From a virus (lineage: Duplodnaviria > Heunggongvirae > Uroviricota > Caudoviricetes), in the IMG/VR virus record IMGVR_UViG_3300009983_000002: DNA of 64,000 nt. One strand, 5' to 3'. The notes beneath the pieces were generated by a model. That model made no database searches, was not told the origin of the DNA, and worked only from the letters and a program-made list of their open reading frames with translations. Every line of letters begins with the position of its first letter. Position 1 is the first letter of the stretch. This document shows, in pieces, positions 1 through 64,000 of this stretch. The position numbers were made by a program, and so were the translations under genes.

Positions 1-1801
1 CTTCGCTTGGGTCGTAGCTGATCGTGATCGACGTGTTGTGATCGACGTAGTTCTCCATCGTCAGCTTGTAACGCTCAAGTTGCGAGACCGCTGGTTCAAG
101 GTTCACTTCGACTTCGGTTTCGCGACCGTTGATCACCATCTTCGCTTTGTCGAAACTGATGTTGGAATATTCGACGGGAACGCGAGCCAAGACGCCCGTG
201 GGATCGAATGGATTGTCGAAGACGTGATAGCCCGCACGCTTCAGCTTCTTGACCAGCGGGTCGTGCTTTCCAAACCCGATGTTGTTGAAGATGAAACGGC
301 CAAGCGGCTTGTGAATGCCTTCAGGGATTTCGAGCCCTTCGATGCTGAGCGCCTTCGATTGCGTGCCGCTGGGCTTGATCGTCGTCACGGCCTTGGCCCG
401 GGGCAGGCCGAGTTCGTCGGCCATGCTGTGAGCGCCTTGCACCGCGACTTCACGAAGGGCGGCCCAGGCTTCAGCTTCGTCGGCCAACTCCCACGCGACG
501 ACGCCGGTAACGCCGACTCCGCAGAGACGCAGGAACTGATTGAGTTCGTGCCAGCCGCGTTGGAGCACGCCGTCGTCGAGGTTGACGCAAGTCTGGCGAT
601 AATTGGCGCGGGCCACGAGGTAGTGAGCGCGATGCAGCGCTTTCTCGTCGCCGTTGAAGCGGAACACCACGGTCTCGACGAGATTGCAGAAGCTGCGGTT
701 GCCGAGCAGGATTTCCGCACAAGGGTTCAGGCCCTTATACCACGGAGCACGGCGACGAGCGGCGGCCCCGTTGACAAAGCCGGGCTCACTTCCACCGGCA
801 TCGAGCATCATCTCGAAGACCTTGCGGAGCTTGTAGCGTGTGGGCTTGTCGTAGAAGACGAGGCTGTTGTTCGACTGGGCACGCTGGACGTTGCCCGTGG
901 CCCAGAAGTCTTTCTTCGCCGTCGCGAACTCGCGCCACTCCGGCGACCCGTATTCGACGAGCGCGATCTGCGCTGACCGGCGCGTGCTGAGAATGGTCCC
1001 CAGCCAGTTGACGATGTCGAGGATGTCGATCTTCGTCAGCAACTGACCGGCGCGGCGGTTCATGATCGCGAAGATGTTGCGGTAGGCTTCGATGATGGGC
1101 CCCGGCCCACTGCTGATCCAGCCGTAGCCCTTCAGGCGCTGGCCCGCTGGGCGAATCTGAGAGGTATCGAGAACGAAGCGCTTCGCCGGATACTTCCCGG
1201 CCATGATCTTCCCGATGGACTTCGCCCAGGCTTCAGCGCTGTCGCCGATTTGGATGATCCAGGTCCCCGTCGTCGGATCGTAGTGCTCGCCGTTGTCTTC
1301 GCTGCCGCGATCTCCGTATTCCCAAAGCGTGCGATCATACCCAGCTTCGCCCTGGACGATGAACTCCGGGATTTCGCACTGGAACCCATTGAGGCTGCCG
1401 ACGACGGGAGTGAACCCAACGCCACAACCCTGGAGAAGCAGCCATAGCACATCGACCATGTCATGCACGGTCTCGACTTCGACGTGAGAGCAGTTGAATT
1501 GCGAGGATTCGCGGCGCTTGGCGATCTCGGTGCCGCCGAGCCAACGTGTGCGGCCCGACACCGTCACCTTGTGCTCCAGCATCAGCGTCCGTAGCTCTTC
1601 AAGTTCTTGCTGCTGTGCGGGTTCAAGTGTTTTGTGCTGAGCACGCTCCCAGAGCCACCGCTGATGCTTGATCACGCGGTCGATGGCCTGTTCTGGGGTC
1701 TCGAAGGTCTTGCCCTGTTCGTCGAGAGGCCGGAGATAGGTGCGGTGGGTGACGATTTGAGCACGCACACTGGGGCGTGCTTCGTTTGGGCGAAGCTTCA
1801 C
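1..1801 (-). CDS. ribonucleotide reductase, class II-like (B12-type); N-terminal ~600 aa, C-terminus lies beyond window start
   Basis: Hand translation of minus strand from GTG at 1801 (GGAGA SD 6 nt upstream) is stop-free down to nt 1 (VKLRPNEARPSVRAQIVTHR...). Contains GLNPCAEILLGNRSFCNLVETVVF, matching the NPCxE...CNL active-site cysteine motif of class II RNR. Track ORF 38..976(+) is the antisense shadow. Not in ORF track because there is no in-window stop. Confidence 0.75.
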   Translation of the reverse strand, partial: MKLRPNEARPSVRAQIVTHRTYLRPLDEQGKTFETPEQAIDRVIKHQRWLWERAQHKTLEPAQQQELEELRTLMLEHKVTVSGRTRWLGGTEIAKRRESSQFNCSHVEVETVHDMVDVLWLLLQGCGVGFTPVVGSLNGFQCEIPEFIVQGEAGYDRTLWEYGDRGSEDNGEHYDPTTGTWIIQIGDSAEAWAKSIGKIMAGKYPAKRFVLDTSQIRPAGQRLKGYGWISSGPGPIIEAYRNIFAIMNRRAGQLLTKIDILDIVNWLGTILSTRRSAQIALVEYGSPEWREFATAKKDFWATGNVQRAQSNNSLVFYDKPTRYKLRKVFEMMLDAGGSEPGFVNGAAARRRAPWYKGLNPCAEILLGNRSFCNLVETVVFRFNGDEKALHRAHYLVARANYRQTCVNLDDGVLQRGWHELNQFLRLCGVGVTGVVAWELADEAEAWAALREVAVQGAHSMADELGLPRAKAVTTIKPSGTQSKALSIEGLEIPEGIHKPLGRFIFNNIGFGKHDPLVKKLKRAGYHVFDNPFDPTGVLARVPVEYSNISFDKAKMVINGRETEVEVNLEPAVSQLERYKLTMENYVDHNTSITISYDPSE

Positions 1802-1890
1802 GGTTGTCTCCGGTGATCTGATTTTGAAGGGGGAGGATAAGCGAAAATCGAGGGCCCGGGCAAGTTCTAAACTGGGCCCACCGCGCCAAA

Positions 1891-2250
1891 TTATTTTTTG
1901 GCTACCGGATACTCGACTTTGGCTGCTTCCATGAGGTCGGACAAGTTGCAGGGCTTCCCATCAAGGGTATAGCCGTTCTTGTTTTCCCCCAAACGGTCGC
2001 CCAAGCGATAGGCAACGATGTCCATAATCGTATAGCCTTCGGCCAAGGTCGGCTCTTTCTTGACCTTGGGGTTCTTCTTGACGATGCGGGCCTTGCGGGG
2101 CCCGACGCCCAGAATCTTGATCCAGCGTTTGACCGTGGACAACCCAACGCCGTAGTGTTCGGCGATCTCTTCACGCGACCATCCCTGGTCACGGAAGCCC
2201 TCAAGTTCGTCTTTAGTTGGCGGCTGTTTTGCCAGCTTCTTCTTCGTCAT
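1891..2250 (-). CDS. small helix-turn-helix DNA-binding protein
   Basis: 119 aa; EIAEHYGVGLSTVKRWIK resembles an HTH (sigma region-4 / small-terminase-like). Basic C-terminal half. Confidence 0.5.
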   Translation of the reverse strand: MTKKKLAKQPPTKDELEGFRDQGWSREEIAEHYGVGLSTVKRWIKILGVGPRKARIVKKNPKVKKEPTLAEGYTIMDIVAYRLGDRLGENKNGYTLDGKPCNLSDLMEAAKVEYPVAKK

Positions 2251-2491
2251 TTTCAGTCTTTGGCGGAGCCAAAGGCGTGAAGAGTTCGGGGCAGAGGCGA
2301 CGAGCGACGCCTTCGATCTGGCCCGAATGAATCAGACGTTGGACGGTGAGAGCGTATTTCAAGGCAAGGGTCGCCGGTTCGTCACCGGAGCCTACGGCCT
2401 CTACGATCTCTTTGTCCAGCGTGATGTTCAACGCGATGGAGGGTTTCTCCGTCACGAAAACATCTTCGATGCTGATCACGACTTTGGTCAT
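2213..2491 (-). CDS. hypothetical protein
   Basis: 92 aa ORF with genuine-looking composition. Overlaps next gene by 38 nt, so the downstream start may be later. Confidence 0.4.
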   Translation of the reverse strand: MTKVVISIEDVFVTEKPSIALNITLDKEIVEAVGSGDEPATLALKYALTVQRLIHSGQIEGVARRLCPELFTPLAPPKTENDEEEAGKTAAN

Positions 2492-3414
2492 GGTTGTGTC
2501 CTCTCATATTTCGTAATGCGTTCGTTGTCGAAGAGCTTCCGGTATTGCACCCAGCCCTCCGCCAAATTTCCGTTCTTCCCCACCCCTGCGTTCCAGCGCA
2601 TGGCGCCGCGCTTCAGGAGTTCGATGTCGAGCCAGTCAGCCATCGCCTGATGTTCGGCGGGGCTGGCGTGCAGCGGCGTCATCTGCATCAGCTTGTCGTG
2701 CAGGGCAGCGTCCTCGGCCAGCGTTGGGTCTTTCCCATCGTGCAGCTTATAGCTGGTCCGGGCGCAACGCGCAACGCTCTTCTTCAGGAGGTCGCCGGGG
2801 TGTGGCCGCAGGACGTGTTCGGCGGGGTGGACGTAGGGCAGGTGCCATTGGCCGCGCTTCAACGTCACCGGGGCACTCGCGAGCCGCGCCTGATACATGG
2901 CTTCGGCCAGAACCTGCATCTCCGGCAGCGCGTCCTTGTGGATGCGGAGCCCGAAGAAGTTCTCGTAGTCTGACGACGTGATGACGACCGTGATATGGGC
3001 CCAGGGCTCCAGCAAGCGGTTGACGATTTGCTTGTGATAGCCGCTCTTCGCGAACCCTTCTGCGGTCTCGATGGCGCGATCCATTGCATTCAACCAAGCG
3101 CTCACGGGCTTGTTGAAGACCACGGCGCGATGAATGTCTTGGCGAATGACCTCGACGCTCTCTTCGATCTCGGCCCCGGCCTGCATCCCCGGCTGGTTGG
3201 AGCCCCACGATAGGGGGATCGCGGGATCGCGCCGCATGTCCTCGATCATCTTCTTCACGGGGATCGCGCGTGAGCTTGAAGCATTCCGCGAGAACACGCG
3301 GTGCGTCATGACTTCGGCGTGAGCGAAGCGAGGATACCGGACTTCGAAGGTGGTGAGGCGGTCGCCCGTGTGATAGTGTTTGCTATCAGCGAGCACCTTA
3401 GCGGTGATCGTCAT
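2488..3414 (-). CDS. thyX: flavin-dependent thymidylate synthase ThyX
   Basis: 308 aa; THRVFSRNASSSRAIP matches the ThyX RHRxxSxxxxSxR signature. Start ATG overlaps upstream stop (ATGA). Confidence 0.8.
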   Translation of the reverse strand: MTITAKVLADSKHYHTGDRLTTFEVRYPRFAHAEVMTHRVFSRNASSSRAIPVKKMIEDMRRDPAIPLSWGSNQPGMQAGAEIEESVEVIRQDIHRAVVFNKPVSAWLNAMDRAIETAEGFAKSGYHKQIVNRLLEPWAHITVVITSSDYENFFGLRIHKDALPEMQVLAEAMYQARLASAPVTLKRGQWHLPYVHPAEHVLRPHPGDLLKKSVARCARTSYKLHDGKDPTLAEDAALHDKLMQMTPLHASPAEHQAMADWLDIELLKRGAMRWNAGVGKNGNLAEGWVQYRKLFDNERITKYERTQP

Positions 3415-4322
3415 TGGCGGATGGGCGCGAGGTATTCGATTTCGTAGATCGCACGAGCGGCTTCAGCGTCGTGCTTGCTGGAGATGATACGCTGAGCGTA
3501 GCGCATCTCCGGGTGATCCATGATATGCGGATACTGGATCGCCGAGTTCTTGTCGATGTTGATGACCTTGACCCCGGCCTTCTGGTTGTTGGCCGCGAGT
3601 GTCGTGTGGTTCTGCAACTTCTCGATCCCGCCGTCGTTGAGAAGTTCGTGATCAACAACGAGGTCGTCGATGGCCGTCTCTGACGGGTGATCGCTGCGTT
3701 GGCCGTTGGTGAGCATCGGGCGCTTCACGCGAAGGAGCAGAGCACCCATGCCCGCCATCTCGTCGCGTTCGTTGACGAAGCGCATGTCGGTGACGACGAC
3801 GGGACCCGCAATCGACTTGATGCGCCCGCGAGTCGCGGTCGTCCAAATCTTGTCGCCCAGGCTCACGCGACCGTATTCGGTGCCAAGCTCTTGCATGATC
3901 AGACGCGGCGTCACGTCGGCGTTGTCGCGCCACTTGATGATGAAGTCGGCGAGGACTTCGATTGCATACGCGGCGCTGCGGCCCTGCAACGTGTCCTGCG
4001 GTTCGTCGAGATTCTTCTTCGTCGGATACTTCGCGCCCTGATATTCCATCAGGAACGCGACCATCTTCTGCGCCGTCTTCTCGACATCCAGCTTTTCGAG
4101 GAAGCGGCCTTCGAGATACTTGATCGGCTCTTCTTTCTGGCCGCCATCGACCATTTCCTGAATCGTGGCCTTGTCCAGCCCTTCCTCGGCCAGGAGGACG
4201 CGGAACATGCCCTTCAGGGCGTCCGCGAACTTGACGTTGGTGTAACCCTTGGCGACCAGAGCGGCCCCGGCGGTATCCTTACCGTGGCCCTTGCGCCCGG
4301 CGATAGCGATTAGCTTATACAT
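3411..4322 (-). CDS. deoxynucleoside monophosphate kinase (T4 gp1-like)
   Basis: N-terminal P-loop IAIAGRKGHGKDT resembles phage dNMP kinases (T4 gp1 MKLIFLSGVKRSGKDT). 303 aa. Confidence 0.55.
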   Translation of the reverse strand: MYKLIAIAGRKGHGKDTAGAALVAKGYTNVKFADALKGMFRVLLAEEGLDKATIQEMVDGGQKEEPIKYLEGRFLEKLDVEKTAQKMVAFLMEYQGAKYPTKKNLDEPQDTLQGRSAAYAIEVLADFIIKWRDNADVTPRLIMQELGTEYGRVSLGDKIWTTATRGRIKSIAGPVVVTDMRFVNERDEMAGMGALLLRVKRPMLTNGQRSDHPSETAIDDLVVDHELLNDGGIEKLQNHTTLAANNQKAGVKVINIDKNSAIQYPHIMDHPEMRYAQRIISSKHDAEAARAIYEIEYLAPIRQ

Positions 4323-4366
4323 GGTTAATGTCCTAGCTTATGGTAAAGGGAATGTCAAGCGAAAAG

Positions 4367-5722
4367 TTAACCAGAAACGACGGTCAACCGTTCGGCGGCC
4401 CGGGTCACGGCGGTGTAGAGCCAGCGGTCGGCGTCGTCGCGGAAGCTCCGCGACTCGTCGTGAACCACGACTTCATCCCATTGCGAGCCCTGGGACTTGT
4501 GGCAGGTGAGAACCCAGCCGAAGTCTGCGTGCTGATACTTCTTGCGGGCATCCCAGAGCTTGTGATCGGCAATCGTGGCCGCGTTCAGGCGCTGGAAGAC
4601 GTGCTCTTCGAAGGGGGCTTGGAGCAATGTCAGGGCGTATTCGACATCCTCTTCGTCGATGACCTTGATGGGGAACGACTCTTCGCCTTCGACGAGTGGC
4701 GTCACCGACTCCATACACGTCACGATGCTGCCGTTGACGAGCGCCGGGTGCTGCCTGGAGTTCCGAGTGATCAGGATCGGTTCGTTGGCCTGCGGCGCCG
4801 AGAACGCCGCGTAACCCAACGCACGGCGGATTTTGGCGGTCAGGGCCCAGCGCGTCTTATGTGTGCCGCAGATGACTTGGAGGTCCCGTGTCAAATCCGT
4901 GGTGACGTTGTCGGCCTTGCGGGGGATGATCTTCACGAGCCCACCGTATTCGCCGTGCTGCACCCGGTTGCCCTGGCGCACTTGCGCCGACAACCAGATG
5001 ATGGGATTGTCTGCGGCTTGACGGTGGATTTCGGTGAGGAAGAAGTCGGGCGTGTGTTGGGTGAAGCCCGGCTTCTCGCTGACAGGCGGAAGCTGGCCGG
5101 GGTCGCCAATGGCGAGCACGGGGATGCCGAAGCTCAGAAGATCGTTGGCGATGTCGATGCCCACCATCGACGCTTCATCGACGACGACGAGGCGCTTGCT
5201 GCGGACCATAGATTCTTCGTTGAATTCGAAGGTGAGCCCCGACTTGCGGTCGTTGAGGGCCTTGCGGAGTTTCGCGCTGGCCTTCGTCTCTGCGGCTTCG
5301 ACTTCTTTCAGCCGCGCTTCTTTTGTTGCGATTTCATCAACGGGCGTAGGGTCGCAGGCGCGCAAGCGCATGAGGTCGGCGGAGAGTTGTGCGACTTCGG
5401 CGTGGCAGGCCGCAACCTCTTGGCGGATGCGTTCTGCGGCTTCGCCGGGCTTGCGATAAATCAGCTTGTGGATTGTCGTCGCCGTGACATCCCAGCCCTG
5501 GGCTTTGAACTTCTGCATCATGACCTTCGCGGCCTTGCCCGTTGGGGCGCAGAACGCGACTTGGCTGGGCGTCAGCCCGCATTGGTCGATGATGTCGGGG
5601 AGGATTGTGGACTTGCCGGTGCCCGCGTAGCCCGCGAGATAGAAGAAGGGCTTCGAGCGGTCGCCGAACCAGCGAGAGACTTTGCGAACTGCGTCCGCTT
5701 GCATATCAGAGAGAGTTGGCAT
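4367..5722 (-). CDS. SF1 DNA helicase, RecD/Dda-like
   Basis: Walker A AGYAGTGKST, Walker B VVVDEASM, and C-terminal WLYTAVTRAAERLTVV typical of RecD/Dda/Pif1-type helicases. Confidence 0.8.
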   Translation of the reverse strand: MPTLSDMQADAVRKVSRWFGDRSKPFFYLAGYAGTGKSTILPDIIDQCGLTPSQVAFCAPTGKAAKVMMQKFKAQGWDVTATTIHKLIYRKPGEAAERIRQEVAACHAEVAQLSADLMRLRACDPTPVDEIATKEARLKEVEAAETKASAKLRKALNDRKSGLTFEFNEESMVRSKRLVVVDEASMVGIDIANDLLSFGIPVLAIGDPGQLPPVSEKPGFTQHTPDFFLTEIHRQAADNPIIWLSAQVRQGNRVQHGEYGGLVKIIPRKADNVTTDLTRDLQVICGTHKTRWALTAKIRRALGYAAFSAPQANEPILITRNSRQHPALVNGSIVTCMESVTPLVEGEESFPIKVIDEEDVEYALTLLQAPFEEHVFQRLNAATIADHKLWDARKKYQHADFGWVLTCHKSQGSQWDEVVVHDESRSFRDDADRWLYTAVTRAAERLTVVSG

Positions 5723-5787
5723 GGCACCGTGCCTATGAAGTGGCCCGGGTGTTACCCCGGGCCAGTGCTTTCAACTTGGGTGGAGGA

Positions 5788-6510
5788 TTAGAAGCGACGC
5801 GAGCCGCGCTTCACTTCCTGCGCCGGAGGCGGCGGCGGGGCCGCTTCTTCGGCTTCTTGCGCCGCAGCGGCTTCAGCTTCGAGCGCGTCGAGCTTGGCGC
5901 CGAGTTCGGCTTCGTCGGCCCAGCCCACGATCTTCAGGACCGGCGCATACTTCGTCGGTTGGCCGCGAACATTCTTCAGGACGAAGCTGTTGCTGCCGAG
6001 TTCGACGACCGGCACTTCGCCGTCGTGACGCGCCATTTCCTTCGCGAAGTCGCGGAGCAGGTTGCCCATCGCGATCTCGCCCGACTTGTTGCTGACCTGG
6101 AATTCGTAGGTCACGCCGGTTTCCACGTCGCGCATCGTCACCGTGCGCTGCGCCGACCAGCCGTCTTTCGTGCCGTCGTCATACGTCTTATACGGGCCGT
6201 GGTCCGGGAGTTCCGACGCCGGAGGCGGATTGCCAGCGATGACCGGCACCATGATCTTCTCGATCATCTCGCCTTCTTTCCAGCAGATGTAGCCGACGCT
6301 GTAGTCGTTCATGTTCACGGCGAGTTGCGTGCCGAGCGGCAATTCTTCTTTGTCTTTGCCGTAGATGTAGACGCCGTCGTTCCCGTTGAACTTCAGGAAC
6401 TGGGCGCCGGAGAATTCGGCGCTGCCGTGTTGACCGGCAATGGCGGCCCACTTTTCAGCGTTGGCAGTAGCAACTGCGCCACCTTGGGCGGCTTTTACGA
6501 GAGCGTTCAT
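5788..6510 (-). CDS. hypothetical protein; possible ssDNA-binding or annealing protein
   Basis: 240 aa. Sits between helicase and exonuclease genes. Ala/Glu-rich C-terminal tail with Pro5 stretch. No motif recognised, so functional guess rests on synteny only. Confidence 0.3.
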   Translation of the reverse strand: MNALVKAAQGGAVATANAEKWAAIAGQHGSAEFSGAQFLKFNGNDGVYIYGKDKEELPLGTQLAVNMNDYSVGYICWKEGEMIEKIMVPVIAGNPPPASELPDHGPYKTYDDGTKDGWSAQRTVTMRDVETGVTYEFQVSNKSGEIAMGNLLRDFAKEMARHDGEVPVVELGSNSFVLKNVRGQPTKYAPVLKIVGWADEAELGAKLDALEAEAAAAQEAEEAAPPPPPAQEVKRGSRRF

Positions 6511-6615
6511 GTCTGTTCTTTCTGTTCAGGCTGCTTTAGTTGTTCAAGCTGCGTTAGTTTGTTGAGGCTACCCGATGTTCATTATGAACACAAGGGGGTT
6601 CGCCCATCGGGCGAA

Positions 6616-7686
6616 TTAGTAATCGAGGTTGACGGTCAGTTTTTCGTAGGGCAGGCCCTCCGTTTCGTAGTCGGCGATGTTGATCTCTGGATAGTCTTCG
6701 GCGAGGCGCTTGAGGTCGGTGGTTTTCCGGCCCGCGATCTTCACCCAAGACGCCTTGCCCCAGTCGCCGCTAACGCGGTTCTCTTTGAGTTCACGCATCC
6801 GTTCTTTGATGCCATTCTTCGCGAGTTCGAAAGCGTATTCCGCTTTGTCGTGTGCGGCCTTCGCTTCGTCGTAGGCTTTCACGAGGCGCGTCATCTCGAT
6901 GTCTTCGAGAGGAATGTGCTTCTTCCCGCTGTCGGGGATGCTGCCGGTTTGCACCTTCGCACACGCGGCCTTGAACGGGCAGTATTCGCAACTGCCGTCG
7001 AACTTGCCTTCTGGGGCAAACTTCGTTGGGTCGTCGATGGCCCAGACGTTGGTCGCGCGCTTCTTCGCGGTGTTCCAAAGCTTCTCTTCGAACTTGACGA
7101 CGAAGACCTTGATGTTGTCGAGGAAGGAGGCATCGACGTAGAGGATCACCGCGTAGTTCGGCTTGTGCTCCGTGAGTTCGCGAACGAGGCCCATTTGGAC
7201 TTGGGTCTGGCCGTGGTGGATGGCCTTCTCTTCACGCAAGCCCACGCGGGGGTCGATACTCTTGATTTCGAGCATCACGCAGTTGCCGCCGATGTCTTCG
7301 ATGCCATACTTCTCCAGCGCGTTGCGCTTGAGCCCGGTGAGAAGACCGTCAGGGGTCGCGGAGTTCTTGCCGCTGACCAGCGTGTGTTGATCGGAGCCCG
7401 CGTAAAGGGCCTTGATGCCCTTCGGCAGATATTGAAGCGCGGGGACCACGAAGTGATTTTCGATGATGTCACCACGGCGCGTCGCGCCCCAGGTCTCTTC
7501 GTAGTCCTCGTCCTTGGTGTAGCCGAATTCGGCGCCGCGCTTGGCGAACCAGCCTTTGCGGAGACAGCCGAAGACTTCGGAGGCACCCAACGTAGTCGAG
7601 CGGTCGTGCGCCCAGACCTTTTGGGAATCGGCGATGTAGGCCTTGAACATGGCCTCAAAGTCAAGTGGTTCGTTGGCCTTCGCCAT
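6616..7686 (-). CDS. PD-(D/E)XK nuclease, Cas4/RecB-like (phage exonuclease)
   Basis: TPDGLL...VMLEIKS gives the PD...ExK core. N-terminal Cys plus C-terminal CEYCPFKAAC gives a Cas4-type Cys cluster. Confidence 0.7.
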   Translation of the reverse strand: MAKANEPLDFEAMFKAYIADSQKVWAHDRSTTLGASEVFGCLRKGWFAKRGAEFGYTKDEDYEETWGATRRGDIIENHFVVPALQYLPKGIKALYAGSDQHTLVSGKNSATPDGLLTGLKRNALEKYGIEDIGGNCVMLEIKSIDPRVGLREEKAIHHGQTQVQMGLVRELTEHKPNYAVILYVDASFLDNIKVFVVKFEEKLWNTAKKRATNVWAIDDPTKFAPEGKFDGSCEYCPFKAACAKVQTGSIPDSGKKHIPLEDIEMTRLVKAYDEAKAAHDKAEYAFELAKNGIKERMRELKENRVSGDWGKASWVKIAGRKTTDLKRLAEDYPEINIADYETEGLPYEKLTVNLDY

Positions 7687-8306
7687 TATGCAGCTTCCTT
7701 GAAGGCGTCCATTTTCAGGAGTTCGTCGTAGACACGGATTGTCATCCGCACGTCAACGAGAGCATCGTGAGCACCGACGACCGATTCCTTGAAGAAGTAT
7801 TGAGCGCACTCTTCGAGCTTCGGCCATTTGAAGTCGGCGGGGTGACGGGGACGCTTGTGCGGGACCCTCACGATAGGCACCGAAGTTAGCATAGTGCAGC
7901 GAGGTTGACAACTTGCGAAGCGGTCCTTCACGTCTTCTTCGCTGACCCCGGCACGCCACATTGCGCGCTTCATGATCAGGGCGTCGAAGTTGATGTTGTG
8001 GGCGACGATGGTGTCCGCGACGGACATCATGTTGCCAAAAAGGTAGGCCGCGTTGTCGATGGCGACCCCGAACTTCTCCGCGTATTCCTGTTTGATCCCG
8101 TGGACGTTCGCGGCGCCCGGCGTGATCACCCAGCCCTCGGGCTTGACGATGACGTTGACCGTCGAGATTTCGAGCTTCGTCGTGTCGTCGCGGAGGATTG
8201 CCGCAAGCTGGACAACGTCGGGGTGCGTTGGGTCGCTGATGGGAGCGCCCCACTTCGCCACGGTGCCCGTGGTCTCGGTGTCGAAGAAGAGTGTCGCGCC
8301 AGACAT
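7686..8306 (-). CDS. DEDDh 3'-5' exonuclease (DnaQ-like)
   Basis: FFDTETTG (Exo I), HNINFDALI (Exo II), HDALVDVRMT (Exo III with His). Confidence 0.8.
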   Translation of the reverse strand: MSGATLFFDTETTGTVAKWGAPISDPTHPDVVQLAAILRDDTTKLEISTVNVIVKPEGWVITPGAANVHGIKQEYAEKFGVAIDNAAYLFGNMMSVADTIVAHNINFDALIMKRAMWRAGVSEEDVKDRFASCQPRCTMLTSVPIVRVPHKRPRHPADFKWPKLEECAQYFFKESVVGAHDALVDVRMTIRVYDELLKMDAFKEAA

Positions 8307-8689
8307 TAGTTGAGCTTCGAATTGACGGCGTTGCGCTTCAGCGCCGCTTGTGCCATGAGCTTCGCGGCCAGCGCGTTCGTCGATTGGTTTGAACGCGACG
8401 CAGCGATCAGCAATTCTTGGATGACCGTGCGCCCCGCAGCGACCGTCGCGTTGTAGACGATGAACCAGAGAAAGATGGAGCCGAAACAGAGGATGTAGGG
8501 CAGCCAGAGCACGAAGTAGGAGAGGCCGATAGCGACCCCAGCGAGCTTCGCGACGGTCAGGACCGGCGGCCCGAAAGTCAGGGCCAGGATGACGAAGATC
8601 ACGCCGAGCCCCAAGAGGCGGGTCCCCACGGGGACCTTGGGCTTCTCCGCCGCTTGTTCGGCGGCTGTTTGCTCTTGTTCGGAGGACAT
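8306..8689 (-). CDS. membrane protein (hypothetical)
   Basis: 127 aa; three hydrophobic helices (LLGLGVIFVILALTF, VAIGLSYFVLWLPYILCFGSIFLWFIV). Confidence 0.5.
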   Translation of the reverse strand: MSSEQEQTAAEQAAEKPKVPVGTRLLGLGVIFVILALTFGPPVLTVAKLAGVAIGLSYFVLWLPYILCFGSIFLWFIVYNATVAAGRTVIQELLIAASRSNQSTNALAAKLMAQAALKRNAVNSKLN

Positions 8690-8731
8690 GGTCGTCGTTT
8701 ACCTTCTCTTTTTACCAAAGTCAAGCGGAAA

Positions 8732-10807
8732 TTAGTGGGTCTCCGCCCAGGTGTGGCCGATCTTCGAGGCCACGGCCACCGGGGGAATGAACTTGAAGTG
8801 ATCGCCAGCGGCTTGTGCGGCCTTTGCCTGGAGATGTTTGGCGACTTCGACGTGCTTGGGGAGGATCGCAATCTGATCTTCGTCGTGAATCCACAGAAGC
8901 TGGACCCAGTCGCCACCCCAGCCCTTCGATAGGCCTTCGGCATACATCTCTTCGCGGAAGTTCAGCAGCCACTTCTTCGCGAGGATCGCGGCGTCGCTTT
9001 GGAGTTTGAGGTTGAGGGCAGCGTGCTTGCCGCGAACCATGAGGCGGCGACCGTCTAGGCCTTCGATGCTGCCCGAACGCGCTTGCTTGCCGATGTCTTT
9101 CACGACCTTGCCGAGCGCGGGGATGCGTTCTTCGAAGGTGCGGCGGAGATTGCGGCCCAACAAAATCTTTTCGTGATCGTTGAGCAGCGGGTTCGCAATG
9201 TGGCCGAGTTTCCAATCGCCCGCGCCGTAGATGTAGGCGTAGATGAAGGTCTTCGCTTGATCGCGTGTGGCGAGGCCCGCAGCCTCTTGGTTCATCGTGT
9301 GGATGTCGCCGTGGAGCACGACATCGAGCAACGCGCCGTCATCGTATTTGTGCGTGAGGTTTGCTAGACAGCGGAATTCGATCCCTTCCATGTCGGTGCC
9401 GAGCATGACATAAGGATCAGGAACGTAGAAGAGATTGCGGCACTCCCAGCCGTAGTCGCCGACGCGGCCCTTCTTGATCACGCTGATCTTCGAGCCATCG
9501 GGCTGGAGTTCTTTCCCGGTGACGACACGCGGCACCTGCGCCAAGTTCGGCCCGTTGTGCGACGCACGGCCAGAGATGGTTCCGCCGACGTTGCAGTAGT
9601 GGCGAATCATGTCGTCGTCTTCGACGTTGTTCAGCCATGACTCCGCGCCATCCTGGACTTGGCCCAGGAGTTTCTTGTGGAAGAAGATTTCGGCCAACTC
9701 TTCGGCCATCGGGATTTTCCCGATCAGAGTCCGCAGCACGTCATCGTTGACGCTTGGGCGGCCCTTCTCCGTGAAGTCTTGCGGCACCCAGTCGTGGATG
9801 GTGATGAAGCGGTCGATGATTTGTTCGCGGCTGAGAGGATTGAATTCCTTCAACTGAATCGGGGTGTAGGCGCAGCCCTCAGTCCGCGACGCCTTCATCG
9901 GGTCCTTGTAGTTCAGCGTCTTCTTCGGGACCACGACTTCGCCCCAAACCGCACGCGACTCATCTTGGCCGTGCTCGACATCAGGGGCCGGATATTTCTT
10001 GGCCTTGTTCACGCCGTCAGGATCATCCCAGCGCGGCGCGATCACGCGCTTCTTTGCCGGGGCATACCAGAAGCCGTAATGCTTGCTCGCTTGCTCGACG
10101 AGCTTCTTCATCTCCGCTTGCACTTCCTGCGCAAGCGCTTGCGCGCCTTCACGGTCGAAGGGAATGCCGTCGCGTTCCTGTTCGCCCATGTAGTCGTGAA
10201 TCTGGTGCTCAAGAATGATGGCTTCTTCGCTGTAGTTCTCGCGGAGAATCTTCTGCCACAGTGCGTTGAGGACGAAGTTGTCCTGATCGCAGTAGTCTTC
10301 CATGTCCTGGTTCCACTCGGCCCAGACGTAGGCCGAGATTTCGTCAGGATCAGTGAGCCCTTTTTCGCGTGCTTCCGCTTCTTTCTTGGCTTTGTAGTCG
10401 CCCTTGAACATCTTCAGGCGGTGGCCCCAAGCATCCAAGGTGTGCCGCCCGATCAGTTGGCCGGGGAGCCTGCCACGCTCGAAAAGCATGAAGTCTTTTT
10501 GCTTCTGGTCGGCGTAGATCAGGCGCGTGCAGACCATCGAGTCGCGGATGCGGCCCTTGGGCTCCCAGCCCGGGTAGACTTTCTGGATCGCGGGGATGTC
10601 GAAGTGCAGGCCGTTGTGTGCGACGATCATCTCCGCAGACGCCAGGAATTCCAGGCCCTGCTCGATGTTGTTCATCAGCTTGTTGCGGCGGAACGTGTAG
10701 ATTTCCTGCGTCTCGTATTCCAGGATCGAGAGCACATGGATGCGGTCGAGCTTTTGGAGAAGCCCGTTGGTTTCAGTATCGAAGAGAAGAGTCTTCGGTG
10801 CGTCCAT
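8732..10807 (-). CDS. family A DNA polymerase (Pol I-like) with N-terminal 3'-5' exonuclease
   Basis: 691 aa; LLFDTETNGL exo motif. Pol motif A TDMEGIEFRCLANL, motif B RDQAKTFIYAYIYGAG, motif C LWIHDEDQIA. Confidence 0.85.
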   Translation of the reverse strand: MDAPKTLLFDTETNGLLQKLDRIHVLSILEYETQEIYTFRRNKLMNNIEQGLEFLASAEMIVAHNGLHFDIPAIQKVYPGWEPKGRIRDSMVCTRLIYADQKQKDFMLFERGRLPGQLIGRHTLDAWGHRLKMFKGDYKAKKEAEAREKGLTDPDEISAYVWAEWNQDMEDYCDQDNFVLNALWQKILRENYSEEAIILEHQIHDYMGEQERDGIPFDREGAQALAQEVQAEMKKLVEQASKHYGFWYAPAKKRVIAPRWDDPDGVNKAKKYPAPDVEHGQDESRAVWGEVVVPKKTLNYKDPMKASRTEGCAYTPIQLKEFNPLSREQIIDRFITIHDWVPQDFTEKGRPSVNDDVLRTLIGKIPMAEELAEIFFHKKLLGQVQDGAESWLNNVEDDDMIRHYCNVGGTISGRASHNGPNLAQVPRVVTGKELQPDGSKISVIKKGRVGDYGWECRNLFYVPDPYVMLGTDMEGIEFRCLANLTHKYDDGALLDVVLHGDIHTMNQEAAGLATRDQAKTFIYAYIYGAGDWKLGHIANPLLNDHEKILLGRNLRRTFEERIPALGKVVKDIGKQARSGSIEGLDGRRLMVRGKHAALNLKLQSDAAILAKKWLLNFREEMYAEGLSKGWGGDWVQLLWIHDEDQIAILPKHVEVAKHLQAKAAQAAGDHFKFIPPVAVASKIGHTWAETH

Positions 10808-11376
10808 CAGACGTAGGTGATGATTGCCGGGCCACTATGGCGCCAGTCCCAGATATACCACGCATAGCAGTGACGTGGCGAGCCTTTTGTGCCCTTGATC
10901 CAGCGCGGACGCCCGGGCGGGTGAACGATCTTCTGAGCGAACGGCGCTTTCTCGAAGAGGTCGCGGCGCGTCTTCGCCATGTCGTATTCGTTGCGGAGGA
11001 ACATCATCACTGAGCCCTTGCTGGGCTTCGTCAGCAGCAGCGCGTGACGGATGAATTCTTCAGCCTTCGAGTAAGGCGGATTGGTGATGATGATGTTGGC
11101 CTTGACGCCGTCCATCTCCGGGAGTTCTGTTTGCTCCAGGAAGTTGACGCCGGATTTGATTTCGGGATGCCCGCGATCTTCGAGATCGGTTCCGATCACG
11201 TCGAAGGCGTTGCGCTCCAAGACAGTGAGGATCGCACCGGCACCGGCAGCGCATTCCCAGACGACTTCGTCGAGAGTGAGCATGTGGTTCGCGATGAAAG
11301 GCACTAGGCCCTGCGTCCACTTCTCTTCAGTCTCGTAGAAGTCGCCCTCGATACGCTCATGGCCGCTGGGGCCCAT
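10807..11376 (-). CDS. N6-adenine (or N4-cytosine) DNA methyltransferase
   Basis: Real start taken at Met72 of track ORF 10807..11589 (ATG 4 nt after upstream stop; first 71 codons are S/R-rich junk). Motif I ECAAGAGAIL and motif IV IIITNPPY. Confidence 0.7.
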   Translation of the reverse strand: MGPSGHERIEGDFYETEEKWTQGLVPFIANHMLTLDEVVWECAAGAGAILTVLERNAFDVIGTDLEDRGHPEIKSGVNFLEQTELPEMDGVKANIIITNPPYSKAEEFIRHALLLTKPSKGSVMMFLRNEYDMAKTRRDLFEKAPFAQKIVHPPGRPRWIKGTKGSPRHCYAWYIWDWRHSGPAIITYV

Positions 11377-11380
11377 TGCT

Positions 11381-12070
11381 TTATCCGTTCGGGGCATAGA
11401 ACATCCGGTAGAAATGATCGAGGAAGAATTGCTTCGCTTGGCGCGGAAGCATCGGCGTGAAGTTCGGATCAATCTCTTCGATCTTCTTGATCGCTTCGGG
11501 CTTTTGCTTCCACGAAGAGAGAATGTCCGGGTGTGCGTGTAGTGCGTAGCCCTCCGCGTAGAGCAAGCGACGGTCGGCGCGTTTGACAACGTCGTCGATC
11601 AGTTGCGAGCGTTCCACGTTGTATTTGCCGACGATGCAGCGTTCAACACCATTCTCCATTTCGATGAAGTCAGGCATGTGGCGCTTGATGGGAGTGACGA
11701 GATCGCCGATCACGCTCTCCGGCGTGTCGTGCATAAGGCCCCACGGCTCTGCCGGTGCGTATTCGAGTTTGGACTCCCAGCCGACGTAGACGCTATGCTG
11801 CGCCACGCTGTAGAAGATGTCGTCGCGAAGGTGGCCGTTGAACCGAACTTGCTTGCTCAGTGAGTTCGCAATGTGCTCGATATGAAACTCTTCGGGGCGT
11901 GGATTGAACGGGTGGACGTTGCCCATCCCCGTCGTCATATACGCCTCTTCTTTGGTGGCCCCGGTGTTCGCCGTGTAGGCGACCCCCGAGCCCGGGTCCA
12001 CGAAGCCGCCGGGACGGACGACCGCGTTAACGAGTTTCATTAAGCCTAACATGGAAGCGGAGAACATCAC
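11381..12070 (-). CDS. HD-domain 5'-deoxynucleotidase (YfbR-like)
   Basis: HSVYV...LMHDTPESVIGDLVTPIK parallels E. coli YfbR MYHDASEVLTGDLPTPVK. H...HD...D metal-ligand pattern. Confidence 0.65.
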   Translation of the reverse strand: MMFSASMLGLMKLVNAVVRPGGFVDPGSGVAYTANTGATKEEAYMTTGMGNVHPFNPRPEEFHIEHIANSLSKQVRFNGHLRDDIFYSVAQHSVYVGWESKLEYAPAEPWGLMHDTPESVIGDLVTPIKRHMPDFIEMENGVERCIVGKYNVERSQLIDDVVKRADRRLLYAEGYALHAHPDILSSWKQKPEAIKKIEEIDPNFTPMLPRQAKQFFLDHFYRMFYAPNG

Positions 12071-13689
12071 GAATCGGCTGGCTTGTCAAGCGTCTTCGCT
12101 ATATTCTCCATCCGCTCCAGGAGCTTCACAACCATTTGGGCGTCGCTAGACCCTTCGACCACTAGGTGTTGCGATACGCATTCATTCTTCTGGCCGATGC
12201 GCCAAATCCGGTCTTCCGCTTGTTCGACATCGCGGGGGACCCAAGACAGTTCGAAGAAGTTGACGAACCGAGCGGCGGTCAGCGTCCACCCCACGCCCAT
12301 CGCTCCGATGTTGCCGAGGATCACGCGACACGTCTCGTCCTCTTGAAACGCATCGACATACTCTTGCCGCCGTGAGTTGGGTGTTCCCCCGGTGATGACG
12401 CGGGGGTTCCACTTCTTGAGCAACGCCGCCGCCTTCTCGATGACTTCGGTGTGGACGGCGAAGATCACAAGCTTCTCACCGGCTTTGAGCAGCGACTCCG
12501 CGTGCTCGATGCACATGGGAAGCTTCGCCAAAGCGAGTTCGACGCGGGCCTTTGAGATGGCTTCGAATGCGATCTTCTCGTCGAAGTTATTGAGTTGGTC
12601 GGCAGCCTCTTCGTAGCTGAGCCCCATGAGATGCCCGTATTTGGCCTCGATGGCGGCTTCCAGGCTTTCCCACGTCCATTCTTCCTCTGGGGTGATGGAG
12701 ATGCCTGCCGTGCCCTCATAGTGCGCCAGCGCCTTCTCAAACGCCGTCATCTCGGCTTCGTTCTTTTTCAAGAGACCGGCGCGGGGAAGGGGAATGATTT
12801 GGCGACGCTTATCCGGCAAGTCTTTCAAGACTTCGCGTTTGTTGCGGCGGACCATGAACGTCGCACGCATCCGCTGTTGGAGTTCGTCGGTGTTTGATGC
12901 GCCCGTGGTGTCGAGTCCGAACCCGTTGTGCTTGGCATCGCAGTAGCGGCGGGCGAACGTGATCCAGTTGGCCCCGAGCCCCTTGGGATCGAGTTGACGG
13001 CAGAATTCCCAAAGGTCTTGCGTCTCCTTTGGCTCTGGGGTCCCCGTGAGGAAGATACGGAATTTCGATGGCGGGCGGAGAATGCGCTTCGCAACGATCC
13101 CCTTCTTTTTGTTGGCGCGTTGGTTGTGGCCCCAGCAATACTTCGAGCGTTCGGCTTTGATGTTGCAAATGTAGTCGGCTTCGTCGAAGACCGTGAGGTC
13201 CCATTGCCGTGCTTGGATTTGCGTGTAGAAGCGTTTCAGGAGTTCGTAATTGATGATCACGATGTCGGTGTCGGGCCAATAGTCCGTCACCTTCTCCAGC
13301 ACCTTGTAGCGGGGCTTCCCCTTGTTCTTGCCGGTCTTGAAGACGCCGACTTGCTCGCGGACAATCTCTGTGCCGCTGGCGATGCCCCAAGTGAGGTCGG
13401 CGGTCAGCCAGCGATCAATCTCGCGGCTCCAGTTGATCTTCAGGAACGCCGGGCACACGATCAGCACCTTCGAGATGCGTTCGTCGGCATTGATGCGGAG
13501 GATGGCCTGGATCGTCTTACCCAACCCAGGTGGGTCGGCGATCAATGTGTCTGGGGTGTAGAGCGAGTATTCGGCCCCCGCGACTTGGTAGCCGTAGGGC
13601 GTCTTACCCGGCGGGGTCGGAATCTCCAGCGAGCTTGTCGCCGCGCAAGAGAGCGCCAACCTCTGCTGCCGTGTAAGTGCGACTTGCAT
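12067..13689 (-). CDS. SNF2-family helicase/ATPase
   Basis: DPPGLGKT (motif I), DEADYI (DEAH-box variant), C-terminal helicase domain QEDETCRVILGNIGAMGVGWTLTAA...QAEDRIWRIGQ. Start uncertain (overlaps next gene by 86 nt at ATG). Confidence 0.8.
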   Translation of the reverse strand: MQVALTRQQRLALSCAATSSLEIPTPPGKTPYGYQVAGAEYSLYTPDTLIADPPGLGKTIQAILRINADERISKVLIVCPAFLKINWSREIDRWLTADLTWGIASGTEIVREQVGVFKTGKNKGKPRYKVLEKVTDYWPDTDIVIINYELLKRFYTQIQARQWDLTVFDEADYICNIKAERSKYCWGHNQRANKKKGIVAKRILRPPSKFRIFLTGTPEPKETQDLWEFCRQLDPKGLGANWITFARRYCDAKHNGFGLDTTGASNTDELQQRMRATFMVRRNKREVLKDLPDKRRQIIPLPRAGLLKKNEAEMTAFEKALAHYEGTAGISITPEEEWTWESLEAAIEAKYGHLMGLSYEEAADQLNNFDEKIAFEAISKARVELALAKLPMCIEHAESLLKAGEKLVIFAVHTEVIEKAAALLKKWNPRVITGGTPNSRRQEYVDAFQEDETCRVILGNIGAMGVGWTLTAARFVNFFELSWVPRDVEQAEDRIWRIGQKNECVSQHLVVEGSSDAQMVVKLLERMENIAKTLDKPADS

Positions 13690-14071
13690 ACTTGGTCTTC
13701 AGAATTCCGATAGCGCCTTCGAGGAAGGCATTTATTCTCGGCGCGCGCTTCGGGAGTTCGGAGAGGCCGGTCCCCAAGCCGTCTTCGGGGAAGACCACGA
13801 TCTTCCCGCTGTCGAGCGCCGCTGTCACCGCCGCGAGGTCGTTGCTGATCATCCGCGTCGCCACGACGTAGTTGAGGTCGGAGAAGAAAGAGGCGGGGCG
13901 CATGTCGGGCTTCCACTTCGTGCGGACCCCGATGGCGTTGGGTTCGCCGCGAGCTTCCCCAGCTTGGCCGCCCAGGCCCTCGCGTTCGTCGTTGTCCCCG
14001 AAGACGTAGATCACGTTGGGGTTGTTGCGGAGGTCAGAACGGTAGTATCTCTTCTGGGTGATCAACGGCAT
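13604..14071 (-). CDS. hypothetical protein, possible LOG/SLOG-family Rossmann-fold protein
   Basis: VIYVFGDNDEREGLGGQAGEARGEPNAIGVRT and VVFPEDGLGTGLSEL loosely parallel the LOG family VFGGG...GLMG and PGGxGTxEE motifs. Weak call. Confidence 0.3.
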   Translation of the reverse strand: MPLITQKRYYRSDLRNNPNVIYVFGDNDEREGLGGQAGEARGEPNAIGVRTKWKPDMRPASFFSDLNYVVATRMISNDLAAVTAALDSGKIVVFPEDGLGTGLSELPKRAPRINAFLEGAIGILKTKYASRTYTAAEVGALLRGDKLAGDSDPAG

Positions 14072-14282
14072 CCGGGTCTCCTATCGTGTCCCAGAACCGA
14101 AAGATGTCGGCCTGGGTGTAGTTGGGCACAAAGTAGTCGGCGAGTTCGGGGTCCATCCCACAGTCCTCGCACCACGCGGGACCATAGATCATTCCCGCGC
14201 CCACGTCAACTGATTCCTGCCAGATGATGCCGCCGCAGCACCGGCAGGGCTCTAAGTCCTGGCGGCCCCGGATGTATGTCAC
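14034..14282 (-). CDS. Cys-rich small protein (putative Zn-binding)
   Basis: 82 aa; CRCCGG...CEDCGMD cysteine pairs. Confidence 0.4.
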   Translation of the reverse strand: MTYIRGRQDLEPCRCCGGIIWQESVDVGAGMIYGPAWCEDCGMDPELADYFVPNYTQADIFRFWDTIGDPDAVDHPEEILPF

Positions 14283-14737
14283 TTCTTGGCCTTCTCCGCC
14301 GCCCGGTCGTGCATGGTGATGCCGTCCAGGTGGTCAACCTCGTGGGCGATGCAGCGGGCGAGCAAGCCCGTGGCCCGCAGCTTCTGGCGGTTCCAGGCGC
14401 GGTCTGTGTAGGCCACGGTGAGGCTCACGGGCCTGCTGACGGGCACCTGATCCATTGGGTAGGAAAGGCAGCCCTCGGCCATCGTGGCGCGAATGGCGGC
14501 CTTGAATTCGATGATGGGGTTGATCATGAAGTGGAGGTCGCGGCCAACGGCGACGACGCACATGCGCTTCGCGATCCCCACCTGCGGCGCCGCGATCCCG
14601 ATTGCCATGCGAGCCTTCATGGTCTCATACATGGCCGTGAGTTGGGTCAGGGCTTCCTTGTCGCCGATTTCGACGGCAGGGGCGGGCGTGTGGAGGATGG
14701 GGTCGTTGTGGGGAACGAGCTTCAGTGAGAGTGCCAT
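14279..14737 (-). CDS. def: peptide deformylase
   Basis: Start at Met68 of track ORF (ATG 14737, SD CTGGAG). Three PDF motifs: GIAAPQVG, EGCLS, HEVDHLDG. Upstream 67 codons of the track ORF are low-complexity. Confidence 0.8.
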   Translation of the reverse strand: MALSLKLVPHNDPILHTPAPAVEIGDKEALTQLTAMYETMKARMAIGIAAPQVGIAKRMCVVAVGRDLHFMINPIIEFKAAIRATMAEGCLSYPMDQVPVSRPVSLTVAYTDRAWNRQKLRATGLLARCIAHEVDHLDGITMHDRAAEKAKK

Positions 14738-14748
14738 GTTGGCTCCAG

Positions 14749-14786
14749 AAAAGGGACGGGCCCGGGGAAGGAGATAACCCGGGCCC
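14749..14786 (-). terminator. candidate rho-independent terminator after rIIB-like gene
   Basis: Perfect 9-bp palindromic stem GGGCCCGGG/CCCGGGCCC (14758-14766 / 14778-14786) with 11-nt loop. On the minus-strand transcript it is followed by CCCUUUUCU. Confidence 0.45.
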
Positions 14787-14852
14787 GTCGTCGCGTCGGC
14801 GGAGGAAGGAGATGACTCCGCTTCGCTAGCGGGGATTATCAGGCCCCCGATT

Positions 14853-16418
14853 TCAGCCCCGGATTTCCTTGATCCAGCCCCGCAGGGTGGATTCAGAGAT
14901 GCCGGAGATACGTTGGCCGCCGCGATAGCCGTGTTCATCCACGATCTTCGTCACTTCGTCAGCGGTGAATTGGCGACCGTCCTTGGTCTTGAAGACCAGA
15001 GCGGTCTCGACGGTGTCAACGGCGTCCTCTTGGGAGTCGCGGCGCAGCCAGAATTCGAGGATCGCACGCGGCTCTTCCGCGAGTTCGACCCCAGCTTCAA
15101 GCTGGTCGTGATGGGGCTCCCAGTATTCGTCGCCCTGGACAGTCGAGACCCACTCGAAGGCGTAGAGCAGGCCGCGAGCGCGCTTGCGGAACGAGAGGCT
15201 GGTGTCCAGCGCACGCTCCAGGTCGGCACGCTTCAGGTCGCCCGGGACATCGCCGTAGAGTTCCAGGCGCTCTTCTTCCGTGAGTTCGGTGCGAGCGTCT
15301 TCGGCGTCGGCCTCCGGCGCCGCAGTGGCGGCAGCGGCTTCGGCGCGTTCGACTTGCGCGATCCAGAATTCGAGGACCGGCAGGGCGTCGTCGGGCTCAA
15401 CCTCGTTGTTGAGGCTGGTGTCGGCGTCGTCCCAGTAGCTCCAGCCCTGGATCGTGTCTTCCCAGTCGAATGCCGCTTGCAGCGCATCGAGACGGTCGCC
15501 GTTGTCGTTCGTGGAGTCCACGACGATGCGGGCTTGGTCGATGTCGAAGCCTTTCGGCACCGGGCCGTATTCCGCGAGCTTGCGGTCGATTTCTTCCTGG
15601 GTGTCGCCGTCGCCATCTTCGAGCGTGCGGCGGTAGTAGTCTTCGCTGGCCGTGGCGACGCCGCCGAAGTAGGACTTCGCTTCGTCTTCCGGCACTTCGC
15701 CAACGACTTCATACGTCCACGCCCGGCCCTTCGCGTTGTTGTAGTCGCTGGGGATCGAGACCACGTCGGCGGGGTTGATCTTCACGATCACCACGCGACC
15801 TTGGCCGCCGTGATAGTGGTCGAGATACGAGTAGGAGCAGAAGTGGAGGCCCCGCGAGCAGGTGGCGTTGCGGTTTGGGTCCACGTCTTCGCGGCGCATC
15901 GACGGCTTCTCGCCGATCTTGTTCGACACGACTTCGCCGCCGTAGCCACGGTGGAACGAAGTGTAGTCGTCCGCGACCTTCTTGAAGGCCAGGATGTCGC
16001 CGTCGTCGGTGAGCACGAATTGGCCGCTTTCGAGGAAGAGGTCGATTTCCTGGCGGGCCTTCACAGACGGGTTCTGTTCGCGCTTCGCCAGATAGTTGGC
16101 GAGGGCGTCGATGCTGTAGCCGCCCTTGAGCAACGTCAGCACTTGCGTGACGTAGACGCCTTCGATGGCGATGCCGTCGAAGCGGACTTCGCTGTCGCCG
16201 ACCTGGACGCGGCCAAAGCTGGCGCGCGTGATGAAGCCCGGGAGGTCCGCGAGATCGCGGATCAGATCGAGGTTGTAATCCTTGGCCTTCGCGCCGCGCT
16301 GGAGTTCGGCCTTCAGGGCGTCGAAGTTCGGATGGCTGTTGTCGATGGCGCGGGGGCGACCGTCGAGAAGCAAGTTAATGCTTCGGGGGGTGATGGTTAC
16401 TGCGAGGGTAAGTGACAT
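14853..16418 (-). CDS. large hypothetical protein, possible rIIB-like
   Basis: Start at Met93 of track ORF (ATG 16418, SD GAAGGAG 5 nt upstream; upstream codons are S/T/R junk). 521 aa, acidic. Lies immediately downstream of the GHKL-ATPase (rIIA-like) gene, as in T4 rIIA-rIIB. No motif confirmation. Confidence 0.3.
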   Translation of the reverse strand: MSLTLAVTITPRSINLLLDGRPRAIDNSHPNFDALKAELQRGAKAKDYNLDLIRDLADLPGFITRASFGRVQVGDSEVRFDGIAIEGVYVTQVLTLLKGGYSIDALANYLAKREQNPSVKARQEIDLFLESGQFVLTDDGDILAFKKVADDYTSFHRGYGGEVVSNKIGEKPSMRREDVDPNRNATCSRGLHFCSYSYLDHYHGGQGRVVIVKINPADVVSIPSDYNNAKGRAWTYEVVGEVPEDEAKSYFGGVATASEDYYRRTLEDGDGDTQEEIDRKLAEYGPVPKGFDIDQARIVVDSTNDNGDRLDALQAAFDWEDTIQGWSYWDDADTSLNNEVEPDDALPVLEFWIAQVERAEAAAATAAPEADAEDARTELTEEERLELYGDVPGDLKRADLERALDTSLSFRKRARGLLYAFEWVSTVQGDEYWEPHHDQLEAGVELAEEPRAILEFWLRRDSQEDAVDTVETALVFKTKDGRQFTADEVTKIVDEHGYRGGQRISGISESTLRGWIKEIRG

Positions 16419-16461
16419 AGGGTCTCCTTCTCTGTCGTGTTTCAAAGTTGGCGCGATTAGA

Positions 16462-18645
16462 TCACGCCTTCTTCGCGTTGTCAACAAGCAAAATGTAGTC
16501 CAACAATTTTTGCATCGTCTCTTCGTCGGCGTGGTAGCGCCACGAGTTGCCGACGATGACCTGGAGCAGCGGGTAGGCTTCGACGACGGCCTTGGCCTCT
16601 TCCACGGGGCCCGGGTGGGCCGCCGGGAGTTCGATGCTGCCCCGCAGGACTTCGAGAACGCGGAAGCGTTCAAGGATGTCCTTGGTGTCTTCATCTTCCG
16701 CGAGTTCCCGATAGAAGCGCACTTCGTTAAGAAGCTTCTTCAGCGGCGAGTCGTCGCCGAGGATCACCGACTTGTCGAGCCCGCTTTCGATCAGGTTCAC
16801 CGCGAACTTCCAGCCGAGTTCGTCAGTGACGTTCTCTTCGTAGTTCTTGAAGGCCGCGACGAAGTCGAGATCGACCGTGAGATCGGTGGCGGCGGCCACG
16901 ATGTCCCAGAAGCTTTCCCAGCCTTCGTGCTTGTTCGGGATGTTCTTGTAGGTCGCGGGAATGCCCAAGAGTTCGAAGTCGGCGTCGAGCTTCTTGAACT
17001 TCTTCAGGGCCTCGATCAGCGAGTTGATGTAGGAGATCGAGACTTCCTGGCCCGCGTTCATCGGGCAGTTCTTCGACAGGTGGACGTAGACGCCGCCGTC
17101 TTCGGGCTGCACGTCGGCCTCTTCGAACTTGTAGCCTTCGAGCACCTTGACCTTCGGAGCGGCCTTGCGGTCGAGCACCGACTGCGGAATCGGAAGGTCT
17201 TCGAGCTTCACGAATTCCGACGCCGGAGGACGCCCGAGTTCGACCAGGAGCTTAGCGAAGCTGCGCTTGCCGAATTGTTCGGTGGTCTGAATCCAAACCA
17301 AGTCAGCACGTTCGCTGTAGCTGAATTGTTCGAAGTATGCGGCGATGCGCGCCGCAATGTGCTTCACCGGAGTGTTCATGTCCTGGATCAGGAAGACCGT
17401 CTTCTGGCCGACTTCCAGGTCAATGTGGTTGCGGTGTTCGAACTTGATCTTCGGGCGCTTGTTGCACACGTCATAGCTGCTGACGAACGCCAGCGAGCAG
17501 CCCAAGCGCGACTTGATGCGCGTGCGGGTGTCGAGTTTCTTCGAGCGCCACACTGCATTCTTGCGGGCGTATTCGCGGAACGAAGTCGGCAGGTTGTAGG
17601 TGTTGAGCACTTCGTTCAAGCGCTTGCGGGCCGTCCAGCGCGTCTTCGCCGTCGAGATCGACTGTTCGATCTTCGCCAGGATTTCGGCCTCGACGAGCTT
17701 CAGATAGCGCGCGATGCTCTTCTTCGTGAGGTCGGTATATTCCAGGTGTTCACGCGAAGGCGTGATGCTGAAGTCGCCGATTTCGCCTTCGATGAAAAGC
17801 GGAGCGCCAAGGAGTTCGCGTTGGTGCTGCGAGAACGAGCCGTCGAGCGCGTGAGTGTCGATGGGATAGATCACGCAGCCTTGCTTCACGGCAGCGCGTT
17901 GCACGAGTTGGTTGGGCTTCACGAGCTTCCAGTTCGTGCCCTCAATCGACGATTCCAGCGGTTCGCCTTCGACCTTCGAGCCCGAGAGAACGGGGAAAAC
18001 ATCGAAGCCCGGCAGCGTCATGCGAGCGGCGCGCTTGAAGTGCTCGACATCCTCGACCTTAACCGAGAACGAGACTTCAAGGCCTTGCTCTTCGTCCGTG
18101 ACCTCATTCGAGAACAGGACGATCTTCGGCTTGCCTTCTTCATTGATGAAGCAGTTGTAGATGCGCTTGCGGCCTTCGAAGCGCACGATGACGTTGAAGC
18201 TGTCGGTGTAGGCGAACGGGGTCTTCGAGCCCAGGCCGAACTTACCGACTTGCTTGTCAGCGGCGTCGAGAATCTTGGCCTTCTGGGCCTGCGTCGCGCC
18301 CTTGGGGACAGCGCCGTCTTTCGTGGATTCGAAGACGCGGGTGTAATTACGCATCACGAATTCGTGGGTCATGGAGACGCCGAAGTCGCGGACGCTGAAG
18401 TAGGGCTCCCATTGCGTCGGCAGGTGGCATTCGAACGGACGCTCCGGGGTGCCGCGCATGGCGTGGGCGTCGAAAGCGTTCGACCACAGTTCTCGGATGA
18501 TCGCTCGCGGCTTGTCCGAATAGATGCCGTCGATCAGAAGGCGGAAGGCCTTCGCGGTCGCGGCAATCGTGAATTCGCCTTCTTCTTCCACGCCATCGAC
18601 GAAAACGTCGCGACCGGAATCGAGGGTATTGGCTTCGGCTCTCAA
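16462..18645 (-). CDS. rIIA-like protein (N-terminal GHKL/HATPase_c-type ATPase domain)
   Basis: 727 aa; RAIIRELWSNAFDAH resembles the Bergerat-fold N-box (ELxxNAxDA) found at the rIIA N-terminus. TTG start with SD AAGGAG 6 nt upstream. Confidence 0.5.
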   Translation of the reverse strand: MRAEANTLDSGRDVFVDGVEEEGEFTIAATAKAFRLLIDGIYSDKPRAIIRELWSNAFDAHAMRGTPERPFECHLPTQWEPYFSVRDFGVSMTHEFVMRNYTRVFESTKDGAVPKGATQAQKAKILDAADKQVGKFGLGSKTPFAYTDSFNVIVRFEGRKRIYNCFINEEGKPKIVLFSNEVTDEEQGLEVSFSVKVEDVEHFKRAARMTLPGFDVFPVLSGSKVEGEPLESSIEGTNWKLVKPNQLVQRAAVKQGCVIYPIDTHALDGSFSQHQRELLGAPLFIEGEIGDFSITPSREHLEYTDLTKKSIARYLKLVEAEILAKIEQSISTAKTRWTARKRLNEVLNTYNLPTSFREYARKNAVWRSKKLDTRTRIKSRLGCSLAFVSSYDVCNKRPKIKFEHRNHIDLEVGQKTVFLIQDMNTPVKHIAARIAAYFEQFSYSERADLVWIQTTEQFGKRSFAKLLVELGRPPASEFVKLEDLPIPQSVLDRKAAPKVKVLEGYKFEEADVQPEDGGVYVHLSKNCPMNAGQEVSISYINSLIEALKKFKKLDADFELLGIPATYKNIPNKHEGWESFWDIVAAATDLTVDLDFVAAFKNYEENVTDELGWKFAVNLIESGLDKSVILGDDSPLKKLLNEVRFYRELAEDEDTKDILERFRVLEVLRGSIELPAAHPGPVEEAKAVVEAYPLLQVIVGNSWRYHADEETMQKLLDYILLVDNAKKA

Positions 18646-18813
18646 GTGTGTCTCCTTCGTTGATGCACCCTTCTACCCAACGCAGGTGGGGCAGTCAACA
18701 ACAATCGTGCTTAATGTCATAAAATAATTTCTGTTGACAGCCCCAACCAGTGTGGTAGAGTCGGGATTGGCTCGACTAAGGGCCCCGGTGACGGGCTTCA
18801 AACGCCTGTTGAT
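18646..18813. promoter_or_regulatory. divergent intergenic control region (leftward promoter for rIIA block, rightward promoter for plus-strand block)
   Basis: 168 bp non-coding between divergent gene blocks. Contains TTGACT, 25 nt, then TGCATCAACGAAGGAG leader (minus strand), CACCTGCGTTGGGT motif, and a second TTGACA (plus, 18747). Confidence 0.5.
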
Positions 18814-19113
18814 ATGCTGGGGCCCTTCAGCGGCCTCGTTAACCTTGGAAAGGGACCATCAGTGTTGAAATTCCTCGCCGCCATCGGCGCAATCGTCTTA
18901 GGTGCGTTGGGTGTTGCCGCCCTCGTTGTCCTCGGCGTGCTGCTCGGCATCATCGGCGGCGTGATCGCCGCCTCGATCTTCGCCTTCTTCTTCCCCGCGA
19001 CCGTGGCCGCGCTTCTCAGCGTGACCCCGTTCACCGCCGCGTATCAACTCGGCGCCGCACTGGGCTTCGTCGGCGGCTTCTTCAAGGCCACGCTGACGAC
19101 GAAGAAAGACTAA
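18814..19113 (+). CDS. small membrane protein
   Basis: 99 aa, almost entirely hydrophobic (Gly/Ala/Val/Leu-rich helices). First gene of plus-strand block. Confidence 0.5.
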   Translation: MLGPFSGLVNLGKGPSVLKFLAAIGAIVLGALGVAALVVLGVLLGIIGGVIAASIFAFFFPATVAALLSVTPFTAAYQLGAALGFVGGFFKATLTTKKD

Positions 19114-19116
19114 GCG

Positions 19117-19437
19117 ATGACGCCCTGGGGCGTCTTCCGCTATAAGAAACGCATCGCCATCGTCGCCTTCAAGGACGACGATGGCGCTGTCGTTGCCTGT
19201 AGAGCCTTGGGGACCAGAGAGTCCACCTTCGAAGACGGCCTGGGCTATATCGAACGTCAGTATGGGACGCGGCCAATCGTTGGCAAGGACATGAAGTCCG
19301 AGTGCGTCACCGAAGAAGATTGCTATGCCTACCTCGAAGCGCACCCAAGGCACGGACCCAAAAAATCGCCCCGAGTGGATGAATCGGACTTGCATTTGCC
19401 GGGACACTCCGGTAAAGAGGGCGATGACGTTCCATGA
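19117..19437 (+). CDS. hypothetical protein
   Basis: 106 aa; ATG 3 nt after previous stop. Good GC3 bias in first two thirds. Confidence 0.45.
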   Translation: MTPWGVFRYKKRIAIVAFKDDDGAVVACRALGTRESTFEDGLGYIERQYGTRPIVGKDMKSECVTEEDCYAYLEAHPRHGPKKSPRVDESDLHLPGHSGKEGDDVP

Positions 19438-19505
19438 CAAGAATGGTCAGTTAGTTTATTGGGCACACATGGACTGCCCAGAACACGGAGTGAAGGAGAT
19501 TCCGA

Positions 19506-19736
19506 ATGAGCGTGACGACACTGAACACAACGAGCCCGGCGGACCTCGTGAGAGCGAAGGTCAAGGAAGCCCTCGCCTTCTTCCAGGGCCAAGCAAACAC
19601 GAATGAGCTTTACGCGAGCACGCTCGCCGACGCTCCTTTCGATGACCTCCCACGTTCCGGCATCTACGCCGATGGTGCCCGCGTTGGCCGCGATGAAGTT
19701 GTCGCTGCTGTCTTAGCTGCGTTGGGTGCCGAGTGA
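19506..19736 (+). CDS. hypothetical protein
   Basis: 76 aa; strong SD GAAGGAG 7 nt upstream. Confidence 0.5.
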   Translation: MSVTTLNTTSPADLVRAKVKEALAFFQGQANTNELYASTLADAPFDDLPRSGIYADGARVGRDEVVAAVLAALGAE

Positions 19737-20359
19737 TCTACGCGACTTCGATGCCGCTCCGGCGGCGCCGGGCTCGACGCAAACCCTCACGGCCACGCGA
19801 TAGCCAGAAGCGTAAGGTTTACGCTGCGGAGAGCGTGCTGAAGGGGAAGATGCCGCTGGCCGACATCGACGCTGCGGCCAAACTCGTCGGCAAGCTCTTG
19901 AACGCTGCGGTCTTCAAGCATCGCTACGATCTCCGGCTTGAACACTCTCCGGTTCACGTTGGCTTGACGCGCCGCGATAGCGGCCACTCCTGGGGCTCGG
20001 TGAAGGGCATCAGGCTGCATCCCGAATGGGGCCTAGACGGCTACATCGTCTGCCACGAGATGGCGCACGTCGTGGCCCTCCGCATCTACGGGCGCGAGAA
20101 CATCGCAGCCCACGGGTGGCAGTGGGCCGAAATCTATCTGATCCTCGTCCTCGCGGGGATGGGTCGCGCCGCCCACGACGAATTGAAGGCGAGCTTCAAG
20201 GCCGCAGGCATCCGGTTTACCAAACCCCGGCAGGGCCGCGTGCTCACCCAGGATCAGCGGAAAGCGCTGGCCGAAAGGCTCGAAGCGGCACGGAAGATGC
20301 GTATTGTCGGCAGCGGAGAAAACCGCTTGACAGGCGCTACGGCTATGGTAGAGTCCTGA
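19733..20359 (+). CDS. putative zinc metallopeptidase (HExxH)
   Basis: 208 aa; YIVCHEMAHVVAL HExxH motif. Basic N-terminus. Exact start (GTG 19733 or ATG 19751) uncertain. Confidence 0.45.
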   Translation: MIYATSMPLRRRRARRKPSRPRDSQKRKVYAAESVLKGKMPLADIDAAAKLVGKLLNAAVFKHRYDLRLEHSPVHVGLTRRDSGHSWGSVKGIRLHPEWGLDGYIVCHEMAHVVALRIYGRENIAAHGWQWAEIYLILVLAGMGRAAHDELKASFKAAGIRFTKPRQGRVLTQDQRKALAERLEAARKMRIVGSGENRLTGATAMVES

Positions 20360-20376
20360 CATCGAAAGGAGACAAC

Positions 20377-20688
20377 ATGAACACCCGTCAAAAGAACATT
20401 CGCGATCTCATTAACTCTGCGAGAGGCCGCTTCGCCTCCGTCGAGTTCGTGAAGAAGGATGGCACTGTGCGCGTTCTGCAAGTCCAACCGGCTGCCGCGA
20501 AGTTTCACGTCAAGGGCGACAAGGCCAGCGCCGCCGCCCAGCAGGCGACGAAGACCCGCAAGGAAAACAATCCTAACCATCTAGCGGTTTGGGATGTCGT
20601 CGATCAGTGCTTCAAGACCGTCGATCTCGACACCGTTTTCGCGGTGACGGTTGACAAGACGCGCTATTCGGTGTCTGCTCGGGGCTGA
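20377..20688 (+). CDS. hypothetical protein
   Basis: 103 aa; real start is ATG inside track ORF 20026..20688, preceded by CATCGAAAGGAGACAAC (strong SD). Confidence 0.55.
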   Translation: MNTRQKNIRDLINSARGRFASVEFVKKDGTVRVLQVQPAAAKFHVKGDKASAAAQQATKTRKENNPNHLAVWDVVDQCFKTVDLDTVFAVTVDKTRYSVSARG

Positions 20689-20698
20689 CCCATGAGAC

Positions 20699-21118
20699 AT
20701 GACTACGCCCACCGCCTTCCAGATGATGATCGCTGAACGCATTCTCAGCGAGCCCTTTCCGCGTCCCGGGCAGGATATGTCCAACTCGGAGAAGTGGGCT
20801 TTCGTTCACGCCGTCCTCGACGACAGTGACGACGAAGATTTGGACCCGGAGACCCCGTGGACCCCAACGCTCAACATCTTCGAAGGGCTCGACTGGCAGG
20901 CGGTCTACGACGAGTGGACGGACGAAGACCTCTTCGCCGCCGTCCTCTTCGCCGACCTCCTGAACGATGTCTACTTCGCGATCTTCACGCAAGGCGATGG
21001 AAGCGAGGCCGATCACCTGAACTATCAGACGAGCTTCGTCTGGTGGAAGAAGCTGAAGGACAAGCACGACTCTGATCAGGGCCACGGCCCGTTCAATCAC
21101 AAGGGATGGCTACATTGA
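20699..21118 (+). CDS. hypothetical acidic protein
   Basis: 139 aa, excellent GC3 bias, Asp/Glu-rich. Confidence 0.5.
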   Translation: MTTPTAFQMMIAERILSEPFPRPGQDMSNSEKWAFVHAVLDDSDDEDLDPETPWTPTLNIFEGLDWQAVYDEWTDEDLFAAVLFADLLNDVYFAIFTQGDGSEADHLNYQTSFVWWKKLKDKHDSDQGHGPFNHKGWLH

Positions 21119-21744
21119 AAACGAAGAGAGCGAAAATCCTCGACGACACGCAGTTTCGCGAAATCCTGGGCCGCTTGGGCGAAGCCCAGCATCCAGAACG
21201 CGACCGCGTTATCTTCATCCTCTCCTTCAAGGCCGGGCTGCGCTCGCAAGAAATTGCGGGGCTCGACTGGGAAGACGTGACGGACGCCAAGGGCAACATC
21301 GGGGCCCCGGCCCCTGGCTACGACTCCCGTGGCCGCCAAGTCAACGTGCCGTCGCTCTTCATCCCCGGCGACATCGCGAAGAAAGGCCGTGAGCGCTCCG
21401 TGGCGCTTCACCCAGACCTGATCAAGGCCCTGCGGGCCCTCCAGGCCGTCAGCGAAAAGACGGGCCCCAAGGACCCTGTAATCACGGGAGAGGCGGGGCA
21501 GCGCCTGACCCCTAACTACCTCGCCCAGTTCTTCCTCCGGCGCTTCCGCAAGTTCGGGATGCAGGGCGCTTCCTCTCACTCTGGCCGCCGCACGTTCATC
21601 ACCAAGGCCGCCCAGATGTCGCGTGAAAGCGAAGGCGTCAGCCTCCGCGACGTGCAGCAATGGGCGGGGCACGCCTTCCTCTCGACGACAGAGGCCTACA
21701 TCGAGCCCAGCCCCAGCGCTCACGCCCTGATCTCGCGGCTATAA
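21106..21744 (+). CDS. tyrosine recombinase, catalytic domain only (short integrase-like)
   Basis: 212 aa; R in ILSFKAGLRSQE, HSGRRTFIT (H-x-x-R), GHAFLSTTEAYIE (His...Tyr nucleophile). This is the R..H-R-H..Y pentad order of phage integrase/XerD. No N-terminal core-binding domain. Confidence 0.65.
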   Translation: MATLKTKRAKILDDTQFREILGRLGEAQHPERDRVIFILSFKAGLRSQEIAGLDWEDVTDAKGNIGAPAPGYDSRGRQVNVPSLFIPGDIAKKGRERSVALHPDLIKALRALQAVSEKTGPKDPVITGEAGQRLTPNYLAQFFLRRFRKFGMQGASSHSGRRTFITKAAQMSRESEGVSLRDVQQWAGHAFLSTTEAYIEPSPSAHALISRL

Positions 21745-21755
21745 AAGAGCCGCTT

Positions 21756-21784
21756 GACAACGGAACGGCAGCGGGGTATGGTCG
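21756..21784 (+). promoter_or_regulatory. sigma70-like promoter candidate upstream of HAD/RNA-repair genes
   Basis: TTGACA - 17 nt - TATGGT, about 25 nt upstream of SD AAGGGGGAGG and ATG 21810. Confidence 0.4.
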
Positions 21785-21809
21785 GTTCCATAGAAAGGGG
21801 GAGGCGATC

Positions 21810-22247
21810 ATGAAAACTGCGATCTTCGACATCGACGGCACGATTGCCGACCTCACGCATCGTCGCCAATACATCGCGACGAAGCCCAAGAATTACGCGG
21901 CCTTCCACAAGGGCGTGACCAACGATCTCCCGATCTGGCCGGTCATCAACGTCCTGTTGGCGATGAAGGCCGCTGGTTACAAGATCGTCCTCTGCTCTGG
22001 CCGCGATGGCGACTTCCGGCAGCGCACGGTCGATTGGCTGGCGCGTTTCGGCGTCCCCTATGACGCCCTCTACATGCGGGCCGGTAAGGACTACCGCGCC
22101 GACGACATCATCAAAGAGGAATTGCTTGACCAAATCCTCGCCGATGGCTACAAGCCCGAAATCGTCTTCGACGACCGGGACCGCGTCGTCGCCATGTGGC
22201 GCCGCCGGGGGCTGAAATGTGCTCAAGTCGAACCAGGAGATTTTTGA
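21810..22247 (+). CDS. HAD-superfamily phosphatase (polynucleotide 3'-phosphatase-like)
   Basis: Start at ATG inside track ORF 21660..22247 (SD AAGGGGGAGG). N-terminal FDIDGTIAD is the HAD motif I (DxDGT). 145 aa. Confidence 0.6.
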   Translation: MKTAIFDIDGTIADLTHRRQYIATKPKNYAAFHKGVTNDLPIWPVINVLLAMKAAGYKIVLCSGRDGDFRQRTVDWLARFGVPYDALYMRAGKDYRADDIIKEELLDQILADGYKPEIVFDDRDRVVAMWRRRGLKCAQVEPGDF

Positions 22248-22483
22248 TGCGGAGAAACTTCTACTTCAACTTCTCCAGGTTCGGCCAAGCCGTCGCCGCT
22301 GGCGCCGGGGCCGTGTTCCTCTACGCGCTCGCCAACTGGCTCTATCTCGCATCGCCGACGTGCAGCGACCCCAATGAGGGCAACTTCCTCATGGCCTTGG
22401 CCTGGGGTGTCGGCGGCGCTCATGCCTGGGCCGCCTACTCGACGCTGGTGCTCGTAGGCCGCTCCTTCTCGCGGGAGCACTGA
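22247..22483 (+). CDS. small membrane protein
   Basis: 78 aa; ATG with SD AGGAG, overlaps previous stop. Two hydrophobic helices. Confidence 0.4.
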   Translation: MRRNFYFNFSRFGQAVAAGAGAVFLYALANWLYLASPTCSDPNEGNFLMALAWGVGGAHAWAAYSTLVLVGRSFSREH

Positions 22484-22569
22484 TGAAGCGTGAAGCCGCT
22501 CTCGTCCTCGCTTTCATTTTCTGCCTTTACGGGCTGCCGATTCTCGTCTATGGGCTGGGCCTGAAATGA
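22483..22569 (+). CDS. tiny hydrophobic peptide (28 aa)
   Basis: MKREAALVLAFIFCLYGLPILVYGLGLK. Translationally coupled at both ends (TGATG upstream, ATGA downstream). Confidence 0.3.
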   Translation: MKREAALVLAFIFCLYGLPILVYGLGLK

Positions 22570-23804
22570 CGCTCCACTATCCATTCCCGCAAATCACCCA
22601 TATCGACCAAGTCCGCAAGGCGATCTTCAATCGCCCGGAATACATCGTGGTCGAGAAGGAAGGCGGCTACACCGTCGTCAATTACGTCTACAGCGGCGAA
22701 GACACGTTCCCGCCTGTGATCGACCGCGAGGTCTCGCAGACCGACTATCTGACTGGGCTCCGCGACGCCACGGACGCCGCGATCTTGCGCGAGTGCCGGG
22801 GCTTGATCTTCTGCTCCGAGACCGGCGTCGTGATCTCGCGGCGCTTCCACAAATTTTTCAATGCCGGTGAGCGTGCTGACGTGGTCCCCGAGGCTATGAT
22901 CGGAGCCGAATACGACGTGCTGGAAAAGCTCGACGGCTCGATGATCACACCAATCCCTCTCAAGGGCGGCTTCTGGCGCTGGGGCACGAAGATGGGCGTC
23001 ACCGACGTTGCCCTGCCCGTCGAAGAATTCGTGCTCGACAACAGCCAGTATGTCGAACTCGCCGACTATTGCAAACAAACAGACTGGACGCCGATCTTCG
23101 AGTGGTGCTCGCCGCTCAACCGCATCGTGCTTCAACACACGACGCACAATTTGATCCTAACCGCCATCCGCCACAACGTCACTGGCGAATATATGTCCTA
23201 TGCGCGCATGTCGGCGCTCGCTGGACGGTTCGACATCCCGGTTGTGCGCCGCGTGAACGCTGACATCTTGGCGAACTATCGCGAAAGCGAAGGGGTCGAA
23301 GGCTACGTCTTGCGTTTCGCCAACGGCCACATGATGAAATTCAAGACCGAGTGGTATGTTCGTCTGCACAAGACGAAGGACAAGATCGCTCGCGAAGTCG
23401 ATGTCGCTCAACTCGTGTTCGACGATCAGGCGGACGACTTGCTGCCGCTGCTCGACGAAGACGACAAGGCGCGTTTGATCGAATATCGTGCTGCCTTCTG
23501 GCGGCGCTTCGAAGACGTGAAGAACGGCATCAGCCTCATGCTCGACCAGTGGCGTGGCGAAGGCGACCGCCGCAACTTCGCGATCCACACGGACCCTTGC
23601 GCCTCACAACCGCGTCGCGATCTCACCTATCCGTCGCCGTGGGCTCGCACCATCATGTTCACGGCATGGGACGGCAAAGTTCCTGTTGACACCGCAGTGA
23701 GGATTGCGGTATCGAAGGGGCTTGTGAACAACCGCAAGTTCGCGGAACTCAAAGAAGGCCTGTTGCAGGGCCTGCGCTGGAAGGAAGCCTGGGAAGTTGA
23801 GTAA
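22566..23804 (+). CDS. ATP-dependent polynucleotide ligase, RNA ligase 1-like
   Basis: 412 aa; nucleotidyltransferase motif I VLEKLDGSM (KxDG). Flanked by phosphatase and kinase genes as in RNA-repair cassettes. Confidence 0.5.
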   Translation: MTLHYPFPQITHIDQVRKAIFNRPEYIVVEKEGGYTVVNYVYSGEDTFPPVIDREVSQTDYLTGLRDATDAAILRECRGLIFCSETGVVISRRFHKFFNAGERADVVPEAMIGAEYDVLEKLDGSMITPIPLKGGFWRWGTKMGVTDVALPVEEFVLDNSQYVELADYCKQTDWTPIFEWCSPLNRIVLQHTTHNLILTAIRHNVTGEYMSYARMSALAGRFDIPVVRRVNADILANYRESEGVEGYVLRFANGHMMKFKTEWYVRLHKTKDKIAREVDVAQLVFDDQADDLLPLLDEDDKARLIEYRAAFWRRFEDVKNGISLMLDQWRGEGDRRNFAIHTDPCASQPRRDLTYPSPWARTIMFTAWDGKVPVDTAVRIAVSKGLVNNRKFAELKEGLLQGLRWKEAWEVE

Positions 23805-24300
23805 GCCGATTCTTCTTGTCCTCGTGGGCTTGCCGTATTCCGGCAAGTCAACCTACCGCGCCAAGGCCTTGAAGAGCCTCGTGCTCGCGGGACCGACTAT
23901 CGTCCTCTCCAGCGACGACAAGATCGACGAAGTCGCTGCGGCGCTGGGCAAGCGCTACGACGAAGTATGGTCGGAGGCCAAGGACGCCGCCGACGCCTAC
24001 GTCAAAGAGAATTTCCGCAACGCCGTAGAGGCCGGGCTCAACATCATCTGGGATCAGACGAACCTCGGGCTCAAGAAGCGCCGCTCGATCTTGGCGCAGG
24101 CTCCGGGCTACACGAAGATGGCCGTCTACTTCGATCTCGACGAAGAGACGGAAGACGCCCGCCGTGCGGCGCGTCCCGAACGCTTCATCCCCAAATCAGT
24201 CACCGCTCAAATGCGTGCTTCCTACGTTGTGCCGACGCTGGAAGAAGGGTTCGACTACGTCGGACCCAGCACCGACACGGCTTTCCCGGAGACCGCATGA
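23797..24300 (+). CDS. P-loop polynucleotide kinase (Pnk kinase-domain-like)
   Basis: 167 aa; Walker A VGLPYSGKST at N-terminus. Size and position fit a 5'-OH polynucleotide kinase domain. Confidence 0.5.
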   Translation: MSKPILLVLVGLPYSGKSTYRAKALKSLVLAGPTIVLSSDDKIDEVAAALGKRYDEVWSEAKDAADAYVKENFRNAVEAGLNIIWDQTNLGLKKRRSILAQAPGYTKMAVYFDLDEETEDARRAARPERFIPKSVTAQMRASYVVPTLEEGFDYVGPSTDTAFPETA

Positions 24301-24755
24301 CCACAATCGCTTATGACGGCCACGAGATGACCGGCGACCGCCGCGTCACCGAAGGCGGCGTGATCTTGGGCTCGATGACGAAGGTCTTCAAAATCCAAGC
24401 GGAGTTTGAAGGCGAAGGCCCTTGGTTCCTCGTGGGGATCGTCGGCAATTCCTCCTACATGGGGGCCATGCTCAACTACGTTCGCTCGCACTTCCGCCCC
24501 GGCGACAAGCCGAAGATCGCTGAAGGCGAGCCCGATGTCGAAGCCCTTGTCGTCTACGAAGATGGCCGCGTGGCCTACTTCGAGGCCCCGGACTACAATC
24601 CCCAGTTCATCGACGCGGGCTTTCACGCCCTGGGCTCTGGGGCGAAGTTCGCGAAGACCGCCATGTATCTCGGGCGGCCCGCGAAGGCAGCGGTCTTGAC
24701 AGCCGCCGAATTCGATGTCTACACAGGCAAAGAAACAGACACCGTTCGTTTTTGA
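24297..24755 (+). CDS. Ntn-hydrolase, HslV/proteasome beta-like
   Basis: Start at ATGA inside track ORF 23967..24755. MTTIAYDGHEMTGDRRVTEGGVILGSMTKVFKI parallels HslV MTTIVSVRRNG...GNTVMKGNARKV, with Thr right after Met as candidate nucleophile. Confidence 0.45.
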   Translation: MTTIAYDGHEMTGDRRVTEGGVILGSMTKVFKIQAEFEGEGPWFLVGIVGNSSYMGAMLNYVRSHFRPGDKPKIAEGEPDVEALVVYEDGRVAYFEAPDYNPQFIDAGFHALGSGAKFAKTAMYLGRPAKAAVLTAAEFDVYTGKETDTVRF

Positions 24756-25099
24756 TGCCCTCCGGGGCGAAGGAGAGCCCCATGATCAACTGCACCGTCG
24801 AATTCATGTGCCAGGGGCAGCCCGCCCGTGGCCGCGTTGTCGGGCGTGAAGGTGCAGATTTATTGATTTTAATCGGCCACAAGGTCTACCGCGAACTCGT
24901 CGGGAATGTGGTGTTAACCAATCTCGTTAACCACCAAATCTTGTATACCGACTACGATCTCGTCCAGAAAGTGGGCCGCGTAGTCGAGCACGACACCGTC
25001 ACCTGCGCCATCTTCGTTGAGAATTCGCTTGACAAAAAGCGAACTCTCATTGATAAACCTCGTGTTAACTTTCTATTGAAGGGCGGCCAGCGTGCGTAG
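24752..25099 (+). CDS. hypothetical protein
   Basis: 115 aa; region has locally lower GC. Confidence 0.35.
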   Translation: MMPSGAKESPMINCTVEFMCQGQPARGRVVGREGADLLILIGHKVYRELVGNVVLTNLVNHQILYTDYDLVQKVGRVVEHDTVTCAIFVENSLDKKRTLIDKPRVNFLLKGGQRA

Positions 25100-25292
25100 G
25101 TTCGAAGTCACCCTCACCTTTAGGAAGACCAACGGCGACACCTGGAACGAAGCCTATGGCCGTGATGCCGTGAGCCTTCCAGACGCCATCCAACTCGTTA
25201 CCGGGGACCTTCCCCTCCATCAGCGTGCGTGGCTTGTCCACGTCAACGCCGTGGACCCGACTCCAATCGCCCGTCTTCAAGCCGTAGCATGA
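25092..25292 (+). CDS. hypothetical small protein
   Basis: 66 aa; coupled ATGA into next gene. Confidence 0.35.
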   Translation: MRRFEVTLTFRKTNGDTWNEAYGRDAVSLPDAIQLVTGDLPLHQRAWLVHVNAVDPTPIARLQAVA

Positions 25293-28200
25293 ACCGCCTC
25301 ACCAACGAAGAATCGTTCTTCGAAGTTTTGTCCAACGTATTCGGTGACGCCAAAGGCGACGCCGTCTTTTTCGCTGACGGCGACAACCGTCTGGAGTCGC
25401 GTGACTACGATGAAATCGTAGAGGCGCTAGGCGACGGCGCGTCCCTCACCCTCGTAACTTCCAAGATGGAAATTCTTGGGATCGCCGCCGAGAGTATCGG
25501 CGAATTCCCGACTCCTACGTTCATCGTCGGCCACGAAGAGCGCGACTTCGAATTCAACGTCTGGCTCTTCAAGACGCCGGTCGATTTTACTTTCGGCTCG
25601 AAGCTGTCGCTGGGGCTGGAAGCTGCGGCGAAGAAGCTCGACGAGAACTCGCACATTGGTTCGCAATTCCCAGTGCCTGGGGTGAATGGCTGGGACTTCA
25701 TTGGCGATGTCGGCCCGCGTTGGGATGTCGCTGAATTTCTCGATGCCGTTGGGATCGACGCCGACTCCGTCCAGTCGCAAGTCGAGAAGGTATTGTTCCC
25801 GAGCGGGAGCAATAACGCGGAATCCGACGAAAACCCGCCTGATGTTACCGTTCGGGAACAATCGAGCGCTGAAGCCACAAATGTTACCGATGGGGAACAA
25901 CTGAAGATCGGCGACGCGCTGATCTACGGTGACTTCGACGACGCCTTCTTGGCGACGAAGTTGAAACTCGGGGTCAGCGTCAAAGGCGCGAAGACGAAGC
26001 CCGGCGAGTGGCAGAACGCCGAACTCACAGTCACCGATTTGCTCCTGCTGCTCTCCGAACATGAGCAAGGGGCGAAGGACGGAAAGTGCATCCTTCAAGG
26101 CGAAGTCATCGACGGCGAGCGCAAGGCCCAAAGCGTTCGCGCGTGTCACATTCTCATGCTCGACCTCGATACCGGCGAGGACTTGCAGGACACGATCAAG
26201 AAGCTCCAGCAACTGGGGCTGGCCGCTGCCGTGTGGACTACGCACAGTCACTTGAAGCCCTCGACGAGCATTCGCAAGGATGCCGTGGTCCGGTTCATCA
26301 AGGAGAAGCGCGAGCCTAACCTGGATGACGTGAAGCGGTATCTGCTCGAAGTCAAGCGGTATCGTCCGTATATTATCGACTCGGCTGCGTTGGGTCCAGC
26401 AGAGCACACGAAAGAAGGTCTTCAGTTGGTGGTCAACCACCTGCCGATGCCAAAGTTCCGTGTGATGTTCTTTTTGTCCAAGCCTTTTGTGTTTGCCGAC
26501 TTCCTCGACAACCGCACGGCCAACGAAGCCTGGAAAGCTGCCTATGAGCGCACGTCGGACATGCTTGGCGCGTTCTACGACAAGGCTTGCACCGACCCGT
26601 CGCGTCTCATGTATACGCCGCGACACGGCGAGGGCGCGAAGGGTTACAGCATCCACTTCATCGCAGGCAAGCCCCTCGATCTCGACGCGGCCCCGGCGCC
26701 CGCCGACGCCCGGCAAGCGGCCTTCTCTGCGGCTGCTGCCCAAACCTCTGTCATCGACAAACGCGACGTAAAGTCAAGCGACTATCAAACGTCGTGGCTT
26801 CGCGGCTTCTTGGCGAAGAACAGCGACGTGTTCCAGGTCGCCGACTTCTTTGAAGCCTACGGCGAACCCCGTGGCCCACGCAATGGGGCCGGGGCTCACT
26901 ACCGCTGCCCGAACGATGACGAGCACACGAACGCAGGCGACCCCGAAGACAAAGGCTTCTACTGCGTGAACGCAGGCGAAGGCGACTATGTCGAGGGCTT
27001 CATCGCTAAGTGTATGCACGCTTCCTGCGCCGAGAAGCATCGCGGCCACATGCTCGACTTGATGGTCGTCGAACACGATCTCAGCGAAGAAGACCTGAAT
27101 CAGTTTTGCGACGAAGCGCTACGTCCCGATCAAGAACCGGCGAAGCAAGAGGCTCCTAAGCAACAGGCCCCCATCGTTCTCGAAGCTGAAGAAGGCGACG
27201 AAGACCAGACAGACAGCGATGACGACTATACGGCTTCGTCGGCCTACGACGAGCCACATATCAAGCGCGCCATGCAGACCATGAATAAAGAATGGGCTGT
27301 TGTTACGCTTGGAACAGACGTTCGTATTATGCGGGAGCCGAAGCAAGCTGGTAAAATGCCGAGCTTCCACGGTATCGAAGCCTTCCGCAATCTCTATTCA
27401 AATAAGAAAATCAACGTCCCTGTAGAGGGTGGCTACAAAGCTGTTCCAGTGACCAAGTTGTGGCTTGAATGGCCGCAGCGGCGCACGTTCTTTGATGGCG
27501 TGATCTTCGAGCCAGAAGAGCAAAATCCTGACGCCTATAATTTGTGGCGGGGATACCCCACGCAAGCTAAGCGTGGCTCTTGGTCTATGCTGCGTGAGCA
27601 CGTCTACGACAACATCTGCGCTGGCGATGAAGAGCGCTTCAACTGGTTCATGACGTGGTTGGCGCAGATCGTCCAGTTCCCGGGCCGCAAGATGGGTTCG
27701 GCGGTCGCGATCAAGGGCTTGAAGGGCACGGGCAAATCTAAGCTCTTCGAGTGGGTGAAGAAAGGCCTCGGCAATCACGCGATCAAAGTCAGCCAGAAGA
27801 AACACATTGTCGGCGACTTCAACGGCCACCACAAAGGTGTGACGTTGATGGTCTGCGAAGAAGCCTTCTGGGCTGGTGATCACGCTGCGGGCAACGCCCT
27901 GAAAGACCTGATCACCAGCGACACCATGATGTTCGAACAGAAGGGCATCGACGCGGTTCCGATCTCAAACTATGTGCGGCTGGCTTTCATCTCCAACGAA
28001 CACTGGATTGTCCCCGCCGGACTCGAAGACGAGCGTCGCTATTTTGTGATGGAGTGTAAGGACACCCGTCGCGGTGATATTCCTTTCTTCATCGCTATCG
28101 ACGAGCAAATGGAGAATGGCGGGCTTGAGGCCATGTGGTATGAGTTGTCCAACTGGGACGCTCACGAACTCTATCCCGAGAAGGGCTGGAACATTCTCCG

Positions 28201-28606
28201 CACGCCTCCTATGACGGAAGAGCTAGTCGATCAGGCTATGGAAACGATTGAAGCCTGGGACAAATTCTTCATCGGCTTCATTGAAGACGGCAAACTCGAA
28301 GCATCTTCTCACCCTGATCTCCCGGAAATCATTCTCGAAGACGACGAAACAAACCATGTCAGCATCACCGCGTTGCGCCTTCACTTCGAAGCGTATCTCA
28401 CCCATCTTGGCGGCAACGCTCGCCACAAGCTTGGCAATCGTGGCTTCCTTAAAAAGCAAGCCATTAAATACCTCGGTATCGAGGACAAGTCGGTTGCCCA
28501 TCGTTTCGGAGGCGAGGTCGTTCGCTGCTACAAATGTCCTCCCCTTCCCGAAATCCGCGCGCGTATCACGCAAAAGCTGAAGATCAAACTTGACTTGCCA
28601 GATTAA
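25289..28606 (+). CDS. DNA primase/helicase (prim-pol N-terminal region, Zn-binding segment, SF3/D5-like helicase C-terminal)
   Basis: 1105 aa from ATG 25289. Cys/His cluster HYRCPNDDEH...CVNAG...CMHASCAEKH. C-terminal Walker A AIKGLKGTGKSKL and Walker B LMVCEEAFW typical of P4/D5-type primase-helicases. Confidence 0.65.
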   Translation: MNRLTNEESFFEVLSNVFGDAKGDAVFFADGDNRLESRDYDEIVEALGDGASLTLVTSKMEILGIAAESIGEFPTPTFIVGHEERDFEFNVWLFKTPVDFTFGSKLSLGLEAAAKKLDENSHIGSQFPVPGVNGWDFIGDVGPRWDVAEFLDAVGIDADSVQSQVEKVLFPSGSNNAESDENPPDVTVREQSSAEATNVTDGEQLKIGDALIYGDFDDAFLATKLKLGVSVKGAKTKPGEWQNAELTVTDLLLLLSEHEQGAKDGKCILQGEVIDGERKAQSVRACHILMLDLDTGEDLQDTIKKLQQLGLAAAVWTTHSHLKPSTSIRKDAVVRFIKEKREPNLDDVKRYLLEVKRYRPYIIDSAALGPAEHTKEGLQLVVNHLPMPKFRVMFFLSKPFVFADFLDNRTANEAWKAAYERTSDMLGAFYDKACTDPSRLMYTPRHGEGAKGYSIHFIAGKPLDLDAAPAPADARQAAFSAAAAQTSVIDKRDVKSSDYQTSWLRGFLAKNSDVFQVADFFEAYGEPRGPRNGAGAHYRCPNDDEHTNAGDPEDKGFYCVNAGEGDYVEGFIAKCMHASCAEKHRGHMLDLMVVEHDLSEEDLNQFCDEALRPDQEPAKQEAPKQQAPIVLEAEEGDEDQTDSDDDYTASSAYDEPHIKRAMQTMNKEWAVVTLGTDVRIMREPKQAGKMPSFHGIEAFRNLYSNKKINVPVEGGYKAVPVTKLWLEWPQRRTFFDGVIFEPEEQNPDAYNLWRGYPTQAKRGSWSMLREHVYDNICAGDEERFNWFMTWLAQIVQFPGRKMGSAVAIKGLKGTGKSKLFEWVKKGLGNHAIKVSQKKHIVGDFNGHHKGVTLMVCEEAFWAGDHAAGNALKDLITSDTMMFEQKGIDAVPISNYVRLAFISNEHWIVPAGLEDERRYFVMECKDTRRGDIPFFIAIDEQMENGGLEAMWYELSNWDAHELYPEKGWNILRTPPMTEELVDQAMETIEAWDKFFIGFIEDGKLEASSHPDLPEIILEDDETNHVSITALRLHFEAYLTHLGGNARHKLGNRGFLKKQAIKYLGIEDKSVAHRFGGEVVRCYKCPPLPEIRARITQKLKIKLDLPD

Positions 28607-28624
28607 AAATGGAAGCGTGTAAGA

Positions 28625-29002
28625 ATGCTTACGCTCCCTGCGATCCTCAAGGGCCGGGTCCTTTATCGCAAGGTGCTCTGCACACTGCCGGAGAAAGCGT
28701 ATTCGCCGCTTATCCAGCTAGTGGGCTCCGTGCTGGCCGACAAAGATGGAGTCTACATTGTAGCTGAAGGCCATCCAACGGTGATGCTGCGACGTGAGGT
28801 CAACGAAGCTGACTTCCGCGTTCGCTGGAACCACGCGATGCACGCGCCAACACGTCGTCTGTTGATGCAGGCTCTGCAAATTGGAAAGCTGGATTCCTGC
28901 ACGGTCTCCGACGTATTGTTCAACCCCGCGACGAAGAGGGTCGTTCTCGACGAGAACATCCCCAACGTCCTCTTCATTGGAATGGAACGCAAAGATGCCT
29001 GA
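28625..29002 (+). CDS. hypothetical protein
   Basis: 125 aa. Confidence 0.4.
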   Translation: MLTLPAILKGRVLYRKVLCTLPEKAYSPLIQLVGSVLADKDGVYIVAEGHPTVMLRREVNEADFRVRWNHAMHAPTRRLLMQALQIGKLDSCTVSDVLFNPATKRVVLDENIPNVLFIGMERKDA

Positions 29003-29297
29003 TGCTCCCGAACAAGAATTCGAGCACGCATTTCTCGACCAGTCGCAAAGCTTCATGAATGGCTTCGCCCTGGGCTCTCTGTGGGAGCAATTCGACCGTC
29101 ATGTGCCTGTCTTCTGCATCCTCCATCCTTCGTGTCTCACCGACGCCCTGAAGCTCGCCAGCTATTGCGGCTACGACATCAAGCACCGCGAGACCATCGA
29201 CACCGGGACCGGCGAAGTCTGCATTGTATTCCACGGCGAGCCCGGCGCGGCACCTGCAAGGACAAAGCTGACCCTGATCCAAGGTGGCAGGAACTGA
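28995..29297 (+). CDS. hypothetical protein
   Basis: 100 aa; internal ATG of track ORF 28881..29297 overlapping upstream stop. Confidence 0.4.
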   Translation: MPDAPEQEFEHAFLDQSQSFMNGFALGSLWEQFDRHVPVFCILHPSCLTDALKLASYCGYDIKHRETIDTGTGEVCIVFHGEPGAAPARTKLTLIQGGRN

Positions 29298-29322
29298 ACA
29301 ACTTTCTCCCGGCGAGCGTGGT

Positions 29323-29760
29323 ATGGAAAAACTGATCCCCTACGAGCAGGCGTTGCGGCTGGCCCGCAAGTCTACAATCGACTCGCTGCTGCGCTACCTG
29401 TTGCAGCCCGACCTCCTTCCCCAAGGCCACGCCTTCTACGTCGTCGTCGTTCCCAAGGTCTCTGGCGTCATCCTCCCCGCGACGTGGATGGACAAAGACG
29501 AGGTCACTCTGGTGCTCCAGCATCAGTGGAAGAATGCCAGGATCGAGAACGAAATCCTTTTTATCGACCTCTGCTTCTCCGGCAAGTGGTCGCGCTGCGT
29601 GATTCCCTTCGAGTCCATTCAGACCTTCAGCGACTACCATGCAGGCTTCGCCGTCCACAAGCGCGTGACCTTCACGGAAACACCGCCGCCCCCGCCGGAG
29701 CCCGAACCCGCTCCCGACACCACGGTCGTGAGCCTCGATAGCTTCAGGAAAAAGACTTGA
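29323..29760 (+). CDS. hypothetical protein
   Basis: About 145 aa (MEKLIPYEQ...). Pro-rich C-terminus. Confidence 0.4.
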   Translation: MEKLIPYEQALRLARKSTIDSLLRYLLQPDLLPQGHAFYVVVVPKVSGVILPATWMDKDEVTLVLQHQWKNARIENEILFIDLCFSGKWSRCVIPFESIQTFSDYHAGFAVHKRVTFTETPPPPPEPEPAPDTTVVSLDSFRKKT

Positions 29761-29791
29761 CGCCGGGGCCCGCTTCTGTTAGCCATACAGA

Positions 29792-30277
29792 ATGCGTATC
29801 GCGGTAACAGGCTCCCGGCTCTTTGCCGACACCAAGATGGTGGGCAAGGCGATGACGAAGCTCCAGGCCAAGCTCACAAGGGATGCCCCGGCGGACAAGC
29901 TGCCGGGGATCACGAGCATCGTCCACGGGGACGCTCGCGGCGCCGACACCTTAGTCCACAACTGGGCCGTCCGCCACGGCTTCCATCACGTTCGCGACGG
30001 CGACTGGACGAAGCTCCAGGACCCCGCGCTCGCCTATCACATTTGGGGCAAGCATGTGATCCCCGTCGAAGCCAACTGGGATCAATTCGATCTCAAGGCC
30101 GGGCGCATTCGCAACGAGTTGATGAAAAACATGGGGATCGAACTCTTGTTCGCCTTCCCCGGCAACGCTGGCACGCTTGACATGGTTCGTCGCTGCCGCC
30201 GTGCGAAGATCAGGATCATTTTTGCCGAGGACTTTCTTCTCGACGACTACGAGGCCGGAGCCCAATATGAACTCTGA
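29792..30277 (+). CDS. DprA-like SLOG-fold protein (DUF2493-like)
   Basis: 161 aa; IAVTGSR and ITSIVHGDARGADTLVHNWAV parallel the DprA/Smf GSR ... SGxARGIDxxAH motifs. Confidence 0.45.
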   Translation: MRIAVTGSRLFADTKMVGKAMTKLQAKLTRDAPADKLPGITSIVHGDARGADTLVHNWAVRHGFHHVRDGDWTKLQDPALAYHIWGKHVIPVEANWDQFDLKAGRIRNELMKNMGIELLFAFPGNAGTLDMVRRCRRAKIRIIFAEDFLLDDYEAGAQYEL

Positions 30278-30908
30278 CCTGCAAGGGCAAGACGCTATGC
30301 GGTTCAAACAATTCGAAGCCATGATCGAAAAGAAGATCGCGGACGAGAACCCCGGCTGGTCCGATCTCCAGACCGGCATCTCGACGTGGGCTTTCGACAG
30401 TTTCGGCCCCACGACGGCATTGGTGACGGCCCGCCGTGCGAACACGGAGATGGCCGAACTCCAGAAGGAATTGGTCAAGGGCGTCAAAGACGAGATTTGC
30501 GCCGAAGCCGCCGACGTTGCCATCGTCGCGATTCGCATCTTCCACCTTCTCGAAAGCGACATGCGCCGCGAACTCGCGCTGCTGCCGCATGAGTATCGCA
30601 AGCAAATCTTGGACGCCCCTCTCGACGTGAAAGTCGCGATGGCGAACTTGGCGATGGCCGAACTCATTCGCGATACCACTATCTGGGCGGGGTCCGTCGA
30701 GGGATCGCAAGAGGCAAAGGCCTTGCGCGCCGCCGTGCTTTCGCGTAATGCTATCCTCTTCGTGCGGCTGATGGACATCACGCTGCACTTCAACGAACCG
30801 CTGATCGACATGGTCGCAGCGAAAATGATCATCAACTACAAACGGAAGTGGCTCAAAAATGGCGACGGGACTGGGCACCACGTCAGGGTTTCCGAAGGCA
30901 CCGAGTAA
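30267..30908 (+). CDS. MazG-like nucleotide pyrophosphohydrolase (all-alpha NTP-PPase)
   Basis: About 213 aa from ATG overlapping upstream stop. EMAELQKEL...EICAEAADVAIVAIRIF resembles the MazG EExxE/D helix pair. Confidence 0.4.
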   Translation: MNSDLQGQDAMRFKQFEAMIEKKIADENPGWSDLQTGISTWAFDSFGPTTALVTARRANTEMAELQKELVKGVKDEICAEAADVAIVAIRIFHLLESDMRRELALLPHEYRKQILDAPLDVKVAMANLAMAELIRDTTIWAGSVEGSQEAKALRAAVLSRNAILFVRLMDITLHFNEPLIDMVAAKMIINYKRKWLKNGDGTGHHVRVSEGTE

Positions 30909-31308
30909 GGCCGGGCGGTTCTTCATCTCCAGCGACGACGACGGGCACCGCTATTTGGTCCCCGCTGATAAGCGCGAAGAGTGGAACCTCTGGCGTAACA
31001 TCCCGAGCGAAGACGAGCGCTCATGGGAAGTGCCGTCGTTCGCGACGGAAATCGGCATGGCTCCGAGTAATGTCGAATTCGAACTCCCGCGTTTCTCCGA
31101 CGAGACCCCGGTCTTGGACGTGGACGAGACTCGCCCGCCGTTCAACCGCGAACTCACGCGCCATGCGCTCGAAGAGCCGATTTGTCTCCGCGACGGTCGC
31201 CGCTGGTGGGCCGCAGGCACGTCGGCGTGCGACGAAAACGGCATCATCACGATCCTTAAGAAGGACGAGGGCGGCCACTACTACGCGGAGAGTTTCGGCC
31301 CCGCGTAA
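30859..31308 (+). CDS. hypothetical protein
   Basis: 149 aa; overlaps previous gene by 50 nt, so true start is probably downstream. Confidence 0.35.
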   Translation: MATGLGTTSGFPKAPSKAGRFFISSDDDGHRYLVPADKREEWNLWRNIPSEDERSWEVPSFATEIGMAPSNVEFELPRFSDETPVLDVDETRPPFNRELTRHALEEPICLRDGRRWWAAGTSACDENGIITILKKDEGGHYYAESFGPA

Positions 31309-31919
31309 TGGAGAAATACACCGCCCTCCGTCTTTGCGATCTCGCAATCCCTTGGCTCCGCGCCAAGCACCCTGACGGGATAATCGTCAAGGAGTTTGTC
31401 TGCGGCTCCGCTGGCGACCCTCGCATCGACATCGCGTGCATCACTCCGAAGGGCATCATCGGGGTCGAGAACAAGAGCGACACCGACAGCATCGACCGCT
31501 TGGCCTCGCAGGGCACAACGTATTCCAGCGTCTGCGCCTACACCTATCTCTTCGCCAGCCCCAACCTCATGGTCGCGGAGAAGAACAAACAGAAGTGGTG
31601 GCGGGCGGCTCCCGCTTGGTGGGGGATGATGGGTCACACCGAAGGGCGTGGCGTCTATCTTATGCGGGAAGCCCCATATTCGAAGTTCCTCGCGCCTCAC
31701 GCCATCGTCGGCCTCTTGTGGAAGAATGAGCTTCACAAACTCGCGAAGGACAAGGGCTTGGAGCCCAAGGCCTCTTGGAATCGCGAGAAGCTTGGCAACT
31801 TGCTGGTAGACAACATTCCGCTTCCCGTGCTGCACCTTGCGGCGATGGAAGTGCTTCGGGCCCGCGACTGGGTCTCACCTTGGACAATGACATCGAGGCT
31901 TGTAGATGCAACCGACTGA
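31308..31919 (+). CDS. PD-(D/E)XK-superfamily protein (MmcB-like)
   Basis: 203 aa; RIDIACITPKGIIGVENKSD gives D...E-x-K. Confidence 0.4.
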   Translation: MEKYTALRLCDLAIPWLRAKHPDGIIVKEFVCGSAGDPRIDIACITPKGIIGVENKSDTDSIDRLASQGTTYSSVCAYTYLFASPNLMVAEKNKQKWWRAAPAWWGMMGHTEGRGVYLMREAPYSKFLAPHAIVGLLWKNELHKLAKDKGLEPKASWNREKLGNLLVDNIPLPVLHLAAMEVLRARDWVSPWTMTSRLVDATD

Positions 31920-32139
31920 CTTCACGGGAACGAACCTGACACTGGGAAAGCCGCCGGGCTGGGACGAAGAGAAGTTCGGCCCCTGCATCGACATCCGCGT
32001 CATGCAGCGCGGCTCCTATGTGATCTCCGGCTGGCTGCCGTCACCGGAGGAAATCGAACGCATCGTCGCGGGCAAGCCCGTCTTCGTTCACGTCGTCGGT
32101 CATTCGATGCCGCCTATGTGGGTCGATGTCGGTGACTAA
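31906..32139 (+). CDS. hypothetical small protein
   Basis: 77 aa. Confidence 0.35.
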   Translation: MQPTDFTGTNLTLGKPPGWDEEKFGPCIDIRVMQRGSYVISGWLPSPEEIERIVAGKPVFVHVVGHSMPPMWVDVGD

Positions 32140-32935
32140 GATCGCGCTTGACCTCTACTGTAAGGCCGGTGTCTCTGGGCGTGGGCTCGCACAAGCGGGC
32201 TACACGGTCATTGGTATCGACATCGAGCCCCAGCCAAACTACCCCTACGAATTCATTCAAGGTGACGCACTTCGCATTTTGAAGGAATTAGTGCAGACCG
32301 GATGGACTACCATTGGCTACGCCATCGGCGAGACCCGCTATTCCCGCACGCTCTATCTTTCGGAAATCGACTTCATCTGGGCGAGCCCTCCGTGCCAAAA
32401 GTTCTCGCGGATGCAAGCCGCGAACAAGGGCCGGGTCAAGCGTAAGAAGAAGCACAAGGACTTGCTGACCCCGACCTTGCGCGTCCTCCGCAAACTCGAC
32501 AAGCAAAACGGCGGAGCAATCCCCTGGTGCGTCGAAAACGTCGAAGGTGCGCCGATGAAAGACGCCTTCGTTCTCTGCGGCTCTCGCTTCGGCTTGGGCG
32601 TCAGTGTCGGTGGCGTCTGGTATCAGCTTCAACGTCACCGCCAGTTTGTCACCAACTTCGACGTTGCCTTGGAGCATCGTTGGAAGCATAAGCACAAACC
32701 CGGGCCCGTGATCGGCATCTACGGCGGGCACGTCAGGGTCAGGGCCGCACAATACGGCGGCAGGCAGGCAACGGAGAACGGCGTCTTCGGGAAGACCGAC
32801 AAGAAGCTGATCGCGTTGCTGGCGATGGGGCTCCCGCGTGACACGAAGATCACGATGGAAGAGCTAAGCAACGGCGTTCCTCCGGCGTATTCTCAGTTCA
32901 TCGCATCTCACGTTAACCGTTGGGTTAAACCTTAA
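32126..32935 (+). CDS. DNA (cytosine-5)-methyltransferase
   Basis: 269 aa; motif I DLYCKAGVSGRG, catalytic motif IV SPPCQKFS (Pro-Cys), motif VI VENVEG. Confidence 0.8.
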   Translation: MSVTKIALDLYCKAGVSGRGLAQAGYTVIGIDIEPQPNYPYEFIQGDALRILKELVQTGWTTIGYAIGETRYSRTLYLSEIDFIWASPPCQKFSRMQAANKGRVKRKKKHKDLLTPTLRVLRKLDKQNGGAIPWCVENVEGAPMKDAFVLCGSRFGLGVSVGGVWYQLQRHRQFVTNFDVALEHRWKHKHKPGPVIGIYGGHVRVRAAQYGGRQATENGVFGKTDKKLIALLAMGLPRDTKITMEELSNGVPPAYSQFIASHVNRWVKP

Positions 32936-33028
32936 TACGGCTGCCGCACCTGCGTTGGGTGTCATAAAATAGTGCTTGACTTCGTGGCCCGGGACTGGCA
33001 TAACCAGGGCATCGAAGGAGATTTGGAA
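32936..33028 (+). promoter_or_regulatory. promoter/leader region with conserved elements
   Basis: CACCTGCGTTGGGTGTCATAAAAT, then TTGACT, then 25 nt, then GGGCATCGAAGGAGATTTG immediately before ATG 33029. The same leader occurs at 55358-55376 on the minus strand. Confidence 0.5.
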
Positions 33029-34573
33029 ATGACCGTCACGTTGAGCATCCAGCAGGCAGCCGCCATTGATTGGGCGGAAAACGGCGAAGGTAACGCCGTG
33101 GTCGAAGCCGTCGCTGGCGCGGGTAAGACCTTCACGCTGGTTGAAATCCTGGAGAGACTGAGCCGTAAGGGCCTGACCACGGCGATGGTCGCCTACAACA
33201 AGTCGATCACCGTCGAAATCAAAGAGCGCACGGACGCCCGTGGCCTCGACACCGAAGTCGGCACGGCGCACAGCTTCGGCTTCAAGGGCGTGCAACGCGC
33301 TCTGGGCTTCCCGCAAGTGGAAGCCAAGAAGAACCGCGACATCATCCAGAAGCTTGCGATCCCCGGCTGGTATGCCGAGGTCGTGGACAAGCTCGTCAGC
33401 CATGCGAAGAACGCTGGCATCGGCATCGCCCGCCTTGGCGGCGACATCGACGACAACGCGAAGTGGATCGAAATCTTCGACCGCCACGATCTGATCGCGG
33501 CCCTGCCCGAAGAATTCCGCTACGGCGTGAACGCGATGGAAATCGCGATCAACGACGCGAAGCGCGTGCTCCGCAAGTCGAACGAAATCATCCGCGACGT
33601 GATCGACTTCGACGATATGTGCTACCTGCCGCTGCTGCTCGACATCCCGATGCCGCAATACGACTTCGTCCTTCTCGACGAAGCCCAGGACACCAACGAG
33701 ACGCGCCGTGCGCTCGTCGCGAAGATGGTGAAGCCTACTGGCCGCCTCGTGGCCGTTGGCGACCCCCACCAAGCCATCTATGGCTTCACCGGCGCCGACA
33801 ACGACTCTTTGGATCGCATCAAGCGCGACTTCAACGCCGTGACGCTGCCGCTGACCGTCACCTATCGCTGCCCGAAGGCCGTCGTCGCCGTCGCTCAGCA
33901 GTGGGTGTCGCACATTCAAGCGCACGAAAGCGCGCCGGAAGGCGAATACGACGCCGTCAGCTACGAAGACTTCATGGCGATGGACTTGGTCAAGACCGAC
34001 GCCATCCTCTGCCGCAAGACCGCGCCGCTGATCAAACTCGCGTATGCCTTGATCCGTCGCGGCACGCCGTGCAAGGTCGAAGGTCGCAACATCGGCAACG
34101 GCTTGCTGAAGATCATCCGCAAGTGGAAGAAGGCGAAGACGATCTCGGCTCTGCTCGACAAGGTTCGCGAGTGGGGTGATCGCGAGACCAAGAAGGCGCA
34201 GGCCGTGAAGGCCGAAGCCCGCATCGCCGCCATCGAAGACCTCGTGGAGTGCATCTACGAACTCGCCGCTCCGTTCTCGGGCCGCGACCCCGTCGCCCTG
34301 CTCGAAGAGCGCGTCAACGTCATGTTCGGCGACGACGTGACGGCGGCTGGCCTGATCACGCTGGCGACGATCCACCGCTCGAAGGGCCGCGAATGGAAGC
34401 GCGTCTTCTGGCTTGGCCGTGAAGCTTGGCAGCCGTCGAAGATGGCGAAGCAACAATGGCAGCTTGATCAGGAAATCAACCTGATGTATGTTGCCGCCAC
34501 TCGTGCGAAGGAAACGCTGATCGAAGTCAGCGCTCCGCCGGAGAACGAGAAGCCGAAACAGGAGCGCTTCTGA
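33029..34573 (+). CDS. UvrD/PcrA-like SF1 DNA helicase
   Basis: Start at ATG following the conserved leader (track ORF 32972 begins earlier at a GTG inside the promoter). GAGKTFTLV (Ia), DEAQDT (II), VGDPHQAIYGFTGA (III), TIHRSKGREW (VI). Confidence 0.8.
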   Translation: MTVTLSIQQAAAIDWAENGEGNAVVEAVAGAGKTFTLVEILERLSRKGLTTAMVAYNKSITVEIKERTDARGLDTEVGTAHSFGFKGVQRALGFPQVEAKKNRDIIQKLAIPGWYAEVVDKLVSHAKNAGIGIARLGGDIDDNAKWIEIFDRHDLIAALPEEFRYGVNAMEIAINDAKRVLRKSNEIIRDVIDFDDMCYLPLLLDIPMPQYDFVLLDEAQDTNETRRALVAKMVKPTGRLVAVGDPHQAIYGFTGADNDSLDRIKRDFNAVTLPLTVTYRCPKAVVAVAQQWVSHIQAHESAPEGEYDAVSYEDFMAMDLVKTDAILCRKTAPLIKLAYALIRRGTPCKVEGRNIGNGLLKIIRKWKKAKTISALLDKVREWGDRETKKAQAVKAEARIAAIEDLVECIYELAAPFSGRDPVALLEERVNVMFGDDVTAAGLITLATIHRSKGREWKRVFWLGREAWQPSKMAKQQWQLDQEINLMYVAATRAKETLIEVSAPPENEKPKQERF

Positions 34574-34854
34574 TGGGCACACGCAACGTCCGGGCACACT
34601 TCCAGTCAGGGTGCAACGGCACCCTGATCTGGGCCATCGACGCCGACGACGGCGCGGCCTCGATCACAAACGACGCCGAAGCCGTCACCGAGTTTCTGGT
34701 CGCAGCCTACGGCGACAAGCCCATCATCTACCGCGACACCGAAGGCCGCTGGGACTTCCTCGCCCATCGCGGCGGGCGGTTCACGGGCTTCGCGGTCTTC
34801 AACTTCGAAGGCGATGTCGCGAGCGCGCTGGCCGCCGCCGAGTCCTTCCTGTGA
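34573..34854 (+). CDS. hypothetical protein
   Basis: 93 aa; ATG overlaps upstream stop. Confidence 0.4.
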   Translation: MGTRNVRAHFQSGCNGTLIWAIDADDGAASITNDAEAVTEFLVAAYGDKPIIYRDTEGRWDFLAHRGGRFTGFAVFNFEGDVASALAAAESFL

Positions 34855-35045
34855 GCGACTACGGCGAGCAAGCGAAGGGCTTGACCGGCCAAGCCGACCA
34901 ACTGGACGCTGCGGCTCTCCAGGCCTCGACCTTGGCGATGTCTCGTGCGGCGTCAGACGCCGCCCGGGCCTGCCGCGATCTCGCCGACGCCTTCATGAAG
35001 CTCGACATCCAAATCAAGGCAATGGCGAAGAAAGCCAAGAAATGA
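34853..35045 (+). CDS. hypothetical small protein (GTG start)
   Basis: 64 aa; GTGA coupling. Ala-rich, basic C-terminus. Confidence 0.3.
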
Positions 35046-35299
35046 GCGAACCAGTCATCGGAAAATTCTACCGCCACTTCAAGGGCGGCCTCTACACAGT
35101 TCTCTTCATCGGAACCCACACGGAGTCCGAGGAAGTGCTTGTCGTCTACCGGCACGTCTCGGGCAACGTCTACTGCCGCCCTATCGACTCCTGGCGGACC
35201 CCGGCGAGGGTCGAAGGCGAACCCGTGGCCCGTGGCGGGCCTCCAGTCGCCAAGCAAGTCGAACGCTTCACGTTGCTGCCCGATGACTTCAAACTCTAA
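35042..35299 (+). CDS. DUF1653-like protein
   Basis: 85 aa; GKFYRHFKGGLYTVL...EEVLVVYRH resembles the DUF1653 YRHYKGG core. Confidence 0.45.
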   Translation: MSEPVIGKFYRHFKGGLYTVLFIGTHTESEEVLVVYRHVSGNVYCRPIDSWRTPARVEGEPVARGGPPVAKQVERFTLLPDDFKL

Positions 35300-35492
35300 G
35301 GCCCAGCCCGGTGCCCGCGTGGTGCTCGCCTGCGCCTTGTCCGAAGTCCCGGCGGGGCTCCGGCGCGGAGAGGTCTACGTCATCGACGCCGTCGAGCCTC
35401 CGCTGATCCCCCAGTTCCCGACGCGGTTGATCCTTCTCGGCCAGCCCTTCAGCTACGACGCAATTTTGTTTGACATCGCCGCCGGAGTGTGA
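35289..35492 (+). CDS. hypothetical small protein
   Basis: 67 aa. Confidence 0.3.
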   Translation, partial: SNSKAQPGARVVLACALSEVPAGLRRGEVYVIDAVEPPLIPQFPTRLILLGQPFSYDAILFDIAAGV

Positions 35493-35504
35493 TTAAGGTT
35501 AGGG

Positions 35505-36071
35505 ATGCTGGTTAAAACAGTGTCCCCGCCCTTCTTCACCGTCGCCGATCTCGAAGACAGGTTCGCGATCTCCGATCAGCGTCACCGCTTCTGGCTCCGC
35601 CGGGGGCCGCAGGACTACAAGAAGACGAGCCCCGAGGGCCCGCCAAAGCGCCTGCTCTTCGTCATGCTCAATCCCTCGACCGCCGACGCCAGCATTGACG
35701 ATCCGACCATCCGCCGCTGCCGCCAACTCGCCTTCGACAACGGCTACGGCGTCTTCGGCGTCGTTAACCTTTTCAGCTTCCGCGCCACGAGCCCCGACGA
35801 TCTGATCGCCGCAGAGTATCCGAACGACGAGAAAAGCGACGACGCCATCAAGGCCGCGCTTGACTGGGCCGACGAAGTGTGTTTTGCTTTCGGCGTGGAA
35901 CGCAAAGGCCTGAAGGGCCGCGACACATGGAAAGAGCGCGTGCAATGGGTGGCCGATCAGGTGGCAGCGAAGGGCAAGGTTCCGACCTGTCTGGGTCAGA
36001 CCAAGGACGGCTGGCCGCGTCATCCCCTGTATCTGAAGGCCGACTCGAAACTTCAAGCGTGGACGGGATGA
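35505..36071 (+). CDS. DUF1643-like protein
   Basis: 188 aa; LFVMLNPSTAD...NLFSFRATSP resembles the DUF1643 signature. Confidence 0.45.
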   Translation: MLVKTVSPPFFTVADLEDRFAISDQRHRFWLRRGPQDYKKTSPEGPPKRLLFVMLNPSTADASIDDPTIRRCRQLAFDNGYGVFGVVNLFSFRATSPDDLIAAEYPNDEKSDDAIKAALDWADEVCFAFGVERKGLKGRDTWKERVQWVADQVAAKGKVPTCLGQTKDGWPRHPLYLKADSKLQAWTG

Positions 36072-36400
36072 CCGACAAGTCGCCGCAGACAGTTTACAAC
36101 GAGAAGCCGCGAGCGCCGGAAGGCGCTGTCGTGCAAATGCTTCTCGTGCTCCCCAACTCCCGCCGTCGCGACGCCGTCTGGAATGCACTACGGACCTCGA
36201 TCATCAAGGGCAACGTCAACTGCCAAGCCAACATGAAGGTCATACGCTACGGCGACGCCATCATGGCCCATCGGTTCAACTTCATCATGTGCGTCGATGA
36301 TCCGCTCGACACCATCGAGACCCGGCGCCGCAATGACCAATATGTCCACGAGTCGCTTCGGTGTCGCCTCGTCCCCGGTGGAGAATTGGTGTGGATGTAA
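36068..36400 (+). CDS. hypothetical protein
   Basis: 110 aa; internal ATG of track ORF 35879..36400 overlapping upstream stop. Confidence 0.4.
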   Translation: MTDKSPQTVYNEKPRAPEGAVVQMLLVLPNSRRRDAVWNALRTSIIKGNVNCQANMKVIRYGDAIMAHRFNFIMCVDDPLDTIETRRRNDQYVHESLRCRLVPGGELVWM

Positions 36401-36790
36401 ATGAGCAAGTCGTTCGCTCCCTCTCCCGAATTGCTAGCAGTCTTGAGTCGCTGGCCTCTACCGCAAGCTGGTGCGCCGTCTGGCTCTTCTTCCTCATGCT
36501 CGCAACCTGCGACATCGCCAGCCCCGGATGATCTCGTAGTCTTCAATGGGATGCGGGTCATCTGCAATCCCGATCTTCCCGACAACACTTGGATTATATG
36601 TGATGCCAACGGACGACCCTGCGCTGGAGAAGAGAACGGTCAGCGCTTTGTTATCAACCGCGAGCGGTGGGATCATTTCTCAGCCAGCCGCGAAATCTAT
36701 GCCTACCTTCGCGGAGAGCTTGCGGACGCCGGAGGTAATCCTGCCGTTGCGGCGGAGGCAATCGTCGATCAAATACGACGAAGCGATTGA
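36401..36790 (+). CDS. hypothetical protein
   Basis: 129 aa. Confidence 0.4.
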   Translation: MSKSFAPSPELLAVLSRWPLPQAGAPSGSSSSCSQPATSPAPDDLVVFNGMRVICNPDLPDNTWIICDANGRPCAGEENGQRFVINRERWDHFSASREIYAYLRGELADAGGNPAVAAEAIVDQIRRSD

Positions 36791-37478
36791 CACCGTCGTC
36801 AGGTTCGACATCGAGACCAGGAGCCCAGACGGGCTCGAAGCCGCCTACGTTGACGTGAAGACCGAACTTTCAAAGCGCATCGAACGCCAGCTAGCGCAAG
36901 CGATCAACAAAGGCGTGGCCGACGCCACGTCTATCATGAGCGGCACAGTTGCCAGCAGCAACAAGGCCGACGCCGTCTTCGACATCGGCAAGCTCAAGAA
37001 GCTCATGGCCGACATGGGGCTTCCCGCTCAAGGCGGCCCCGCCCATCAAATCTACGATCTCAAGTCGCTGCCGATGGGCGGCGGCAAGTGGGCAATGGGT
37101 GGCAAGTTCGACATGCCGCTCTTACGCGGCGGCATCTTGGGCATGGCCGGGCTTGAGCCCCTGAACATCAAGCGCACAAGGAAGAAGAGCGAGAAGCCTT
37201 TCTTCTATCGCACGCACGATGGCACGGTGACGGTCTTCCCCATCACTCGCGAAATCATGGCGCTGGCTTCGCAACATTGCCGAGCGACAAACACCGACAC
37301 CTTTAAGTTCGCGCTGAAGCGTGAGTTCAAGGCCACCGACACCATCGACACGATTATCGAGCCCTTCTACGTCACGGTTCGCGTCCAATGGCGGAAGGGT
37401 AAGGGGCTGAAGGCTCCAGCCTTCCTCTACTTCGCTACCCAACGCGACCTAGAAACTTTCGTCGAGGCCATCCAATGA
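36747..37478 (+). CDS. hypothetical protein (start uncertain)
   Basis: Strong GC3 bias in the frame of track ORF 36546..37478 from about 36770 onward. No in-frame ATG before 36936. Candidate TTG 36747 (SD GGAGG 11 nt upstream) or GTG 36855. Confidence 0.3.
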   Translation: MRRRQSSIKYDEAIDTVVRFDIETRSPDGLEAAYVDVKTELSKRIERQLAQAINKGVADATSIMSGTVASSNKADAVFDIGKLKKLMADMGLPAQGGPAHQIYDLKSLPMGGGKWAMGGKFDMPLLRGGILGMAGLEPLNIKRTRKKSEKPFFYRTHDGTVTVFPITREIMALASQHCRATNTDTFKFALKREFKATDTIDTIIEPFYVTVRVQWRKGKGLKAPAFLYFATQRDLETFVEAIQ

Positions 37479-37777
37479 GCAAGCGCATCGAAAAGTCGAT
37501 CTACGGCCAGCGCATCTTGGAGACCGTTGCGAAGTTTCAGGGGGCATCCGCTGTCTTCGGCAAGGCCTCGAAGCACAACTTCGTCACCCTGTCCTACGGC
37601 GGGAAGTCCCGCGACGTGATATTCCCCGCGTCTCCCAGCGATCACCGTGGGGCCTTGAATTGCGCCTCAGACTGTGCGAAGGTCTTGACTGCGTTGGGTG
37701 CCGTTCGCGTCAAGAGCGAAAAGGGTGGACAACAGAAGGCGTCCGAGCAACAACGGAATATGGAGAAGGCCTCGTGA
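37475..37777 (+). CDS. hypothetical protein
   Basis: 100 aa; ATGA coupling. Confidence 0.4.
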   Translation: MSKRIEKSIYGQRILETVAKFQGASAVFGKASKHNFVTLSYGGKSRDVIFPASPSDHRGALNCASDCAKVLTALGAVRVKSEKGGQQKASEQQRNMEKAS

Positions 37778-38286
37778 AGAACACGAAGAACCGCTATTTG
37801 ATTCCCGATGGACTGCGCCGCCGCCTGCGGAAGATCATCCATATCTCCACGATCTATGGGCGAGATGACACGACGGCTTACATGCTGCGGATCATCTTCT
37901 TCCAGCGCTTCCGCATCCACGTCATGTATCGCGCCGACGAGGACCGCGATCCCCATGATCACCCGTTCTCCTTCACGACGTTCCCTCTCAACGGCTACTT
38001 CGAAGAGGTCTTCGACCCGAAGACCGGGAAGTTCAACACGCAAGTCGTGCGGCCCTTCCGCTTCCACTATCGCCCGGCGGAATACGCTCACCGCATCTTG
38101 GGGCCAGCGCTGCTCACCCTCGACGGCTGGAAGCTCGACACTCGTGAGGCTCCGAAGAAGGTCACGACGTTGGTCTGGGCGTCAGCGTTCGTGCCGCGTA
38201 AGTGGGGCTTCTGGATCGAGCCCAACGATGCGGGCATCCGGCGTTGGGTGCCGTCTCGTGAATATCTCGGCGACTACGGAGAGTAA
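37774..38286 (+). CDS. hypothetical protein (GTG start)
   Basis: 170 aa; GTGA coupling with SD GGAGAAGG. Contains EDRDPHDHPFSF (His-rich). Confidence 0.4.
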   Translation: MKNTKNRYLIPDGLRRRLRKIIHISTIYGRDDTTAYMLRIIFFQRFRIHVMYRADEDRDPHDHPFSFTTFPLNGYFEEVFDPKTGKFNTQVVRPFRFHYRPAEYAHRILGPALLTLDGWKLDTREAPKKVTTLVWASAFVPRKWGFWIEPNDAGIRRWVPSREYLGDYGE

Positions 38287-38287
38287 G

Positions 38288-38563
38288 ATGCCGACGATGA
38301 AGAAGCCAACCGACCACACGCAAAAGTGGATCGTCATCGACCGCACCACGGGCAAGATGCTCGCCGGGCTCTACGAAGAGACGGCGCAGGAGCGTTGGCG
38401 CGGCCAGCCGCGCTGGGGCGAGCACGGCCAGATTTGGGAAGCCGCGAAGTTCGACGATCTCGACGAAGCCCGCGACTTCATGAAACCCTTCGCTCACTTC
38501 GATCTCGAATACAAGCCCGTGATCGCAATGTGGAGCTACGACGGATCGAGGATGCCCCGGTGA
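38288..38563 (+). CDS. hypothetical protein
   Basis: 91 aa. Confidence 0.4.
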   Translation: MPTMKKPTDHTQKWIVIDRTTGKMLAGLYEETAQERWRGQPRWGEHGQIWEAAKFDDLDEARDFMKPFAHFDLEYKPVIAMWSYDGSRMPR

Positions 38564-38787
38564 AGCATGAAGCGATTTACATCGTCAGTTACGCCAGCAG
38601 CCGTCTTGGCTGCCGTCGCACCTACGCTTTCACGCCGTTCGACGACTCGATGCTTTCTAGCGTCAAGCAACTTCTCGCTGACGAAACCGTCGATCCCGAC
38701 AGCATTGAAATTGAGGTCTACGAACCGGCCAGGGTTCTCAAGGCCCAAGATTTGCTTGGAGTCGGGGCTGGTGTCCTGGTCGGGTAA
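38560..38787 (+). CDS. hypothetical small protein (GTG start)
   Basis: 75 aa; frame chosen on GC3 bias over the alternative ATG frame (38567). Confidence 0.35.
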   Translation: MKHEAIYIVSYASSRLGCRRTYAFTPFDDSMLSSVKQLLADETVDPDSIEIEVYEPARVLKAQDLLGVGAGVLVG

Positions 38788-38797
38788 GGAGAAGGAA

Positions 38798-39835
38798 GTG
38801 GACGAAGATTTGACACGCGGCGACTTCACGGCGTTCCCCAGCATCCGGGGCTTTGCGAACATCTGCAAAGAAATCGCGATTGTCTACCCGTTCCCCAACC
38901 GCCCAACGATCCCCTTCAACTCGAAGGTGAAGCTCCACGGCACGAACGCCGGGGTCCGCATTTACGCCGATGGTCGCGTGGTGGCCCAGAAGCGCACCGA
39001 CGACGTGACGCCTGAAGACGACAACGCGGGGTTCGCGGCCTGGGTCGCGACCATGCGTGACTACTTCGGCTCCCTCGCCATCGCGCTGCCGCCGAACACC
39101 TACGTCGTGATCCACGGCGAATGGGCGGGCCCTGGGGTCCAGAAGAAGGCCGCAGTCGCGAGCATCCCCGAGAAATCTTTCTTCGTGTTCTCCATCGAGA
39201 CCAGCGAAGGCCACATTGTCGAGCCCGACGAAATCCTGGCATTCATGAGCGACGACGGCAAGCTCCCGGCGCGTGTCTACGTCCTGCCGTGGTTCTCGCG
39301 TCTCTCCGTCACCATCGACTTCAACGACCGCGAAGGCACGGAAGCCGTCGCCGCGACCATGAACGAAGTCGTCGGCGAAATCGACAAGGTCGATCCCTAC
39401 ATCCAAGAAGTGTTCGGGGTCGAAGGCGTTGGCGAAGGCCTCGTTTTCTATCCTCGCGGGCCCGGCTACGAAAAGCTTCGCGGTGATCGCGGCTTGTCTC
39501 TGCTCTTCAAGGTCAAGGGCGCGAGCCACGGCGAGAAGGGTGCGGGCAAAGCCGCACGCACGTCGGCGATCCCCAGCAACACCGCAACGGAATTCGCGAA
39601 GACCCACGTCCACGAAGATCGCCTTGAACAAGGCCTGAAGGCCGTGTGCGGCAACGATCTCCCGACGATGAAGCATATCGGCCCGTTCCTGGGCTGGATT
39701 GGCCGCGACGTTGAGAAAGAAACAGTGGACGAGCGTGAAGCGTCTGGGCTTGATTGGCGCTCGCACTGTGCGGGGCCCGTGGCCTTGATTGCACGCGAAT
39801 GGCTGTTCAAGAAGATCAACGCGGTGACGTTGTGA
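38798..39835 (+). CDS. RNA ligase 2-like nucleotidyltransferase
   Basis: GTG start with SD AAGGAGAAGG. Motif I SKVKLHGTNAG (K-x-H-G-x-N as in T4 Rnl2). 345 aa. Confidence 0.5.
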   Translation: MDEDLTRGDFTAFPSIRGFANICKEIAIVYPFPNRPTIPFNSKVKLHGTNAGVRIYADGRVVAQKRTDDVTPEDDNAGFAAWVATMRDYFGSLAIALPPNTYVVIHGEWAGPGVQKKAAVASIPEKSFFVFSIETSEGHIVEPDEILAFMSDDGKLPARVYVLPWFSRLSVTIDFNDREGTEAVAATMNEVVGEIDKVDPYIQEVFGVEGVGEGLVFYPRGPGYEKLRGDRGLSLLFKVKGASHGEKGAGKAARTSAIPSNTATEFAKTHVHEDRLEQGLKAVCGNDLPTMKHIGPFLGWIGRDVEKETVDEREASGLDWRSHCAGPVALIAREWLFKKINAVTL

Positions 39836-40005
39836 TCGCCGACGATCTCGTCTTCAGGATGGAAGAGCGGGCGCGCATCCGGCGCCAAATCACGACGCGG
39901 AAGTCCGTTCAAGAAGGGAAGCCCGATAGGATCGCCGATCTCCTAGAAGAAGGCGCACGGGCAATTCGTGAGCTTCAGGGCAAAGAGCCTGCGTCGTCTG
40001 GGTGA
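39832..40005 (+). CDS. hypothetical small protein (GTG start)
   Basis: 58 aa; GTGA coupling. Last gene of plus block, converges on ligase gene. Confidence 0.3.
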   Translation: MIADDLVFRMEERARIRRQITTRKSVQEGKPDRIADLLEEGARAIRELQGKEPASSG

Positions 40006-40919
40006 CGCCACCCGAGCCACACGGGAATCCGTGGCTTCTCCTTAGAGCCTTCGCGCTGGAACTTATACTTCGCGAGCTTGCCCATGACCACGGCCTCGTT
40101 ACCGGCCATGATCTCATTCCAAATCGCGATACGTTCGTCTTCACTCCAGCCGTTGCCGAGCTTGAAGTGCTCTGCGGGCCAGCCGTGTAGGCGCACGACG
40201 ACGCCGCCCAGCATCCCCGCCTTCGTCTTCCCCGCTTTGTGCGTGCTGCGCTTCGCGTAGCCGCGTTCGTCGCGGGTCTGTTCGTTCTCGTTGTGCTCGC
40301 GTTCGTAGTAGCCGATGACTTCGCCTTCAGCGTCTTCGAAGGGCTTGAGCTTGATCAGAATCTGCTCTTTCTCCGTGCTGCGTCCAAACTTGTAGAGCGC
40401 TGCGGGGTCGCGGAGCATCAGGCCTTCGTAGCCGTCAGCGATATAAGCGTGCATCATTGCCTCCGCCTCTTCCCATGTGTAGACTGGGAAGTGCTGCACG
40501 AGTTGCACATGCGGGCCGATAGCCGCACACTTGTCGGCGGCGATGCTCAGGCGGTCGAGGTAGCTCAGGGTCGGGCGGTCGAAGTCATCGACGTAGTCGA
40601 AGACGTGGAAGACAACGCCATCGGCAACGGCATCGTGCGTGGAGAATGCGGACATCGTTGTCTGCATCGCATCTGCGGCGTTGCAGGGACCGGCGACGAT
40701 CTCGCCGTCGAGCCCTGAGAGTCGGGGGTCGGAGAAGAGGGCTGATAGGGCTGCGTTGGGTATGGGCTTCAGGGTCCGGGACAGGGCTTGGCCGTCCCTG
40801 ACGATCATGCGGATGCCGTCGAACTTCGGGCTCGCCCAGAAGGGAAAGCGTAGCGGGTGTTTCTCCCGGTCTGGGTGTTCGGCAAGGAGGGGCTTGAACC
40901 CCAGGACGCGCTTAGCCAC
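39975..40919 (-). CDS. ATP-dependent DNA ligase
   Basis: GTG start (SD GGAG 6 nt upstream); 315 aa. Motif I SPKFDGIRM (KxDGxR), motif IV GYEGLMLRD, motif V LIKLK. Confidence 0.8.
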   Translation of the reverse strand: MAKRVLGFKPLLAEHPDREKHPLRFPFWASPKFDGIRMIVRDGQALSRTLKPIPNAALSALFSDPRLSGLDGEIVAGPCNAADAMQTTMSAFSTHDAVADGVVFHVFDYVDDFDRPTLSYLDRLSIAADKCAAIGPHVQLVQHFPVYTWEEAEAMMHAYIADGYEGLMLRDPAALYKFGRSTEKEQILIKLKPFEDAEGEVIGYYEREHNENEQTRDERGYAKRSTHKAGKTKAGMLGGVVVRLHGWPAEHFKLGNGWSEDERIAIWNEIMAGNEAVVMGKLAKYKFQREGSKEKPRIPVWLGWRHPDDAGSLP

Positions 40920-41403
40920 CGGAACGCTCCCGGTAGCGTTGGAAGCGGCGGTCGGCGGCCTCCCGGCGGGCCCGGGCCATTGCCTCGTGGCCGGGGCTGG
41001 CGCGGCCCACGTCGGCGGCAGCGGGCGGCACAAGGGCCAGGACGCGATAGGAGGCGGCTAGGCAGCCGTGGCGCTCCAGGGCCAGCACGGTAAGGCCAGC
41101 GGCCTCGGTGAGCCTCCAGCCCGCCTCGTGAGCGGCAGCGGGGTCCATTTGCTCGATCCCCAGCACCACACGGCGGCCATCGCGGCGGGCGGCCAGGACC
41201 GGCGCCGCATAGACGCCCCATTGGCCGCCAAGGGCGAAGTATTGGTCGATGATCGGGGCCACGGCGGCGCAGTCGCCGCCAGCGGCTTCCCAGGCGATGG
41301 TGTCGGCGATGACATCCCCGACGCCGCCGGTCAGCGGCTGGGCTTGAACGGGGGTCGCCAGCAGGGCGGCCACGACGGCCAGGGTAAGGTTAAGACGGTT
41401 CAA
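40912..41403 (-). CDS. secreted protein (signal peptide)
   Basis: 163 aa; MNRLNLTLAVVAALLATPVQAQP is a classic signal peptide. Confidence 0.5.
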   Translation of the reverse strand: MNRLNLTLAVVAALLATPVQAQPLTGGVGDVIADTIAWEAAGGDCAAVAPIIDQYFALGGQWGVYAAPVLAARRDGRRVVLGIEQMDPAAAHEAGWRLTEAAGLTVLALERHGCLAASYRVLALVPPAAADVGRASPGHEAMARARREAADRRFQRYRERSGG

Positions 41404-41668
41404 ATTGGCGCTCCTTCACGCCACCCTCTGCAAATTCGACGCCGTAGCGTTCGGCGTAGATTTGACCGGCGAGTTCGCGCCCGGCGTCCGTGATGTCGAA
41501 GGTGGCGCGTGTCAGGAAGCCCCGACCGGCCAGGAATTGGGCGCATGTCATGAGGGCCGCGCCGTAGATCACGCCGCCCTTCTCCATCCCCGCAACGTCG
41601 AGAAGCACGTCCTCGTCATACTTCGTCATCTGCGCTTGCATCAGCGCTTCATGCAGCTTCTGCGACAT
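41390..41668 (-). CDS. hypothetical protein
   Basis: 92 aa. Confidence 0.4.
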   Translation of the reverse strand: MSQKLHEALMQAQMTKYDEDVLLDVAGMEKGGVIYGAALMTCAQFLAGRGFLTRATFDITDAGRELAGQIYAERYGVEFAEGGVKERQFEPS

Positions 41669-42911
41669 CGGTGTCCTGCTCTTTCTTGATCAAGATGCCT
41701 TGAATGGCGGCGGTGCTCATGGGGAGTTGCGGCGCGATCTCTTTGCGGAACGCTTCACGATCTCCCTCGGGGAAGAAACGGTCGAACATGCGGAGCGCGA
41801 TGTTGATGTCCTTGGCCTTGATATGGTCGAGGAAGTAGCTGCGGTCAACGCGGCCCGGACGCTTGAGTGCGGCGTCGAGTTTGTCGGCGTGGTTGCTGGT
41901 GATGAAGAGAATGCGGCCCTCTTGGGCGGCGATGCCGTCAATGGCGTTGAGGAAGCCCGACAACGTCAAGCCGCGTTCGGCCTTCTCTTTCTTGTCGCCC
42001 TTCTTCGCCGTCGCCGCTGCGGCGGTGCGTTCTTCGAGGATGGTGATGCTGTCGATGTCTTCGATCACGACGATCCCCGCGCCAGCGCTGTTGATCGCGT
42101 CCTGGAGGCTGTTGTCGTCGAGCAACGTCGCGGGGTTGATGATGTAGATCGGCTTGTTCAGAAGCGACGCGAGAGCGAAGATCAGCGAGGTCTTGCCGGT
42201 CCCCGGCGGGCCTTCGAGCATGTAGCCACGGCGCCACGGAATCCCACGGGCAGCATACCACTTGCGGCGGGTCAAGAACTTTTGGAGGTCGCGAACGATC
42301 TCGGCCTTCTGCGCCTCGTCCATGTAGATGGTGTCGAGTTCGCGCTTAGCGCGACGACCAGCGAGTTCGTAGTGTCCGCTCGACCAGAAGAAGACCGACA
42401 CCGTGTTTTGATCTTCGATGACAGACAGGGCTTCGTCCATGAGTCCGCGAAGCACAGATTGATCACGCCCCAGCGTCTGAATCGTGATCGTCTCGTTGCG
42501 CTTCACGAGCCACGAGTTGTCTTTGTCGCCTTGCTTCTCGATGTTGCGATGAATGAGAAAAGGGCGCTTGTTGTTGAAAATAATGTGGTGGCCTGGACCG
42601 GGGATCAGGCTGAACTTCTGTTGTTCGGTGGACTCGTCCCACTCGGAAGTCACGCTCAAGTTGCGGCTGCGGCGAGGGTTCATCTTCTTGCCCATCCACA
42701 CAGTGATGTAGCGATAGAAGTTGTCGTCGGCATAGACGGTCATCGTCAGCACGAATTGCGACTTGAACAAATTCCAGATATAGCCGGGGAGGGCGCGGCA
42801 CTGATAGCCGATGGCGCCGAGCACGGCGAGGACAAACATCCCGTGGCTGACTTCGCTGCCCAGGATCGCTTGAACTTGTTCTTGAACGAAGGGCAGGAGT
42901 TCGGGGATCAC
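41649..42911 (-). CDS. AAA+ ATPase, BCS1-like
   Basis: 420 aa; Walker A GPPGTGKTS, Walker B VVIEDIDS, arginine finger region KRPGRVD. Long N-terminal domain with one TM helix like BCS1. Confidence 0.75.
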   Translation of the reverse strand: MIPELLPFVQEQVQAILGSEVSHGMFVLAVLGAIGYQCRALPGYIWNLFKSQFVLTMTVYADDNFYRYITVWMGKKMNPRRSRNLSVTSEWDESTEQQKFSLIPGPGHHIIFNNKRPFLIHRNIEKQGDKDNSWLVKRNETITIQTLGRDQSVLRGLMDEALSVIEDQNTVSVFFWSSGHYELAGRRAKRELDTIYMDEAQKAEIVRDLQKFLTRRKWYAARGIPWRRGYMLEGPPGTGKTSLIFALASLLNKPIYIINPATLLDDNSLQDAINSAGAGIVVIEDIDSITILEERTAAAATAKKGDKKEKAERGLTLSGFLNAIDGIAAQEGRILFITSNHADKLDAALKRPGRVDRSYFLDHIKAKDINIALRMFDRFFPEGDREAFRKEIAPQLPMSTAAIQGILIKKEQDTDVAEAA

Positions 42912-43234
42912 CGCGTCGTAGCCTTTGCGTCGTGAATGAGTTTCAGGGCTGTTTCGATTTCTTCGAGGAAGCGGACGTTGTCGTTCTCTGTGGCGCGCGC
43001 AGCGGCTGCGAGAAGACGATGACTTGCTGCTGTTAGAGCGTTGGCGCTCATGGGGTGAATGTGATTCTTGTCGCGCTTCATGTAGAGCGTGAAGTGCGCG
43101 GCGTCGAAGACCTTCAGCGTTCCGCTAATGCGGACCTTGATCCAAGGCTGATCGTCTTTCACGCCGCGCCAGTCAATCTCTTCGACGACGTAGGCGTGTC
43201 CGATTTTCATTCCCGGCATGTGCTCGCCGAGCAT
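42908..43234 (-). CDS. hypothetical protein (start uncertain)
   Basis: Internal ATG chosen to avoid 137-nt overlap with the next gene. Confidence 0.3.
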   Translation of the reverse strand: MLGEHMPGMKIGHAYVVEEIDWRGVKDDQPWIKVRISGTLKVFDAAHFTLYMKRDKNHIHPMSANALTAASHRLLAAAARATENDNVRFLEEIETALKLIHDAKATTR

Positions 43235-43265
43235 TGCGAGGTCGCCGGGACGGAAGGGATGAATT

Positions 43266-43556
43266 TTAGTAGCCACGAGCTTTCCGCATCTTCTCAAGAT
43301 TTTTGTTGTGGCCGCTGCGTTCGTATTGCTCGCGCTTGCGTGCAAGCTTCTCTTGGCGACGGCGTTCTGCACGGGCATACTTCGGAGTGATGACGGTGTC
43401 AACCTGCGGAGTCACAACATCATCGACGACGGTAACGCGATCATCGTTCTTGTCGTCGTCTTCGACTTTTTCGAGCTTCGCGCCTGCGGCCATGAGCGCA
43501 GCCATCGCCAGCATCGCGGGGGCGCCGATCATCACGCGGCGTTTGTCGTTGATCAT
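43266..43556 (-). CDS. small membrane-anchored protein
   Basis: Start at Met35 of track ORF. N-terminal hydrophobic helix, Asp-rich middle, basic C-terminus. Confidence 0.4.
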   Translation of the reverse strand: MINDKRRVMIGAPAMLAMAALMAAGAKLEKVEDDDKNDDRVTVVDDVVTPQVDTVITPKYARAERRRQEKLARKREQYERSGHNKNLEKMRKARGY

Positions 43557-43954
43557 TTCTTCTCCTTCTCGGTTTCTTTGATCTCTTCGATCTCGCTGAC
43601 TTCGCGGACGAAGATCACACGCTCGACCGGGACATGGCCGAAGCCCCACGGGCTCCACGGCTTCTTCGCGGTCCCAAGGAATTCGCTGACCATGCCAACG
43701 TAGGCTTCGGTCTGGCCGACATCGTAGACCTGATCTTCGAGTCCGCCCTTCTCCAAGGTCCGCATCCTGACCTTGTGGCTGTAGTTGTTCTCCCCGTAGA
43801 CATCCAGGAACGTGAGTTCGAAGACGCGACCGACCTTGGCGTAGTTGGGGTCAATTTTGTTCGTCCCCTTCAGGGCGGGGACGCGCTTCTTTCCTGCGGC
43901 GGTTTTCTTTCCGTCAACGGAGGCGAGGCGCACGGCTGGCTTGGCTTGAGGCAT
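43553..43954 (-). CDS. hypothetical protein
   Basis: 133 aa. Confidence 0.4.
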   Translation of the reverse strand: MPQAKPAVRLASVDGKKTAAGKKRVPALKGTNKIDPNYAKVGRVFELTFLDVYGENNYSHKVRMRTLEKGGLEDQVYDVGQTEAYVGMVSEFLGTAKKPWSPWGFGHVPVERVIFVREVSEIEEIKETEKEKK

Positions 43955-43985
43955 CCGTCTTCACTATCACAGGGTTAAAAGGGCG

Positions 43986-44660
43986 TCAACGCTTTTCGGG
44001 GCGGGTCATGTAGGCTTCGAGGGCCTTTTTCAGGACCGGGGCCGTCTCGTCGTCGATGGCGATCATCTGGCGAACGACGCCGCCGGAGTTCGTGCCGATG
44101 AAGAGGAATCCCGAATCAGGAGGCAGCGCAAATTTCAGGTGTCCCCGGCCCTGGAGGTTCGCCTTGTCAGCGATCTCATACTCGCGGGCGGGCATCACGG
44201 CTTCGAGCCTTTGGGGGTAGAATTGCTCGACGAGTTCGATGAAGGCCTCGGCCAGCGGGGTCGCCCAATAGACGTTGGCCCCGTGAGCGCTGGTGTAGAC
44301 GTGGCCGCAGAGGCGATCCTCGGTGCCGTGGAGGGAGGTCGGGACGCCCTTGATGCGGGAGTATTGCATCATGTCCATCGACGCCCCGGTGCGTCCGAGT
44401 TGCGTGGCCGTGAACTTCGGGTCGGGCTCGCCGCCGCGCCGTGCGGCATGGGTGCGCTTGACCAATGTGTAGATCGACGCCAGCGCCGAATCAGTGATCG
44501 TGTGGGCCTTCACATACAGAAGGTGATCGAAGTGCGGAAGGCTGCTCTTGAAGCTGCCCTTCACCGTGTCCCACGGCGGTTGCTTCTTCCGGGAGTTCCA
44601 CGAACGCTTGCGTTGGGTTTGCATGGGGTGGGTTATTCCACCAAATCCAAATCGCGTCAA
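43986..44660 (-). CDS. hypothetical protein
   Basis: 224 aa. Confidence 0.4.
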   Translation of the reverse strand: MTRFGFGGITHPMQTQRKRSWNSRKKQPPWDTVKGSFKSSLPHFDHLLYVKAHTITDSALASIYTLVKRTHAARRGGEPDPKFTATQLGRTGASMDMMQYSRIKGVPTSLHGTEDRLCGHVYTSAHGANVYWATPLAEAFIELVEQFYPQRLEAVMPAREYEIADKANLQGRGHLKFALPPDSGFLFIGTNSGGVVRQMIAIDDETAPVLKKALEAYMTRPEKR

Positions 44661-44665
44661 GCATT

Positions 44666-44977
44666 TTATCGCACGTCTTCGGTGCTGCGGGTCACGCGGC
44701 GGCGCTGCCCCGGCCAGCTAACGGTGACGGTGCTGCTGCGGTGACGCACGATGTCGTCGGCGAGCGCCGTCAGCGAGGTCGCACGGCGGACCAGCATAGC
44801 GTGGAAGTAGCGGGCGCGGCTGCCGTTGGCGTCTTTGGGCTTGCGATACCGTGCGGCATCGGCGGCGGCGATGATCTTGTCCACGGTGCTCGAAGAGAGC
44901 GCGTGAAAGTCTTCTTGGCCGGTGAGCCCGATGGCACGGAGTTGGGCGCGGGCCGCTTCTGCGGAGAGCATTGGCAT
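44666..44977 (-). CDS. hypothetical protein
   Basis: 104 aa from Met100 of track ORF (upstream part is Arg/Pro-rich junk). TGATG coupling. Confidence 0.35.
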   Translation of the reverse strand: MPMLSAEAARAQLRAIGLTGQEDFHALSSSTVDKIIAAADAARYRKPKDANGSRARYFHAMLVRRATSLTALADDIVRHRSSTVTVSWPGQRRRVTRSTEDVR

Positions 44978-45315
44978 CAGAACCACTTCCTCAAACGATG
45001 ATCGAGAACGACGTGAACCCCGGCGTCGCGGGCGTCGCGGTGAAACCTGCGGGCCTCGCCTTCGGTGGCGAAGTAGAGCTTGCAGGGGAAGTCGGTCCCG
45101 GCTTCCGTCGTGCCGATCACAAACGGCGCCTGCGGATAGTAGAGCGCGTCCTTGATCAGGCACACGCCAGCGATGAAGCTCGCGATGCAGGCCAGGAAGC
45201 TCAGGGCCCCGACGTAGTAGAGGTCGCTGTAGATCAGCCAACCACCAGCGTGGAGGGGGACGGCGAGGGCGCACAAGGCGGCCCCCGCGAAGCCGATGGC
45301 GAGGCGCTTAATCAA
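44977..45315 (-). CDS. membrane protein (TTG start)
   Basis: Two TM helices (AIGFAGAALCALAVPL, SFLACIASFIAGVCLI). TTG overlapping upstream stop. Confidence 0.35.
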   Translation of the reverse strand: MIKRLAIGFAGAALCALAVPLHAGGWLIYSDLYYVGALSFLACIASFIAGVCLIKDALYYPQAPFVIGTTEAGTDFPCKLYFATEGEARRFHRDARDAGVHVVLDHRLRKWF

Positions 45316-46000
45316 GGCGTGACCCCGCGTAGGCGTTGATCCCGTGGCGCTTGAGGACCGCGACGAAAGCGGCGGCGCCAGCTTCTTTGATGTCAACACG
45401 CTGGCCGACATAGTCGCCGGGGTTCCAGAATTCCCAGCCCACGTCCCAGGCGCGTTCGCCGAAGGGGCGGGGATTGACGGCGTTCTTCGCGGCCTTCTTC
45501 AGATAGGCAACGAAGGGGCCCTGGGCTTTCGGAAGACGGGCCCAGGCGAACCCGCAAGCGCCGACGTGATCGACTGGGCCCGGGCCTTTGTGAGCGGCGA
45601 CGATGGCCTGACACGCGGCTTGTGCGGCGGCCTTGGCTTCGACGAAGATCGCAGCGTAGTCGCGATTGTCTTCGACCTTCGGGGCACGCGGCTTCTTCGC
45701 CGCGACGGGCTTGATGGGGAACGCGAACTTGGTCTGCGTGGCGATGTAGTTGTAGACCGGCGCGAGTTCGTCGCCGTAGAGGCCGACCGCGACCTTCCGG
45801 TAGCTCTTGGGGATGCCGATATGGAACGACTTCGACCAACGCGGCTGGATGCGGCTGACCTTCGCGGGCACGCCGTTGGTCTCTCTCACGAAGACACGGT
45901 AAATGCGGCGCGCATAGTTACTCTCGGCGCCGACATCGAGTTCGATGTCGAAGACGGTGAAGCCCGTGATATTCGTGCGCTTGAGTTCAGTAACGTCCAT
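45308..46000 (-). CDS. hypothetical protein
   Basis: 230 aa from Met14 (SD AAGGAG 6 nt upstream). Confidence 0.45.
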   Translation of the reverse strand: MDVTELKRTNITGFTVFDIELDVGAESNYARRIYRVFVRETNGVPAKVSRIQPRWSKSFHIGIPKSYRKVAVGLYGDELAPVYNYIATQTKFAFPIKPVAAKKPRAPKVEDNRDYAAIFVEAKAAAQAACQAIVAAHKGPGPVDHVGACGFAWARLPKAQGPFVAYLKKAAKNAVNPRPFGERAWDVGWEFWNPGDYVGQRVDIKEAGAAAFVAVLKRHGINAYAGSRLD

Positions 46001-46063
46001 GTGGGTCTCCTTTGATGGAGAGACCATAGCACATTCCATACCGGGCGCAAGCGCTTTTCGTGG

Positions 46064-46603
46064 TTAAGACGAGAAGCGCATCCGCTGGGATTTCGGCAGC
46101 GTGCCGTCATTGGGGATGAAGGGCTCGACGACGAGTTCGCCGCTGTTCATCAGGGTCACGATGACGTAGGACGAAGAGGGGTTGCCCCGGTCGCTGACGG
46201 CGGTGCGGCACCAGTTGTAGGCCTGCCAGGGATGACCGAAGATGCCGCAGTAGTTGAGCTTGCCGTAGTCGGCGCAGAAGTCGCCGAGGATCACGGCGCT
46301 CGCCGTGACGCCGAAACTGTCATGACCTTCGCGTTCGAAGACGCCGGTCTTCGCGCAATCGCTCAAGTGCTTGCCGACCTGGAGAACGGTGTTCGTGAAT
46401 TCGAACTTGCGGACCACGCCTTCCTTGCGTTCGGTGATGGCCTTTTGTTCGGCCTTCTGGTGAAGTAGTTCGGTCTGGCCCAGCTTCTCCTTCAACTCCG
46501 CGATTTGATCGTGAAGAAGTTCGTTCTTGTGTTCGGCGTAATGCCGCTTGCCTTCCTCTTCTTCGAGAAGAGCCTGAAGATCAGCTTTTGTTTGGCGGGG
46601 CAT
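46064..46603 (-). CDS. hypothetical protein with coiled-coil N-terminus and Cys/His-rich C-terminus
   Basis: 179 aa from Met37 (SD AAGGAAAAG). EGHDSFGVTASAVILGDFCADYG could be a degenerate metallophosphoesterase-like segment. Confidence 0.35.
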   Translation of the reverse strand: MPRQTKADLQALLEEEEGKRHYAEHKNELLHDQIAELKEKLGQTELLHQKAEQKAITERKEGVVRKFEFTNTVLQVGKHLSDCAKTGVFEREGHDSFGVTASAVILGDFCADYGKLNYCGIFGHPWQAYNWCRTAVSDRGNPSSSYVIVTLMNSGELVVEPFIPNDGTLPKSQRMRFSS

Positions 46604-46740
46604 CTTGCTTTTCCTTCTTCTCATAATGAGCGATGGCGTGTTCGTAGCGCCCGGGATACAGGTGGCCGTCAACGTAGACGTGCGAGGACTTTCCGTCCCT
46701 ATACTCTTCAATCCTCACGCCGTCAACGGTCTTGAAGCGA

Positions 46741-46845
46741 TTAAGAGCGGCCACGGTTCCTCCACCACGCGATGATGGCGTCGTCCCAGCGCAGCGCCCA
46801 GCCCGTCACCAGCAACAGGATGATGATCCCCGGAAGCGCGCTCAT
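46741..46845 (-). CDS. tiny TM peptide (34 aa)
   Basis: MSALPGIIILLLVTGWALRWDDAIIAWWRNRGRS; ATGA coupling to upstream gene. Confidence 0.25.
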   Translation of the reverse strand: MSALPGIIILLLVTGWALRWDDAIIAWWRNRGRS

Positions 46846-47192
46846 GGCCGATACCCATACACGTCTGGGACTTTGTAGACGAGTTCGTTGTTGAGTTCAG
46901 TGCGGTCGATCCGCGTCTCCTTCATCCCGCCCTTCTCGTGGTCGGGTTCATGAAGCGTCGCGTAATTGCTGGGCCATGAGGACGCCGACTCTTCGCGTCC
47001 GCAGACTAGGCAGATGCGGCGGGGCGGGTAGTAGCATCCGCCGCCGCGATACGGCTGTTCAGCGACGTGGGGGTGCGTGCATTCCTCTTGGATTTCAGCG
47101 ACGACGTTGGCTTTGCTCTCTTCGGCTTTCTCGATCCGCTTCTGAGCGAGCTTGATCCTGCGGTGAGCGAATTGATGGAGGTCAGCGGGCAT
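46842..47192 (-). CDS. Zn-ribbon protein
   Basis: 116 aa from internal Met. CTHPHV...CYYPPRRICLVCGRE. Confidence 0.4.
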   Translation of the reverse strand: MPADLHQFAHRRIKLAQKRIEKAEESKANVVAEIQEECTHPHVAEQPYRGGGCYYPPRRICLVCGREESASSWPSNYATLHEPDHEKGGMKETRIDRTELNNELVYKVPDVYGYRP

Positions 47193-47565
47193 CGGCGAGG
47201 CTCTTCGTGATCTGATCGGCAATGTGTCGCGCCAAGTCGGCATCGTAGATGTCGTAGGTCTTGTAGTCGAGTTCGTCACGCCCGCGATTGGTGACGAAGC
47301 CTCCGCCGATGACTTCGCTGACTTCGTAGTGCCGAAAGCTGCGGAGTTCGGTGACGCGCCACGCGGAACCCCCGTGTATTTCGACGATGCTCTCATAGCG
47401 CTTGAACCGGCCCTTGGCGCGCTCGCGGCGCTTGTCCATGCGTGCGCGCTCGCGGTTGGCCTTGGGGTCGCCGCCCGGCGGGCCCAAGATGTCGAAGCTC
47501 TTGGCGACGCCGAACACGTCGTCAAAGTCTCCGTGGCGCCAGTTGATGCGATCCCTCACGGCCAA
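47182..47565 (-). CDS. hypothetical protein
   Basis: 127 aa. Confidence 0.4.
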   Translation of the reverse strand: MAVRDRINWRHGDFDDVFGVAKSFDILGPPGGDPKANRERARMDKRRERAKGRFKRYESIVEIHGGSAWRVTELRSFRHYEVSEVIGGGFVTNRGRDELDYKTYDIYDADLARHIADQITKSLADAR

Positions 47566-48101
47566 ACCTCATACCAGAATTTGACAAGCCCGTCCTTCTT
47601 CTCGTCGAAGATCGCGATGATGTCAACCGCACAGTTCTGGCGTTCGATCTTCTTCGAGAGCTTGCGGATGGTTTTGCCCGTCCATATCGCGGTGTCGATG
47701 ACGAGGACGGTGCCGTTGATCCTGTCGAAGTTCTCGGCAGTCGGAGGGATGTAGGGGACGTGTAGAAAGTGCGACGCATATACTGCGGCTACTGCACCGC
47801 TACGTCCAGGACCCGTCACTGCCGCGTATTGTCCGTGTAGGAGCTTCAGCCTATCGGCTAGGGCAGTGCGGAATTCCGTCTCTTCGACGACACGCCACTT
47901 GCGGTTCGGGGTCTCGACGACGCTGGGGATGCCTGGATTTGCACGCATGATCCCTTCCCACGCGCCTGGGGGAAGGATATTTGGGTTCGCATCAGCGCGT
48001 TTCGAACCCTTGCGCCGCTCCGTGCCGCCGCAAGTGCATTCGTGGTCGTATTGATCGACATGCCATTCGCAGTCGATGGTATGATCGGACACATACGTCA
48101 T
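47556..48101 (-). CDS. phosphoribosyltransferase-domain protein
   Basis: 181 aa; GTVLVIDTAIWTGKTIRKL matches the type I PRT PRPP-binding motif (hydrophobic-D-D/T-x-x-x-TG-x-T). N-terminal CxxxH...CTCGG cluster. Confidence 0.5.
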   Translation of the reverse strand: MTYVSDHTIDCEWHVDQYDHECTCGGTERRKGSKRADANPNILPPGAWEGIMRANPGIPSVVETPNRKWRVVEETEFRTALADRLKLLHGQYAAVTGPGRSGAVAAVYASHFLHVPYIPPTAENFDRINGTVLVIDTAIWTGKTIRKLSKKIERQNCAVDIIAIFDEKKDGLVKFWYEVWP

Positions 48102-48643
48102 GAGGTTACGATAGGAGGCTCCCCTCCCTGCTGATACAGCGGCTGTCCGTCTTCAGGAGCGACGGGGAACGGCCATAGCGTGCGGCCATAGGCCTTGGCT
48201 ATCAAGTCGTGCGCCTCTGCTAGCGCGCGATAGCGGCAGCCCACCATGTGATAGTGGGGCTCCGGGCTCTTCGTCGAGCAAGTGCATGAGCCGACGCTGG
48301 CGAGCGTGATCTGCATGAGAACCGCATCGACCTTCTCGATCTCTTCGGCCTTGATTCGCGCTTGAATGGCTTCCAGCCACTCGATGTCTTCGTCGGGATG
48401 ATTACACAGGCGATATTCCTGCGCGACCGCGCCCTGTTCGTGGAGATGGGCGACGATCTCGCCGCGTTGGATGTCGCGCGTCGTGGCGACGGGGATGAAG
48501 ATCACGCGGGCGATCATGATCACCGTGGCGATGACGCCGCAGACGACGGCGATCATCGGCGCGTAGTAGATGCTGTCCTCCAGCACCCGGCCACACGCCA
48601 AAGCCATCTGCATTGTATCGCCGAGTCCCATCAGTATCCCCAA
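48098..48643 (-). CDS. membrane protein with Cys cluster
   Basis: 181 aa; two N-terminal TM helices. CTCSTK...HYHMVGC. Confidence 0.4.
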   Translation of the reverse strand: MGILMGLGDTMQMALACGRVLEDSIYYAPMIAVVCGVIATVIMIARVIFIPVATTRDIQRGEIVAHLHEQGAVAQEYRLCNHPDEDIEWLEAIQARIKAEEIEKVDAVLMQITLASVGSCTCSTKSPEPHYHMVGCRYRALAEAHDLIAKAYGRTLWPFPVAPEDGQPLYQQGGEPPIVTS

Positions 48644-49164
48644 AGCATAAGCGGATTGTCGTTGCGGATGCTTTCAAGATGCGGAGGAAGCACGCGCTTA
48701 TCAAAGCCGTGCGTGATCAAGTGCTCTCCGTTCTTGGTCGCATAGTGATAGCTTGCCGTTCCCGCTGGAAGCAAGCGCATGATCTCCGGCGCTTCGCCGT
48801 TATCGCAATCGAAGAGCCAGAGCTTCGCGCCAGCGGCGCGGCTCGTGGGCTGCATCAATGCGGATTCCCAGCGGCGTTCAAGGCGCTCCCAGAAGAGAGG
48901 GTCGCCGCCGTGATCGGCTTCGACAATCGCCATCTTGAAGTGCTTCGCGGCGGCGTTGAGGTCGCGGGCTTCGGCGCTCCCATAGATGCGTTCGTTCGGT
49001 GCCGCCATGTCGCGGAGTTCGCGGAGCGCACGATCATGTGCTGCGATGTCGTGCGTGATCTTCGTGATCGTCCTTTGCTTTTCGATGCCGTCCTTGTAGC
49101 GCCCCTTCAAGAAAAGGACTCGGGTCCCTTCTTGGAAGGCCGGAGAGTGATTGAGTAAGTTCAC
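48631..49164 (-). CDS. hypothetical protein (GTG start)
   Basis: 177 aa; GTGA coupling with SD GAAGG. Confidence 0.35.
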   Translation of the reverse strand: MNLLNHSPAFQEGTRVLFLKGRYKDGIEKQRTITKITHDIAAHDRALRELRDMAAPNERIYGSAEARDLNAAAKHFKMAIVEADHGGDPLFWERLERRWESALMQPTSRAAGAKLWLFDCDNGEAPEIMRLLPAGTASYHYATKNGEHLITHGFDKRVLPPHLESIRNDNPLMLWGY

Positions 49165-49592
49165 AGAAGCACCTTCAATTCCGAGAGCCACGGCGGCGCA
49201 TCTTCGCGACGGATGGGGCCAATCCCCAGGCACGTCACAGTGGGTTCGGGAAACACGGTGCGGCCCGCATCCTTCACCAGAGAGTGAGGGAGCCCGGCTT
49301 TCTCGCACAGAATCTTCATGGCTTCAAGGTGGTCGGCATTGGGAGCCATGACCGCGATCTTCACGGCGACGCCGCTGTATTTGTATTCCATCGCCGCAGC
49401 GGGATGGCTTTCTTCTGCGGCCCAGAACGTGTGAAGGAATGCGTGGCCCGCCTGGGCCAGCATCTTCCCGCGATTGCCGCCGCAGGCCTTGATGGCTTCC
49501 ATGCTGACAACGGCGTAGAGCCGCAGTTCACTCGCCACAGAAGTAGCTCCGACCTTGCGGTGCTTCTCGATGTTCAGCGTTACACTCGGCAT
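49161..49592 (-). CDS. peptidyl-tRNA hydrolase, PTH2 family-like
   Basis: GGNRGKMLAQAGHAFL parallels the PTH2 GKIAAQCSHA motif. Start at ATG 49592 (SD GGAGAAGG) or alternatively Met at about 49502, which gives the archaeal-size 113-aa form. Confidence 0.5.
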   Translation of the reverse strand: MPSVTLNIEKHRKVGATSVASELRLYAVVSMEAIKACGGNRGKMLAQAGHAFLHTFWAAEESHPAAAMEYKYSGVAVKIAVMAPNADHLEAMKILCEKAGLPHSLVKDAGRTVFPEPTVTCLGIGPIRREDAPPWLSELKVLL

Positions 49593-49722
49593 CGAACCTT
49601 GCCTTCTCCCAGGCACGGAAGTTCTTGGGTTCCGTGTGATCGTAGGGATTGTCTTCAGCGGTGAGCCCGGCGCGGCCATCGGCCTTGCCTTTGCGCTTCG
49701 CGTCTTTCACGCTGTCTGGCAT
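49528..49722 (-). CDS. hypothetical small protein
   Basis: 64 aa, good GC3. Overlaps the long form of the PTH2 gene. Confidence 0.3.
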   Translation of the reverse strand: MPDSVKDAKRKGKADGRAGLTAEDNPYDHTEPKNFRAWEKARFDAECNAEHREAPQGRSYFCGE

Positions 49723-49961
49723 TGCGGTCGTGCTCCCCAGTTGGCGTAGTCGGCGACAAAATGGTCGCGGGCGTCTTCGTCGGTGAACCCGTAGATAACA
49801 TCATTGCTGATGTCTTCGCAATAGAAAACTTCACCGTAGGCATCATGCTTCACCGTCGTCGGGCTCACAAGCCGCGTCAGGAATGCACGATACGGAAATT
49901 TCTTGATGATGGCGTCGAGGGTCGCCGCGTGGCTCAAATCGCGCTGGGTATATTGCTTCAC
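49707..49961 (-). CDS. hypothetical protein
   Basis: 84 aa. Confidence 0.4.
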   Translation of the reverse strand: MKQYTQRDLSHAATLDAIIKKFPYRAFLTRLVSPTTVKHDAYGEVFYCEDISNDVIYGFTDEDARDHFVADYANWGARPQCQTA

Positions 49962-50028
49962 GGTGTCCCTCCTTCTTTCTCGCGTTAGTGCGTTGGGTCC
50001 CGCCGGAGCGGGACCCTTCGCGTTCGTA

Positions 50029-51405
50029 TCAGGCCGACTTGTCGGTCTGGGTGGCCGCCGGAGCGTTGGTGTTCACGCCCAGACGGGCGAGAGCCGCAGC
50101 ACCTGCGTCGGTGTTGGCGAAGCCTTCGAGCAGCGCGCCGAAGGCGAGACCGCCCTTGGAGCCCAGCAAGTCGCCGATGCTCGCGATGCCCGAGGCCGCG
50201 TCGCCGGAGTTGGCGATGACCTTGATGTTCGCGGCTTCGAGCGCGCCAGCGTTCGCGATGCCGACAGCTTGCGCCGCCTTCACTTTCTCGATGCTGACGA
50301 GATAGGCTTGGTATTCCGGCAGAGCCGCGATCTTCTCGGCGAGAGTGATCTGGGCTTCGACCGGCGCCAAGAGCAGCAGACGTTGCGCGTCGGCAGTGGC
50401 GACACCGTTGACCTGGGTCGCTTCGGCCTTGCGCTTTTCTTGTTCCAGCACGCCTTCGGCGGTCAGGATCGTCTTTTGCTTTTCGCCTTCAGCGAAGATG
50501 ATGTCGGTCGCTTTGACCTGATCGGCTTCGACGATGGCGGCGTTCTTCGCGATTTCGGCCTTGCGTTGGGTCTCGACGCCGAGAACATCCATTTCGCGCT
50601 CTTTCGTCACGCGGGCTTGCGCCTGGATTTCTTGCTTCGAGACTTCGTTCGCGATGCCGACCGCTTGCAGTTGTTGAGCTTGGCGCTCGCCGACCGCTTG
50701 CTTCGCTTGTTCGTTGCGAAGATCAACTTCTTGCTTCGCCGCAATTTCTGCGGTTTCGGCAGCCTGCCGGTTCTTCGCGACTTCGAGACGCGATTCCATG
50801 TCGATATGGCTGATCTTCTTCGCCATGATGTTGGCGATGACCTTCGAGCCATCGGCGTCGCGGATGTCCATGAGTTCCAGGTTCTTCACGGGCTCGACGC
50901 CCCAGTTCTGGAGTTCAGTGCGGACTTCGTTGGTGAAGGCATCGCCGAAGGTTGAGCGGTCGCCCATGATCTTCGAGATTTCTTCGTTCGCCAGAATTTT
51001 ACGCACCGCGCCCTGCACGACGGCCTGAAGTTGTTGCTTCAGTTCGTTGAAGTTGGCGACGCGCTTGGCGGCGACGTTGGTGTCGGCGATGCGGAAGAAC
51101 GCGACGAGGTCGAGTTCAAACGGCACGCGATCTTTGTCATACGCTTTGTAAGCGTGCAGCGAAAGATCGAAGTTGTTCACCGGCAGTTCGATGACGGTCA
51201 CGCCGAAGATCGGAATGAACGACGGGATTTTGTAGTAGACGTTGCCATCCGGCATGTTCGCGCCGTATGACGTGGTCTTCCGCGCCGACTGCACGATATG
51301 CACGGTGTTGGTTTCGACGACCACGCGCCACGCGAAGGCGAGGAACAGGCCGACGATGACGAGCAGAGCGAGCACGCCAACAACGATGGGGATCAAGAGG
51401 TCCAT
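50029..51405 (-). CDS. SPFH/Band-7 (flotillin/prohibitin-like) membrane protein
   Basis: 458 aa; N-terminal TM helix, SPFH-like core, then very long Ala/Glu/Gln/Lys-rich coiled-coil (AEIAAKQEVDLRNEQAKQAVGERQAQQLQ...). Confidence 0.7.
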   Translation of the reverse strand: MDLLIPIVVGVLALLVIVGLFLAFAWRVVVETNTVHIVQSARKTTSYGANMPDGNVYYKIPSFIPIFGVTVIELPVNNFDLSLHAYKAYDKDRVPFELDLVAFFRIADTNVAAKRVANFNELKQQLQAVVQGAVRKILANEEISKIMGDRSTFGDAFTNEVRTELQNWGVEPVKNLELMDIRDADGSKVIANIMAKKISHIDMESRLEVAKNRQAAETAEIAAKQEVDLRNEQAKQAVGERQAQQLQAVGIANEVSKQEIQAQARVTKEREMDVLGVETQRKAEIAKNAAIVEADQVKATDIIFAEGEKQKTILTAEGVLEQEKRKAEATQVNGVATADAQRLLLLAPVEAQITLAEKIAALPEYQAYLVSIEKVKAAQAVGIANAGALEAANIKVIANSGDAASGIASIGDLLGSKGGLAFGALLEGFANTDAGAAALARLGVNTNAPAATQTDKSA

Positions 51406-51415
51406 TTATTTCCTT

Positions 51416-51547
51416 TCAGATTGCTTGGATGTCGGAGATGGCGGATCGAATCCGCTCTATGTTGGACGCATGTTCGTCCTCTTTCCCCAGCGCCAGGAGA
51501 AAGAAGTGTAGTAGCCCAAAAGCGACGAGGCCGCCCAGGATTTCCAT
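51416..51547 (-). CDS. tiny TM peptide (43 aa)
   Basis: MEILGGLVAFGLLHFFLLALGKEDEHASNIERIRSAISDIQAI; start overlaps upstream stop. Confidence 0.3.
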   Translation of the reverse strand: MEILGGLVAFGLLHFFLLALGKEDEHASNIERIRSAISDIQAI

Positions 51548-52425
51548 CAAAGCCTCCGCACCTTGTTGTTGAAACGCGATGCAGAGGGATAATGCTTTTC
51601 GAGAACTTTGGCGATGTCGGCCATGACTTCGCGGTCGTTGGCCCCGAAGGTCCCCCGACCATCGACGACGATCTTGATCTCGATGTTGTGTTGTGATGCC
51701 GCATGATAGGGCCGCATCGGGGCCGGGGTGATCATCCGGTCGATGTCCATGCTGATCATGCGCGGGCAAATGGCAACGGGCGTGAAGTGACGAGAGTTCG
51801 GGTCTTCGCACTCTTCTTTCGAAGGCAGCACATATTCGCCCATGTAAAGGGCTTGCCAATCGCGGCGCCCGTGGCGCGGTTCATCGGCGTAGTTGGGCGC
51901 ATCGTGGCGCACGCGCCCCGTCACGCTGCCCATGTGAGCGAGGACGCGGAGTTCGGCATCGCCGAAGTCCATCTTCTCCAGGGCAAACCCGCCTTCGTTG
52001 ACGTAGGCGTCGATGGCCCTAGCGTCTTCGGTATCGGTGATCCCCAGGTGTTCACTGATGGGAAACCAGCGGCGTTCGCCGTCGATCTCGCGGCGGCCCA
52101 TGATCAGAGCCTGTTCTGGAGTGGTCGCGCCGCAGATGTCGCCGAGATAGAAGTTGTGGCCGTCGTCTTCGAGGACGCCCCAGGGGGGCTTCGTGTTGTT
52201 GACCGTGCGAACAAACGCGCCTTGTTTGAGTTGTTTGATCTCGCTGAAGTAGTGGCCGAAGGCGTCCTTGCTGCCATCGGTGCGAACCCGCACCCAGGGA
52301 GAGGCGCCCGTCAAATCGTATTCCATGACCCCGGCAACGGCTTGGCCGTCCACGGTCACGACTTCATAGCCGTTGTCCGTGGCGAGGGCGTCGCCGAAGT
52401 CCTTAACGAGGGGCATGGTGCTCAT
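51547..52425 (-). CDS. hypothetical protein
   Basis: About 293 aa from Met13 (or 304 aa from 52461). Confidence 0.4.
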   Translation of the reverse strand: MSTMPLVKDFGDALATDNGYEVVTVDGQAVAGVMEYDLTGASPWVRVRTDGSKDAFGHYFSEIKQLKQGAFVRTVNNTKPPWGVLEDDGHNFYLGDICGATTPEQALIMGRREIDGERRWFPISEHLGITDTEDARAIDAYVNEGGFALEKMDFGDAELRVLAHMGSVTGRVRHDAPNYADEPRHGRRDWQALYMGEYVLPSKEECEDPNSRHFTPVAICPRMISMDIDRMITPAPMRPYHAASQHNIEIKIVVDGRGTFGANDREVMADIAKVLEKHYPSASRFNNKVRRL

Positions 52426-52457
52426 TCTCTGGCCTTTATCATGACGGTGGTTTACCG

Positions 52458-52556
52458 TCAATTAGAAATCGTGGTTAACCCGCCGCCGAAGAGGGAGACG
52501 AGAATGATGACGAGGGCGGCGACGAAGCACAGCCCAGCGATTGTCCCTTGCTTCAT
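52458..52556 (-). CDS. tiny TM peptide (32 aa)
   Basis: MKQGTIAGLCFVAALVIILVSLFGGGLTTISN; ATGA coupling with upstream gene. Confidence 0.3.
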   Translation of the reverse strand: MKQGTIAGLCFVAALVIILVSLFGGGLTTISN

Positions 52557-52771
52557 GGGAAAAGAATCCTCACGCTGTAGTTGGGAAAGAAATAGGCGTC
52601 GAGCATGATCGCGGTTGCGAATGCCGATGCCCAGAGCACGAGGTAGAATAGGCGCTTCACGCGCCGTCCATCGCCGCGAGCCTGCCGGAGTTTGATCTCC
52701 GCTGCCCACCGCTCTTCCTCCGTCTGGAGTTCAAGCTGTTCGTTGTCTACGAGGGGGTCGTAGTTTTTCAT
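52553..52771 (-). CDS. small membrane protein
   Basis: 72 aa; C-terminal TM helix LFYLVLWASAFATAIMLDAYFF. Confidence 0.4.
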   Translation of the reverse strand: MKNYDPLVDNEQLELQTEEERWAAEIKLRQARGDGRRVKRLFYLVLWASAFATAIMLDAYFFPNYSVRILFP

Positions 52772-53385
52772 GCGGCCTTATTCTTCCTCCGCTGATCTTC
52801 GATGTAAGAGGGGCCGGGGGTGAAACCCGGGTCTACCCACGCGGCCAGCCGCTTGCGTTGTTCGGCAAGGTGGCGCTCACGTTGCTTCTTCTCTTGATCC
52901 AGACGGGCAAGGAAGTCGGCCTTGAAGCTCTCGTAGGTCTTGGTCGCCCAGCCAGCATAGGCCCAGGGAAGGGCGTTGCGGCCCTTCTCATTGATCATCT
53001 CGGTTCGCATGGCGTCGAGATGTTGTTGGTTCTCGACAATCAGGGTCATGGGGATCGTGTGGCGGGTGGCGCGGAATTGTTGGCGCTCTTCCCAAGCGAT
53101 GACGACGTTGGCGTTCGCGTCGTTCGTCACCTGATGGATGCGGGCATAGAGTTCGGTGAGGCGTGTGGAGCAGGCATCGACGTGGGCTTCCAGCACCTTC
53201 TTCGAAACCTCATACGGGAGTTCGCGGGCGCCAAAGCACGATGACGTTTGTTCGCCCCAACCGAAGGGACGCTGATAGCCGTGGTGAGCGATGACCGCGT
53301 TCTTCACGCCGATCTCGCGACCGCAGGCTTGGCAGGTGCCTCTCTTCGTGGCTTCCATAGCCAGAAATTGTTGGCTGTAGGTCAA
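52768..53385 (-). CDS. hypothetical protein (TTG start)
   Basis: 205 aa. CQACGRE...HHGY...C cluster. SD AAAGGAGAG upstream. Confidence 0.4.
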   Translation of the reverse strand: MTYSQQFLAMEATKRGTCQACGREIGVKNAVIAHHGYQRPFGWGEQTSSCFGARELPYEVSKKVLEAHVDACSTRLTELYARIHQVTNDANANVVIAWEERQQFRATRHTIPMTLIVENQQHLDAMRTEMINEKGRNALPWAYAGWATKTYESFKADFLARLDQEKKQRERHLAEQRKRLAAWVDPGFTPGPSYIEDQRRKNKAA

Positions 53386-53533
53386 ACGTCTCTCCTTTCG
53401 ATCTGACGACGCTAGCAGTGTCCTATGCTAATCGCAAGCCACATTCGTAGTTAACACGCATTTTCTTTGGGAACGCCTTTACGTTGAGTGACTTAGAGCT
53501 ACATCCCCATTGGGATTAGAAAAAGGAAATGAG
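53386..53533. promoter_or_regulatory. divergent intergenic region
   Basis: 148-bp non-coding between divergent starts (minus 53385, plus 53534), lower GC. Both flanking genes have strong AGGAG-type SDs. Confidence 0.35.
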
Positions 53534-53767
53534 ATGCAACACCATGTCCCCGAGAAAGATGGAGACGGCGTTAAGTTGGTGCCGATCTCTGAAGTCATTC
53601 GTCGCGCTCGCGGGTATCGCGATGACTCTCCGATGTTGGGCGGCCCTATCTCTGTTCTCGATCAGCGCGAGAAAACATGGAAGGAGCAACTGGCGAAGGT
53701 CAAGCAAAGGTTCGCAGAGGACGCGGAACGTGAGCGGCTTCAGCGCCTGATCGACGACGCCGCTTAA
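53534..53767 (+). CDS. hypothetical small protein
   Basis: 77 aa from internal ATG with SD AAGGAAATGAG. Lone plus-strand gene inside minus block. Confidence 0.35.
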   Translation: MQHHVPEKDGDGVKLVPISEVIRRARGYRDDSPMLGGPISVLDQREKTWKEQLAKVKQRFAEDAERERLQRLIDDAA

Positions 53768-54003
53768 TTCCAATCGGGGTAGAGAACGATACCCTGACCG
53801 TCTTTCAATACTTCTGCGGCGGCGAGGTCGGCGCCCAGCGCGGCTTCGAGGGCTTCAAAGATCGCGGCCTTCGTCGCCCGGCCCTCGATCATGCCCAAAG
53901 CCACACAGACGCGGAGATGTCGCGCTTCTTCGACATCGGTGTCGTAGCTGGTCACGGTGCTCCACACGCGGACAACGAGGTCGTCGATTTCGACCCGCGT
54001 CAT
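53764..54003 (-). CDS. hypothetical protein
   Basis: 79 aa from Met42. Confidence 0.35.
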   Translation of the reverse strand: MTRVEIDDLVVRVWSTVTSYDTDVEEARHLRVCVALGMIEGRATKAAIFEALEAALGADLAAAEVLKDGQGIVLYPDWN

Positions 54004-54019
54004 GACTTCGATGACGCGA

Positions 54020-54154
54020 TTAGCGGATGATGGAGAAGACATAGTCGGGCCCCAGTTGGCGGATGATCTCGACGCACTGCATCGAATAGTAATACGGTGG
54101 CGCAAGTGCGTTGGGTTCTTCCCCACGCTTGTGGATGACGTAGTAGGGGATCAT
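54020..54154 (-). CDS. tiny protein (44 aa)
   Basis: MIPYYVIHKRGEEPNALAPPYYYSMQCVEIIRQLGPDYVFSIIR; ATGA coupling. Confidence 0.25.
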   Translation of the reverse strand: MIPYYVIHKRGEEPNALAPPYYYSMQCVEIIRQLGPDYVFSIIR

Positions 54155-54411
54155 GCGAACCTCCGGGCCATGAGTTGACGAACGGTGAGAAAGCGCGTCC
54201 AATAGGGCTCGCTTTGATCAGTGAGCCAGCAGCGTTGGCCTTGATCATTGATCTCGTAGATGCCGATTTCTCGGCGTGTGGTGAAGGCCTCGCCGACGCT
54301 CAAGCCGTAGGCGCGGAGCCTCGCGTATTTCTCGTTCCCAGTCGGGGGTTCGCCGGGGACATCGACGTAGACGCCGTCTTCGAGGCGAACGATTTGGTAT
54401 CTGTCGGCCAT
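54151..54411 (-). CDS. hypothetical protein
   Basis: 86 aa from Met36. Confidence 0.35.
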   Translation of the reverse strand: MADRYQIVRLEDGVYVDVPGEPPTGNEKYARLRAYGLSVGEAFTTRREIGIYEINDQGQRCWLTDQSEPYWTRFLTVRQLMARRFA

Positions 54412-54668
54412 CACACTTCCTCCACGTTGATATTGTGCTCTTCGTAGTTCGCGAATTCGTCCTTGGTCGCGCCCATCCCCAGATAGGTGTCGAGAGGGAT
54501 TTGGCTGTAGCTCCACTCGCGTTCCTTGCGTTGCTTCGCTGTCCGCGAGCGTGCGTCCCTGACCGCGAATTGCATCGCCTTCTGTTTGCTTGAGGCAACG
54601 GCGACGACATCCACGTCAGTGGACTCGAATTCGTAGTGGGTGCAGAAAACGACGTAGAGTAACATCAC
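54411..54668 (-). CDS. hypothetical protein
   Basis: 85 aa. Confidence 0.35.
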   Translation of the reverse strand: MMLLYVVFCTHYEFESTDVDVVAVASSKQKAMQFAVRDARSRTAKQRKEREWSYSQIPLDTYLGMGATKDEFANYEEHNINVEEV

Positions 54669-54895
54669 GCCCTCTCAAAATCTTTGGTGGACCCACGGCC
54701 CCAGATAACCGGGCCGTATCCGTTTTCCGTGACTTCGCGGACGACGACGCCGATGAACCCATCGCTGCGGGAGAGGACGCGGGCTAGGGTCTCGGCCTCC
54801 GCGTAATTCGTGAGCCGGAATTCAACGTCTTCGAACCCCAAGGCCTGCCCGCCGGGCAACCTGCGGATGGTAACGGCGTGGCGGTGATAACTCAC
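54665..54895 (-). CDS. hypothetical protein (GTG start)
   Basis: 76 aa; GTGA coupling to the tiny TM peptide upstream. Confidence 0.3.
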   Translation of the reverse strand: MSYHRHAVTIRRLPGGQALGFEDVEFRLTNYAEAETLARVLSRSDGFIGVVVREVTENGYGPVIWGRGSTKDFERA

Positions 54896-54987
54896 AGGAG
54901 TGCTCCTAAAACGAGGATCAAGAGAATGAGGTCGGCAATCGCGAAGAGCGCGAGTAGCCGCCAGCCGGGGGTCCATTCGATTTTCAT
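54892..54987 (-). CDS. tiny TM peptide (31 aa)
   Basis: MKIEWTPGWRLLALFAIADLILLILVLGALL. Preceded by another 24-aa hydrophobic ORF (MRTIYVMGLFDIAFIEALILWNLA, about 54985-55058) with ATGA coupling. Confidence 0.3.
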   Translation of the reverse strand: MKIEWTPGWRLLALFAIADLILLILVLGALL

Positions 54988-55096
54988 GCCAAGTTCCAGA
55001 GGATCAGGGCCTCAATGAATGCGATGTCGAAGAGGCCCATGACGTAGATGGTCCGCATGAAATAGCATCTGGGGAGGAAGAGGTTGGCGAGGGCGT

Positions 55097-55357
55097 TCAA
55101 AACGGGATGTCTCCATCGGCTTCGTAGCTGATGTATGGGCGTGGGGCGTTCGTCACCATCCGCCCATCTTCCCAGTGGATGCGGATGTCGAGTTCGCCCT
55201 GCACCGGCTCTTCGTAGTCGGCATCGAGCCCAAATCGGCTGTCGTCGTGTTCCCTGCGGAGTTCGGCAACGTAGTCGTAACGCGCGTTCTCTTCGTAGGC
55301 GCGGTTCTCCGCCTCTTGGTCGCCGTCAAACCATTCGCCATCAAGTCTGGTAAGCAT
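55097..55357 (-). CDS. hypothetical acidic protein
   Basis: 86 aa from Met18. Preceded by the conserved leader GGGCATCGAAGGAGATTTG. Confidence 0.45.
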   Translation of the reverse strand: MLTRLDGEWFDGDQEAENRAYEENARYDYVAELRREHDDSRFGLDADYEEPVQGELDIRIHWEDGRMVTNAPRPYISYEADGDIPF

Positions 55358-55420
55358 CTCAAATCTCCTTCGATGCCCCAAGGTGCCACACCTGCGTTGG
55401 GTGGTCAAGCAAATTCGTGC
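55358..55420 (-). promoter_or_regulatory. promoter/leader (minus strand) with conserved elements
   Basis: On the minus strand: TTGACC, then 25 nt containing ACCCAACGCAGGTG, then GGGCATCGAAGGAGATTTG, then ATG. The leader is 19/19 identical to the one at 32996-33014. The -35 overlaps the 3' end of the CoiA-like gene. Confidence 0.45.
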
Positions 55421-56199
55421 TTAACAAAATCTCCACGGAGGAAATCGACGTAATCAGCGGAGCGCCGATGGTAGAAATAGCCCTGTCCCCTGATGTCGCC
55501 GGGTTCGATCCAGCCGGGATTGACGGGCCCGATGACAGAGGTCGGCCATAGCCCCCTTTTCTTCACCGGCCTATCGTGGAGCTTGACGAGCCAGAATGTT
55601 TGATCTTCATGAGCGTAGAAGAGGATGGTGTTGTCGGGGCTGCTGGCGAAGGCATAGCGCTGCCAGAGGGAGAGGCGGAGGTAGACGAAATTGTGGACGT
55701 AGGAGCCGGAGATGAACTGTCGGGGGCTGAGCCCGGTCAGGGAGTAGCCGTCTTTGAGGAAGTTCCGCGTGGCCCGGGGGAGGATGAAAATCCAAATACA
55801 AGGCACCCCATTGTCGAGGTAGGCGCGGGTCCTGGAGTCGATCTCTTCCCAGGTCTGTGAGGATCGCTGGACTTCGAGAGCCCAACGGCGCCCGGATTTG
55901 GCGATGAGGATGTCGGCCCTGCGGTCGGTCCCGGGGAGAAAGCCCATGACCGCTTCCTCCTTGACTTCGAACCCCCTACGGCGGTAGTTCTGTGCGAGTA
56001 ACATCTTCGCCGTCATGTGTTCGACGGTCTCCCCATAGGAACACCCCTGGGGATCGTGGTGATGGGCGAAGTGGGGGACGATGGCCTTGGGGAGGCGGAG
56101 GTTGACGCGGGCCCCACAACCCGGGCAGGTGTAATCGTCTCTACGCTCTTCAGTGAGGTAGGCGACGCGGGGTTCGGTTCCGAGGTTGGCGACGAGCAT
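55405..56199 (-). CDS. CoiA-like competence-family protein (putative nuclease)
   Basis: 264 aa; N-terminal CPGCGARVNLRLPKAIVPHFAHHH...C matches the CoiA CxxC...HFAH signature. Confidence 0.45.
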   Translation of the reverse strand: MLVANLGTEPRVAYLTEERRDDYTCPGCGARVNLRLPKAIVPHFAHHHDPQGCSYGETVEHMTAKMLLAQNYRRRGFEVKEEAVMGFLPGTDRRADILIAKSGRRWALEVQRSSQTWEEIDSRTRAYLDNGVPCIWIFILPRATRNFLKDGYSLTGLSPRQFISGSYVHNFVYLRLSLWQRYAFASSPDNTILFYAHEDQTFWLVKLHDRPVKKRGLWPTSVIGPVNPGWIEPGDIRGQGYFYHRRSADYVDFLRGDFVKHEFA

Positions 56200-56279
56200 C
56201 AGACCCTTCTACCCAACTCAGGTCGAGCCGTCAACGCCTGATTTACGGTGAGAGAGGGAGTCCTCATTTTCGTGAATAA

Positions 56280-56560
56280 CCGTGGGTCTCCCCAGTTGAG
56301 AACGGTTCGCATGTAACAATGTAACGCATGTAACGCAGAAAAAGTCGCGCTAAGGAAAATCAGGGGGTAAAAGCGAGTGACACCTTGGGTCTTCGTGTGT
56401 TAGGTGAGTTGGGTGAGGGAAAAAAGGTCAGAGGTCGAAAAGTTGGGTTACATCGGTTACATCGGTTACATCGTTGATTTTATTGGGATTTGACGGTTAC
56501 ATTTTGTTACATATTCTTCTTTTAAGTATAGTTAAATGTTACATTCTTGTGTTGGGTGTA
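56280..56560. repeat. iteron array: GTTACAT / ATGTAAC 7-mer repeated about 10 times in an AT-rich 280-bp stretch
   Basis: ATGTAAC at 56299, 56309, 56319. GTTACAT in GGTTACATCGGTTACATCGGTTACATCG (56441-56470), GGTTACATTTTGTTACAT (56484-56505), AATGTTACATT (56533). Local GC far below window mean. Confidence 0.7.
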
Positions 56561-56727
56561 TTGGGTTTCCGACCGTGCGTTGGGTATTCGGCCCTCTCCC
56601 AAGCCGAAATCGCTCATTCGTAACCGAGCGCCCCGCCGTGTAACCGAGATGGTTAACGGCTGGGTTACAGGTAAGGTTGACGAAAATGGTTGACATTAAC
56701 CATTTCCTGGAGTAGCGTTTAACCTTA

Positions 56728-57039
56728 ATGGAACAGTCCGTAATCAACGCTACAGTCGCTGCCGAATTGCTGCCCAGCATCATCCGCTGGTTCGGCGCCG
56801 AGCCCCTTGAAAGTCAGGACGCTCTTCGGACATCGCTGACCCTCTCTCTGGAACACTCAGCCGACGCCTATGAGCGGGCGAAGTTCCTCGACACCGTCCG
56901 GGGCTGGCCCGCCGATGCCAACCTCGTCACCATCCTCTCCCGCGCCGAAGGCATCGAGTCTCGCGTGCGGCAGGGCCCAATCTTGGCCGCCGCCGACAAT
57001 GTCCGCTCCATCTTCTCCGCCCGTCGTTTTGGGGATTGA
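56728..57039 (+). CDS. hypothetical protein (first gene of packaging operon)
   Basis: 103 aa. ATG immediately preceded by GTTTAACCTTAATG, which contains the reverse of the TTAAGGTTAA iteron. Confidence 0.45.
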   Translation: MEQSVINATVAAELLPSIIRWFGAEPLESQDALRTSLTLSLEHSADAYERAKFLDTVRGWPADANLVTILSRAEGIESRVRQGPILAAADNVRSIFSARRFGD

Positions 57040-57514
57040 CCCCGGGCTCGAAGGGGCCCTTGCCTTTCTCGATCCCAGCGGCGTCCTCGAAATCCACGAC
57101 ATGCCTACCTTCGCTGTGACCAAGTCGAAGCGGAAGGAGTATGTCGATCTGTGGGCCGTTCGCGATCTTGTTCGTGGCCGGGCCATCGTGCATACCTATC
57201 TCGAAGAAGTCGGCTCTTCACCACAAATGGGCGTCGTGTCAGCTTTCAGCTTCGGTGGCGGCTACTTCGGGGTCCAAGGCGTGATCATCAGTCACGACAT
57301 TGCCCTGACGACCGTGCGGCCCGGCATCTGGAAGACCCGGATGCGAGCCCCAGCCGACAAGAAACAAAGCGTCTCTCGCGCCAAAGCTTTGTTCCCGCAT
57401 TGTTCTGAACTGATCGGGAAGAAAGATGGCCGGGCCGAGGCCGCGATGCTCGCCCTATTTGGGGCCCTTGAATTGAACATGACGCCGGGGATCATTCGTC
57501 CATGCCAGTGCTAG
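57031..57514 (+). CDS. RuvC-like Holliday junction resolvase
   Basis: Real product begins near TTG 57031 inside track ORF 56870..57514. VLGIDPGLEGALAFLD matches the RuvC/YqgF N-terminal catalytic motif (GIDPG...G). About 160 aa. Confidence 0.6.
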
Positions 57515-58053
57515 CCAACGAACGCCAGGAGAAGGCGTGCCAACTCCGGGCCAAGGGCCTGACCCAAGCCGAAGCCTACGAGCTTGCCGGTTATACGCCG
57601 TCGCGTTCGAACGCCTCCGCCCTATTTTCACAGCCGGAGATCAAGCAGCGGCTGGCCGAAATCAAGGAAGAGCGGGAGAAGCTGGAAGCCCGGCGCCGCG
57701 CCGCCCACGAAGAGCTTCAGAAGACCCAAGGCGAACTTGGGATCGAAGACCTTGAGACCGAGAACCACGGCATCACCCGCGAGTGGATCATTCTCCAATA
57801 CAAGGAGGTCATCAAGAACGCTCAGCAGGAGGGCAAACACGCCGCAGCGGCGTCGGCGCTCCGCGAGGTCACGAAGCTTTTGGGGCTCGACAAACCACCG
57901 CCGGGCGACCCCAACAAGGCCGGAGCCCCGCAAGGCCCGGCACAACCCAAGCGTTCAACGTCGGGGCTCATGGATGCCCTGACCGAAGAGGCGGACGAAG
58001 AAGTCGCCCAAGAGGAAGCTGCCGAAGATGGCGATCATCCTACCACGGCCTGA
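57502..58053 (+). CDS. terminase small subunit
   Basis: 183 aa; N-terminal HTH QLRAKGLTQAEAYELAGYTP typical of TerS. Acidic C-terminus. Immediately upstream of TerL with 26-nt overlap. Confidence 0.6.
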   Translation: MPVLANERQEKACQLRAKGLTQAEAYELAGYTPSRSNASALFSQPEIKQRLAEIKEEREKLEARRRAAHEELQKTQGELGIEDLETENHGITREWIILQYKEVIKNAQQEGKHAAAASALREVTKLLGLDKPPPGDPNKAGAPQGPAQPKRSTSGLMDALTEEADEEVAQEEAAEDGDHPTTA

Positions 58054-59695
58054 GCGCGACCGTTATCGTAAAGCGATAAAGCGGGCCGAAGGCTATCTGG
58101 TCAAAATCGAAGACGCGATCCGCCGGGGGACCCCTCTCGGCGAGGACATCCGGCCCCATATCGAGCGGCTGACGCAGACCATTGACCCACATCAGGCCCA
58201 TCGGAGCCTCGAAGACGATCTGATCAGGATCAAAGTCGAGTATGAGCAAAAGCTGCTCGACGCCGCAGAGACTGACTTCTCTGCATTCTGCGAATACATG
58301 ACGCCGGAGGAGCCTCCGGCTGCTCACCATTATTTCCTCTGCGATAATCTTGAGGCCATGTCTCGGGGCGACATCCTGCGCCTCATGATTTCTATGCCGC
58401 CAGGACATGCCAAATCGACGTATTCCTCGCACAAATTCCCCGCATGGTGGATGGGCAAGAATTCACGCAAGCGCTTCATCCAGGCAGGCCACACCCAAAA
58501 CTTCTGCGAGAACCAACTCGGCAAGCCCGTGCGGAACATCGTCAAAGACGAGCGCTATGGGAAAGTTTTCCCAGACATCAGGATCAGTTCTGAATCTAAC
58601 GCGGCGGGCTTCTGGGCCCTCGTGACCGGCGGCAGCTATCTCACCAAAGGCGTCGGCCAAGGCATCGCGGGCTTCCGGGCCCACTGCGCCGGGGTCGATG
58701 ACCCGTTCGCCAGCCGCGAAGACGCTGAATCCGAGGTCATTCGCGAGAAGACTTTCAACTGGTTTAGCGCCGACTTCACAACGCGATTGCTCCCCCGGTG
58801 CCCCATGTATATTGTGGCAACACGGTGGCACCCCGACGACCTGTGCGCCAGGGTCGAGCAACTGAACAAAGACGGCAAGGGCTACCCCTGGACGATCATC
58901 AACCTCCCGGCCATCGCTGGGGCAAATGACCCTATGGGGCGTGCGCCGGGCGAAGCACTCTGGCCCGAGCTTTTTGATGTAGAATACTTGCTACATTTGA
59001 AGGCCACTCTCCCACCACGCGACTGGAATTCACTATACCAGGGGACCCCGACAAATGCTGAAGGGGGTATGGTTAATGGCGACAGCGTTCATCGTTACCA
59101 GGAGCGCCCGGTTAACCTTATCGACGAATATGGCCGGATTACGAAGTGGAACGTCAAGCGCCTGACGATCTCGGCGGACACGGCCAGCAAAGATCAGCAG
59201 CGGCACGACCCGACCGCGATTACCGTCTGGATCGAGACCGTTGATCGGCGCCATTACCTGATCGACGTGGTGGTCAAGCGCGTTCAGTTTAACGACCTCG
59301 TAACCTTAATCGAGGACACCTGCCGCCGCTGGCAGTTGGAGTATCCGGGCACCCCCACGGCCATCCTCGTCGAAGACAAGGGCTCGGGGACCCAGTATAT
59401 TCAAGCCCGGCAGCACCTTGCACCTGCGGTTGTGATCCCCATCGCCGTGACCAACGTCTCGAAGGAGTTCCGCTTCGACGGCGTGAGCCCGATGTTCACC
59501 ATCGGCGAAGTCCTGCTGCCTGAGCGGGCGATCTGGCTGCCCGACTACGAGAAGGAAATCTTCGAGTTCGACGGCAAGGGCACGGCCACCCACGACGACC
59601 AAGTCGATAGCACCAGCCAATACCTGTCCTGGGCCCGTCAAGGCCGTGGCCGGGGCTCGAAGAAGCTGAAGGGCACGGGCTACTCTCGCCGGTAA
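58028..59695 (+). CDS. terminase large subunit
   Basis: 555 aa; ATPase Walker A-like MPPGHAKST, Walker B/coupling YIVATRWHPDDL. C-terminal RNaseH-like nuclease with ISADTA...D and ATHDDQVDS acidic residues. Confidence 0.8.
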   Translation: MAIILPRPERDRYRKAIKRAEGYLVKIEDAIRRGTPLGEDIRPHIERLTQTIDPHQAHRSLEDDLIRIKVEYEQKLLDAAETDFSAFCEYMTPEEPPAAHHYFLCDNLEAMSRGDILRLMISMPPGHAKSTYSSHKFPAWWMGKNSRKRFIQAGHTQNFCENQLGKPVRNIVKDERYGKVFPDIRISSESNAAGFWALVTGGSYLTKGVGQGIAGFRAHCAGVDDPFASREDAESEVIREKTFNWFSADFTTRLLPRCPMYIVATRWHPDDLCARVEQLNKDGKGYPWTIINLPAIAGANDPMGRAPGEALWPELFDVEYLLHLKATLPPRDWNSLYQGTPTNAEGGMVNGDSVHRYQERPVNLIDEYGRITKWNVKRLTISADTASKDQQRHDPTAITVWIETVDRRHYLIDVVVKRVQFNDLVTLIEDTCRRWQLEYPGTPTAILVEDKGSGTQYIQARQHLAPAVVIPIAVTNVSKEFRFDGVSPMFTIGEVLLPERAIWLPDYEKEIFEFDGKGTATHDDQVDSTSQYLSWARQGRGRGSKKLKGTGYSRR

Positions 59696-59754
59696 GCTGT
59701 CATAAAAGACATGAATCGTGACACCTGCGAAAAAGCGTGTCTAATCAATGACAT

Positions 59755-59865
59755 CCGGGGACCCTGCGCTTTTTATGACAGGGACCCTAGCGTTTTATGA
59801 CAGGGCAGGGACCCTCGGGTTTTCGACCTGGGGCCGGTCGGGGACCCTGGGCTTTTCGGCATGGG
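59755..59865. repeat. four tandem imperfect about 24-bp repeats: GGGACCCT-N3-5-TTTT-N7
   Basis: GGGGACCCTGCGCTTTTTATGACA / GGGACCCTAGCGTTTTATGACA / GGGCAGGGACCCTCGGGTTTTCGACCT / GGGGACCCTGGGCTTTTCGGCATG. Confidence 0.7.
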
Positions 59866-60469
59866 CCGGGGCCTAAATCCTGGGCGGGAGGGGCCAGATA
59901 TGGCCCATTAAGGTTCAAAAACGGGGCTAATGGGCCATTTATGAGCCATTAGGCATGACCCAAAACAGGGTCAATTTCTGCGACTGACCCAATTCAGGTT
60001 CACACCCAATTTCACCCGATTGGCCGGTTTCAGCAGCCGGTGAAAGCCCGCCGTCCAGTGAAAATCGGCGCCGTCATCGTTTCTCGACCCAACTCACCTG
60101 CGACCCTCGATTTTGGACGCTCGTCATCGCTTTTGGACACCAAATGCTTGTGATGGCCCAGCAGAATAGGCTTGAAATGGCCCGGCCACGTCCTGCAAAT
60201 TTGCACGGAGCGGTGAAGGTTTTGCGCAGCGGCGATCTCGCGGTTTTCTCCAACGAGGCGACCTTAATGCGTCATATATGATGCCTTAAGTCGGTTAATG
60301 TCCTTTATATGCACCATAAACGACGTTTGTGACCTCAGTCACACTCGCCTACATGGTTAATTTGGGCTGCATAGCTCGACGTGGAGGCCTACGACCGTTT
60401 CTGACGTATGATCATGAGCGGCCTGACGCTTATCTGACGATTACCCCGCTGCCCGTCGCGATCTCGGGC

Positions 60470-60600
60470 TCGGCCAACTCTGAATCAATCGAATTTTGGC
60501 TCTGACTCTTTTCGATTTTGGCACTCTGAATCAATCGCTTTTTGGCGCGCGCCCACTCTGAATCTTTTCGTTTTTGGCACGAATCGATTCGATTTTGGTT
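60470..60600. repeat. 4-5 tandem about 26-bp repeats: CTCTGAATC-N6-ATTTTTGGC
   Basis: CTCTGAATCAATCGAATTTTGGC / TCTGACTCTTTTCGATTTTGGCA / CTCTGAATCAATCGCTTTTTGGCG / CTCTGAATCTTTTCGTTTTTGGCA / CGAATCGATTCGATTTTGG. Confidence 0.7.
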
Positions 60601-60609
60601 AATGTGAAT

Positions 60610-60900
60610 TTGCGTTAAGGTTAACCCAGGTTAAGGTTAACAGCCGTTAAGGTTAACGCGGCATTAAGGTTAACGCCCGGCGGCGGCCCGTTAAGGTTAA
60701 CGCCACACGCGGTTCCGTTAAGGTTGAAAATTAAGGTTAACCCGGGAGGCCGCCGCGTTAAGGTTAACGCAGGCCGGGAACGTGTTAAGGTTAACCGGGC
60801 GGGGCGCCGCGTTAACCCTAACCCAACGCAGGGCCGCGTTAACCCTAATGGATCACGCCGCCGCGTTAACCATGATGGGCGGCTGTGCCAAAATGAGGCG
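60610..60900. repeat. iteron array: 11 copies of TTAAGGTTAAC, then 3 copies of GCGTTAACC(C/A)T(A/G)A, with irregular GC-rich spacers
   Basis: Direct reading of 60613-60890. The core GTTAAC is palindromic. Track ORFs 60724..61011 and 60782..61129 are artefacts of this repeat. Confidence 0.8.
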
Positions 60901-61034
60901 GAGCATTGCGCCCCGCCTCCCTTTGAGCCCGTTAGCGAATTCGAGCAACCTAGCGGCCTTGGCTTGCGCCTCCCGCTCGGCGAGGGCCTTAGCGAGGGCG
61001 AGCCCCGCTAAGATTCCCTCTTTCGCTTGCGCGT

Positions 61035-61286
61035 TCACGCTGTCACCGTTCCGGCTGGCGCGTGCGCCAGCGTGGTCTCGGCGAAAAGAGTCAGGGCTTG
61101 CGCCGCCTTCTCATATTCGCCGCGCTTGAACTTCAAGCCCGTGATGCTTTCCGCAGTCTTAAGCATCGCGGTGGGCGTCCAAGCCCGATTGGGTTTCATG
61201 CCGGTTTTGGCATAAAGACGCAGCCCCGACGCCAGCGCCGTAGCGCGGAAAATCGAGACTCCAGCAGGTCCGTTAAACGTGGTCAT
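61035..61286 (-). CDS. small protein with hairpin-TIR (83 aa)
   Basis: Start at the Met encoded by ...ATCGGAAGGAGAAACCGATATG (translated SEGETDM inside track ORF 61035..61355). Confidence 0.45.
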   Translation of the reverse strand: MTTFNGPAGVSIFRATALASGLRLYAKTGMKPNRAWTPTAMLKTAESITGLKFKRGEYEKAAQALTLFAETTLAHAPAGTVTA

Positions 61287-61405
61287 ATCGGTTTCTCCTT
61301 CCGATGCGCCGACAATAGCACGCGCCGCGCTGGCGTCAAGCGAAAAAGTTGGCAACGCTTTGTTAAGACCTTGGCTCTATAGTCGGCGCATCAAAGGAGT
61401 CGGCT

Positions 61406-61603
61406 ATGCCTGATTTAATTCGCTGGCGCTACTACATGCGGGAAGCGCAAAAGTCCGTTGACATCGCGAGCGCCGCGAAGGCGCGAGGCGATAAGCCGGG
61501 CGCCCGCCGCTGGCTAGAGCAAGCATCAAGCGAGCTTGACCAAGCGGCCTTTTGGCGCTCTAATGAAGCGCCGCAAATCGAGCCGCAAGGATTCATGTTA
61601 TGA
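61406..61603 (+). CDS. small protein (65 aa)
   Basis: SD AAAGGAGTCGGCT upstream. Confidence 0.4.
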   Translation: MPDLIRWRYYMREAQKSVDIASAAKARGDKPGARRWLEQASSELDQAAFWRSNEAPQIEPQGFML

Positions 61604-61815
61604 ACGCTTTCGCAAAGCGCCCTATTGAGTTTCCGCCGCGCCCCATGACGCAAGGCCGCTTTAGAATCGAAACGATTCTATTGGCGCGAGCAATGGCCGC
61701 GAGCATGAAGCGAGACGGCGCGAAAGGCGCCGCGCTTATGCGCCGCGTCGCATGGGACAAGTTACGCGACGCGCAAGCCTGGAAACGCGGGCTTGACATC
61801 GCGGGCGCCGCCTGA
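61600..61815 (+). CDS. small basic protein (71 aa)
   Basis: ATGA coupling. Confidence 0.4.
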   Translation: MNAFAKRPIEFPPRPMTQGRFRIETILLARAMAASMKRDGAKGAALMRRVAWDKLRDAQAWKRGLDIAGAA

Positions 61816-61846
61816 TAGTCTCGCTAAATCGGAAGGAGAAACCGAT

Positions 61847-62185
61847 ATGCGAATCGCTCAAATCGTAATGCCTAAGCAAGGCAACGCGGGCGAAGACTTG
61901 CAAGCCGTGCATTACAGCTTGCGCCGCGAGCTTGCCAAAAGATTCGGCGGATATACCGCGCTAGAGTCGCATGGCGGATGGATTGACGAGTCCGGGAAGC
62001 TTTACGATGAGCCCGGAATCACCTATCAATGCGCCTGCGATGATTGCGAAGCAAACCGCGAAGCGCTGCGCCAGATTGCAAAAATTCATGGCCGCGCCGC
62101 CGCTCAATTAGCGGTTTTCGTAACGTATCCGTGCGGAACCGCTGAAATTATTGACATCTCGCATCACATGGAGAAACGCGCATGA
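61847..62185 (+). CDS. small protein with hairpin-TIR (112 aa)
   Basis: ATG preceded by ATCGGAAGGAGAAACCGAT. CxCDDCE cysteines. Confidence 0.45.
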   Translation: MRIAQIVMPKQGNAGEDLQAVHYSLRRELAKRFGGYTALESHGGWIDESGKLYDEPGITYQCACDDCEANREALRQIAKIHGRAAAQLAVFVTYPCGTAEIIDISHHMEKRA

Positions 62186-62463
62186 CCACGCAACCACGCT
62201 GCGAAACTTCCAAGCTAACCCAACGCGCGGCGCACGCTAAAGACGCTGGGAAGCTTGCGCCGTTGCAGCATCGGCATTTTGCGACAATCGCCACAATCAT
62301 CAAAGCGCTCGGCGCCGATGATTTTAGCAACGTGCGCGACCATTGCGTCAGCCTCGCCGACGCTGAAAATCTCCGCGCCGACATCGCGGAACACTTCGCG
62401 GCGAAACTCGCGAAGACTAACGATAAATTCGACCGCGCCCGCTTTCTTGCCGCTTGCAAATAG
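62182..62463 (+). CDS. small protein (93 aa)
   Basis: ATGA coupling. Confidence 0.4.
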   Translation: MTTQPRCETSKLTQRAAHAKDAGKLAPLQHRHFATIATIIKALGADDFSNVRDHCVSLADAENLRADIAEHFAAKLAKTNDKFDRARFLAACK

Positions 62464-62504
62464 CGGCAAAGCCTGCTAGGCTCACTAAATCGAAGGAGTC
62501 GCAA

Positions 62505-62735
62505 ATGCCTAGACCATTGTCAGAGATTGCACGCGAGATTCGCGGCGACTGGAAAAACGTCAACTTCGCGGCCAAGCCCTACCTTGACGCGATGGGCGAG
62601 CTAAACGCGATTACCGACTCTTACTATCAGGACTCGGCTAAATCCGTTGTGCTCTATTTCCTGAGCAACGCGAGCGCATGGCGCGGCGAAAACGCCAAGC
62701 GCATCAAAGCTGAGCTTAAGGCGCTGGCGAAGTAG
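62505..62735 (+). CDS. small protein (76 aa)
   Basis: ATG preceded by AAATCGAAGGAGTCGCAA. Confidence 0.45.
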   Translation: MPRPLSEIAREIRGDWKNVNFAAKPYLDAMGELNAITDSYYQDSAKSVVLYFLSNASAWRGENAKRIKAELKALAK

Positions 62736-62753
62736 GAGTCGAACATGCCGAAC

Positions 62754-62914
62754 CTTGACGATATTATCGCCTGGGAAAATGGCGAGCTTGACGCGGAAGC
62801 GGAAGCCGAATTTTTTCAAGGCATGATCAACACGGGAGTCGTGTGGACTCTTCAAGGCATGTATGGCCGCCGCGCCTTCGCCTTGATCGAAGCGGGAGTC
62901 TGCACTCGTGCTTA
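62754..62914 (+). CDS. small protein (about 53 aa)
   Basis: SD AGGAGTCGAAC. Confidence 0.3.
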
Positions 62915-63144
62915 AGGCCTTCTCAACCTTTTGCGCGCTAGCCGCGCTGGCGTTGTGTCTTTTCGTGATAGACCGCGCCAGCGCGCCACGCTTCGCCCTT
63001 GTGAGCTATTACGCAAGCGGCGGGGCGCTGGAAAGCGAGACGCTGGACTCTGGCCTAAGCGCCAGCGATTGCGCCTTTGCCCTGGAGCAAGGCCGAGTCG
63101 TCGCGGCATCGGCTGAAATTCTGCTAACGTGCGAGCGCGACTAA
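62908..63144 (+). CDS. small secreted/membrane protein (78 aa, GTG start)
   Basis: N-terminal hydrophobic segment AFSTFCALAALALCLFVI. Confidence 0.35.
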   Translation: MLKAFSTFCALAALALCLFVIDRASAPRFALVSYYASGGALESETLDSGLSASDCAFALEQGRVVAASAEILLTCERD

Positions 63145-63281
63145 TGCGAGGCCTTCCCGCAATCCTGCTAGTTTTGTTGGCGGGCTTGCTGGCGCCGCTT
63201 TTCTTGGGGCGCGATTGAAAAAAGCGCTTGCAATGCGCCGCGCTTGTGCTATTCTCCTTTGCATCGGAAGGAGAAACCGAT

Positions 63282-63518
63282 ATGAACGGCTATCAAATCC
63301 AAGCGAAACTTGACGAAGCGCTGCAAGCGGGCCGCGTTGCCTCGCGCGCTCATTACATTGTCAAGGCCGCGATTCGTCACGCTCAAATGACTGGCCGCCC
63401 CGTTCGCGATGTCGCGGACCTTGAACGCGCGATTAACGAATATCGCACAAGCGGCAAGAAAATTTATCCCCATTTCAGCGAAGATTTTGCTTGCGCGCGT
63501 CGCGAGCTTGTGCAATAG
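63282..63518 (+). CDS. small protein with hairpin-TIR (78 aa)
   Basis: ATG preceded by ATCGGAAGGAGAAACCGAT. Confidence 0.45.
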   Translation: MNGYQIQAKLDEALQAGRVASRAHYIVKAAIRHAQMTGRPVRDVADLERAINEYRTSGKKIYPHFSEDFACARRELVQ

Positions 63519-63544
63519 TCTTTTCATCGGAAGGAGAAACCGAC

Positions 63545-63697
63545 ATGAGACCGATCCACGAAGTTATCCGCGCCAGCGCCCAGACCGCTCAAACCGAGCG
63601 CGCCAACTGGGAAGGCCGCACGGCGCAAGCCAAGTTTGAAGGCGCTGCCGCCGCTGATCGTCAAGCGGTCGCCTTTGGCAAGCGCAAGGCTCGCTAA
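63545..63697 (+). CDS. small protein with hairpin-TIR (50 aa)
   Basis: ATG preceded by ATCGGAAGGAGAAACCGAC. Confidence 0.35.
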   Translation: MRPIHEVIRASAQTAQTERANWEGRTAQAKFEGAAAADRQAVAFGKRKAR

Positions 63698-63876
63698 TGT
63701 ATCGCGTCATTCATAACCAATTCGCGAGCGCGTTAAAAGACGCCTCGCGGCCTTGGCTGGTAATCAGCCCCTACCGCGTAGCAGGCCGCTACGCCACGCA
63801 AGCCCAAGCGAACCGCCGGGCCCGCGATTTGAACAAGGAGTCAGGTCATGGGGAAGTCACGGCGCGGCGATGAGGG
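63697..63876 (+). CDS. small protein (59 aa)
   Basis: TAATG coupling. Confidence 0.3.
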
Positions 63877-64000
63877 ACGCGAAAAGGCCGCCAAGCTAGC
63901 CGCACGCGAGCTAGAGCGGCGCGAGAAACAAAAGCAACGCGAGCCCCGCGACTAACTCCCGCGCTAGGCTCAACTCCCGGGAAGGCCGCGCCGCAAGGTG

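What the first reader, a model, noticed from the sequence alone, without database searches (positions are those of the whole stretch)
1..64000. Strand-biased, about 20-fold over-represented word TGCGTTGGGT scattered through coding and non-coding DNA
Exact GCGTTGGGT occurs at least 17 times.
- Plus-strand occurrences at about 2716, 8223, 13934, 19717, 26386, 32948, 37687, 38247, 40751, 44619, 49988, 54105, 55386 and 56575.
- Minus-strand occurrences at about 4815, 18679 and 60826.
- Composition-corrected expectation is below 1 occurrence on both strands.

Of these, 14 carry the 5' T, and many extend to CTGCGTTGGGTGCC.

The word lies inside genes of both coding orientations, so the bias is to the DNA strand, not to transcription. 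That is the behaviour of Chi-like RecBCD-modulating octamers, FtsK-orienting (KOPS-like) words, DNA-uptake sequences, or a phage-specific packaging or replication polarity signal.

Three copies extend to the 14-mer CACCTGCGTTGGGT in promoter regions.
Basis: seen in the sequence. Interest (0 to 1): 0.8.

Follow-up and report, generated by a model that had tools for sequence, protein, structure and literature searches.

The report
Chi-like polar 9-mer in a phage
A strict nine-base word, GCGTTGGGT, is scattered about 30 times more often than chance through this phage genome in two opposed arms that point at the genome end, exactly as the known Caulobacter Chi site is arranged in the related phage phiCbK, so it is most likely the recombination-hotspot (Chi) signal of the phage's unknown host.

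Summary
All nine bases are strict. Seventeen copies lie in genes, in every frame and on both the sense and antisense strand.

The window is 64 kb of an uncultivated phage syntenic with Caulobacter phage phiCbK. The strand bias is not uniform. It is a two-arm polarity:
- Copies are '-' from the end of the terminase gene through the early genes to about window 5 kb.
- Copies are '+' from about 8 kb to 56.6 kb.

Two related phages (63-87% protein identity) show the same word and polarity, and five of six sites are conserved between two of them.

In phiCbK, an unbiased scan for polar words returns the experimentally supported Caulobacter AddAB Chi, GCGGTGGT, as the top 8-mer, with the same two-arm layout. 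The same scan returns GCGTTGGGT as the top word here, and the two words share six of eight bases.

Best explanation (about 0.65): a Chi-like site of an unidentified, probably alphaproteobacterial, host. The host was not found, so recognition by AddAB or RecBCD is inferred, not shown.

The parts
1414..1422 (-). GCGTTGGGT copy in the class II ribonucleotide reductase gene, sense; left ('-') arm
2142..2150 (-). Copy in the HTH_23 gene (1891-2250), sense; left arm
2721..2729 (+). Copy in the ThyX gene, antisense; the one '+' exception inside the left arm
4814..4822 (-). Copy in the Dda/RecD-like helicase gene, sense; last '-' copy before the polarity switch
8225..8233 (+). Copy in the RNase T-like exonuclease gene, antisense; first '+' copy of the right arm; conserved in relative B
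13935..13943 (+). Copy in the DUF7831 gene, antisense; conserved in relative B
18675..18683 (-). Intergenic copy in the spacer of the rIIA promoter (TTGACT-N17-TAGAAG). Relative B keeps the promoter without the word and has a '-' copy about 64 bp away instead
18904..18912 (+). Copy in small gene 18862-19113, sense; conserved in B amid synonymous changes
19719..19727 (+). Copy at the 3' end of gene 19506-19736, sense; conserved in B
26387..26395 (+). Copy in the primase-helicase (DUF5906) gene, sense; conserved in B
32952..32960 (+). Intergenic copy (CACCTGCGTTGGGT) between a methyltransferase gene and the UvrD-like helicase gene
37437..37445 (-). Copy in gene 36603-37478, antisense; wrong-way copy in the right arm
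37691..37699 (+). Copy in gene 37475-37777, sense
38241..38249 (+). Copy in gene 37774-38286, sense
40753..40761 (+). Copy in the DNA ligase gene, antisense
44610..44618 (+). Copy in gene 43986-44624, antisense
49990..49998 (+). Intergenic copy overlapping a hairpin between two leftward genes
50563..50571 (+). Copy in the Band_7/SPFH gene, antisense
54108..54116 (+). Copy in small gene 54020-54154, antisense
55394..55402 (+). Intergenic copy (CACCTGCGTTGGGT) between two leftward genes, opposed to their transcription
56577..56585 (+). Intergenic copy in the AT-rich, iteron-bearing divergent region; last '+' copy. Near-cognate variants lie at 56211-, 56405+ and 56548+
60821..60829 (-). Intergenic copy flanked by GGGTTAAC repeats; first '-' copy after the terminase gene
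62218..62226 (-). Copy in early gene 62182-62463, antisense. Five more '-' copies follow just beyond the window end in near-identical contig L125
56586..59904 (.). Interval where polarity converges ('+' on the left, '-' on the right). It holds the terminase operon and the first 200 nt after terL. By synteny with phiCbK, whose 10.3-kb direct terminal repeat starts inside the 3' end of terL, this is the probable physical genome end
4823..8224 (.). Interval where polarity diverges ('-' on the left, '+' on the right), within the Dda helicase to exonuclease to PolA gene block. In relative B it is bracketed to the equivalent of about 5.36-5.79 kb. phiCbK switches in the same gene block (94.4-108.4 kb)

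Best explanation
GCGTTGGGT is a Chi-like site: the short asymmetric signal read on single-stranded DNA by the host's end-processing helicase-nuclease. That enzyme would be AddAB if the host is an alphaproteobacterium, and RecBCD otherwise.

**Proposed mechanism**
- The enzyme enters a double-strand end and degrades DNA.
- When it meets the word from its 3' side on the 3'-ended strand, it switches from destruction to resection and RecA loading.

**How the phage uses it**
- The phage has accumulated about 30 copies.
- They sit in two opposed arms, so an enzyme travelling inward from either direction towards the middle of the genome meets them in the active orientation.
- This covers entry at the genome end near terL, or at ends made when forks running outward from an internal origin break.
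- Density is highest in the early-gene, terminal-repeat-like region.

**Shown:** enrichment, strictness, site conservation, two-arm polarity, and the identical arrangement of the true host Chi in the syntenic phage phiCbK.

**Inferred:** that a host nuclease reads this word, the position of the physical genome ends, and the identity of the host.
For: **Properties of the word in this phage**
1. 23 copies against 0.67 expected. The excess is robust to Markov orders 0-3 and to synonymous-codon shuffles.
2. Every one of the nine positions is strict. Single-substitution variants occur 0-5 times, against 28, 20 and 13 exact copies in phages A, B and C. This fits enzyme-type recognition rather than a degenerate operator.
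3. Copies lie in coding and non-coding DNA, in all frames and on both sense and antisense strands.
4. 5 of 6 sites are conserved between A and B, although only 20% of aligned 9-mers are identical (p = 0.0016).

**Polarity**
5. From the terL end the order is 10 of 11 '-', then 15 of 17 '+' (permutation p = 0.00027).
6. B has 9 of 9 '-' after terL and 8 of 11 '+' in the replication region. C has 9 of 10 '-' after terL plus 3 more '-'.
7. Third-codon-position (GC3) skew has only a transcription term and no arm term (t = 1.06). The polarity is therefore not a compositional by-product. Strand-specific local expectations are at most 0.17 per block.
8. Density peaks right after terL, at 7-9 copies in about 6 kb, including tandem doublets.

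**Comparison with phiCbK and other phages**
9. The Caulobacter AddAB Chi is 5'-GCGGTGGT-3' and acts in one orientation only (PMC5443536). It shares 6 of 8 bases with GCGTTGGG.
10. phiCbK is gene-for-gene syntenic with this phage. It carries 58 host Chi against 15-19 expected. The first 17 copies are all '-'. All 21 copies from 145 to 195 kb are '+', part of an unbroken run of 22 that starts at 140 kb. There are 19 '+' against 1.09 expected in 160-205 kb.
11. An unbiased two-arm scan ranks GCGGTGGT first of all 8-mers in phiCbK (48 active, 10 inactive, p = 4e-21). It ranks GCGTTGGGT first in this phage (25 active, 3 inactive, p = 1e-31).
12. There is published precedent. Phages LLS and MD8 carry 23 and 32 host Chi sites, nearly all in one orientation and clustered at one end (PMC12315714).
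Against: - The host is unknown. No bacterial genome with this word enriched was found.
  - A pair-pattern scan of one genome per species of 185,579 species gave taxonomically scattered hits, mostly chance matches or tandem repeats.
  - A metagenome scan gave only eukaryotic rDNA spacer arrays and coding repeats.
  - 50 kb of an Asticcacaulis plasmid has 1 copy.
  - Both scans stopped at a limit of 120 rows and would miss a host with a low density of the word.
- Nine strict bases is longer than any characterised Chi site, which run from 5 to 8 nt (my knowledge).
- The arms for this phage were defined from the word itself. Only the phiCbK test was independent.
- The structural module is almost free of the word (0 copies in about 34 kb over A, B and C). 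A simple protect-everywhere model does not predict this.
- If a terminal repeat exists as in phiCbK, its right-hand copy carries the word in the inactive orientation.
- Closer relatives by protein identity lack any comparable polar word: Mwe-JY26 and, over the 50 kb examined, Lacusarx.
- Intergenic copies often sit among GGTTAAC repeats, and relative B has both orientations near an origin-like region. This could indicate a DNA-binding protein instead.
Confidence: 0.65

Rival explanations
1. The word is the recognition site of a phage-encoded enzyme. One option is a site-specific nickase, as in phage T5 or Pseudomonas phages tf and LUZ24, whose virion DNA is nicked at a short consensus on one strand. 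Another is the phage's own helicase-nuclease pair: the Dda/RecD-like helicase with the RecE/Cas4-like exonuclease.
For: - The 9-mer is strict, asymmetric, independent of coding and conserved at individual sites.
- The word is restricted to one phage clade (A, B and C). It is absent from Mwe-JY26 and, over the 50 kb examined, from Lacusarx.
- No host with the word was found.
- The phage encodes a RecE/Cas4-like exonuclease (6616-7686) close to, one gene away from, a RecD-like helicase.
Against: - The helicase and exonuclease are conserved in phiCbK and Mwe-JY26, which lack the word. A shared enzyme therefore does not explain a clade-specific word.
- Known nick systems mark one strand throughout the genome (my knowledge), not two opposed arms.
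- The same arrangement in phiCbK is built from the host's own Chi. That makes a host-determined signal the simpler reading.
Confidence: 0.14
2. The word is a replication or segregation polarity signal. It could be a KOPS-like guide for a translocase, a helicase or primase loading or priming site, or a polar fork barrier. Under this reading the two arms are replichores running from an internal origin to the genome ends.
For: - There are two arms of comparable length with sharp switch points.
- The divergence point lies within the replication-gene block.
- An AT-rich, iteron-bearing, origin-like region with several copies lies next to the convergence point.
Against: - In phiCbK the top polar word is the Chi sequence, not a GGGNAGGG-like word.
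- Known primase sites are trinucleotides and fork barriers are few and long (my knowledge).
- No FtsK-like translocase or dif-like site was seen.
- No replication-associated GC3 skew exists.
- The most origin-like region sits at the convergence point, the opposite of bacterial KOPS logic.
Confidence: 0.1
3. The word is a transcriptional element: a promoter core for a phage-modified RNA polymerase, or an operator or 'stoperator' bound by a phage repressor, as in cluster A mycobacteriophages.
For: - 6 of 23 copies are intergenic, although only 7% of the DNA is non-coding.
- Three copies share an 18-nt context, TGCCNCACCTGCGTTGGGT.
- Copies cluster in divergent regulatory regions.
Against: - Orientation is uncorrelated with transcription. 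It is antisense in the early block (7 of 7) and in 40-56 kb (6 of 6), but sense in 18.8-40 kb (6 of 7).
- 74% of copies are inside genes.
- The rIIA promoter is conserved in B without the word.
- The distance to the -35 box and to start codons varies.
- No Rfam family overlaps any copy.
Confidence: 0.04
4. The word is a chance or compositional artefact (codon usage, a dipeptide such as Ala-Leu-Gly, GC skew), or a DNA-uptake sequence of the host.
For: - The frame-0 sense reading GCG-TTG-GGT occurs 5 times.
- The word is G-rich.
Against: - Synonymous-codon shuffles reach at most 7, against 16 observed.
- All frames and both senses are used.
- Strand-specific local expectations are at most 0.17.
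- An uptake sequence at the usual density of about 1 per kb would have dominated the species-wide pair scan, and it did not.
Confidence: 0.01

Closest known systems
Host Chi sites accumulated in phage genomes: E. coli phage LLS (GCTGGTGG) and Pseudomonas phage MD8 (GCTGGCGC) (PMC12315714)
   Same: - A strict short asymmetric word is the most over-represented word in the phage.
- Density is about 1 per 2-3 kb.
- Copies lie in genes and between genes.
- Orientation is strongly biased, with clustering towards a genome end.
   Different: - Those are cos-type lambdoid phages with one orientation facing one end. Here there are two opposed arms.
- The word here is 9 nt and its host is unknown.
- No growth or nuclease data exist.
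- This phage does encode a RecE/Cas4-like exonuclease and a Holliday-junction resolvase. The high-Chi lambdoid phages lack a recombination module.
Caulobacter crescentus AddAB Chi, 5'-GCGGTGGT-3' (PMC5443536), as carried by phage phiCbK
   Same: - The word shares 6 of 8 bases with this Chi (GCG.TGG.).
- phiCbK is syntenic with this phage. It carries its host Chi in the same two-arm layout, with switches near terL and the terminal repeat, and in the Dda-PolA-rIIA block.
- Chi is the top polar word there, as GCGTTGGGT is here.
   Different: - The sequence differs. GCGGTGGT is not enriched in this window (1 copy against 2.1 expected), and GCGTTGGGT is not enriched in phiCbK (3 copies in 205 kb).
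- Enrichment here is about 30-fold, against 3-4-fold overall in phiCbK.
- phiCbK has copies through its structural module, whereas this clade has almost none there.
Chromosomal polar words of bacteria (Chi on the leading strand; KOPS/FtsK-orienting GGGNAGGG)
   Same: - G/T-rich asymmetric word.
- Two replichore-like arms with opposite orientation.
   Different: - This is a phage genome of about 90 kb, not a chromosome.
- No accompanying GC skew.
- No dif or FtsK context.
Site-specific nick consensus of phage T5 and Pseudomonas phages tf and LUZ24 (my knowledge)
   Same: Short asymmetric consensus, strand-specific and independent of coding.
   Different: - Those mark a single strand genome-wide and are few (about 5-15).
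- Whether nicks exist here is untested.

Membership tests
Chi (crossover hotspot instigator) site | Short, asymmetric, sharply defined sequence | tested here: met
   The 9-mer has all nine positions strict in three phages. The 5' flank prefers C then T.
Chi (crossover hotspot instigator) site | Over-represented beyond composition and codon usage in the genome that benefits from it | tested here: met
   23 copies against 0.67 expected. Codon shuffles reach at most 7, against 16 observed.
Chi (crossover hotspot instigator) site | Orientation polarised relative to DNA ends or replication direction, active when met from its 3' side on the 3'-ended strand | tested here: met
   Two arms hold 25 copies in the active and 3 in the inactive orientation. 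'-' copies follow the inferred left end and '+' copies fill the right arm. The position of the physical end is inferred from phiCbK synteny only.
Chi (crossover hotspot instigator) site | Identical to the over-represented, replichore-skewed word of the host chromosome | tested here: inconclusive
   The host is unknown. Pair-pattern scans of species genomes and metagenomes found no enriched clade, but each was capped at 120 rows. An Asticcacaulis plasmid was negative.
Chi (crossover hotspot instigator) site | Recognised by RecBCD or AddAB, attenuating degradation and stimulating RecA loading | not testable with these tools
   Needs biochemistry, or break-processing sequencing as in PMC5443536.
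Chi (crossover hotspot instigator) site | A relative with a known host carries that host's Chi in the same way (comparative support, not a definition) | tested here: met
   In phiCbK, GCGGTGGT is the top polar 8-mer, 48 active and 10 inactive, with syntenic switch points.
DNA uptake sequence (DUS/USS) | Present at about 1 per kb throughout the genome of a competent host | tested here: not met
   No genome or clade gave multiple independent pair hits among the 120 sampled from 185,579 species.
Stoperator or operator of a phage repressor | Mostly intergenic and oriented with the direction of transcription | tested here: not met
   74% of copies are in genes, and orientation is unrelated to gene direction.
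Promoter element | Fixed position and orientation upstream of genes, and conserved together with the promoter | tested here: not met
   The rIIA promoter is conserved without the word in B. Spacing and orientation vary.
KOPS/FtsK-orienting polar sequence | Skewed word converging on a dif site and read by the FtsK gamma domain | not tested
   No dif or FtsK context was seen. In phiCbK the top polar word is Chi, not a KOPS-like word.
T5/tf-type nick consensus | Single-strand interruptions in virion DNA at the consensus | not testable with these tools
   Requires virion DNA.

The most novel reading that the evidence does not exclude
The word is not the host's Chi. It is instead a clade-specific 'self' mark read by a phage-encoded enzyme: a nickase, or the RecD-like helicase working with the Cas4/RecE-like nuclease. 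That enzyme would spare or process phage DNA in a polar way while host DNA is destroyed. On this reading, the resemblance to the phiCbK/Chi arrangement reflects convergent use of the same genome geometry.
Probability: 0.12. Interest if true: 0.8.

Novelty: new member of a known kind. Interest (0 to 1): 0.6.

Why it matters
If correct, the phage hands us the Chi sequence of an uncultivated host. This has several consequences:

- **Host prediction.** The host could be found by looking for the genome in which GCGTTGGG(T) is over-represented and skewed between replichores.
- **Wider range of the strategy.** Chi accumulation would extend from lambdoid cos phages to large terminal-repeat phages of Alphaproteobacteria.
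- **A two-arm layout.** This implies either that both genome ends are exposed to the host nuclease, or that breaks occur at forks moving out from an internal origin.
- **A general method.** Scanning a phage genome for polar words recovered the true Caulobacter Chi from phiCbK alone. The same scan could infer Chi sequences for many bacteria that have never been studied.
- **CRISPR relevance.** Chi sites limit how much invading DNA is degraded and sampled for CRISPR spacers, so they affect how such phages escape immunity.

Tried and rejected
**Searches for related sequence**
- Nucleotide search of GenBank phages with 20 kb of the window found no match.
- A 14-mer scan of IMG/VR gave mostly chance single hits. 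Only L049 and L051 were relatives.
- A close-pair scan of IMG/VR recovered B and C again. Otherwise it found local TTGGGT-type repeats and coding repeats.
- Two exact-protein look-ups failed because of wrong start codons.

**Searches for the host**
- The pair-pattern scan of species genomes gave no enriched clade. Poribacteria hits are a REP-like element, and other multi-copy hits are CRISPR or tandem repeats.
- The metagenome pair scan found dense arrays that turned out to be eukaryotic rDNA intergenic spacers (Rfam), plus a repeat protein.
- An Asticcacaulis plasmid, tried as a guessed host, was negative for both words.

**Tests that came back negative or uninformative**
- Full-text literature search for the word and for GCGGTGGT returned only primers.
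- Rfam found nothing on the window.
- A GC3-skew regression for replichores gave no arm term.
- Looking for an origin at the divergence point (5.7-6.6 kb) found only a terminator-like hairpin. The most AT-rich, iteron-bearing spot is instead at 56.4 kb.
- Mwe-JY26 and Lacusarx have no equivalent polar word.

**Readings rejected:** promoter, stoperator, codon artefact, uptake sequence and packaging signal, for the reasons given under the rival explanations.

Full report
**The observation.** GCGTTGGGT occurs 23 times in the window, 16 on + and 7 on -. Dinucleotide-preserving shuffles expect 0.67, and Markov models of order 0-3 expect 0.6-0.8. Shuffling synonymous codons within each of 105 genes, which keeps the proteins and codon usage, gives a mean of 2.3 and a maximum of 7 in 1000 trials. 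Sixteen copies are observed inside those genes. It missed six copies and overstated the longer extension, but its positions and the three intergenic 14-mers are right.

**Nature of the word.** Seventeen copies lie in genes, in all three frames, 8 sense and 9 antisense. Six are intergenic, although only 7% of the window is non-coding. All nine positions are strict. In the three phages that carry the word there are 28, 20 and 13 exact copies, whereas each single-base variant occurs 0-5 times. The base before the word is T in 72% of 61 sites, and the one before that is C in 54%.

**The genome.** The window is positions 20,905-84,904 of an 84,922-nt metagenomic contig. It encodes:
- rIIA and rIIB;
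- a family A DNA polymerase;
- SNF2, Dda/RecD-like and UvrD-like helicases;
- a primase-helicase;
- two RNA ligases and a DNA ligase;
- ThyX, a dNMP kinase and a class II ribonucleotide reductase;
- a RecE/Cas4-like exonuclease and a Holliday-junction resolvase;
- a large terminase subunit at 58,028-59,695.

Cultured relatives are distant. They include Microcystis phage Mwe-JY26, Sphingobium phage Lacusarx, Ruegeria phages and the Caulobacter phiCbK group. Gene order is the same as in phiCbK from end to end.

**Polarity, not a simple strand bias.** The 16:7 split alone is not significant (p = 0.09). The orientation depends on position.
- A near-identical contig that runs past the window end has five '+' copies before the terminase region and seven '-' copies after it.
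- Ordered from the end of terL, the copies read 10 of 11 '-', then 15 of 17 '+'. The best split places 25 of 28 copies, with permutation p = 0.00027.
- The arrows converge between 56,577 and about 59,900, which covers the terminase operon and the first 200 nt after it.
- They diverge between 4,814 and 8,225.
- Orientation does not follow transcription. It is antisense in the early genes and in 40-56 kb, and sense in 18.8-40 kb.
- Third-position GC skew is explained by gene direction alone, with no arm term (t = 1.06).
- Strand-specific local expectations never exceed 0.17 per block.

**Relatives.** Phage B (72-87% protein identity) and phage C (portal 63%, a 132.7-kb contig) carry the same word.
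- B has 9 of 9 '-' copies after terL and 8 of 11 '+' in the replication region.
- C has 9 of 10 '-' after terL plus three more '-' further on.
- Between A and B, five of six sites are conserved while neighbouring wobble positions differ. Only 20% of aligned 9-mers are identical, giving p = 0.0016.
- Sites also turn over. B has copies where A has one-mismatch variants.
- The rIIA promoter is conserved in B without the word, and a '-' copy lies 64 bp away instead.
- Density is highest in the early-gene region just after terL, at 7-9 copies in about 6 kb with tandem doublets.
- The structural module is almost empty: 0 copies in about 34 kb summed over A, B and C.
- Mwe-JY26 (0 copies in 100 kb) and Lacusarx (1 copy in 50 kb) lack the word.

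**Where the ends probably are.** In phiCbK the experimentally annotated 10,287-bp direct terminal repeat begins inside the 3' end of terL. It covers the small genes that follow, up to the region before the portal gene. This phage has the same order: terL, a 1.1-kb repeat-rich non-coding stretch, small genes with sigma-70-like promoters, then the portal gene. By synteny the physical left end lies at or near the convergence point. This is an inference, because no reads were available.

**The decisive comparison.** The Chi sequence of Caulobacter AddAB is 5'-GCGGTGGT-3'. It was predicted computationally and shown to attenuate break processing in one orientation only (PMC5443536). It shares six of eight bases with GCGTTGGG.
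- In phiCbK it occurs 58 times against 15-19 expected.
- The first 17 copies (1-94 kb) are all '-'. All 21 copies from 145 to 195 kb are '+', part of an unbroken run of 22 that starts at 140 kb. The best split places 48 of 58, and none of 20,000 permutations reached that score.
- In 160-205 kb, where composition disfavours it, there are 19 '+' copies against 1.09 expected.
- The switch lies in the same replication-gene block as here (94.4-108.4 kb).

I then scanned for any word that is enriched, dispersed and oriented towards the two arms. For phiCbK the arms were set by synteny, not by Chi.
- The top 8-mer in phiCbK is GCGGTGGT (48 active, 10 inactive, p = 4e-21).
- The top word in this phage is GCGTTGGGT (25 active, 3 inactive, p = 1e-31).
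- Mwe-JY26 and the Lacusarx segment give nothing comparable.

Published work shows the same strategy in lambdoid phages. LLS has 23 Chi sites, 20 in one orientation and clustered at one end. MD8 has 32 Pseudomonas Chi sites, all in one orientation (PMC12315714).

**Interpretation.** The word most likely is the Chi-type signal of the phage's host.
- Relatives infect Alphaproteobacteria, which use AddAB (my knowledge).
- An enzyme entering at the left end meets '-' copies from their 3' side on the 3'-ended strand. An enzyme moving leftward through the right arm meets '+' copies in the same way.
- This geometry equally fits protection of ends made when forks from an internal origin break.

Recognition by a nuclease is not shown.

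**Weak points.**
- No host was found.
- The word is longer than known Chi sites.
- The structural module is empty of copies.
- A right-hand terminal-repeat copy would face the wrong way.
- Copies cluster among GGTTAAC repeats and, in B, in both orientations beside an origin-like region.

**Rivals.**
- A phage-encoded nickase or nuclease site, 0.14.
- A replication or translocase polarity signal, 0.10.
- A transcriptional element, 0.04.
- A compositional artefact or a DNA-uptake sequence, about 0.01.

**Verdict.** The feature is real, strongly non-random and conserved. It is best read as a new, host-unknown member of the known class of Chi sites accumulated by phages, in a two-arm layout shared with phiCbK. 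Interest is 0.6. The mechanism class is known. The sequence, the arrangement in this phage family and the ability to read a host's Chi from its phage are new and directly testable.

Noticed in passing
window 60597-60880; also L125 15990-16150, L274, and Lacusarx L275 39450-49670: About 11 direct copies of GTTAAGGTTAAC are followed by inverted GTTAACCCTAA copies just after terL. The same word recurs between early genes. It is shared with phage C and with Sphingobium phage Lacusarx (14 copies of TAAGGTTAA in 9 kb after terL). TGGTTAAC(G) is also among the top polar words of phiCbK. It is therefore a family-wide motif, distinct from GCGTTGGGT, and TTAACCAT resembles a CtrA half-site (my knowledge).
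   Followed up: partly
window 56200-56730; L388 1130-1780 in phage B: This is the most AT-rich spot of the window (74% AT at 56471-56550). It is flanked by iterons (GGTTACAT about 5 times, ATGTAAC 3 times) in a divergent intergenic region, which looks like an origin or an immunity-type control region. Phage B has different iterons there (TGTATCG), an XRE-type HTH gene and six GCGTTGGGT copies in both orientations.
   Followed up: partly
window 59696-60600: Further repeat families lie in the 1.1-kb non-coding stretch after terL: GGGACCCTnnGnTTTT 4 times (59756-59856), CTCTGAATC...TTTTGGC 4 times (60478-60580), and a palindrome at 60263-60290. These are candidate terminal-repeat boundary or packaging signals.
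   Followed up: no
window 61300-64000: A block of small genes each has a sigma-70-like promoter (TTGACA/TTGCAA-N17-TAnnnT) and a nearly identical leader, GGAAGGAGAAACCGATATG. This looks like an early, host-takeover region, equivalent to the genes inside the phiCbK terminal repeat.
   Followed up: no
window 12373+, 14638+, 56211-, 56405+, 60087-: The one-mismatch variant TGAGTTGGGT occurs five times and is itself far above chance. Where A has GAGTTGGGT at 12374, phage B has the exact word. These are possibly decaying, nascent or partly active sites.
   Followed up: partly
phiCbK NC_019405.1 (L516-L519, L276): The Caulobacter Chi GCGGTGGT is the top polar 8-mer of phiCbK, with 58 copies in two opposed arms and 19 against 1.09 expected on '+' in 160-205 kb. 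I found no mention of this in the searchable literature.
   Followed up: yes
window 21810-24300 and 38771-40919: A nucleic-acid repair set is present: HAD/PNKP phosphatase, T4 Rnl1-like RNA ligase, AAA_33 kinase, a second RNA ligase and a DNA ligase. This suggests counter-defence against tRNA or RNA cleavage.
   Followed up: no
window 4367-7686 and 56999-57514: A Dda/RecD-like helicase lies near, separated by a nucleotidyltransferase gene (5788-6510) from, a RecE/Cas4-like PD-(D/E)XK exonuclease, and a Holliday-junction resolvase sits in the terminase operon. No annealase, RecA-like or Gam-like protein was recognised.
   Followed up: partly
metagenome loci L469, L470, L397, L410, L513 and others: Dense irregular arrays of the same 9-mer (up to 27 copies in 2.3 kb, as TGGGCGTTGGGTG) lie in the intergenic spacer of a eukaryotic rDNA repeat, between the LSU and SSU genes by Rfam. 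They are unrelated to the phage and are a coincidence of sequence.
   Followed up: yes
Mwe-JY26 PP438418.1 61030-62310: Tandem and dispersed CTCCAGGCT copies (17, all on one strand) lie in the equivalent post-terL region. A weak polar candidate, CCGCGGTG (18 active, 5 inactive), appears genome-wide.
   Followed up: no
window 10807-11376 and 32126-32935: Two DNA methyltransferase-like genes are present. Their target sequences are unknown, and no link to the 9-mer was found.
   Followed up: no

What the first reader, a model, noticed from the sequence alone, without database searches (positions are those of the whole stretch)
14279..49592. Phage-encoded translation quality-control enzymes: peptide deformylase and a PTH2-like peptidyl-tRNA hydrolase
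A complete PDF (three canonical motifs) sits between the rII-like genes and DNA-metabolism genes.

A PTH2-family-like hydrolase (GKMLAQAGHA) sits in the accessory block next to a PRTase-domain protein and a Cys-rich membrane protein. PTH2-type enzymes are archaeal/eukaryotic-type and not the bacterial Pth. A phage copy could rescue ribosomes stalled by host abortive-infection systems that release or cleave peptidyl-tRNA, or could recycle tRNA during massive late translation.
Basis: partly seen in the sequence, partly recalled or inferred. Interest (0 to 1): 0.55.

Follow-up and report, generated by a model that had tools for sequence, protein, structure and literature searches.

The report
Phage peptide deformylase and PTH2 hydrolase
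This uncultured phage really does carry a peptide deformylase and an archaeal-type (PTH2) peptidyl-tRNA hydrolase, but both are accessory genes already described in other phages, so this is a new example of a known thing.

Summary
Both genes are real and the family assignments hold. The PDF is 14279..14737(-), 152 aa. It scores 134 bits on Pfam PF01327, passes the NCBIfam equivalog cut-off, has all three motifs, and has the short C-terminus typical of phage PDFs. The PTH2 gene is 49161..49538(-), 125 aa; its start is GTG 49538, not ATG 49592. It scores 71 bits on PF01981. Its AlphaFold model (pLDDT 96.7) superposes on archaeal and human Pth2 at TM 0.83-0.90. K25, D90 and T94 align to K18, D86 and T90 of S. 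solfataricus Pth2. It falls below the archaeal-Pth2 equivalog cut-offs, so it belongs to a divergent, essentially phage-restricted clade.

Neither gene is new in kind. Phage PDFs have solved structures and measured activity. Phage PTH2 is annotated in phiCbK-like, Brevundimonas and many jumbo phages, and Iyer et al. 2021 already proposed the ribosome-rescue idea. Kikimora and Gurke carry both genes.

The two genes lie 35 kb apart in separate blocks, so they are not a module. My added result: in IMG/VR, 40 of 79 PTH2 loci have a tRNA gene within 1 kb, against 3 of 80 PDF loci. This phage shows no tRNA gene, but it has a T4-type Rnl1/PNK tRNA-repair set and an SspB-alpha-like gene. No phage PTH2 activity has been tested.

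The parts
14279..14737 (-). Peptide deformylase gene, 152 aa. It is the short phage type, ending 16 residues after the HEVDH motif.
   Evidence: Pfam PF01327 134 bits. NCBIfam TIGR00079 109.7 bits against a 103.95 cut-off. PDB phmmer hits: S. elongatus PDF 4dr8 at 7e-23, cyanophage S-SSM7 PDF 3uwa at 3.5e-22, Vp16 phage PDF 5mtc at 9e-17. The exact product is called on ENA contig k141_33558. The RBS and ATG were read.
14755..14789 (-). GC-rich hairpin with a 12-bp stem, followed by CCCUUUUCU. It lies between the rIIB stop and the PDF ribosome-binding site and looks like a terminator or attenuator.
   Evidence: Fold energy -30.2 kcal/mol, z = -3.06, with 0 of 200 shuffles as stable. Sequence read. 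The consensus terminator scan did not list it because its loop is 11 nt.
14853..16418 (-). rIIB gene, immediately upstream of the PDF.
   Evidence: PF26926 Phage_T4_rIIB on the identical contig. PHROG 11221 at 2.9e-64.
16462..18645 (-). rIIA gene.
   Evidence: PHROG 612, RIIA lysis inhibitor, 1.3e-101.
49161..49538 (-). PTH2-family peptidyl-tRNA hydrolase gene, 125 aa, GTG start. The proposed catalytic positions are K25, D90 and T94.
   Evidence: PF01981 71.2 bits. AlphaFold2 pLDDT 96.7 and pTM 0.90. Foldseek PDB hits 2zv3, 1wn2, 1xty and 1q7s at TM 0.83-0.90 normalised to the target. K25/D90/T94 align to K18/D86/T90 of 1xty and are invariant in 60 homologues. The 125-aa gene call appears on two contigs.
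49528..49722 (-). 64-aa ORF of unknown function. Its stop codon overlaps the PTH2 start by 11 nt.
   Evidence: Called on contigs L001 and L002. Sequence read. No Pfam or PHROG match. No homologue next to PTH2 in 79 viral loci.
48631..49164 (-). 177-aa ORF of unknown function. Its GTG start overlaps the PTH2 stop codon (GTGA).
   Evidence: Gene call. Sequence read. No significant Pfam match (best DUF3209, E=0.051, 14.5 bits against a 25 cut-off) and no PHROG match.
48098..48631 (-). 177-aa protein with one hydrophobic, probably membrane-spanning segment and 6 Cys.
   Evidence: Translation. Gene call. No family match.
47556..48101 (-). Small protein with a PRTase fold. The core is 47556..47948, 130 aa.
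   Evidence: AlphaFold2 pLDDT 95.3. Foldseek best hits are type I phosphoribosyltransferases (1vch, 4jls, 1vdm) at E about 1e-5 and TM 0.6-0.68. Pfam PF00156 only E=0.014. Family of 325 proteins with invariant TGPGRSGA and IDTA..TG.T.
50029..51405 (-). SPFH/Band 7 protein at the head of the same minus-strand block.
   Evidence: PF01145 62.6 bits. No minus-strand terminator-like site between it and PTH2.
22566..23804 (+). T4 Rnl1-type RNA ligase. This is tRNA-repair context elsewhere in the same genome, not physically linked to PTH2.
   Evidence: PF09511 on the identical contig. TIGR02308 at 1.9e-36, below the equivalog cut-off.
23797..24300 (+). P-loop kinase (AAA_33) with a weak PNKP-kinase-like match, overlapping the end of Rnl1.
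   Evidence: PF13671. Weak match to bacterial Pnkp, TIGR04075 6e-7.
21810..22247 (+). HAD phosphatase of the PNKP type.
   Evidence: PF25109 HAD_PNKP on the identical contig.
38771..39835 (+). Second RNA ligase (PF09414 family).
   Evidence: PF09414. PHROG 548, RNA ligase, 1e-37.
29323..29760 (+). SspB-alpha-like ClpXP adaptor homologue, another gene touching the aftermath of stalled translation.
   Evidence: PF04386 49.8 bits against a 27 cut-off. PDB hit to Caulobacter SspB 2qas at 2.4e-12.

Best explanation
The window comes from an uncultured tailed phage. Its large terminase is closest to Microcystis phage Mwe-JY26 and to Roseobacter/Ruegeria, Rhodobacter and Sphingobium phages, and Cbk-like phages are also related. 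The host is probably an alphaproteobacterium. The phage carries two independent accessory genes that act on the translation apparatus.

(1) A short, phage-type peptide deformylase. It uses the Cys90/His132/His136 metal site and Glu133 to remove the N-formyl group from nascent proteins made during infection. Like other phage PDFs, it lacks the C-terminal ribosome-binding helix.

(2) A divergent Pth2-type hydrolase. It sits in a tightly packed block of small accessory genes and is translationally coupled to both neighbours. It most likely cleaves the ester bond of N-blocked aminoacyl-tRNA, meaning peptidyl-tRNA that has dropped off ribosomes and possibly N-acetyl-aminoacyl-tRNA. That would return free tRNA to the pool when the host's single Pth1 is limiting, or when translation is being damaged.

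Shown here: the genes, the folds, the conserved active-site positions, and the family-wide linkage of phage PTH2 genes to tRNA gene arrays. Inferred: the enzymatic activity, its substrates, and the benefit to the phage. The two genes are not a functional module.
For: PDF:
- Pfam and NCBIfam cut-offs are met.
- The motifs and metal ligands are present in the sequence and invariant in 25 homologues.
- Among the closest solved structures are the active phage PDFs 3uwa and 5mtc. Their activity without the C-terminal helix is documented (PMC5591237; PMC3660681).

PTH2:
- The Pfam cut-off is met.
- The model has pLDDT 96.7, four strands plus helices, and TM 0.83-0.90 to six solved Pth2 proteins.
- K25/D90/T94 align to K18/D86/T90 of S. 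solfataricus Pth2.
- G24, K25, Q29, G31, H32, K60, D90, T94, T102 and G107 are invariant across 60 homologues at 34-74% identity.

Link to tRNA:
- Of 79 IMG/VR PTH2 loci, 57 have tRNA genes within 10 kb, 40 within 1 kb, and 32 are flanked by tRNA genes on both sides. The tRNA genes are nearly all on the PTH2 strand.
- The control set of 80 PDF loci has a tRNA gene within 1 kb in 3. Fisher p = 3e-12, or 1e-9 after dereplication.

Same genome: Rnl1, a PNKP-type phosphatase, a P-loop kinase with a weak PNKP match, and a second RNA ligase.

From my own knowledge, not checked here: archaeal Pth2 complements E. coli pth(ts) and hydrolyses diacetyl-Lys-tRNA (Rosas-Sandoval 2002; Fromant 2003).
Against: - No phage PTH2 has been assayed in any paper I could find.
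- The protein scores below both NCBIfam archaeal-Pth2 equivalog cut-offs (63.8 against 126; 56.6 against 82). Equivalence of function is therefore not guaranteed, and RefSeq names its phage relatives only 'hydrolase'.
- This phage has no tRNA gene in the 64-kb window or in the further 8 kb examined. The array context that supports a tRNA role in relatives is absent here.
- PTH2 has no conserved protein neighbour, so there is no operon-level clue to its function.
- The roles of K18/D86/T90 in the S. solfataricus enzyme are from my memory of Fromant et al. 2005. I could not read that paper here.
Confidence: 0.75

Rival explanations
1. PTH2 is specifically a counter-defence enzyme. It works with the phage's Rnl1/PNKP tRNA-repair genes, and perhaps the SspB-like adaptor, to clear the products of tRNA-targeting abortive infection. 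Those products would be peptidyl-tRNA released from ribosomes stalled after anticodon-nuclease attack, or N-acetyl-aminoacyl-tRNA made by GNAT toxins such as TacT/AtaT. This is a more specific version of the best explanation, not an alternative enzymology.
For: The genome carries a T4-type Rnl1, a PNKP-type phosphatase, a P-loop kinase with a weak PNKP match, and a second RNA ligase. Relatives sit beside RNA-repair and NAD-salvage genes: Ro60/TROVE, a CCA-adding enzyme and NAMPT/NMNAT in L009; an RNA ligase and NUDIX in L011; NUDIX and NAPRT in phiCbK. Bacterial Pth reverses TacT acetylation of aminoacyl-tRNA (PMC9241777). Iyer et al. proposed ribosome rescue after tRNA cleavage.
Against: Rnl1/PNKP lie 26 kb from PTH2 on the other strand. 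Within 10 kb of 79 viral PTH2 genes, phmmer with this window's proteins found a PNK-like kinase in 3 loci, an RNA ligase in 1 and Rnl1 in none. No paper links phage Pth to anti-defence. The tRNA-array association fits a general tRNA-supply role equally well.
Confidence: 0.25
2. The PTH2-fold protein has a different substrate in bacteria. One example is fMet-tRNAfMet, which would tune or shut down host initiation. Another is a different ester on tRNA or a nucleotide. Under this reading 'peptidyl-tRNA recycling' is the wrong description.
For: The score is below the equivalog cut-offs, which marks a divergent clade. The clade has its own sequence features, namely a two-residue insertion with a short extra helix after strand 1 and the NRGK / PTVTCLGIGP signatures. 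From memory, not verified here: S. solfataricus Pth2, unlike bacterial Pth1, accepts E. coli fMet-tRNAfMet (Fromant 2003).
Against: All residues invariant across archaeal, human and phage sequences are kept. The strong linkage to arrays of elongator tRNA genes points to ordinary tRNA recycling. Archaeal Pth2 is tolerated in E. coli and complements it (own knowledge).
Confidence: 0.07
3. One or both ORFs are decayed or non-functional passengers.
For: Both are accessory genes with patchy distribution among related phages. The terminase relatives listed other than Kikimora and Gurke do not appear among the PTH2 hits.
Against: Both ORFs are intact with good ribosome-binding sites. All catalytic and invariant positions are kept. 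Both are conserved in sister contigs at 75-87% protein identity with the same gene order. The PTH2 model is very confident.
Confidence: 0.03

Closest known systems
Phage PTH2 genes: phiCbK gp165 and relatives (Caulobacter), Brevundimonas phages Kikimora and Gurke, CcrBL9, Atu_ph07, RaK2, Myrna. Described across jumbo phages by Iyer et al. 2021 (PMC7824862).
   Same: Same Pfam family and same clade. Identity is 42-49% by tblastn, and Foldseek TM to the CcrBL9 protein is 0.88. The signature GNRGK..AQAGHA / PTVTCLGIGP is shared. The proposed role is the same. Kikimora and Gurke also carry a PDF, and in Kikimora PTH2 lies 1.7 kb downstream of rIIA/rIIB.
   Different: This phage is new at the nucleotide level: megablast of the PTH2 region (47000-52000) found no match in 50,697 phage records. 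It is probably not a jumbo phage; the contig is 85 kb and the terminase relatives are 100-150 kb. Its PTH2 neighbours are orphan genes. It has no nearby tRNA genes, unlike half of the viral relatives.
Archaeal and eukaryotic Pth2: M. jannaschii 2zv3, P. horikoshii 1wn2, S. solfataricus 1xty, human PTRH2/Bit1 1q7s.
   Same: Same fold at TM 0.83-0.90. Identity is 24-30%. The GK..AQ..HA, K60, DAG.T and T..GIGP positions are conserved.
   Different: It scores below the equivalog cut-offs. It has an extra short helix and a two-residue insertion after strand 1. It is encoded by a phage of a bacterium that should already have Pth1. Dimerisation, which the literature reports for Pth2 (PMC11994314), was not tested.
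Phage peptide deformylases: cyanophage S-SSM7 PDF (3uwa; PMC3660681) and Vibrio phage Vp16 PDF (5mtc; PMC5591237).
   Same: Short PDFs of 137-154 aa lacking the C-terminal ribosome-binding region, with the three motifs intact. Matches are 3.5e-22 and 9e-17. A total of 163 phage records carry a relative.
   Different: Identity to these is only 37-39%. The nearest non-lineage relatives are short PDFs of Firmicutes MAGs at 45%. Placement directly after rIIB is particular to this lineage: none of 80 viral PDF loci has rII within 10 kb.
PTH2 genes inside tRNA arrays of cluster C mycobacteriophages (Morgado & Vicente 2018, PMC5966550).
   Same: They show the same association that I find across IMG/VR: a PTH2 gene embedded among same-strand tRNA genes.
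   Different: The window's PTH2 is not in an array, and no tRNA gene was found in about 72 kb of its contig.

Membership tests
PTH2 (Pfam PF01981; Pth2-type peptidyl-tRNA hydrolase superfamily) | Sequence match to the family profile above the curated gathering score. | tested here: met
   71.2 bits against 23, E = 1.1e-19, covering profile positions 14-115 of 115.
PTH2 (Pfam PF01981; Pth2-type peptidyl-tRNA hydrolase superfamily) | Compact alpha/beta fold with a four-stranded sheet and four helices, as in 1q7s, 1xty and 2zv3. | tested here: met
   AlphaFold2 pLDDT 96.7. Strands at 5-12, 59-65, 85-90 and 100-110, plus helices. Foldseek hits 2zv3, 1wn2, 1xty, 1q7s, 3erj and 1rlk at probability 1.00 and TM 0.79-0.91; nothing else scores below E = 0.1. 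Fold description from PMC11202043.
PTH2 (Pfam PF01981; Pth2-type peptidyl-tRNA hydrolase superfamily) | Conserved active-site positions equivalent to Lys18, Asp86 and Thr90 of S. solfataricus Pth2. Their catalytic role is recalled from Fromant et al. 2005 and was not re-read here. | tested here: met
   K25, D90 and T94 align to K18, D86 and T90 of 1xty. They are invariant in 60 homologues.
PTH2 (Pfam PF01981; Pth2-type peptidyl-tRNA hydrolase superfamily) | Hydrolysis of N-blocked aminoacyl-tRNA, or complementation of pth(ts). | not testable with these tools
   This needs an enzyme assay or genetics. No published assay of a phage PTH2 was found.
Archaeal Pth2 equivalog (NCBIfam NF003314 / TIGR00283) | Score at or above the curated equivalog cut-off. 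| tested here: not met
   63.8 against 126 bits, and 56.6 against 82 bits. The protein is a divergent clade member and not an orthologue of the archaeal housekeeping enzyme by this criterion.
Peptide deformylase (PF01327 / TIGR00079) | Profile match above the curated cut-offs. | tested here: met
   PF01327: 134.1 against 22.8 bits. TIGR00079 equivalog: 109.7 against 103.95 bits.
Peptide deformylase (PF01327 / TIGR00079) | Three motifs: G-x-G-x-AAPQ, EGCLS and HExxH, which supply the Cys/His/His metal ligands and the catalytic Glu. | tested here: met
   A45-IGIAAPQVG54 (the first Gly of motif 1 is Ala), E88-GCLS92 and H132-EVDH136, read from the translation. G47, A49, P51-G54, E88-S92, H132, E133, D135 and H136 are invariant in 25 homologues.
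Phage-type short PDF (S-SSM7 / Vp16 class) | Absence of the long C-terminal ribosome-binding helix. | tested here: met
   The protein ends 16 residues after HEVDH. The alignment to 168-aa E. coli PDF 1bs4 stops at residue 144 of the chain and 144 of the 152-aa query. The alignment to 154-aa S-SSM7 PDF is nearly end to end. Class definition from PMC5591237.
Peptide deformylase (PF01327 / TIGR00079) | Deformylase activity. | not testable with these tools
   This needs an assay or def complementation.
Type I phosphoribosyltransferase (neighbour gene 47556..48101) | PRTase fold with a PRPP-binding loop. | tested here: inconclusive
   The fold is supported (Foldseek TM 0.6-0.68, probability 1.00). 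Pfam PF00156 scores only 15.2 bits against a 26.3 cut-off. The loop reads IDTA..TG.T, with one acidic residue instead of the usual two.

The most novel reading that the evidence does not exclude
The phage carries a distributed 'stalled-translation clean-up' toolkit, used together as a counter-defence against tRNA-targeting abortive infection. It would comprise PTH2, Rnl1 plus PNKP-type phosphatase and kinase genes, a second RNA ligase, an SspB-alpha-like ClpXP adaptor and a PDF. In this scheme PTH2 strips peptides, or toxin-added acetyl groups, from tRNAs. The ligase and PNKP-type enzymes then heal cleaved tRNAs. The SspB homologue steers ssrA-tagged fragments to ClpXP, or blocks that route. 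A phage-borne SspB-alpha would itself be almost unprecedented.
Probability: 0.15. Interest if true: 0.6.

Novelty: new member of a known kind. Interest (0 to 1): 0.27.

Why it matters
The finding adds one more uncultured phage lineage to the list of phages carrying a PDF and an archaeal-type Pth2, so on its own it changes little.

Its use is as a pointer. Phage PTH2 is widespread: there are 79 loci in IMG/VR alone. It is tightly linked to phage tRNA arrays, yet I found no experimental test of it. A pth(ts) complementation and a knockout in a tractable relative such as phiCbK gp165 in Caulobacter would address a question first raised by the phiCbK annotation. That question is whether phages need their own peptidyl-tRNA hydrolase for bulk translation or to survive tRNA-directed defences.

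This genome is a convenient comparison case, because its PTH2 occurs with a tRNA-repair set but without any tRNA array.

Tried and rejected
- I suspected from memory that the 64-aa ORF overlapping the PTH2 start resembled ribosome modulation factor (the RMF/CrpP fold). Pfam at E <= 10 and PHROGs gave nothing, so I dropped the idea.
- I looked for a conserved protein partner of PTH2. phmmer with 17 window proteins against all ORFs of 79 viral PTH2 loci found no recurrent neighbour. The 64-, 84- and 177-aa ORFs, the PRTase-like protein and SPFH had 0 hits.
- I looked for PDF-PTH2 and PDF-rII linkage in 80 viral PDF loci and found none.
- I looked for tRNA genes in the window and in three other stretches of the same contig and found none.
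- Megablast of the PTH2 region against phages gave no match.
- I tried to read the primary Pth2 papers (PMC2253226, PMC162332, PMC139208). They are not held, so statements on catalytic residues, pth(ts) complementation and fMet-tRNA hydrolysis rest on my own knowledge.
- PDB entry 24bt ('peptidyl-tRNA hydrolase', 127 aa, E = 1.6e-5) could not be identified further. It is not in the Foldseek copy.
- A search with the C-terminal tail of the SspB-like protein against PDB sequences, to compare ClpX-binding motifs, gave nothing useful.
- An exact-product look-up of the helicase 32972..34573 failed, probably because the start codon differs.

Full report
**What is in the sequence**

The window is about 60% G+C and has no tRNA gene. 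It matches an 84.9-kb ENA metagenome contig, ERZ27279440:k141_33558. That contig carries genes whose products are exactly those of the window.

The content is that of a tailed phage. It includes a large terminase, a tail protein, PolA, helicases, ThyX, a class II RNR, DNA ligase and rIIA/rIIB. The terminase is 54% identical to that of Microcystis phage Mwe-JY26. It is 43-46% identical to those of Roseobacter/Ruegeria, Rhodobacter, Sphingobium (Lacusarx) and Erythrobacter (Cbk-like) phages of 100-150 kb. Megablast of the PTH2 region (47000-52000) finds nothing among 50,697 phage records, so the phage appears new at that level.

**The peptide deformylase**

- **Gene.** The true start is the ATG at 14737, with GGAG 6 nt upstream. 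The resulting 152-aa product is exactly the one called on four public contigs.
- **Family.** It scores 134 bits on PF01327 and 109.7 bits on the NCBIfam equivalog TIGR00079, whose cut-off is 103.95.
- **Motifs.** The three motifs are present: IGIAAPQVG at 46-54, EGCLS at 88-92 and HEVDH at 132-136. They are invariant in 25 homologues.
- **Short type.** The protein ends 16 residues after HEVDH. Among its best solved relatives are the cyanophage S-SSM7 PDF (3uwa, 154 aa) and the Vibrio phage Vp16 PDF (5mtc, 137 aa). It therefore belongs to the short phage type. That type lacks the C-terminal ribosome-binding region and has been shown to be active (PMC5591237; PMC3660681).
- **Position.** A 12-bp GC hairpin followed by a U-rich run separates it from rIIB (-30.2 kcal/mol, z = -3.06).
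- **Spread in phages.** 163 phage records carry a relative. Phage PDFs are an established class.

**The PTH2 gene**

- **Gene.** The motif GKMLAQAGHA is there, and PF01981 is matched at 71 bits against a cut-off of 23. The start is better placed at GTG 49538 than at ATG 49592. GGAG lies 8 nt upstream, gene callers on two contigs use it, and all homologues begin at this point. The protein is then 125 aa, the normal size of a Pth2.
- **Coupling.** Its start overlaps the stop of a 64-aa ORF by 11 nt. Its stop overlaps the GTG start of a 177-aa ORF (GTGA). It is therefore embedded in a tightly coupled minus-strand block that begins at an SPFH/Band 7 gene. The scan lists no terminator-like site on the minus strand across 46.5-52.8 kb.
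- **Fold.** AlphaFold2 with 60 homologues gives pLDDT 96.7 and pTM 0.90. Foldseek against the PDB returns only Pth2 structures with significant scores. These are M. jannaschii 2zv3, P. horikoshii 1wn2, S. solfataricus 1xty, A. fulgidus 3erj, T. acidophilum 1rlk and human Bit1 1q7s, at TM 0.83-0.90 normalised to the target.
- **Active site.** In the HMMER alignment to 1xty, K25, D90 and T94 fall on K18, D86 and T90. I recall these as the residues identified by mutagenesis in Fromant et al. 2005, but I could not re-read that paper. These three residues and seven others are invariant in the 60-sequence alignment.
- **Conclusion.** The fold is there.

**Limits of the family assignment**

Against NCBIfam's two archaeal-Pth2 equivalog models, the protein scores 63.8 and 56.6 bits. 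The cut-offs are 126 and 82. It is therefore a member of the PTH2 superfamily but not, by curated criteria, an orthologue of the housekeeping archaeal enzyme.

The clade has features of its own. It has a two-residue insertion with a short helix after strand 1, and the signatures NRGK and PTVTCLGIGP.

A scan of one genome per 185,579 species finds full-length relatives of this clade in only a handful of assemblies. These are Hyphomonadaceae MAGs, Asticcacaulis, a Sphingomonadales MAG, Niveispirillum, a Synechococcus MAG, and a gammaproteobacterial MAG contig that is the same length as an IMG/VR viral contig with an identical match position. All other hits are archaeal Pth2 matched over the core only. 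Within bacteria the clade looks essentially phage-borne.

**What is already known**

- tblastn finds relatives at 42-49% identity in 45 phage records. These include the phiCbK-like Caulobacter phages (gp165, 'putative peptidyl-tRNA hydrolase') and the Brevundimonas jumbo phages Kikimora and Gurke.
- BFVD holds annotated PTH2-fold proteins from CcrBL9, Atu_ph07, RaK2, phiN3, Myrna, VH7D and several giant viruses.
- Iyer et al. 2021 describe PTH2 across jumbo phage groups. They note that it is the archaeo-eukaryotic type and propose that it frees peptidyl-tRNA during ribosome rescue after tRNA cleavage (PMC7824862).
- Kikimora and Gurke carry both PTH2 and PDF, so the combination also has precedent.
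- I found no paper reporting an assay of a phage PTH2.

**Context analysis**

The two genes are 35 kb apart in different blocks. I fetched 79 PTH2 loci and 80 PDF loci from IMG/VR with up to 10-kb flanks.

- **No protein partner.** No protein neighbour of the window's PTH2 recurs. PDF and PTH2 are never within 10 kb of each other, and PDF is never near rII.
- **tRNA linkage.** tRNA genes do recur. 57 of the 79 PTH2 loci have at least one (644 in 1.4 Mb). 40 have one within 1 kb of the PTH2 ORF. 32 have tRNA genes on both sides. The tRNA genes are almost all on the PTH2 strand.
- **Control.** In the PDF loci only 3 of 80 have a tRNA gene within 1 kb. Fisher's exact test gives 3e-12, or 1e-9 after collapsing PTH2 sequences at 90% identity (29 of 63).
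- **Precedent.** The association was reported for cluster C mycobacteriophages (PMC5966550). The scan shows it is general. It is independent evidence that the phage clade acts on tRNA.

The window's own gene is an exception. There is no tRNA gene in the window or in 8 kb beyond its left end. About 13 kb of the contig were not seen.

**Other translation-related genes in the same genome**

- A T4 Rnl1-type RNA ligase (22566..23804), with an overlapping P-loop kinase (23797..24300).
- A PNKP-type HAD phosphatase (21810..22247).
- A second RNA ligase of the PF09414 family (38771..39835).
- An SspB homologue (29323..29760). It matches PF04386 at 49.8 bits against a 27 cut-off. Its best solved relative is Caulobacter SspB-alpha, 2qas, at 2.4e-12. 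It has an SspB domain, a proline-rich linker and a short basic tail. It has no tblastn match in the phage collection and one relative in IMG/VR.

Relatives of PTH2 elsewhere sit beside Ro60, a CCA-adding enzyme, NAD-salvage genes and RNA ligases. This fits a role in coping with damaged translation, but the genes are dispersed and the link is an inference.

The 181-aa ORF 47556..48101 has only a sub-threshold Pfam PRTase match. Its 130-aa core belongs to a family of 325 small proteins. The core models confidently (pLDDT 95.3), and its best structural matches are type I phosphoribosyltransferases.

The 'Cys-rich membrane protein' has one hydrophobic segment and six cysteines. A 177-aa orphan gene lies between it and PTH2.

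**Verdict**

The most likely mechanism is ordinary Pth2 chemistry on N-blocked aminoacyl-tRNA, serving the phage's translation. I put the probability that the protein has this activity at about 0.75. Whether the benefit is bulk tRNA recycling or counter-defence is open.

This is a new member of a known kind. Interest is modest. The parts worth following are the lack of any experimental test of phage PTH2, its strong linkage to tRNA arrays, and the SspB-alpha-like gene noticed in passing.

Noticed in passing
window 29284..29760 (+), probable start at ATG 29323: SspB-alpha-like gene, a homologue of the ClpXP adaptor for ssrA-tagged proteins. Pfam PF04386 scores 49.8 bits against a 27 cut-off. 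The best PDB match is Caulobacter SspB 2qas at 2.4e-12. It has an SspB domain, a Pro-rich linker and the C-terminal tail VVSLDSFRKKT. There is no tblastn match in 50,697 phage records and one IMG/VR relative (L176, 62% identity). The only earlier report of a phage SspB that I found is Pseudomonas phage pf16 gp18 (PMC5587285).
   Followed up: partly
L015-L093 (79 IMG/VR loci); controls L096-L175: Phage PTH2 genes are strongly linked to tRNA gene arrays. A tRNA gene lies within 1 kb in 40 of 79 loci (29 of 63 after dereplication), against 3 of 80 PDF loci. PTH2 is flanked by tRNA genes on both sides in 32 loci, nearly all on the same strand. This was previously noted only for cluster C mycobacteriophages (PMC5966550).
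   Followed up: yes
window 21810..24300 (+) and 38771..39835 (+): A T4-type tRNA-repair set split into separate genes: a HAD PNKP-type phosphatase (21810..22247), an Rnl1-type ligase (22566..23804) and a P-loop kinase (23797..24300). There is also a second RNA ligase of the PF09414 family, lying next to a DNA ligase (39975..40919, minus strand).
   Followed up: partly
window 47556..48101 (-): A mini-PRTase-fold protein from a family of about 110-130-aa proteins, with invariant TGPGRSGA and IDTA..TG.T. The family is common on phage-like contigs and in some Hyphomicrobiales genomes. It mostly has no Pfam assignment, and its function is unknown.
   Followed up: partly
window 14755..14789 (-): A very stable 12-bp GC hairpin followed by a U-rich run, between the rIIB stop and the PDF ribosome-binding site (-30.2 kcal/mol, z = -3.06). 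It is a possible terminator or attenuator that would set PDF expression apart from rII.
   Followed up: partly
window 21106..21744 (+): A small (212 aa) tyrosine-recombinase-like gene (PF00589 Phage_integrase on the identical contig), in what otherwise looks like a lytic, rII-carrying phage.
   Followed up: no
window 25229..28606 (+) and 35505..36071 (+): A 1125-aa protein with a DUF5906 domain, whose function I did not resolve, and a DUF1643 protein. Neither was examined further.
   Followed up: no
L009 6334..8372 (JGI 3300032084, 335-kb contig): In a jumbo-phage-like contig, the PTH2 gene (56% identical to the window's) directly follows a Ro60/TROVE-vWA gene. NAMPT, NMNAT-NUDIX, NADAR and a CCA-adding enzyme lie within 8 kb. 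This looks like an RNA quality-control and NAD-salvage island.
   Followed up: no
PDB entry 3uwa / GenBank GU071098 (S-SSM7): The S-SSM7 cyanophage PDF is labelled 'RIIA-RIIB membrane-associated protein' in the PDB molecule name. In the GenBank record, a feature with that name lies under the PDF match. The label looks like an annotation carry-over.
   Followed up: no
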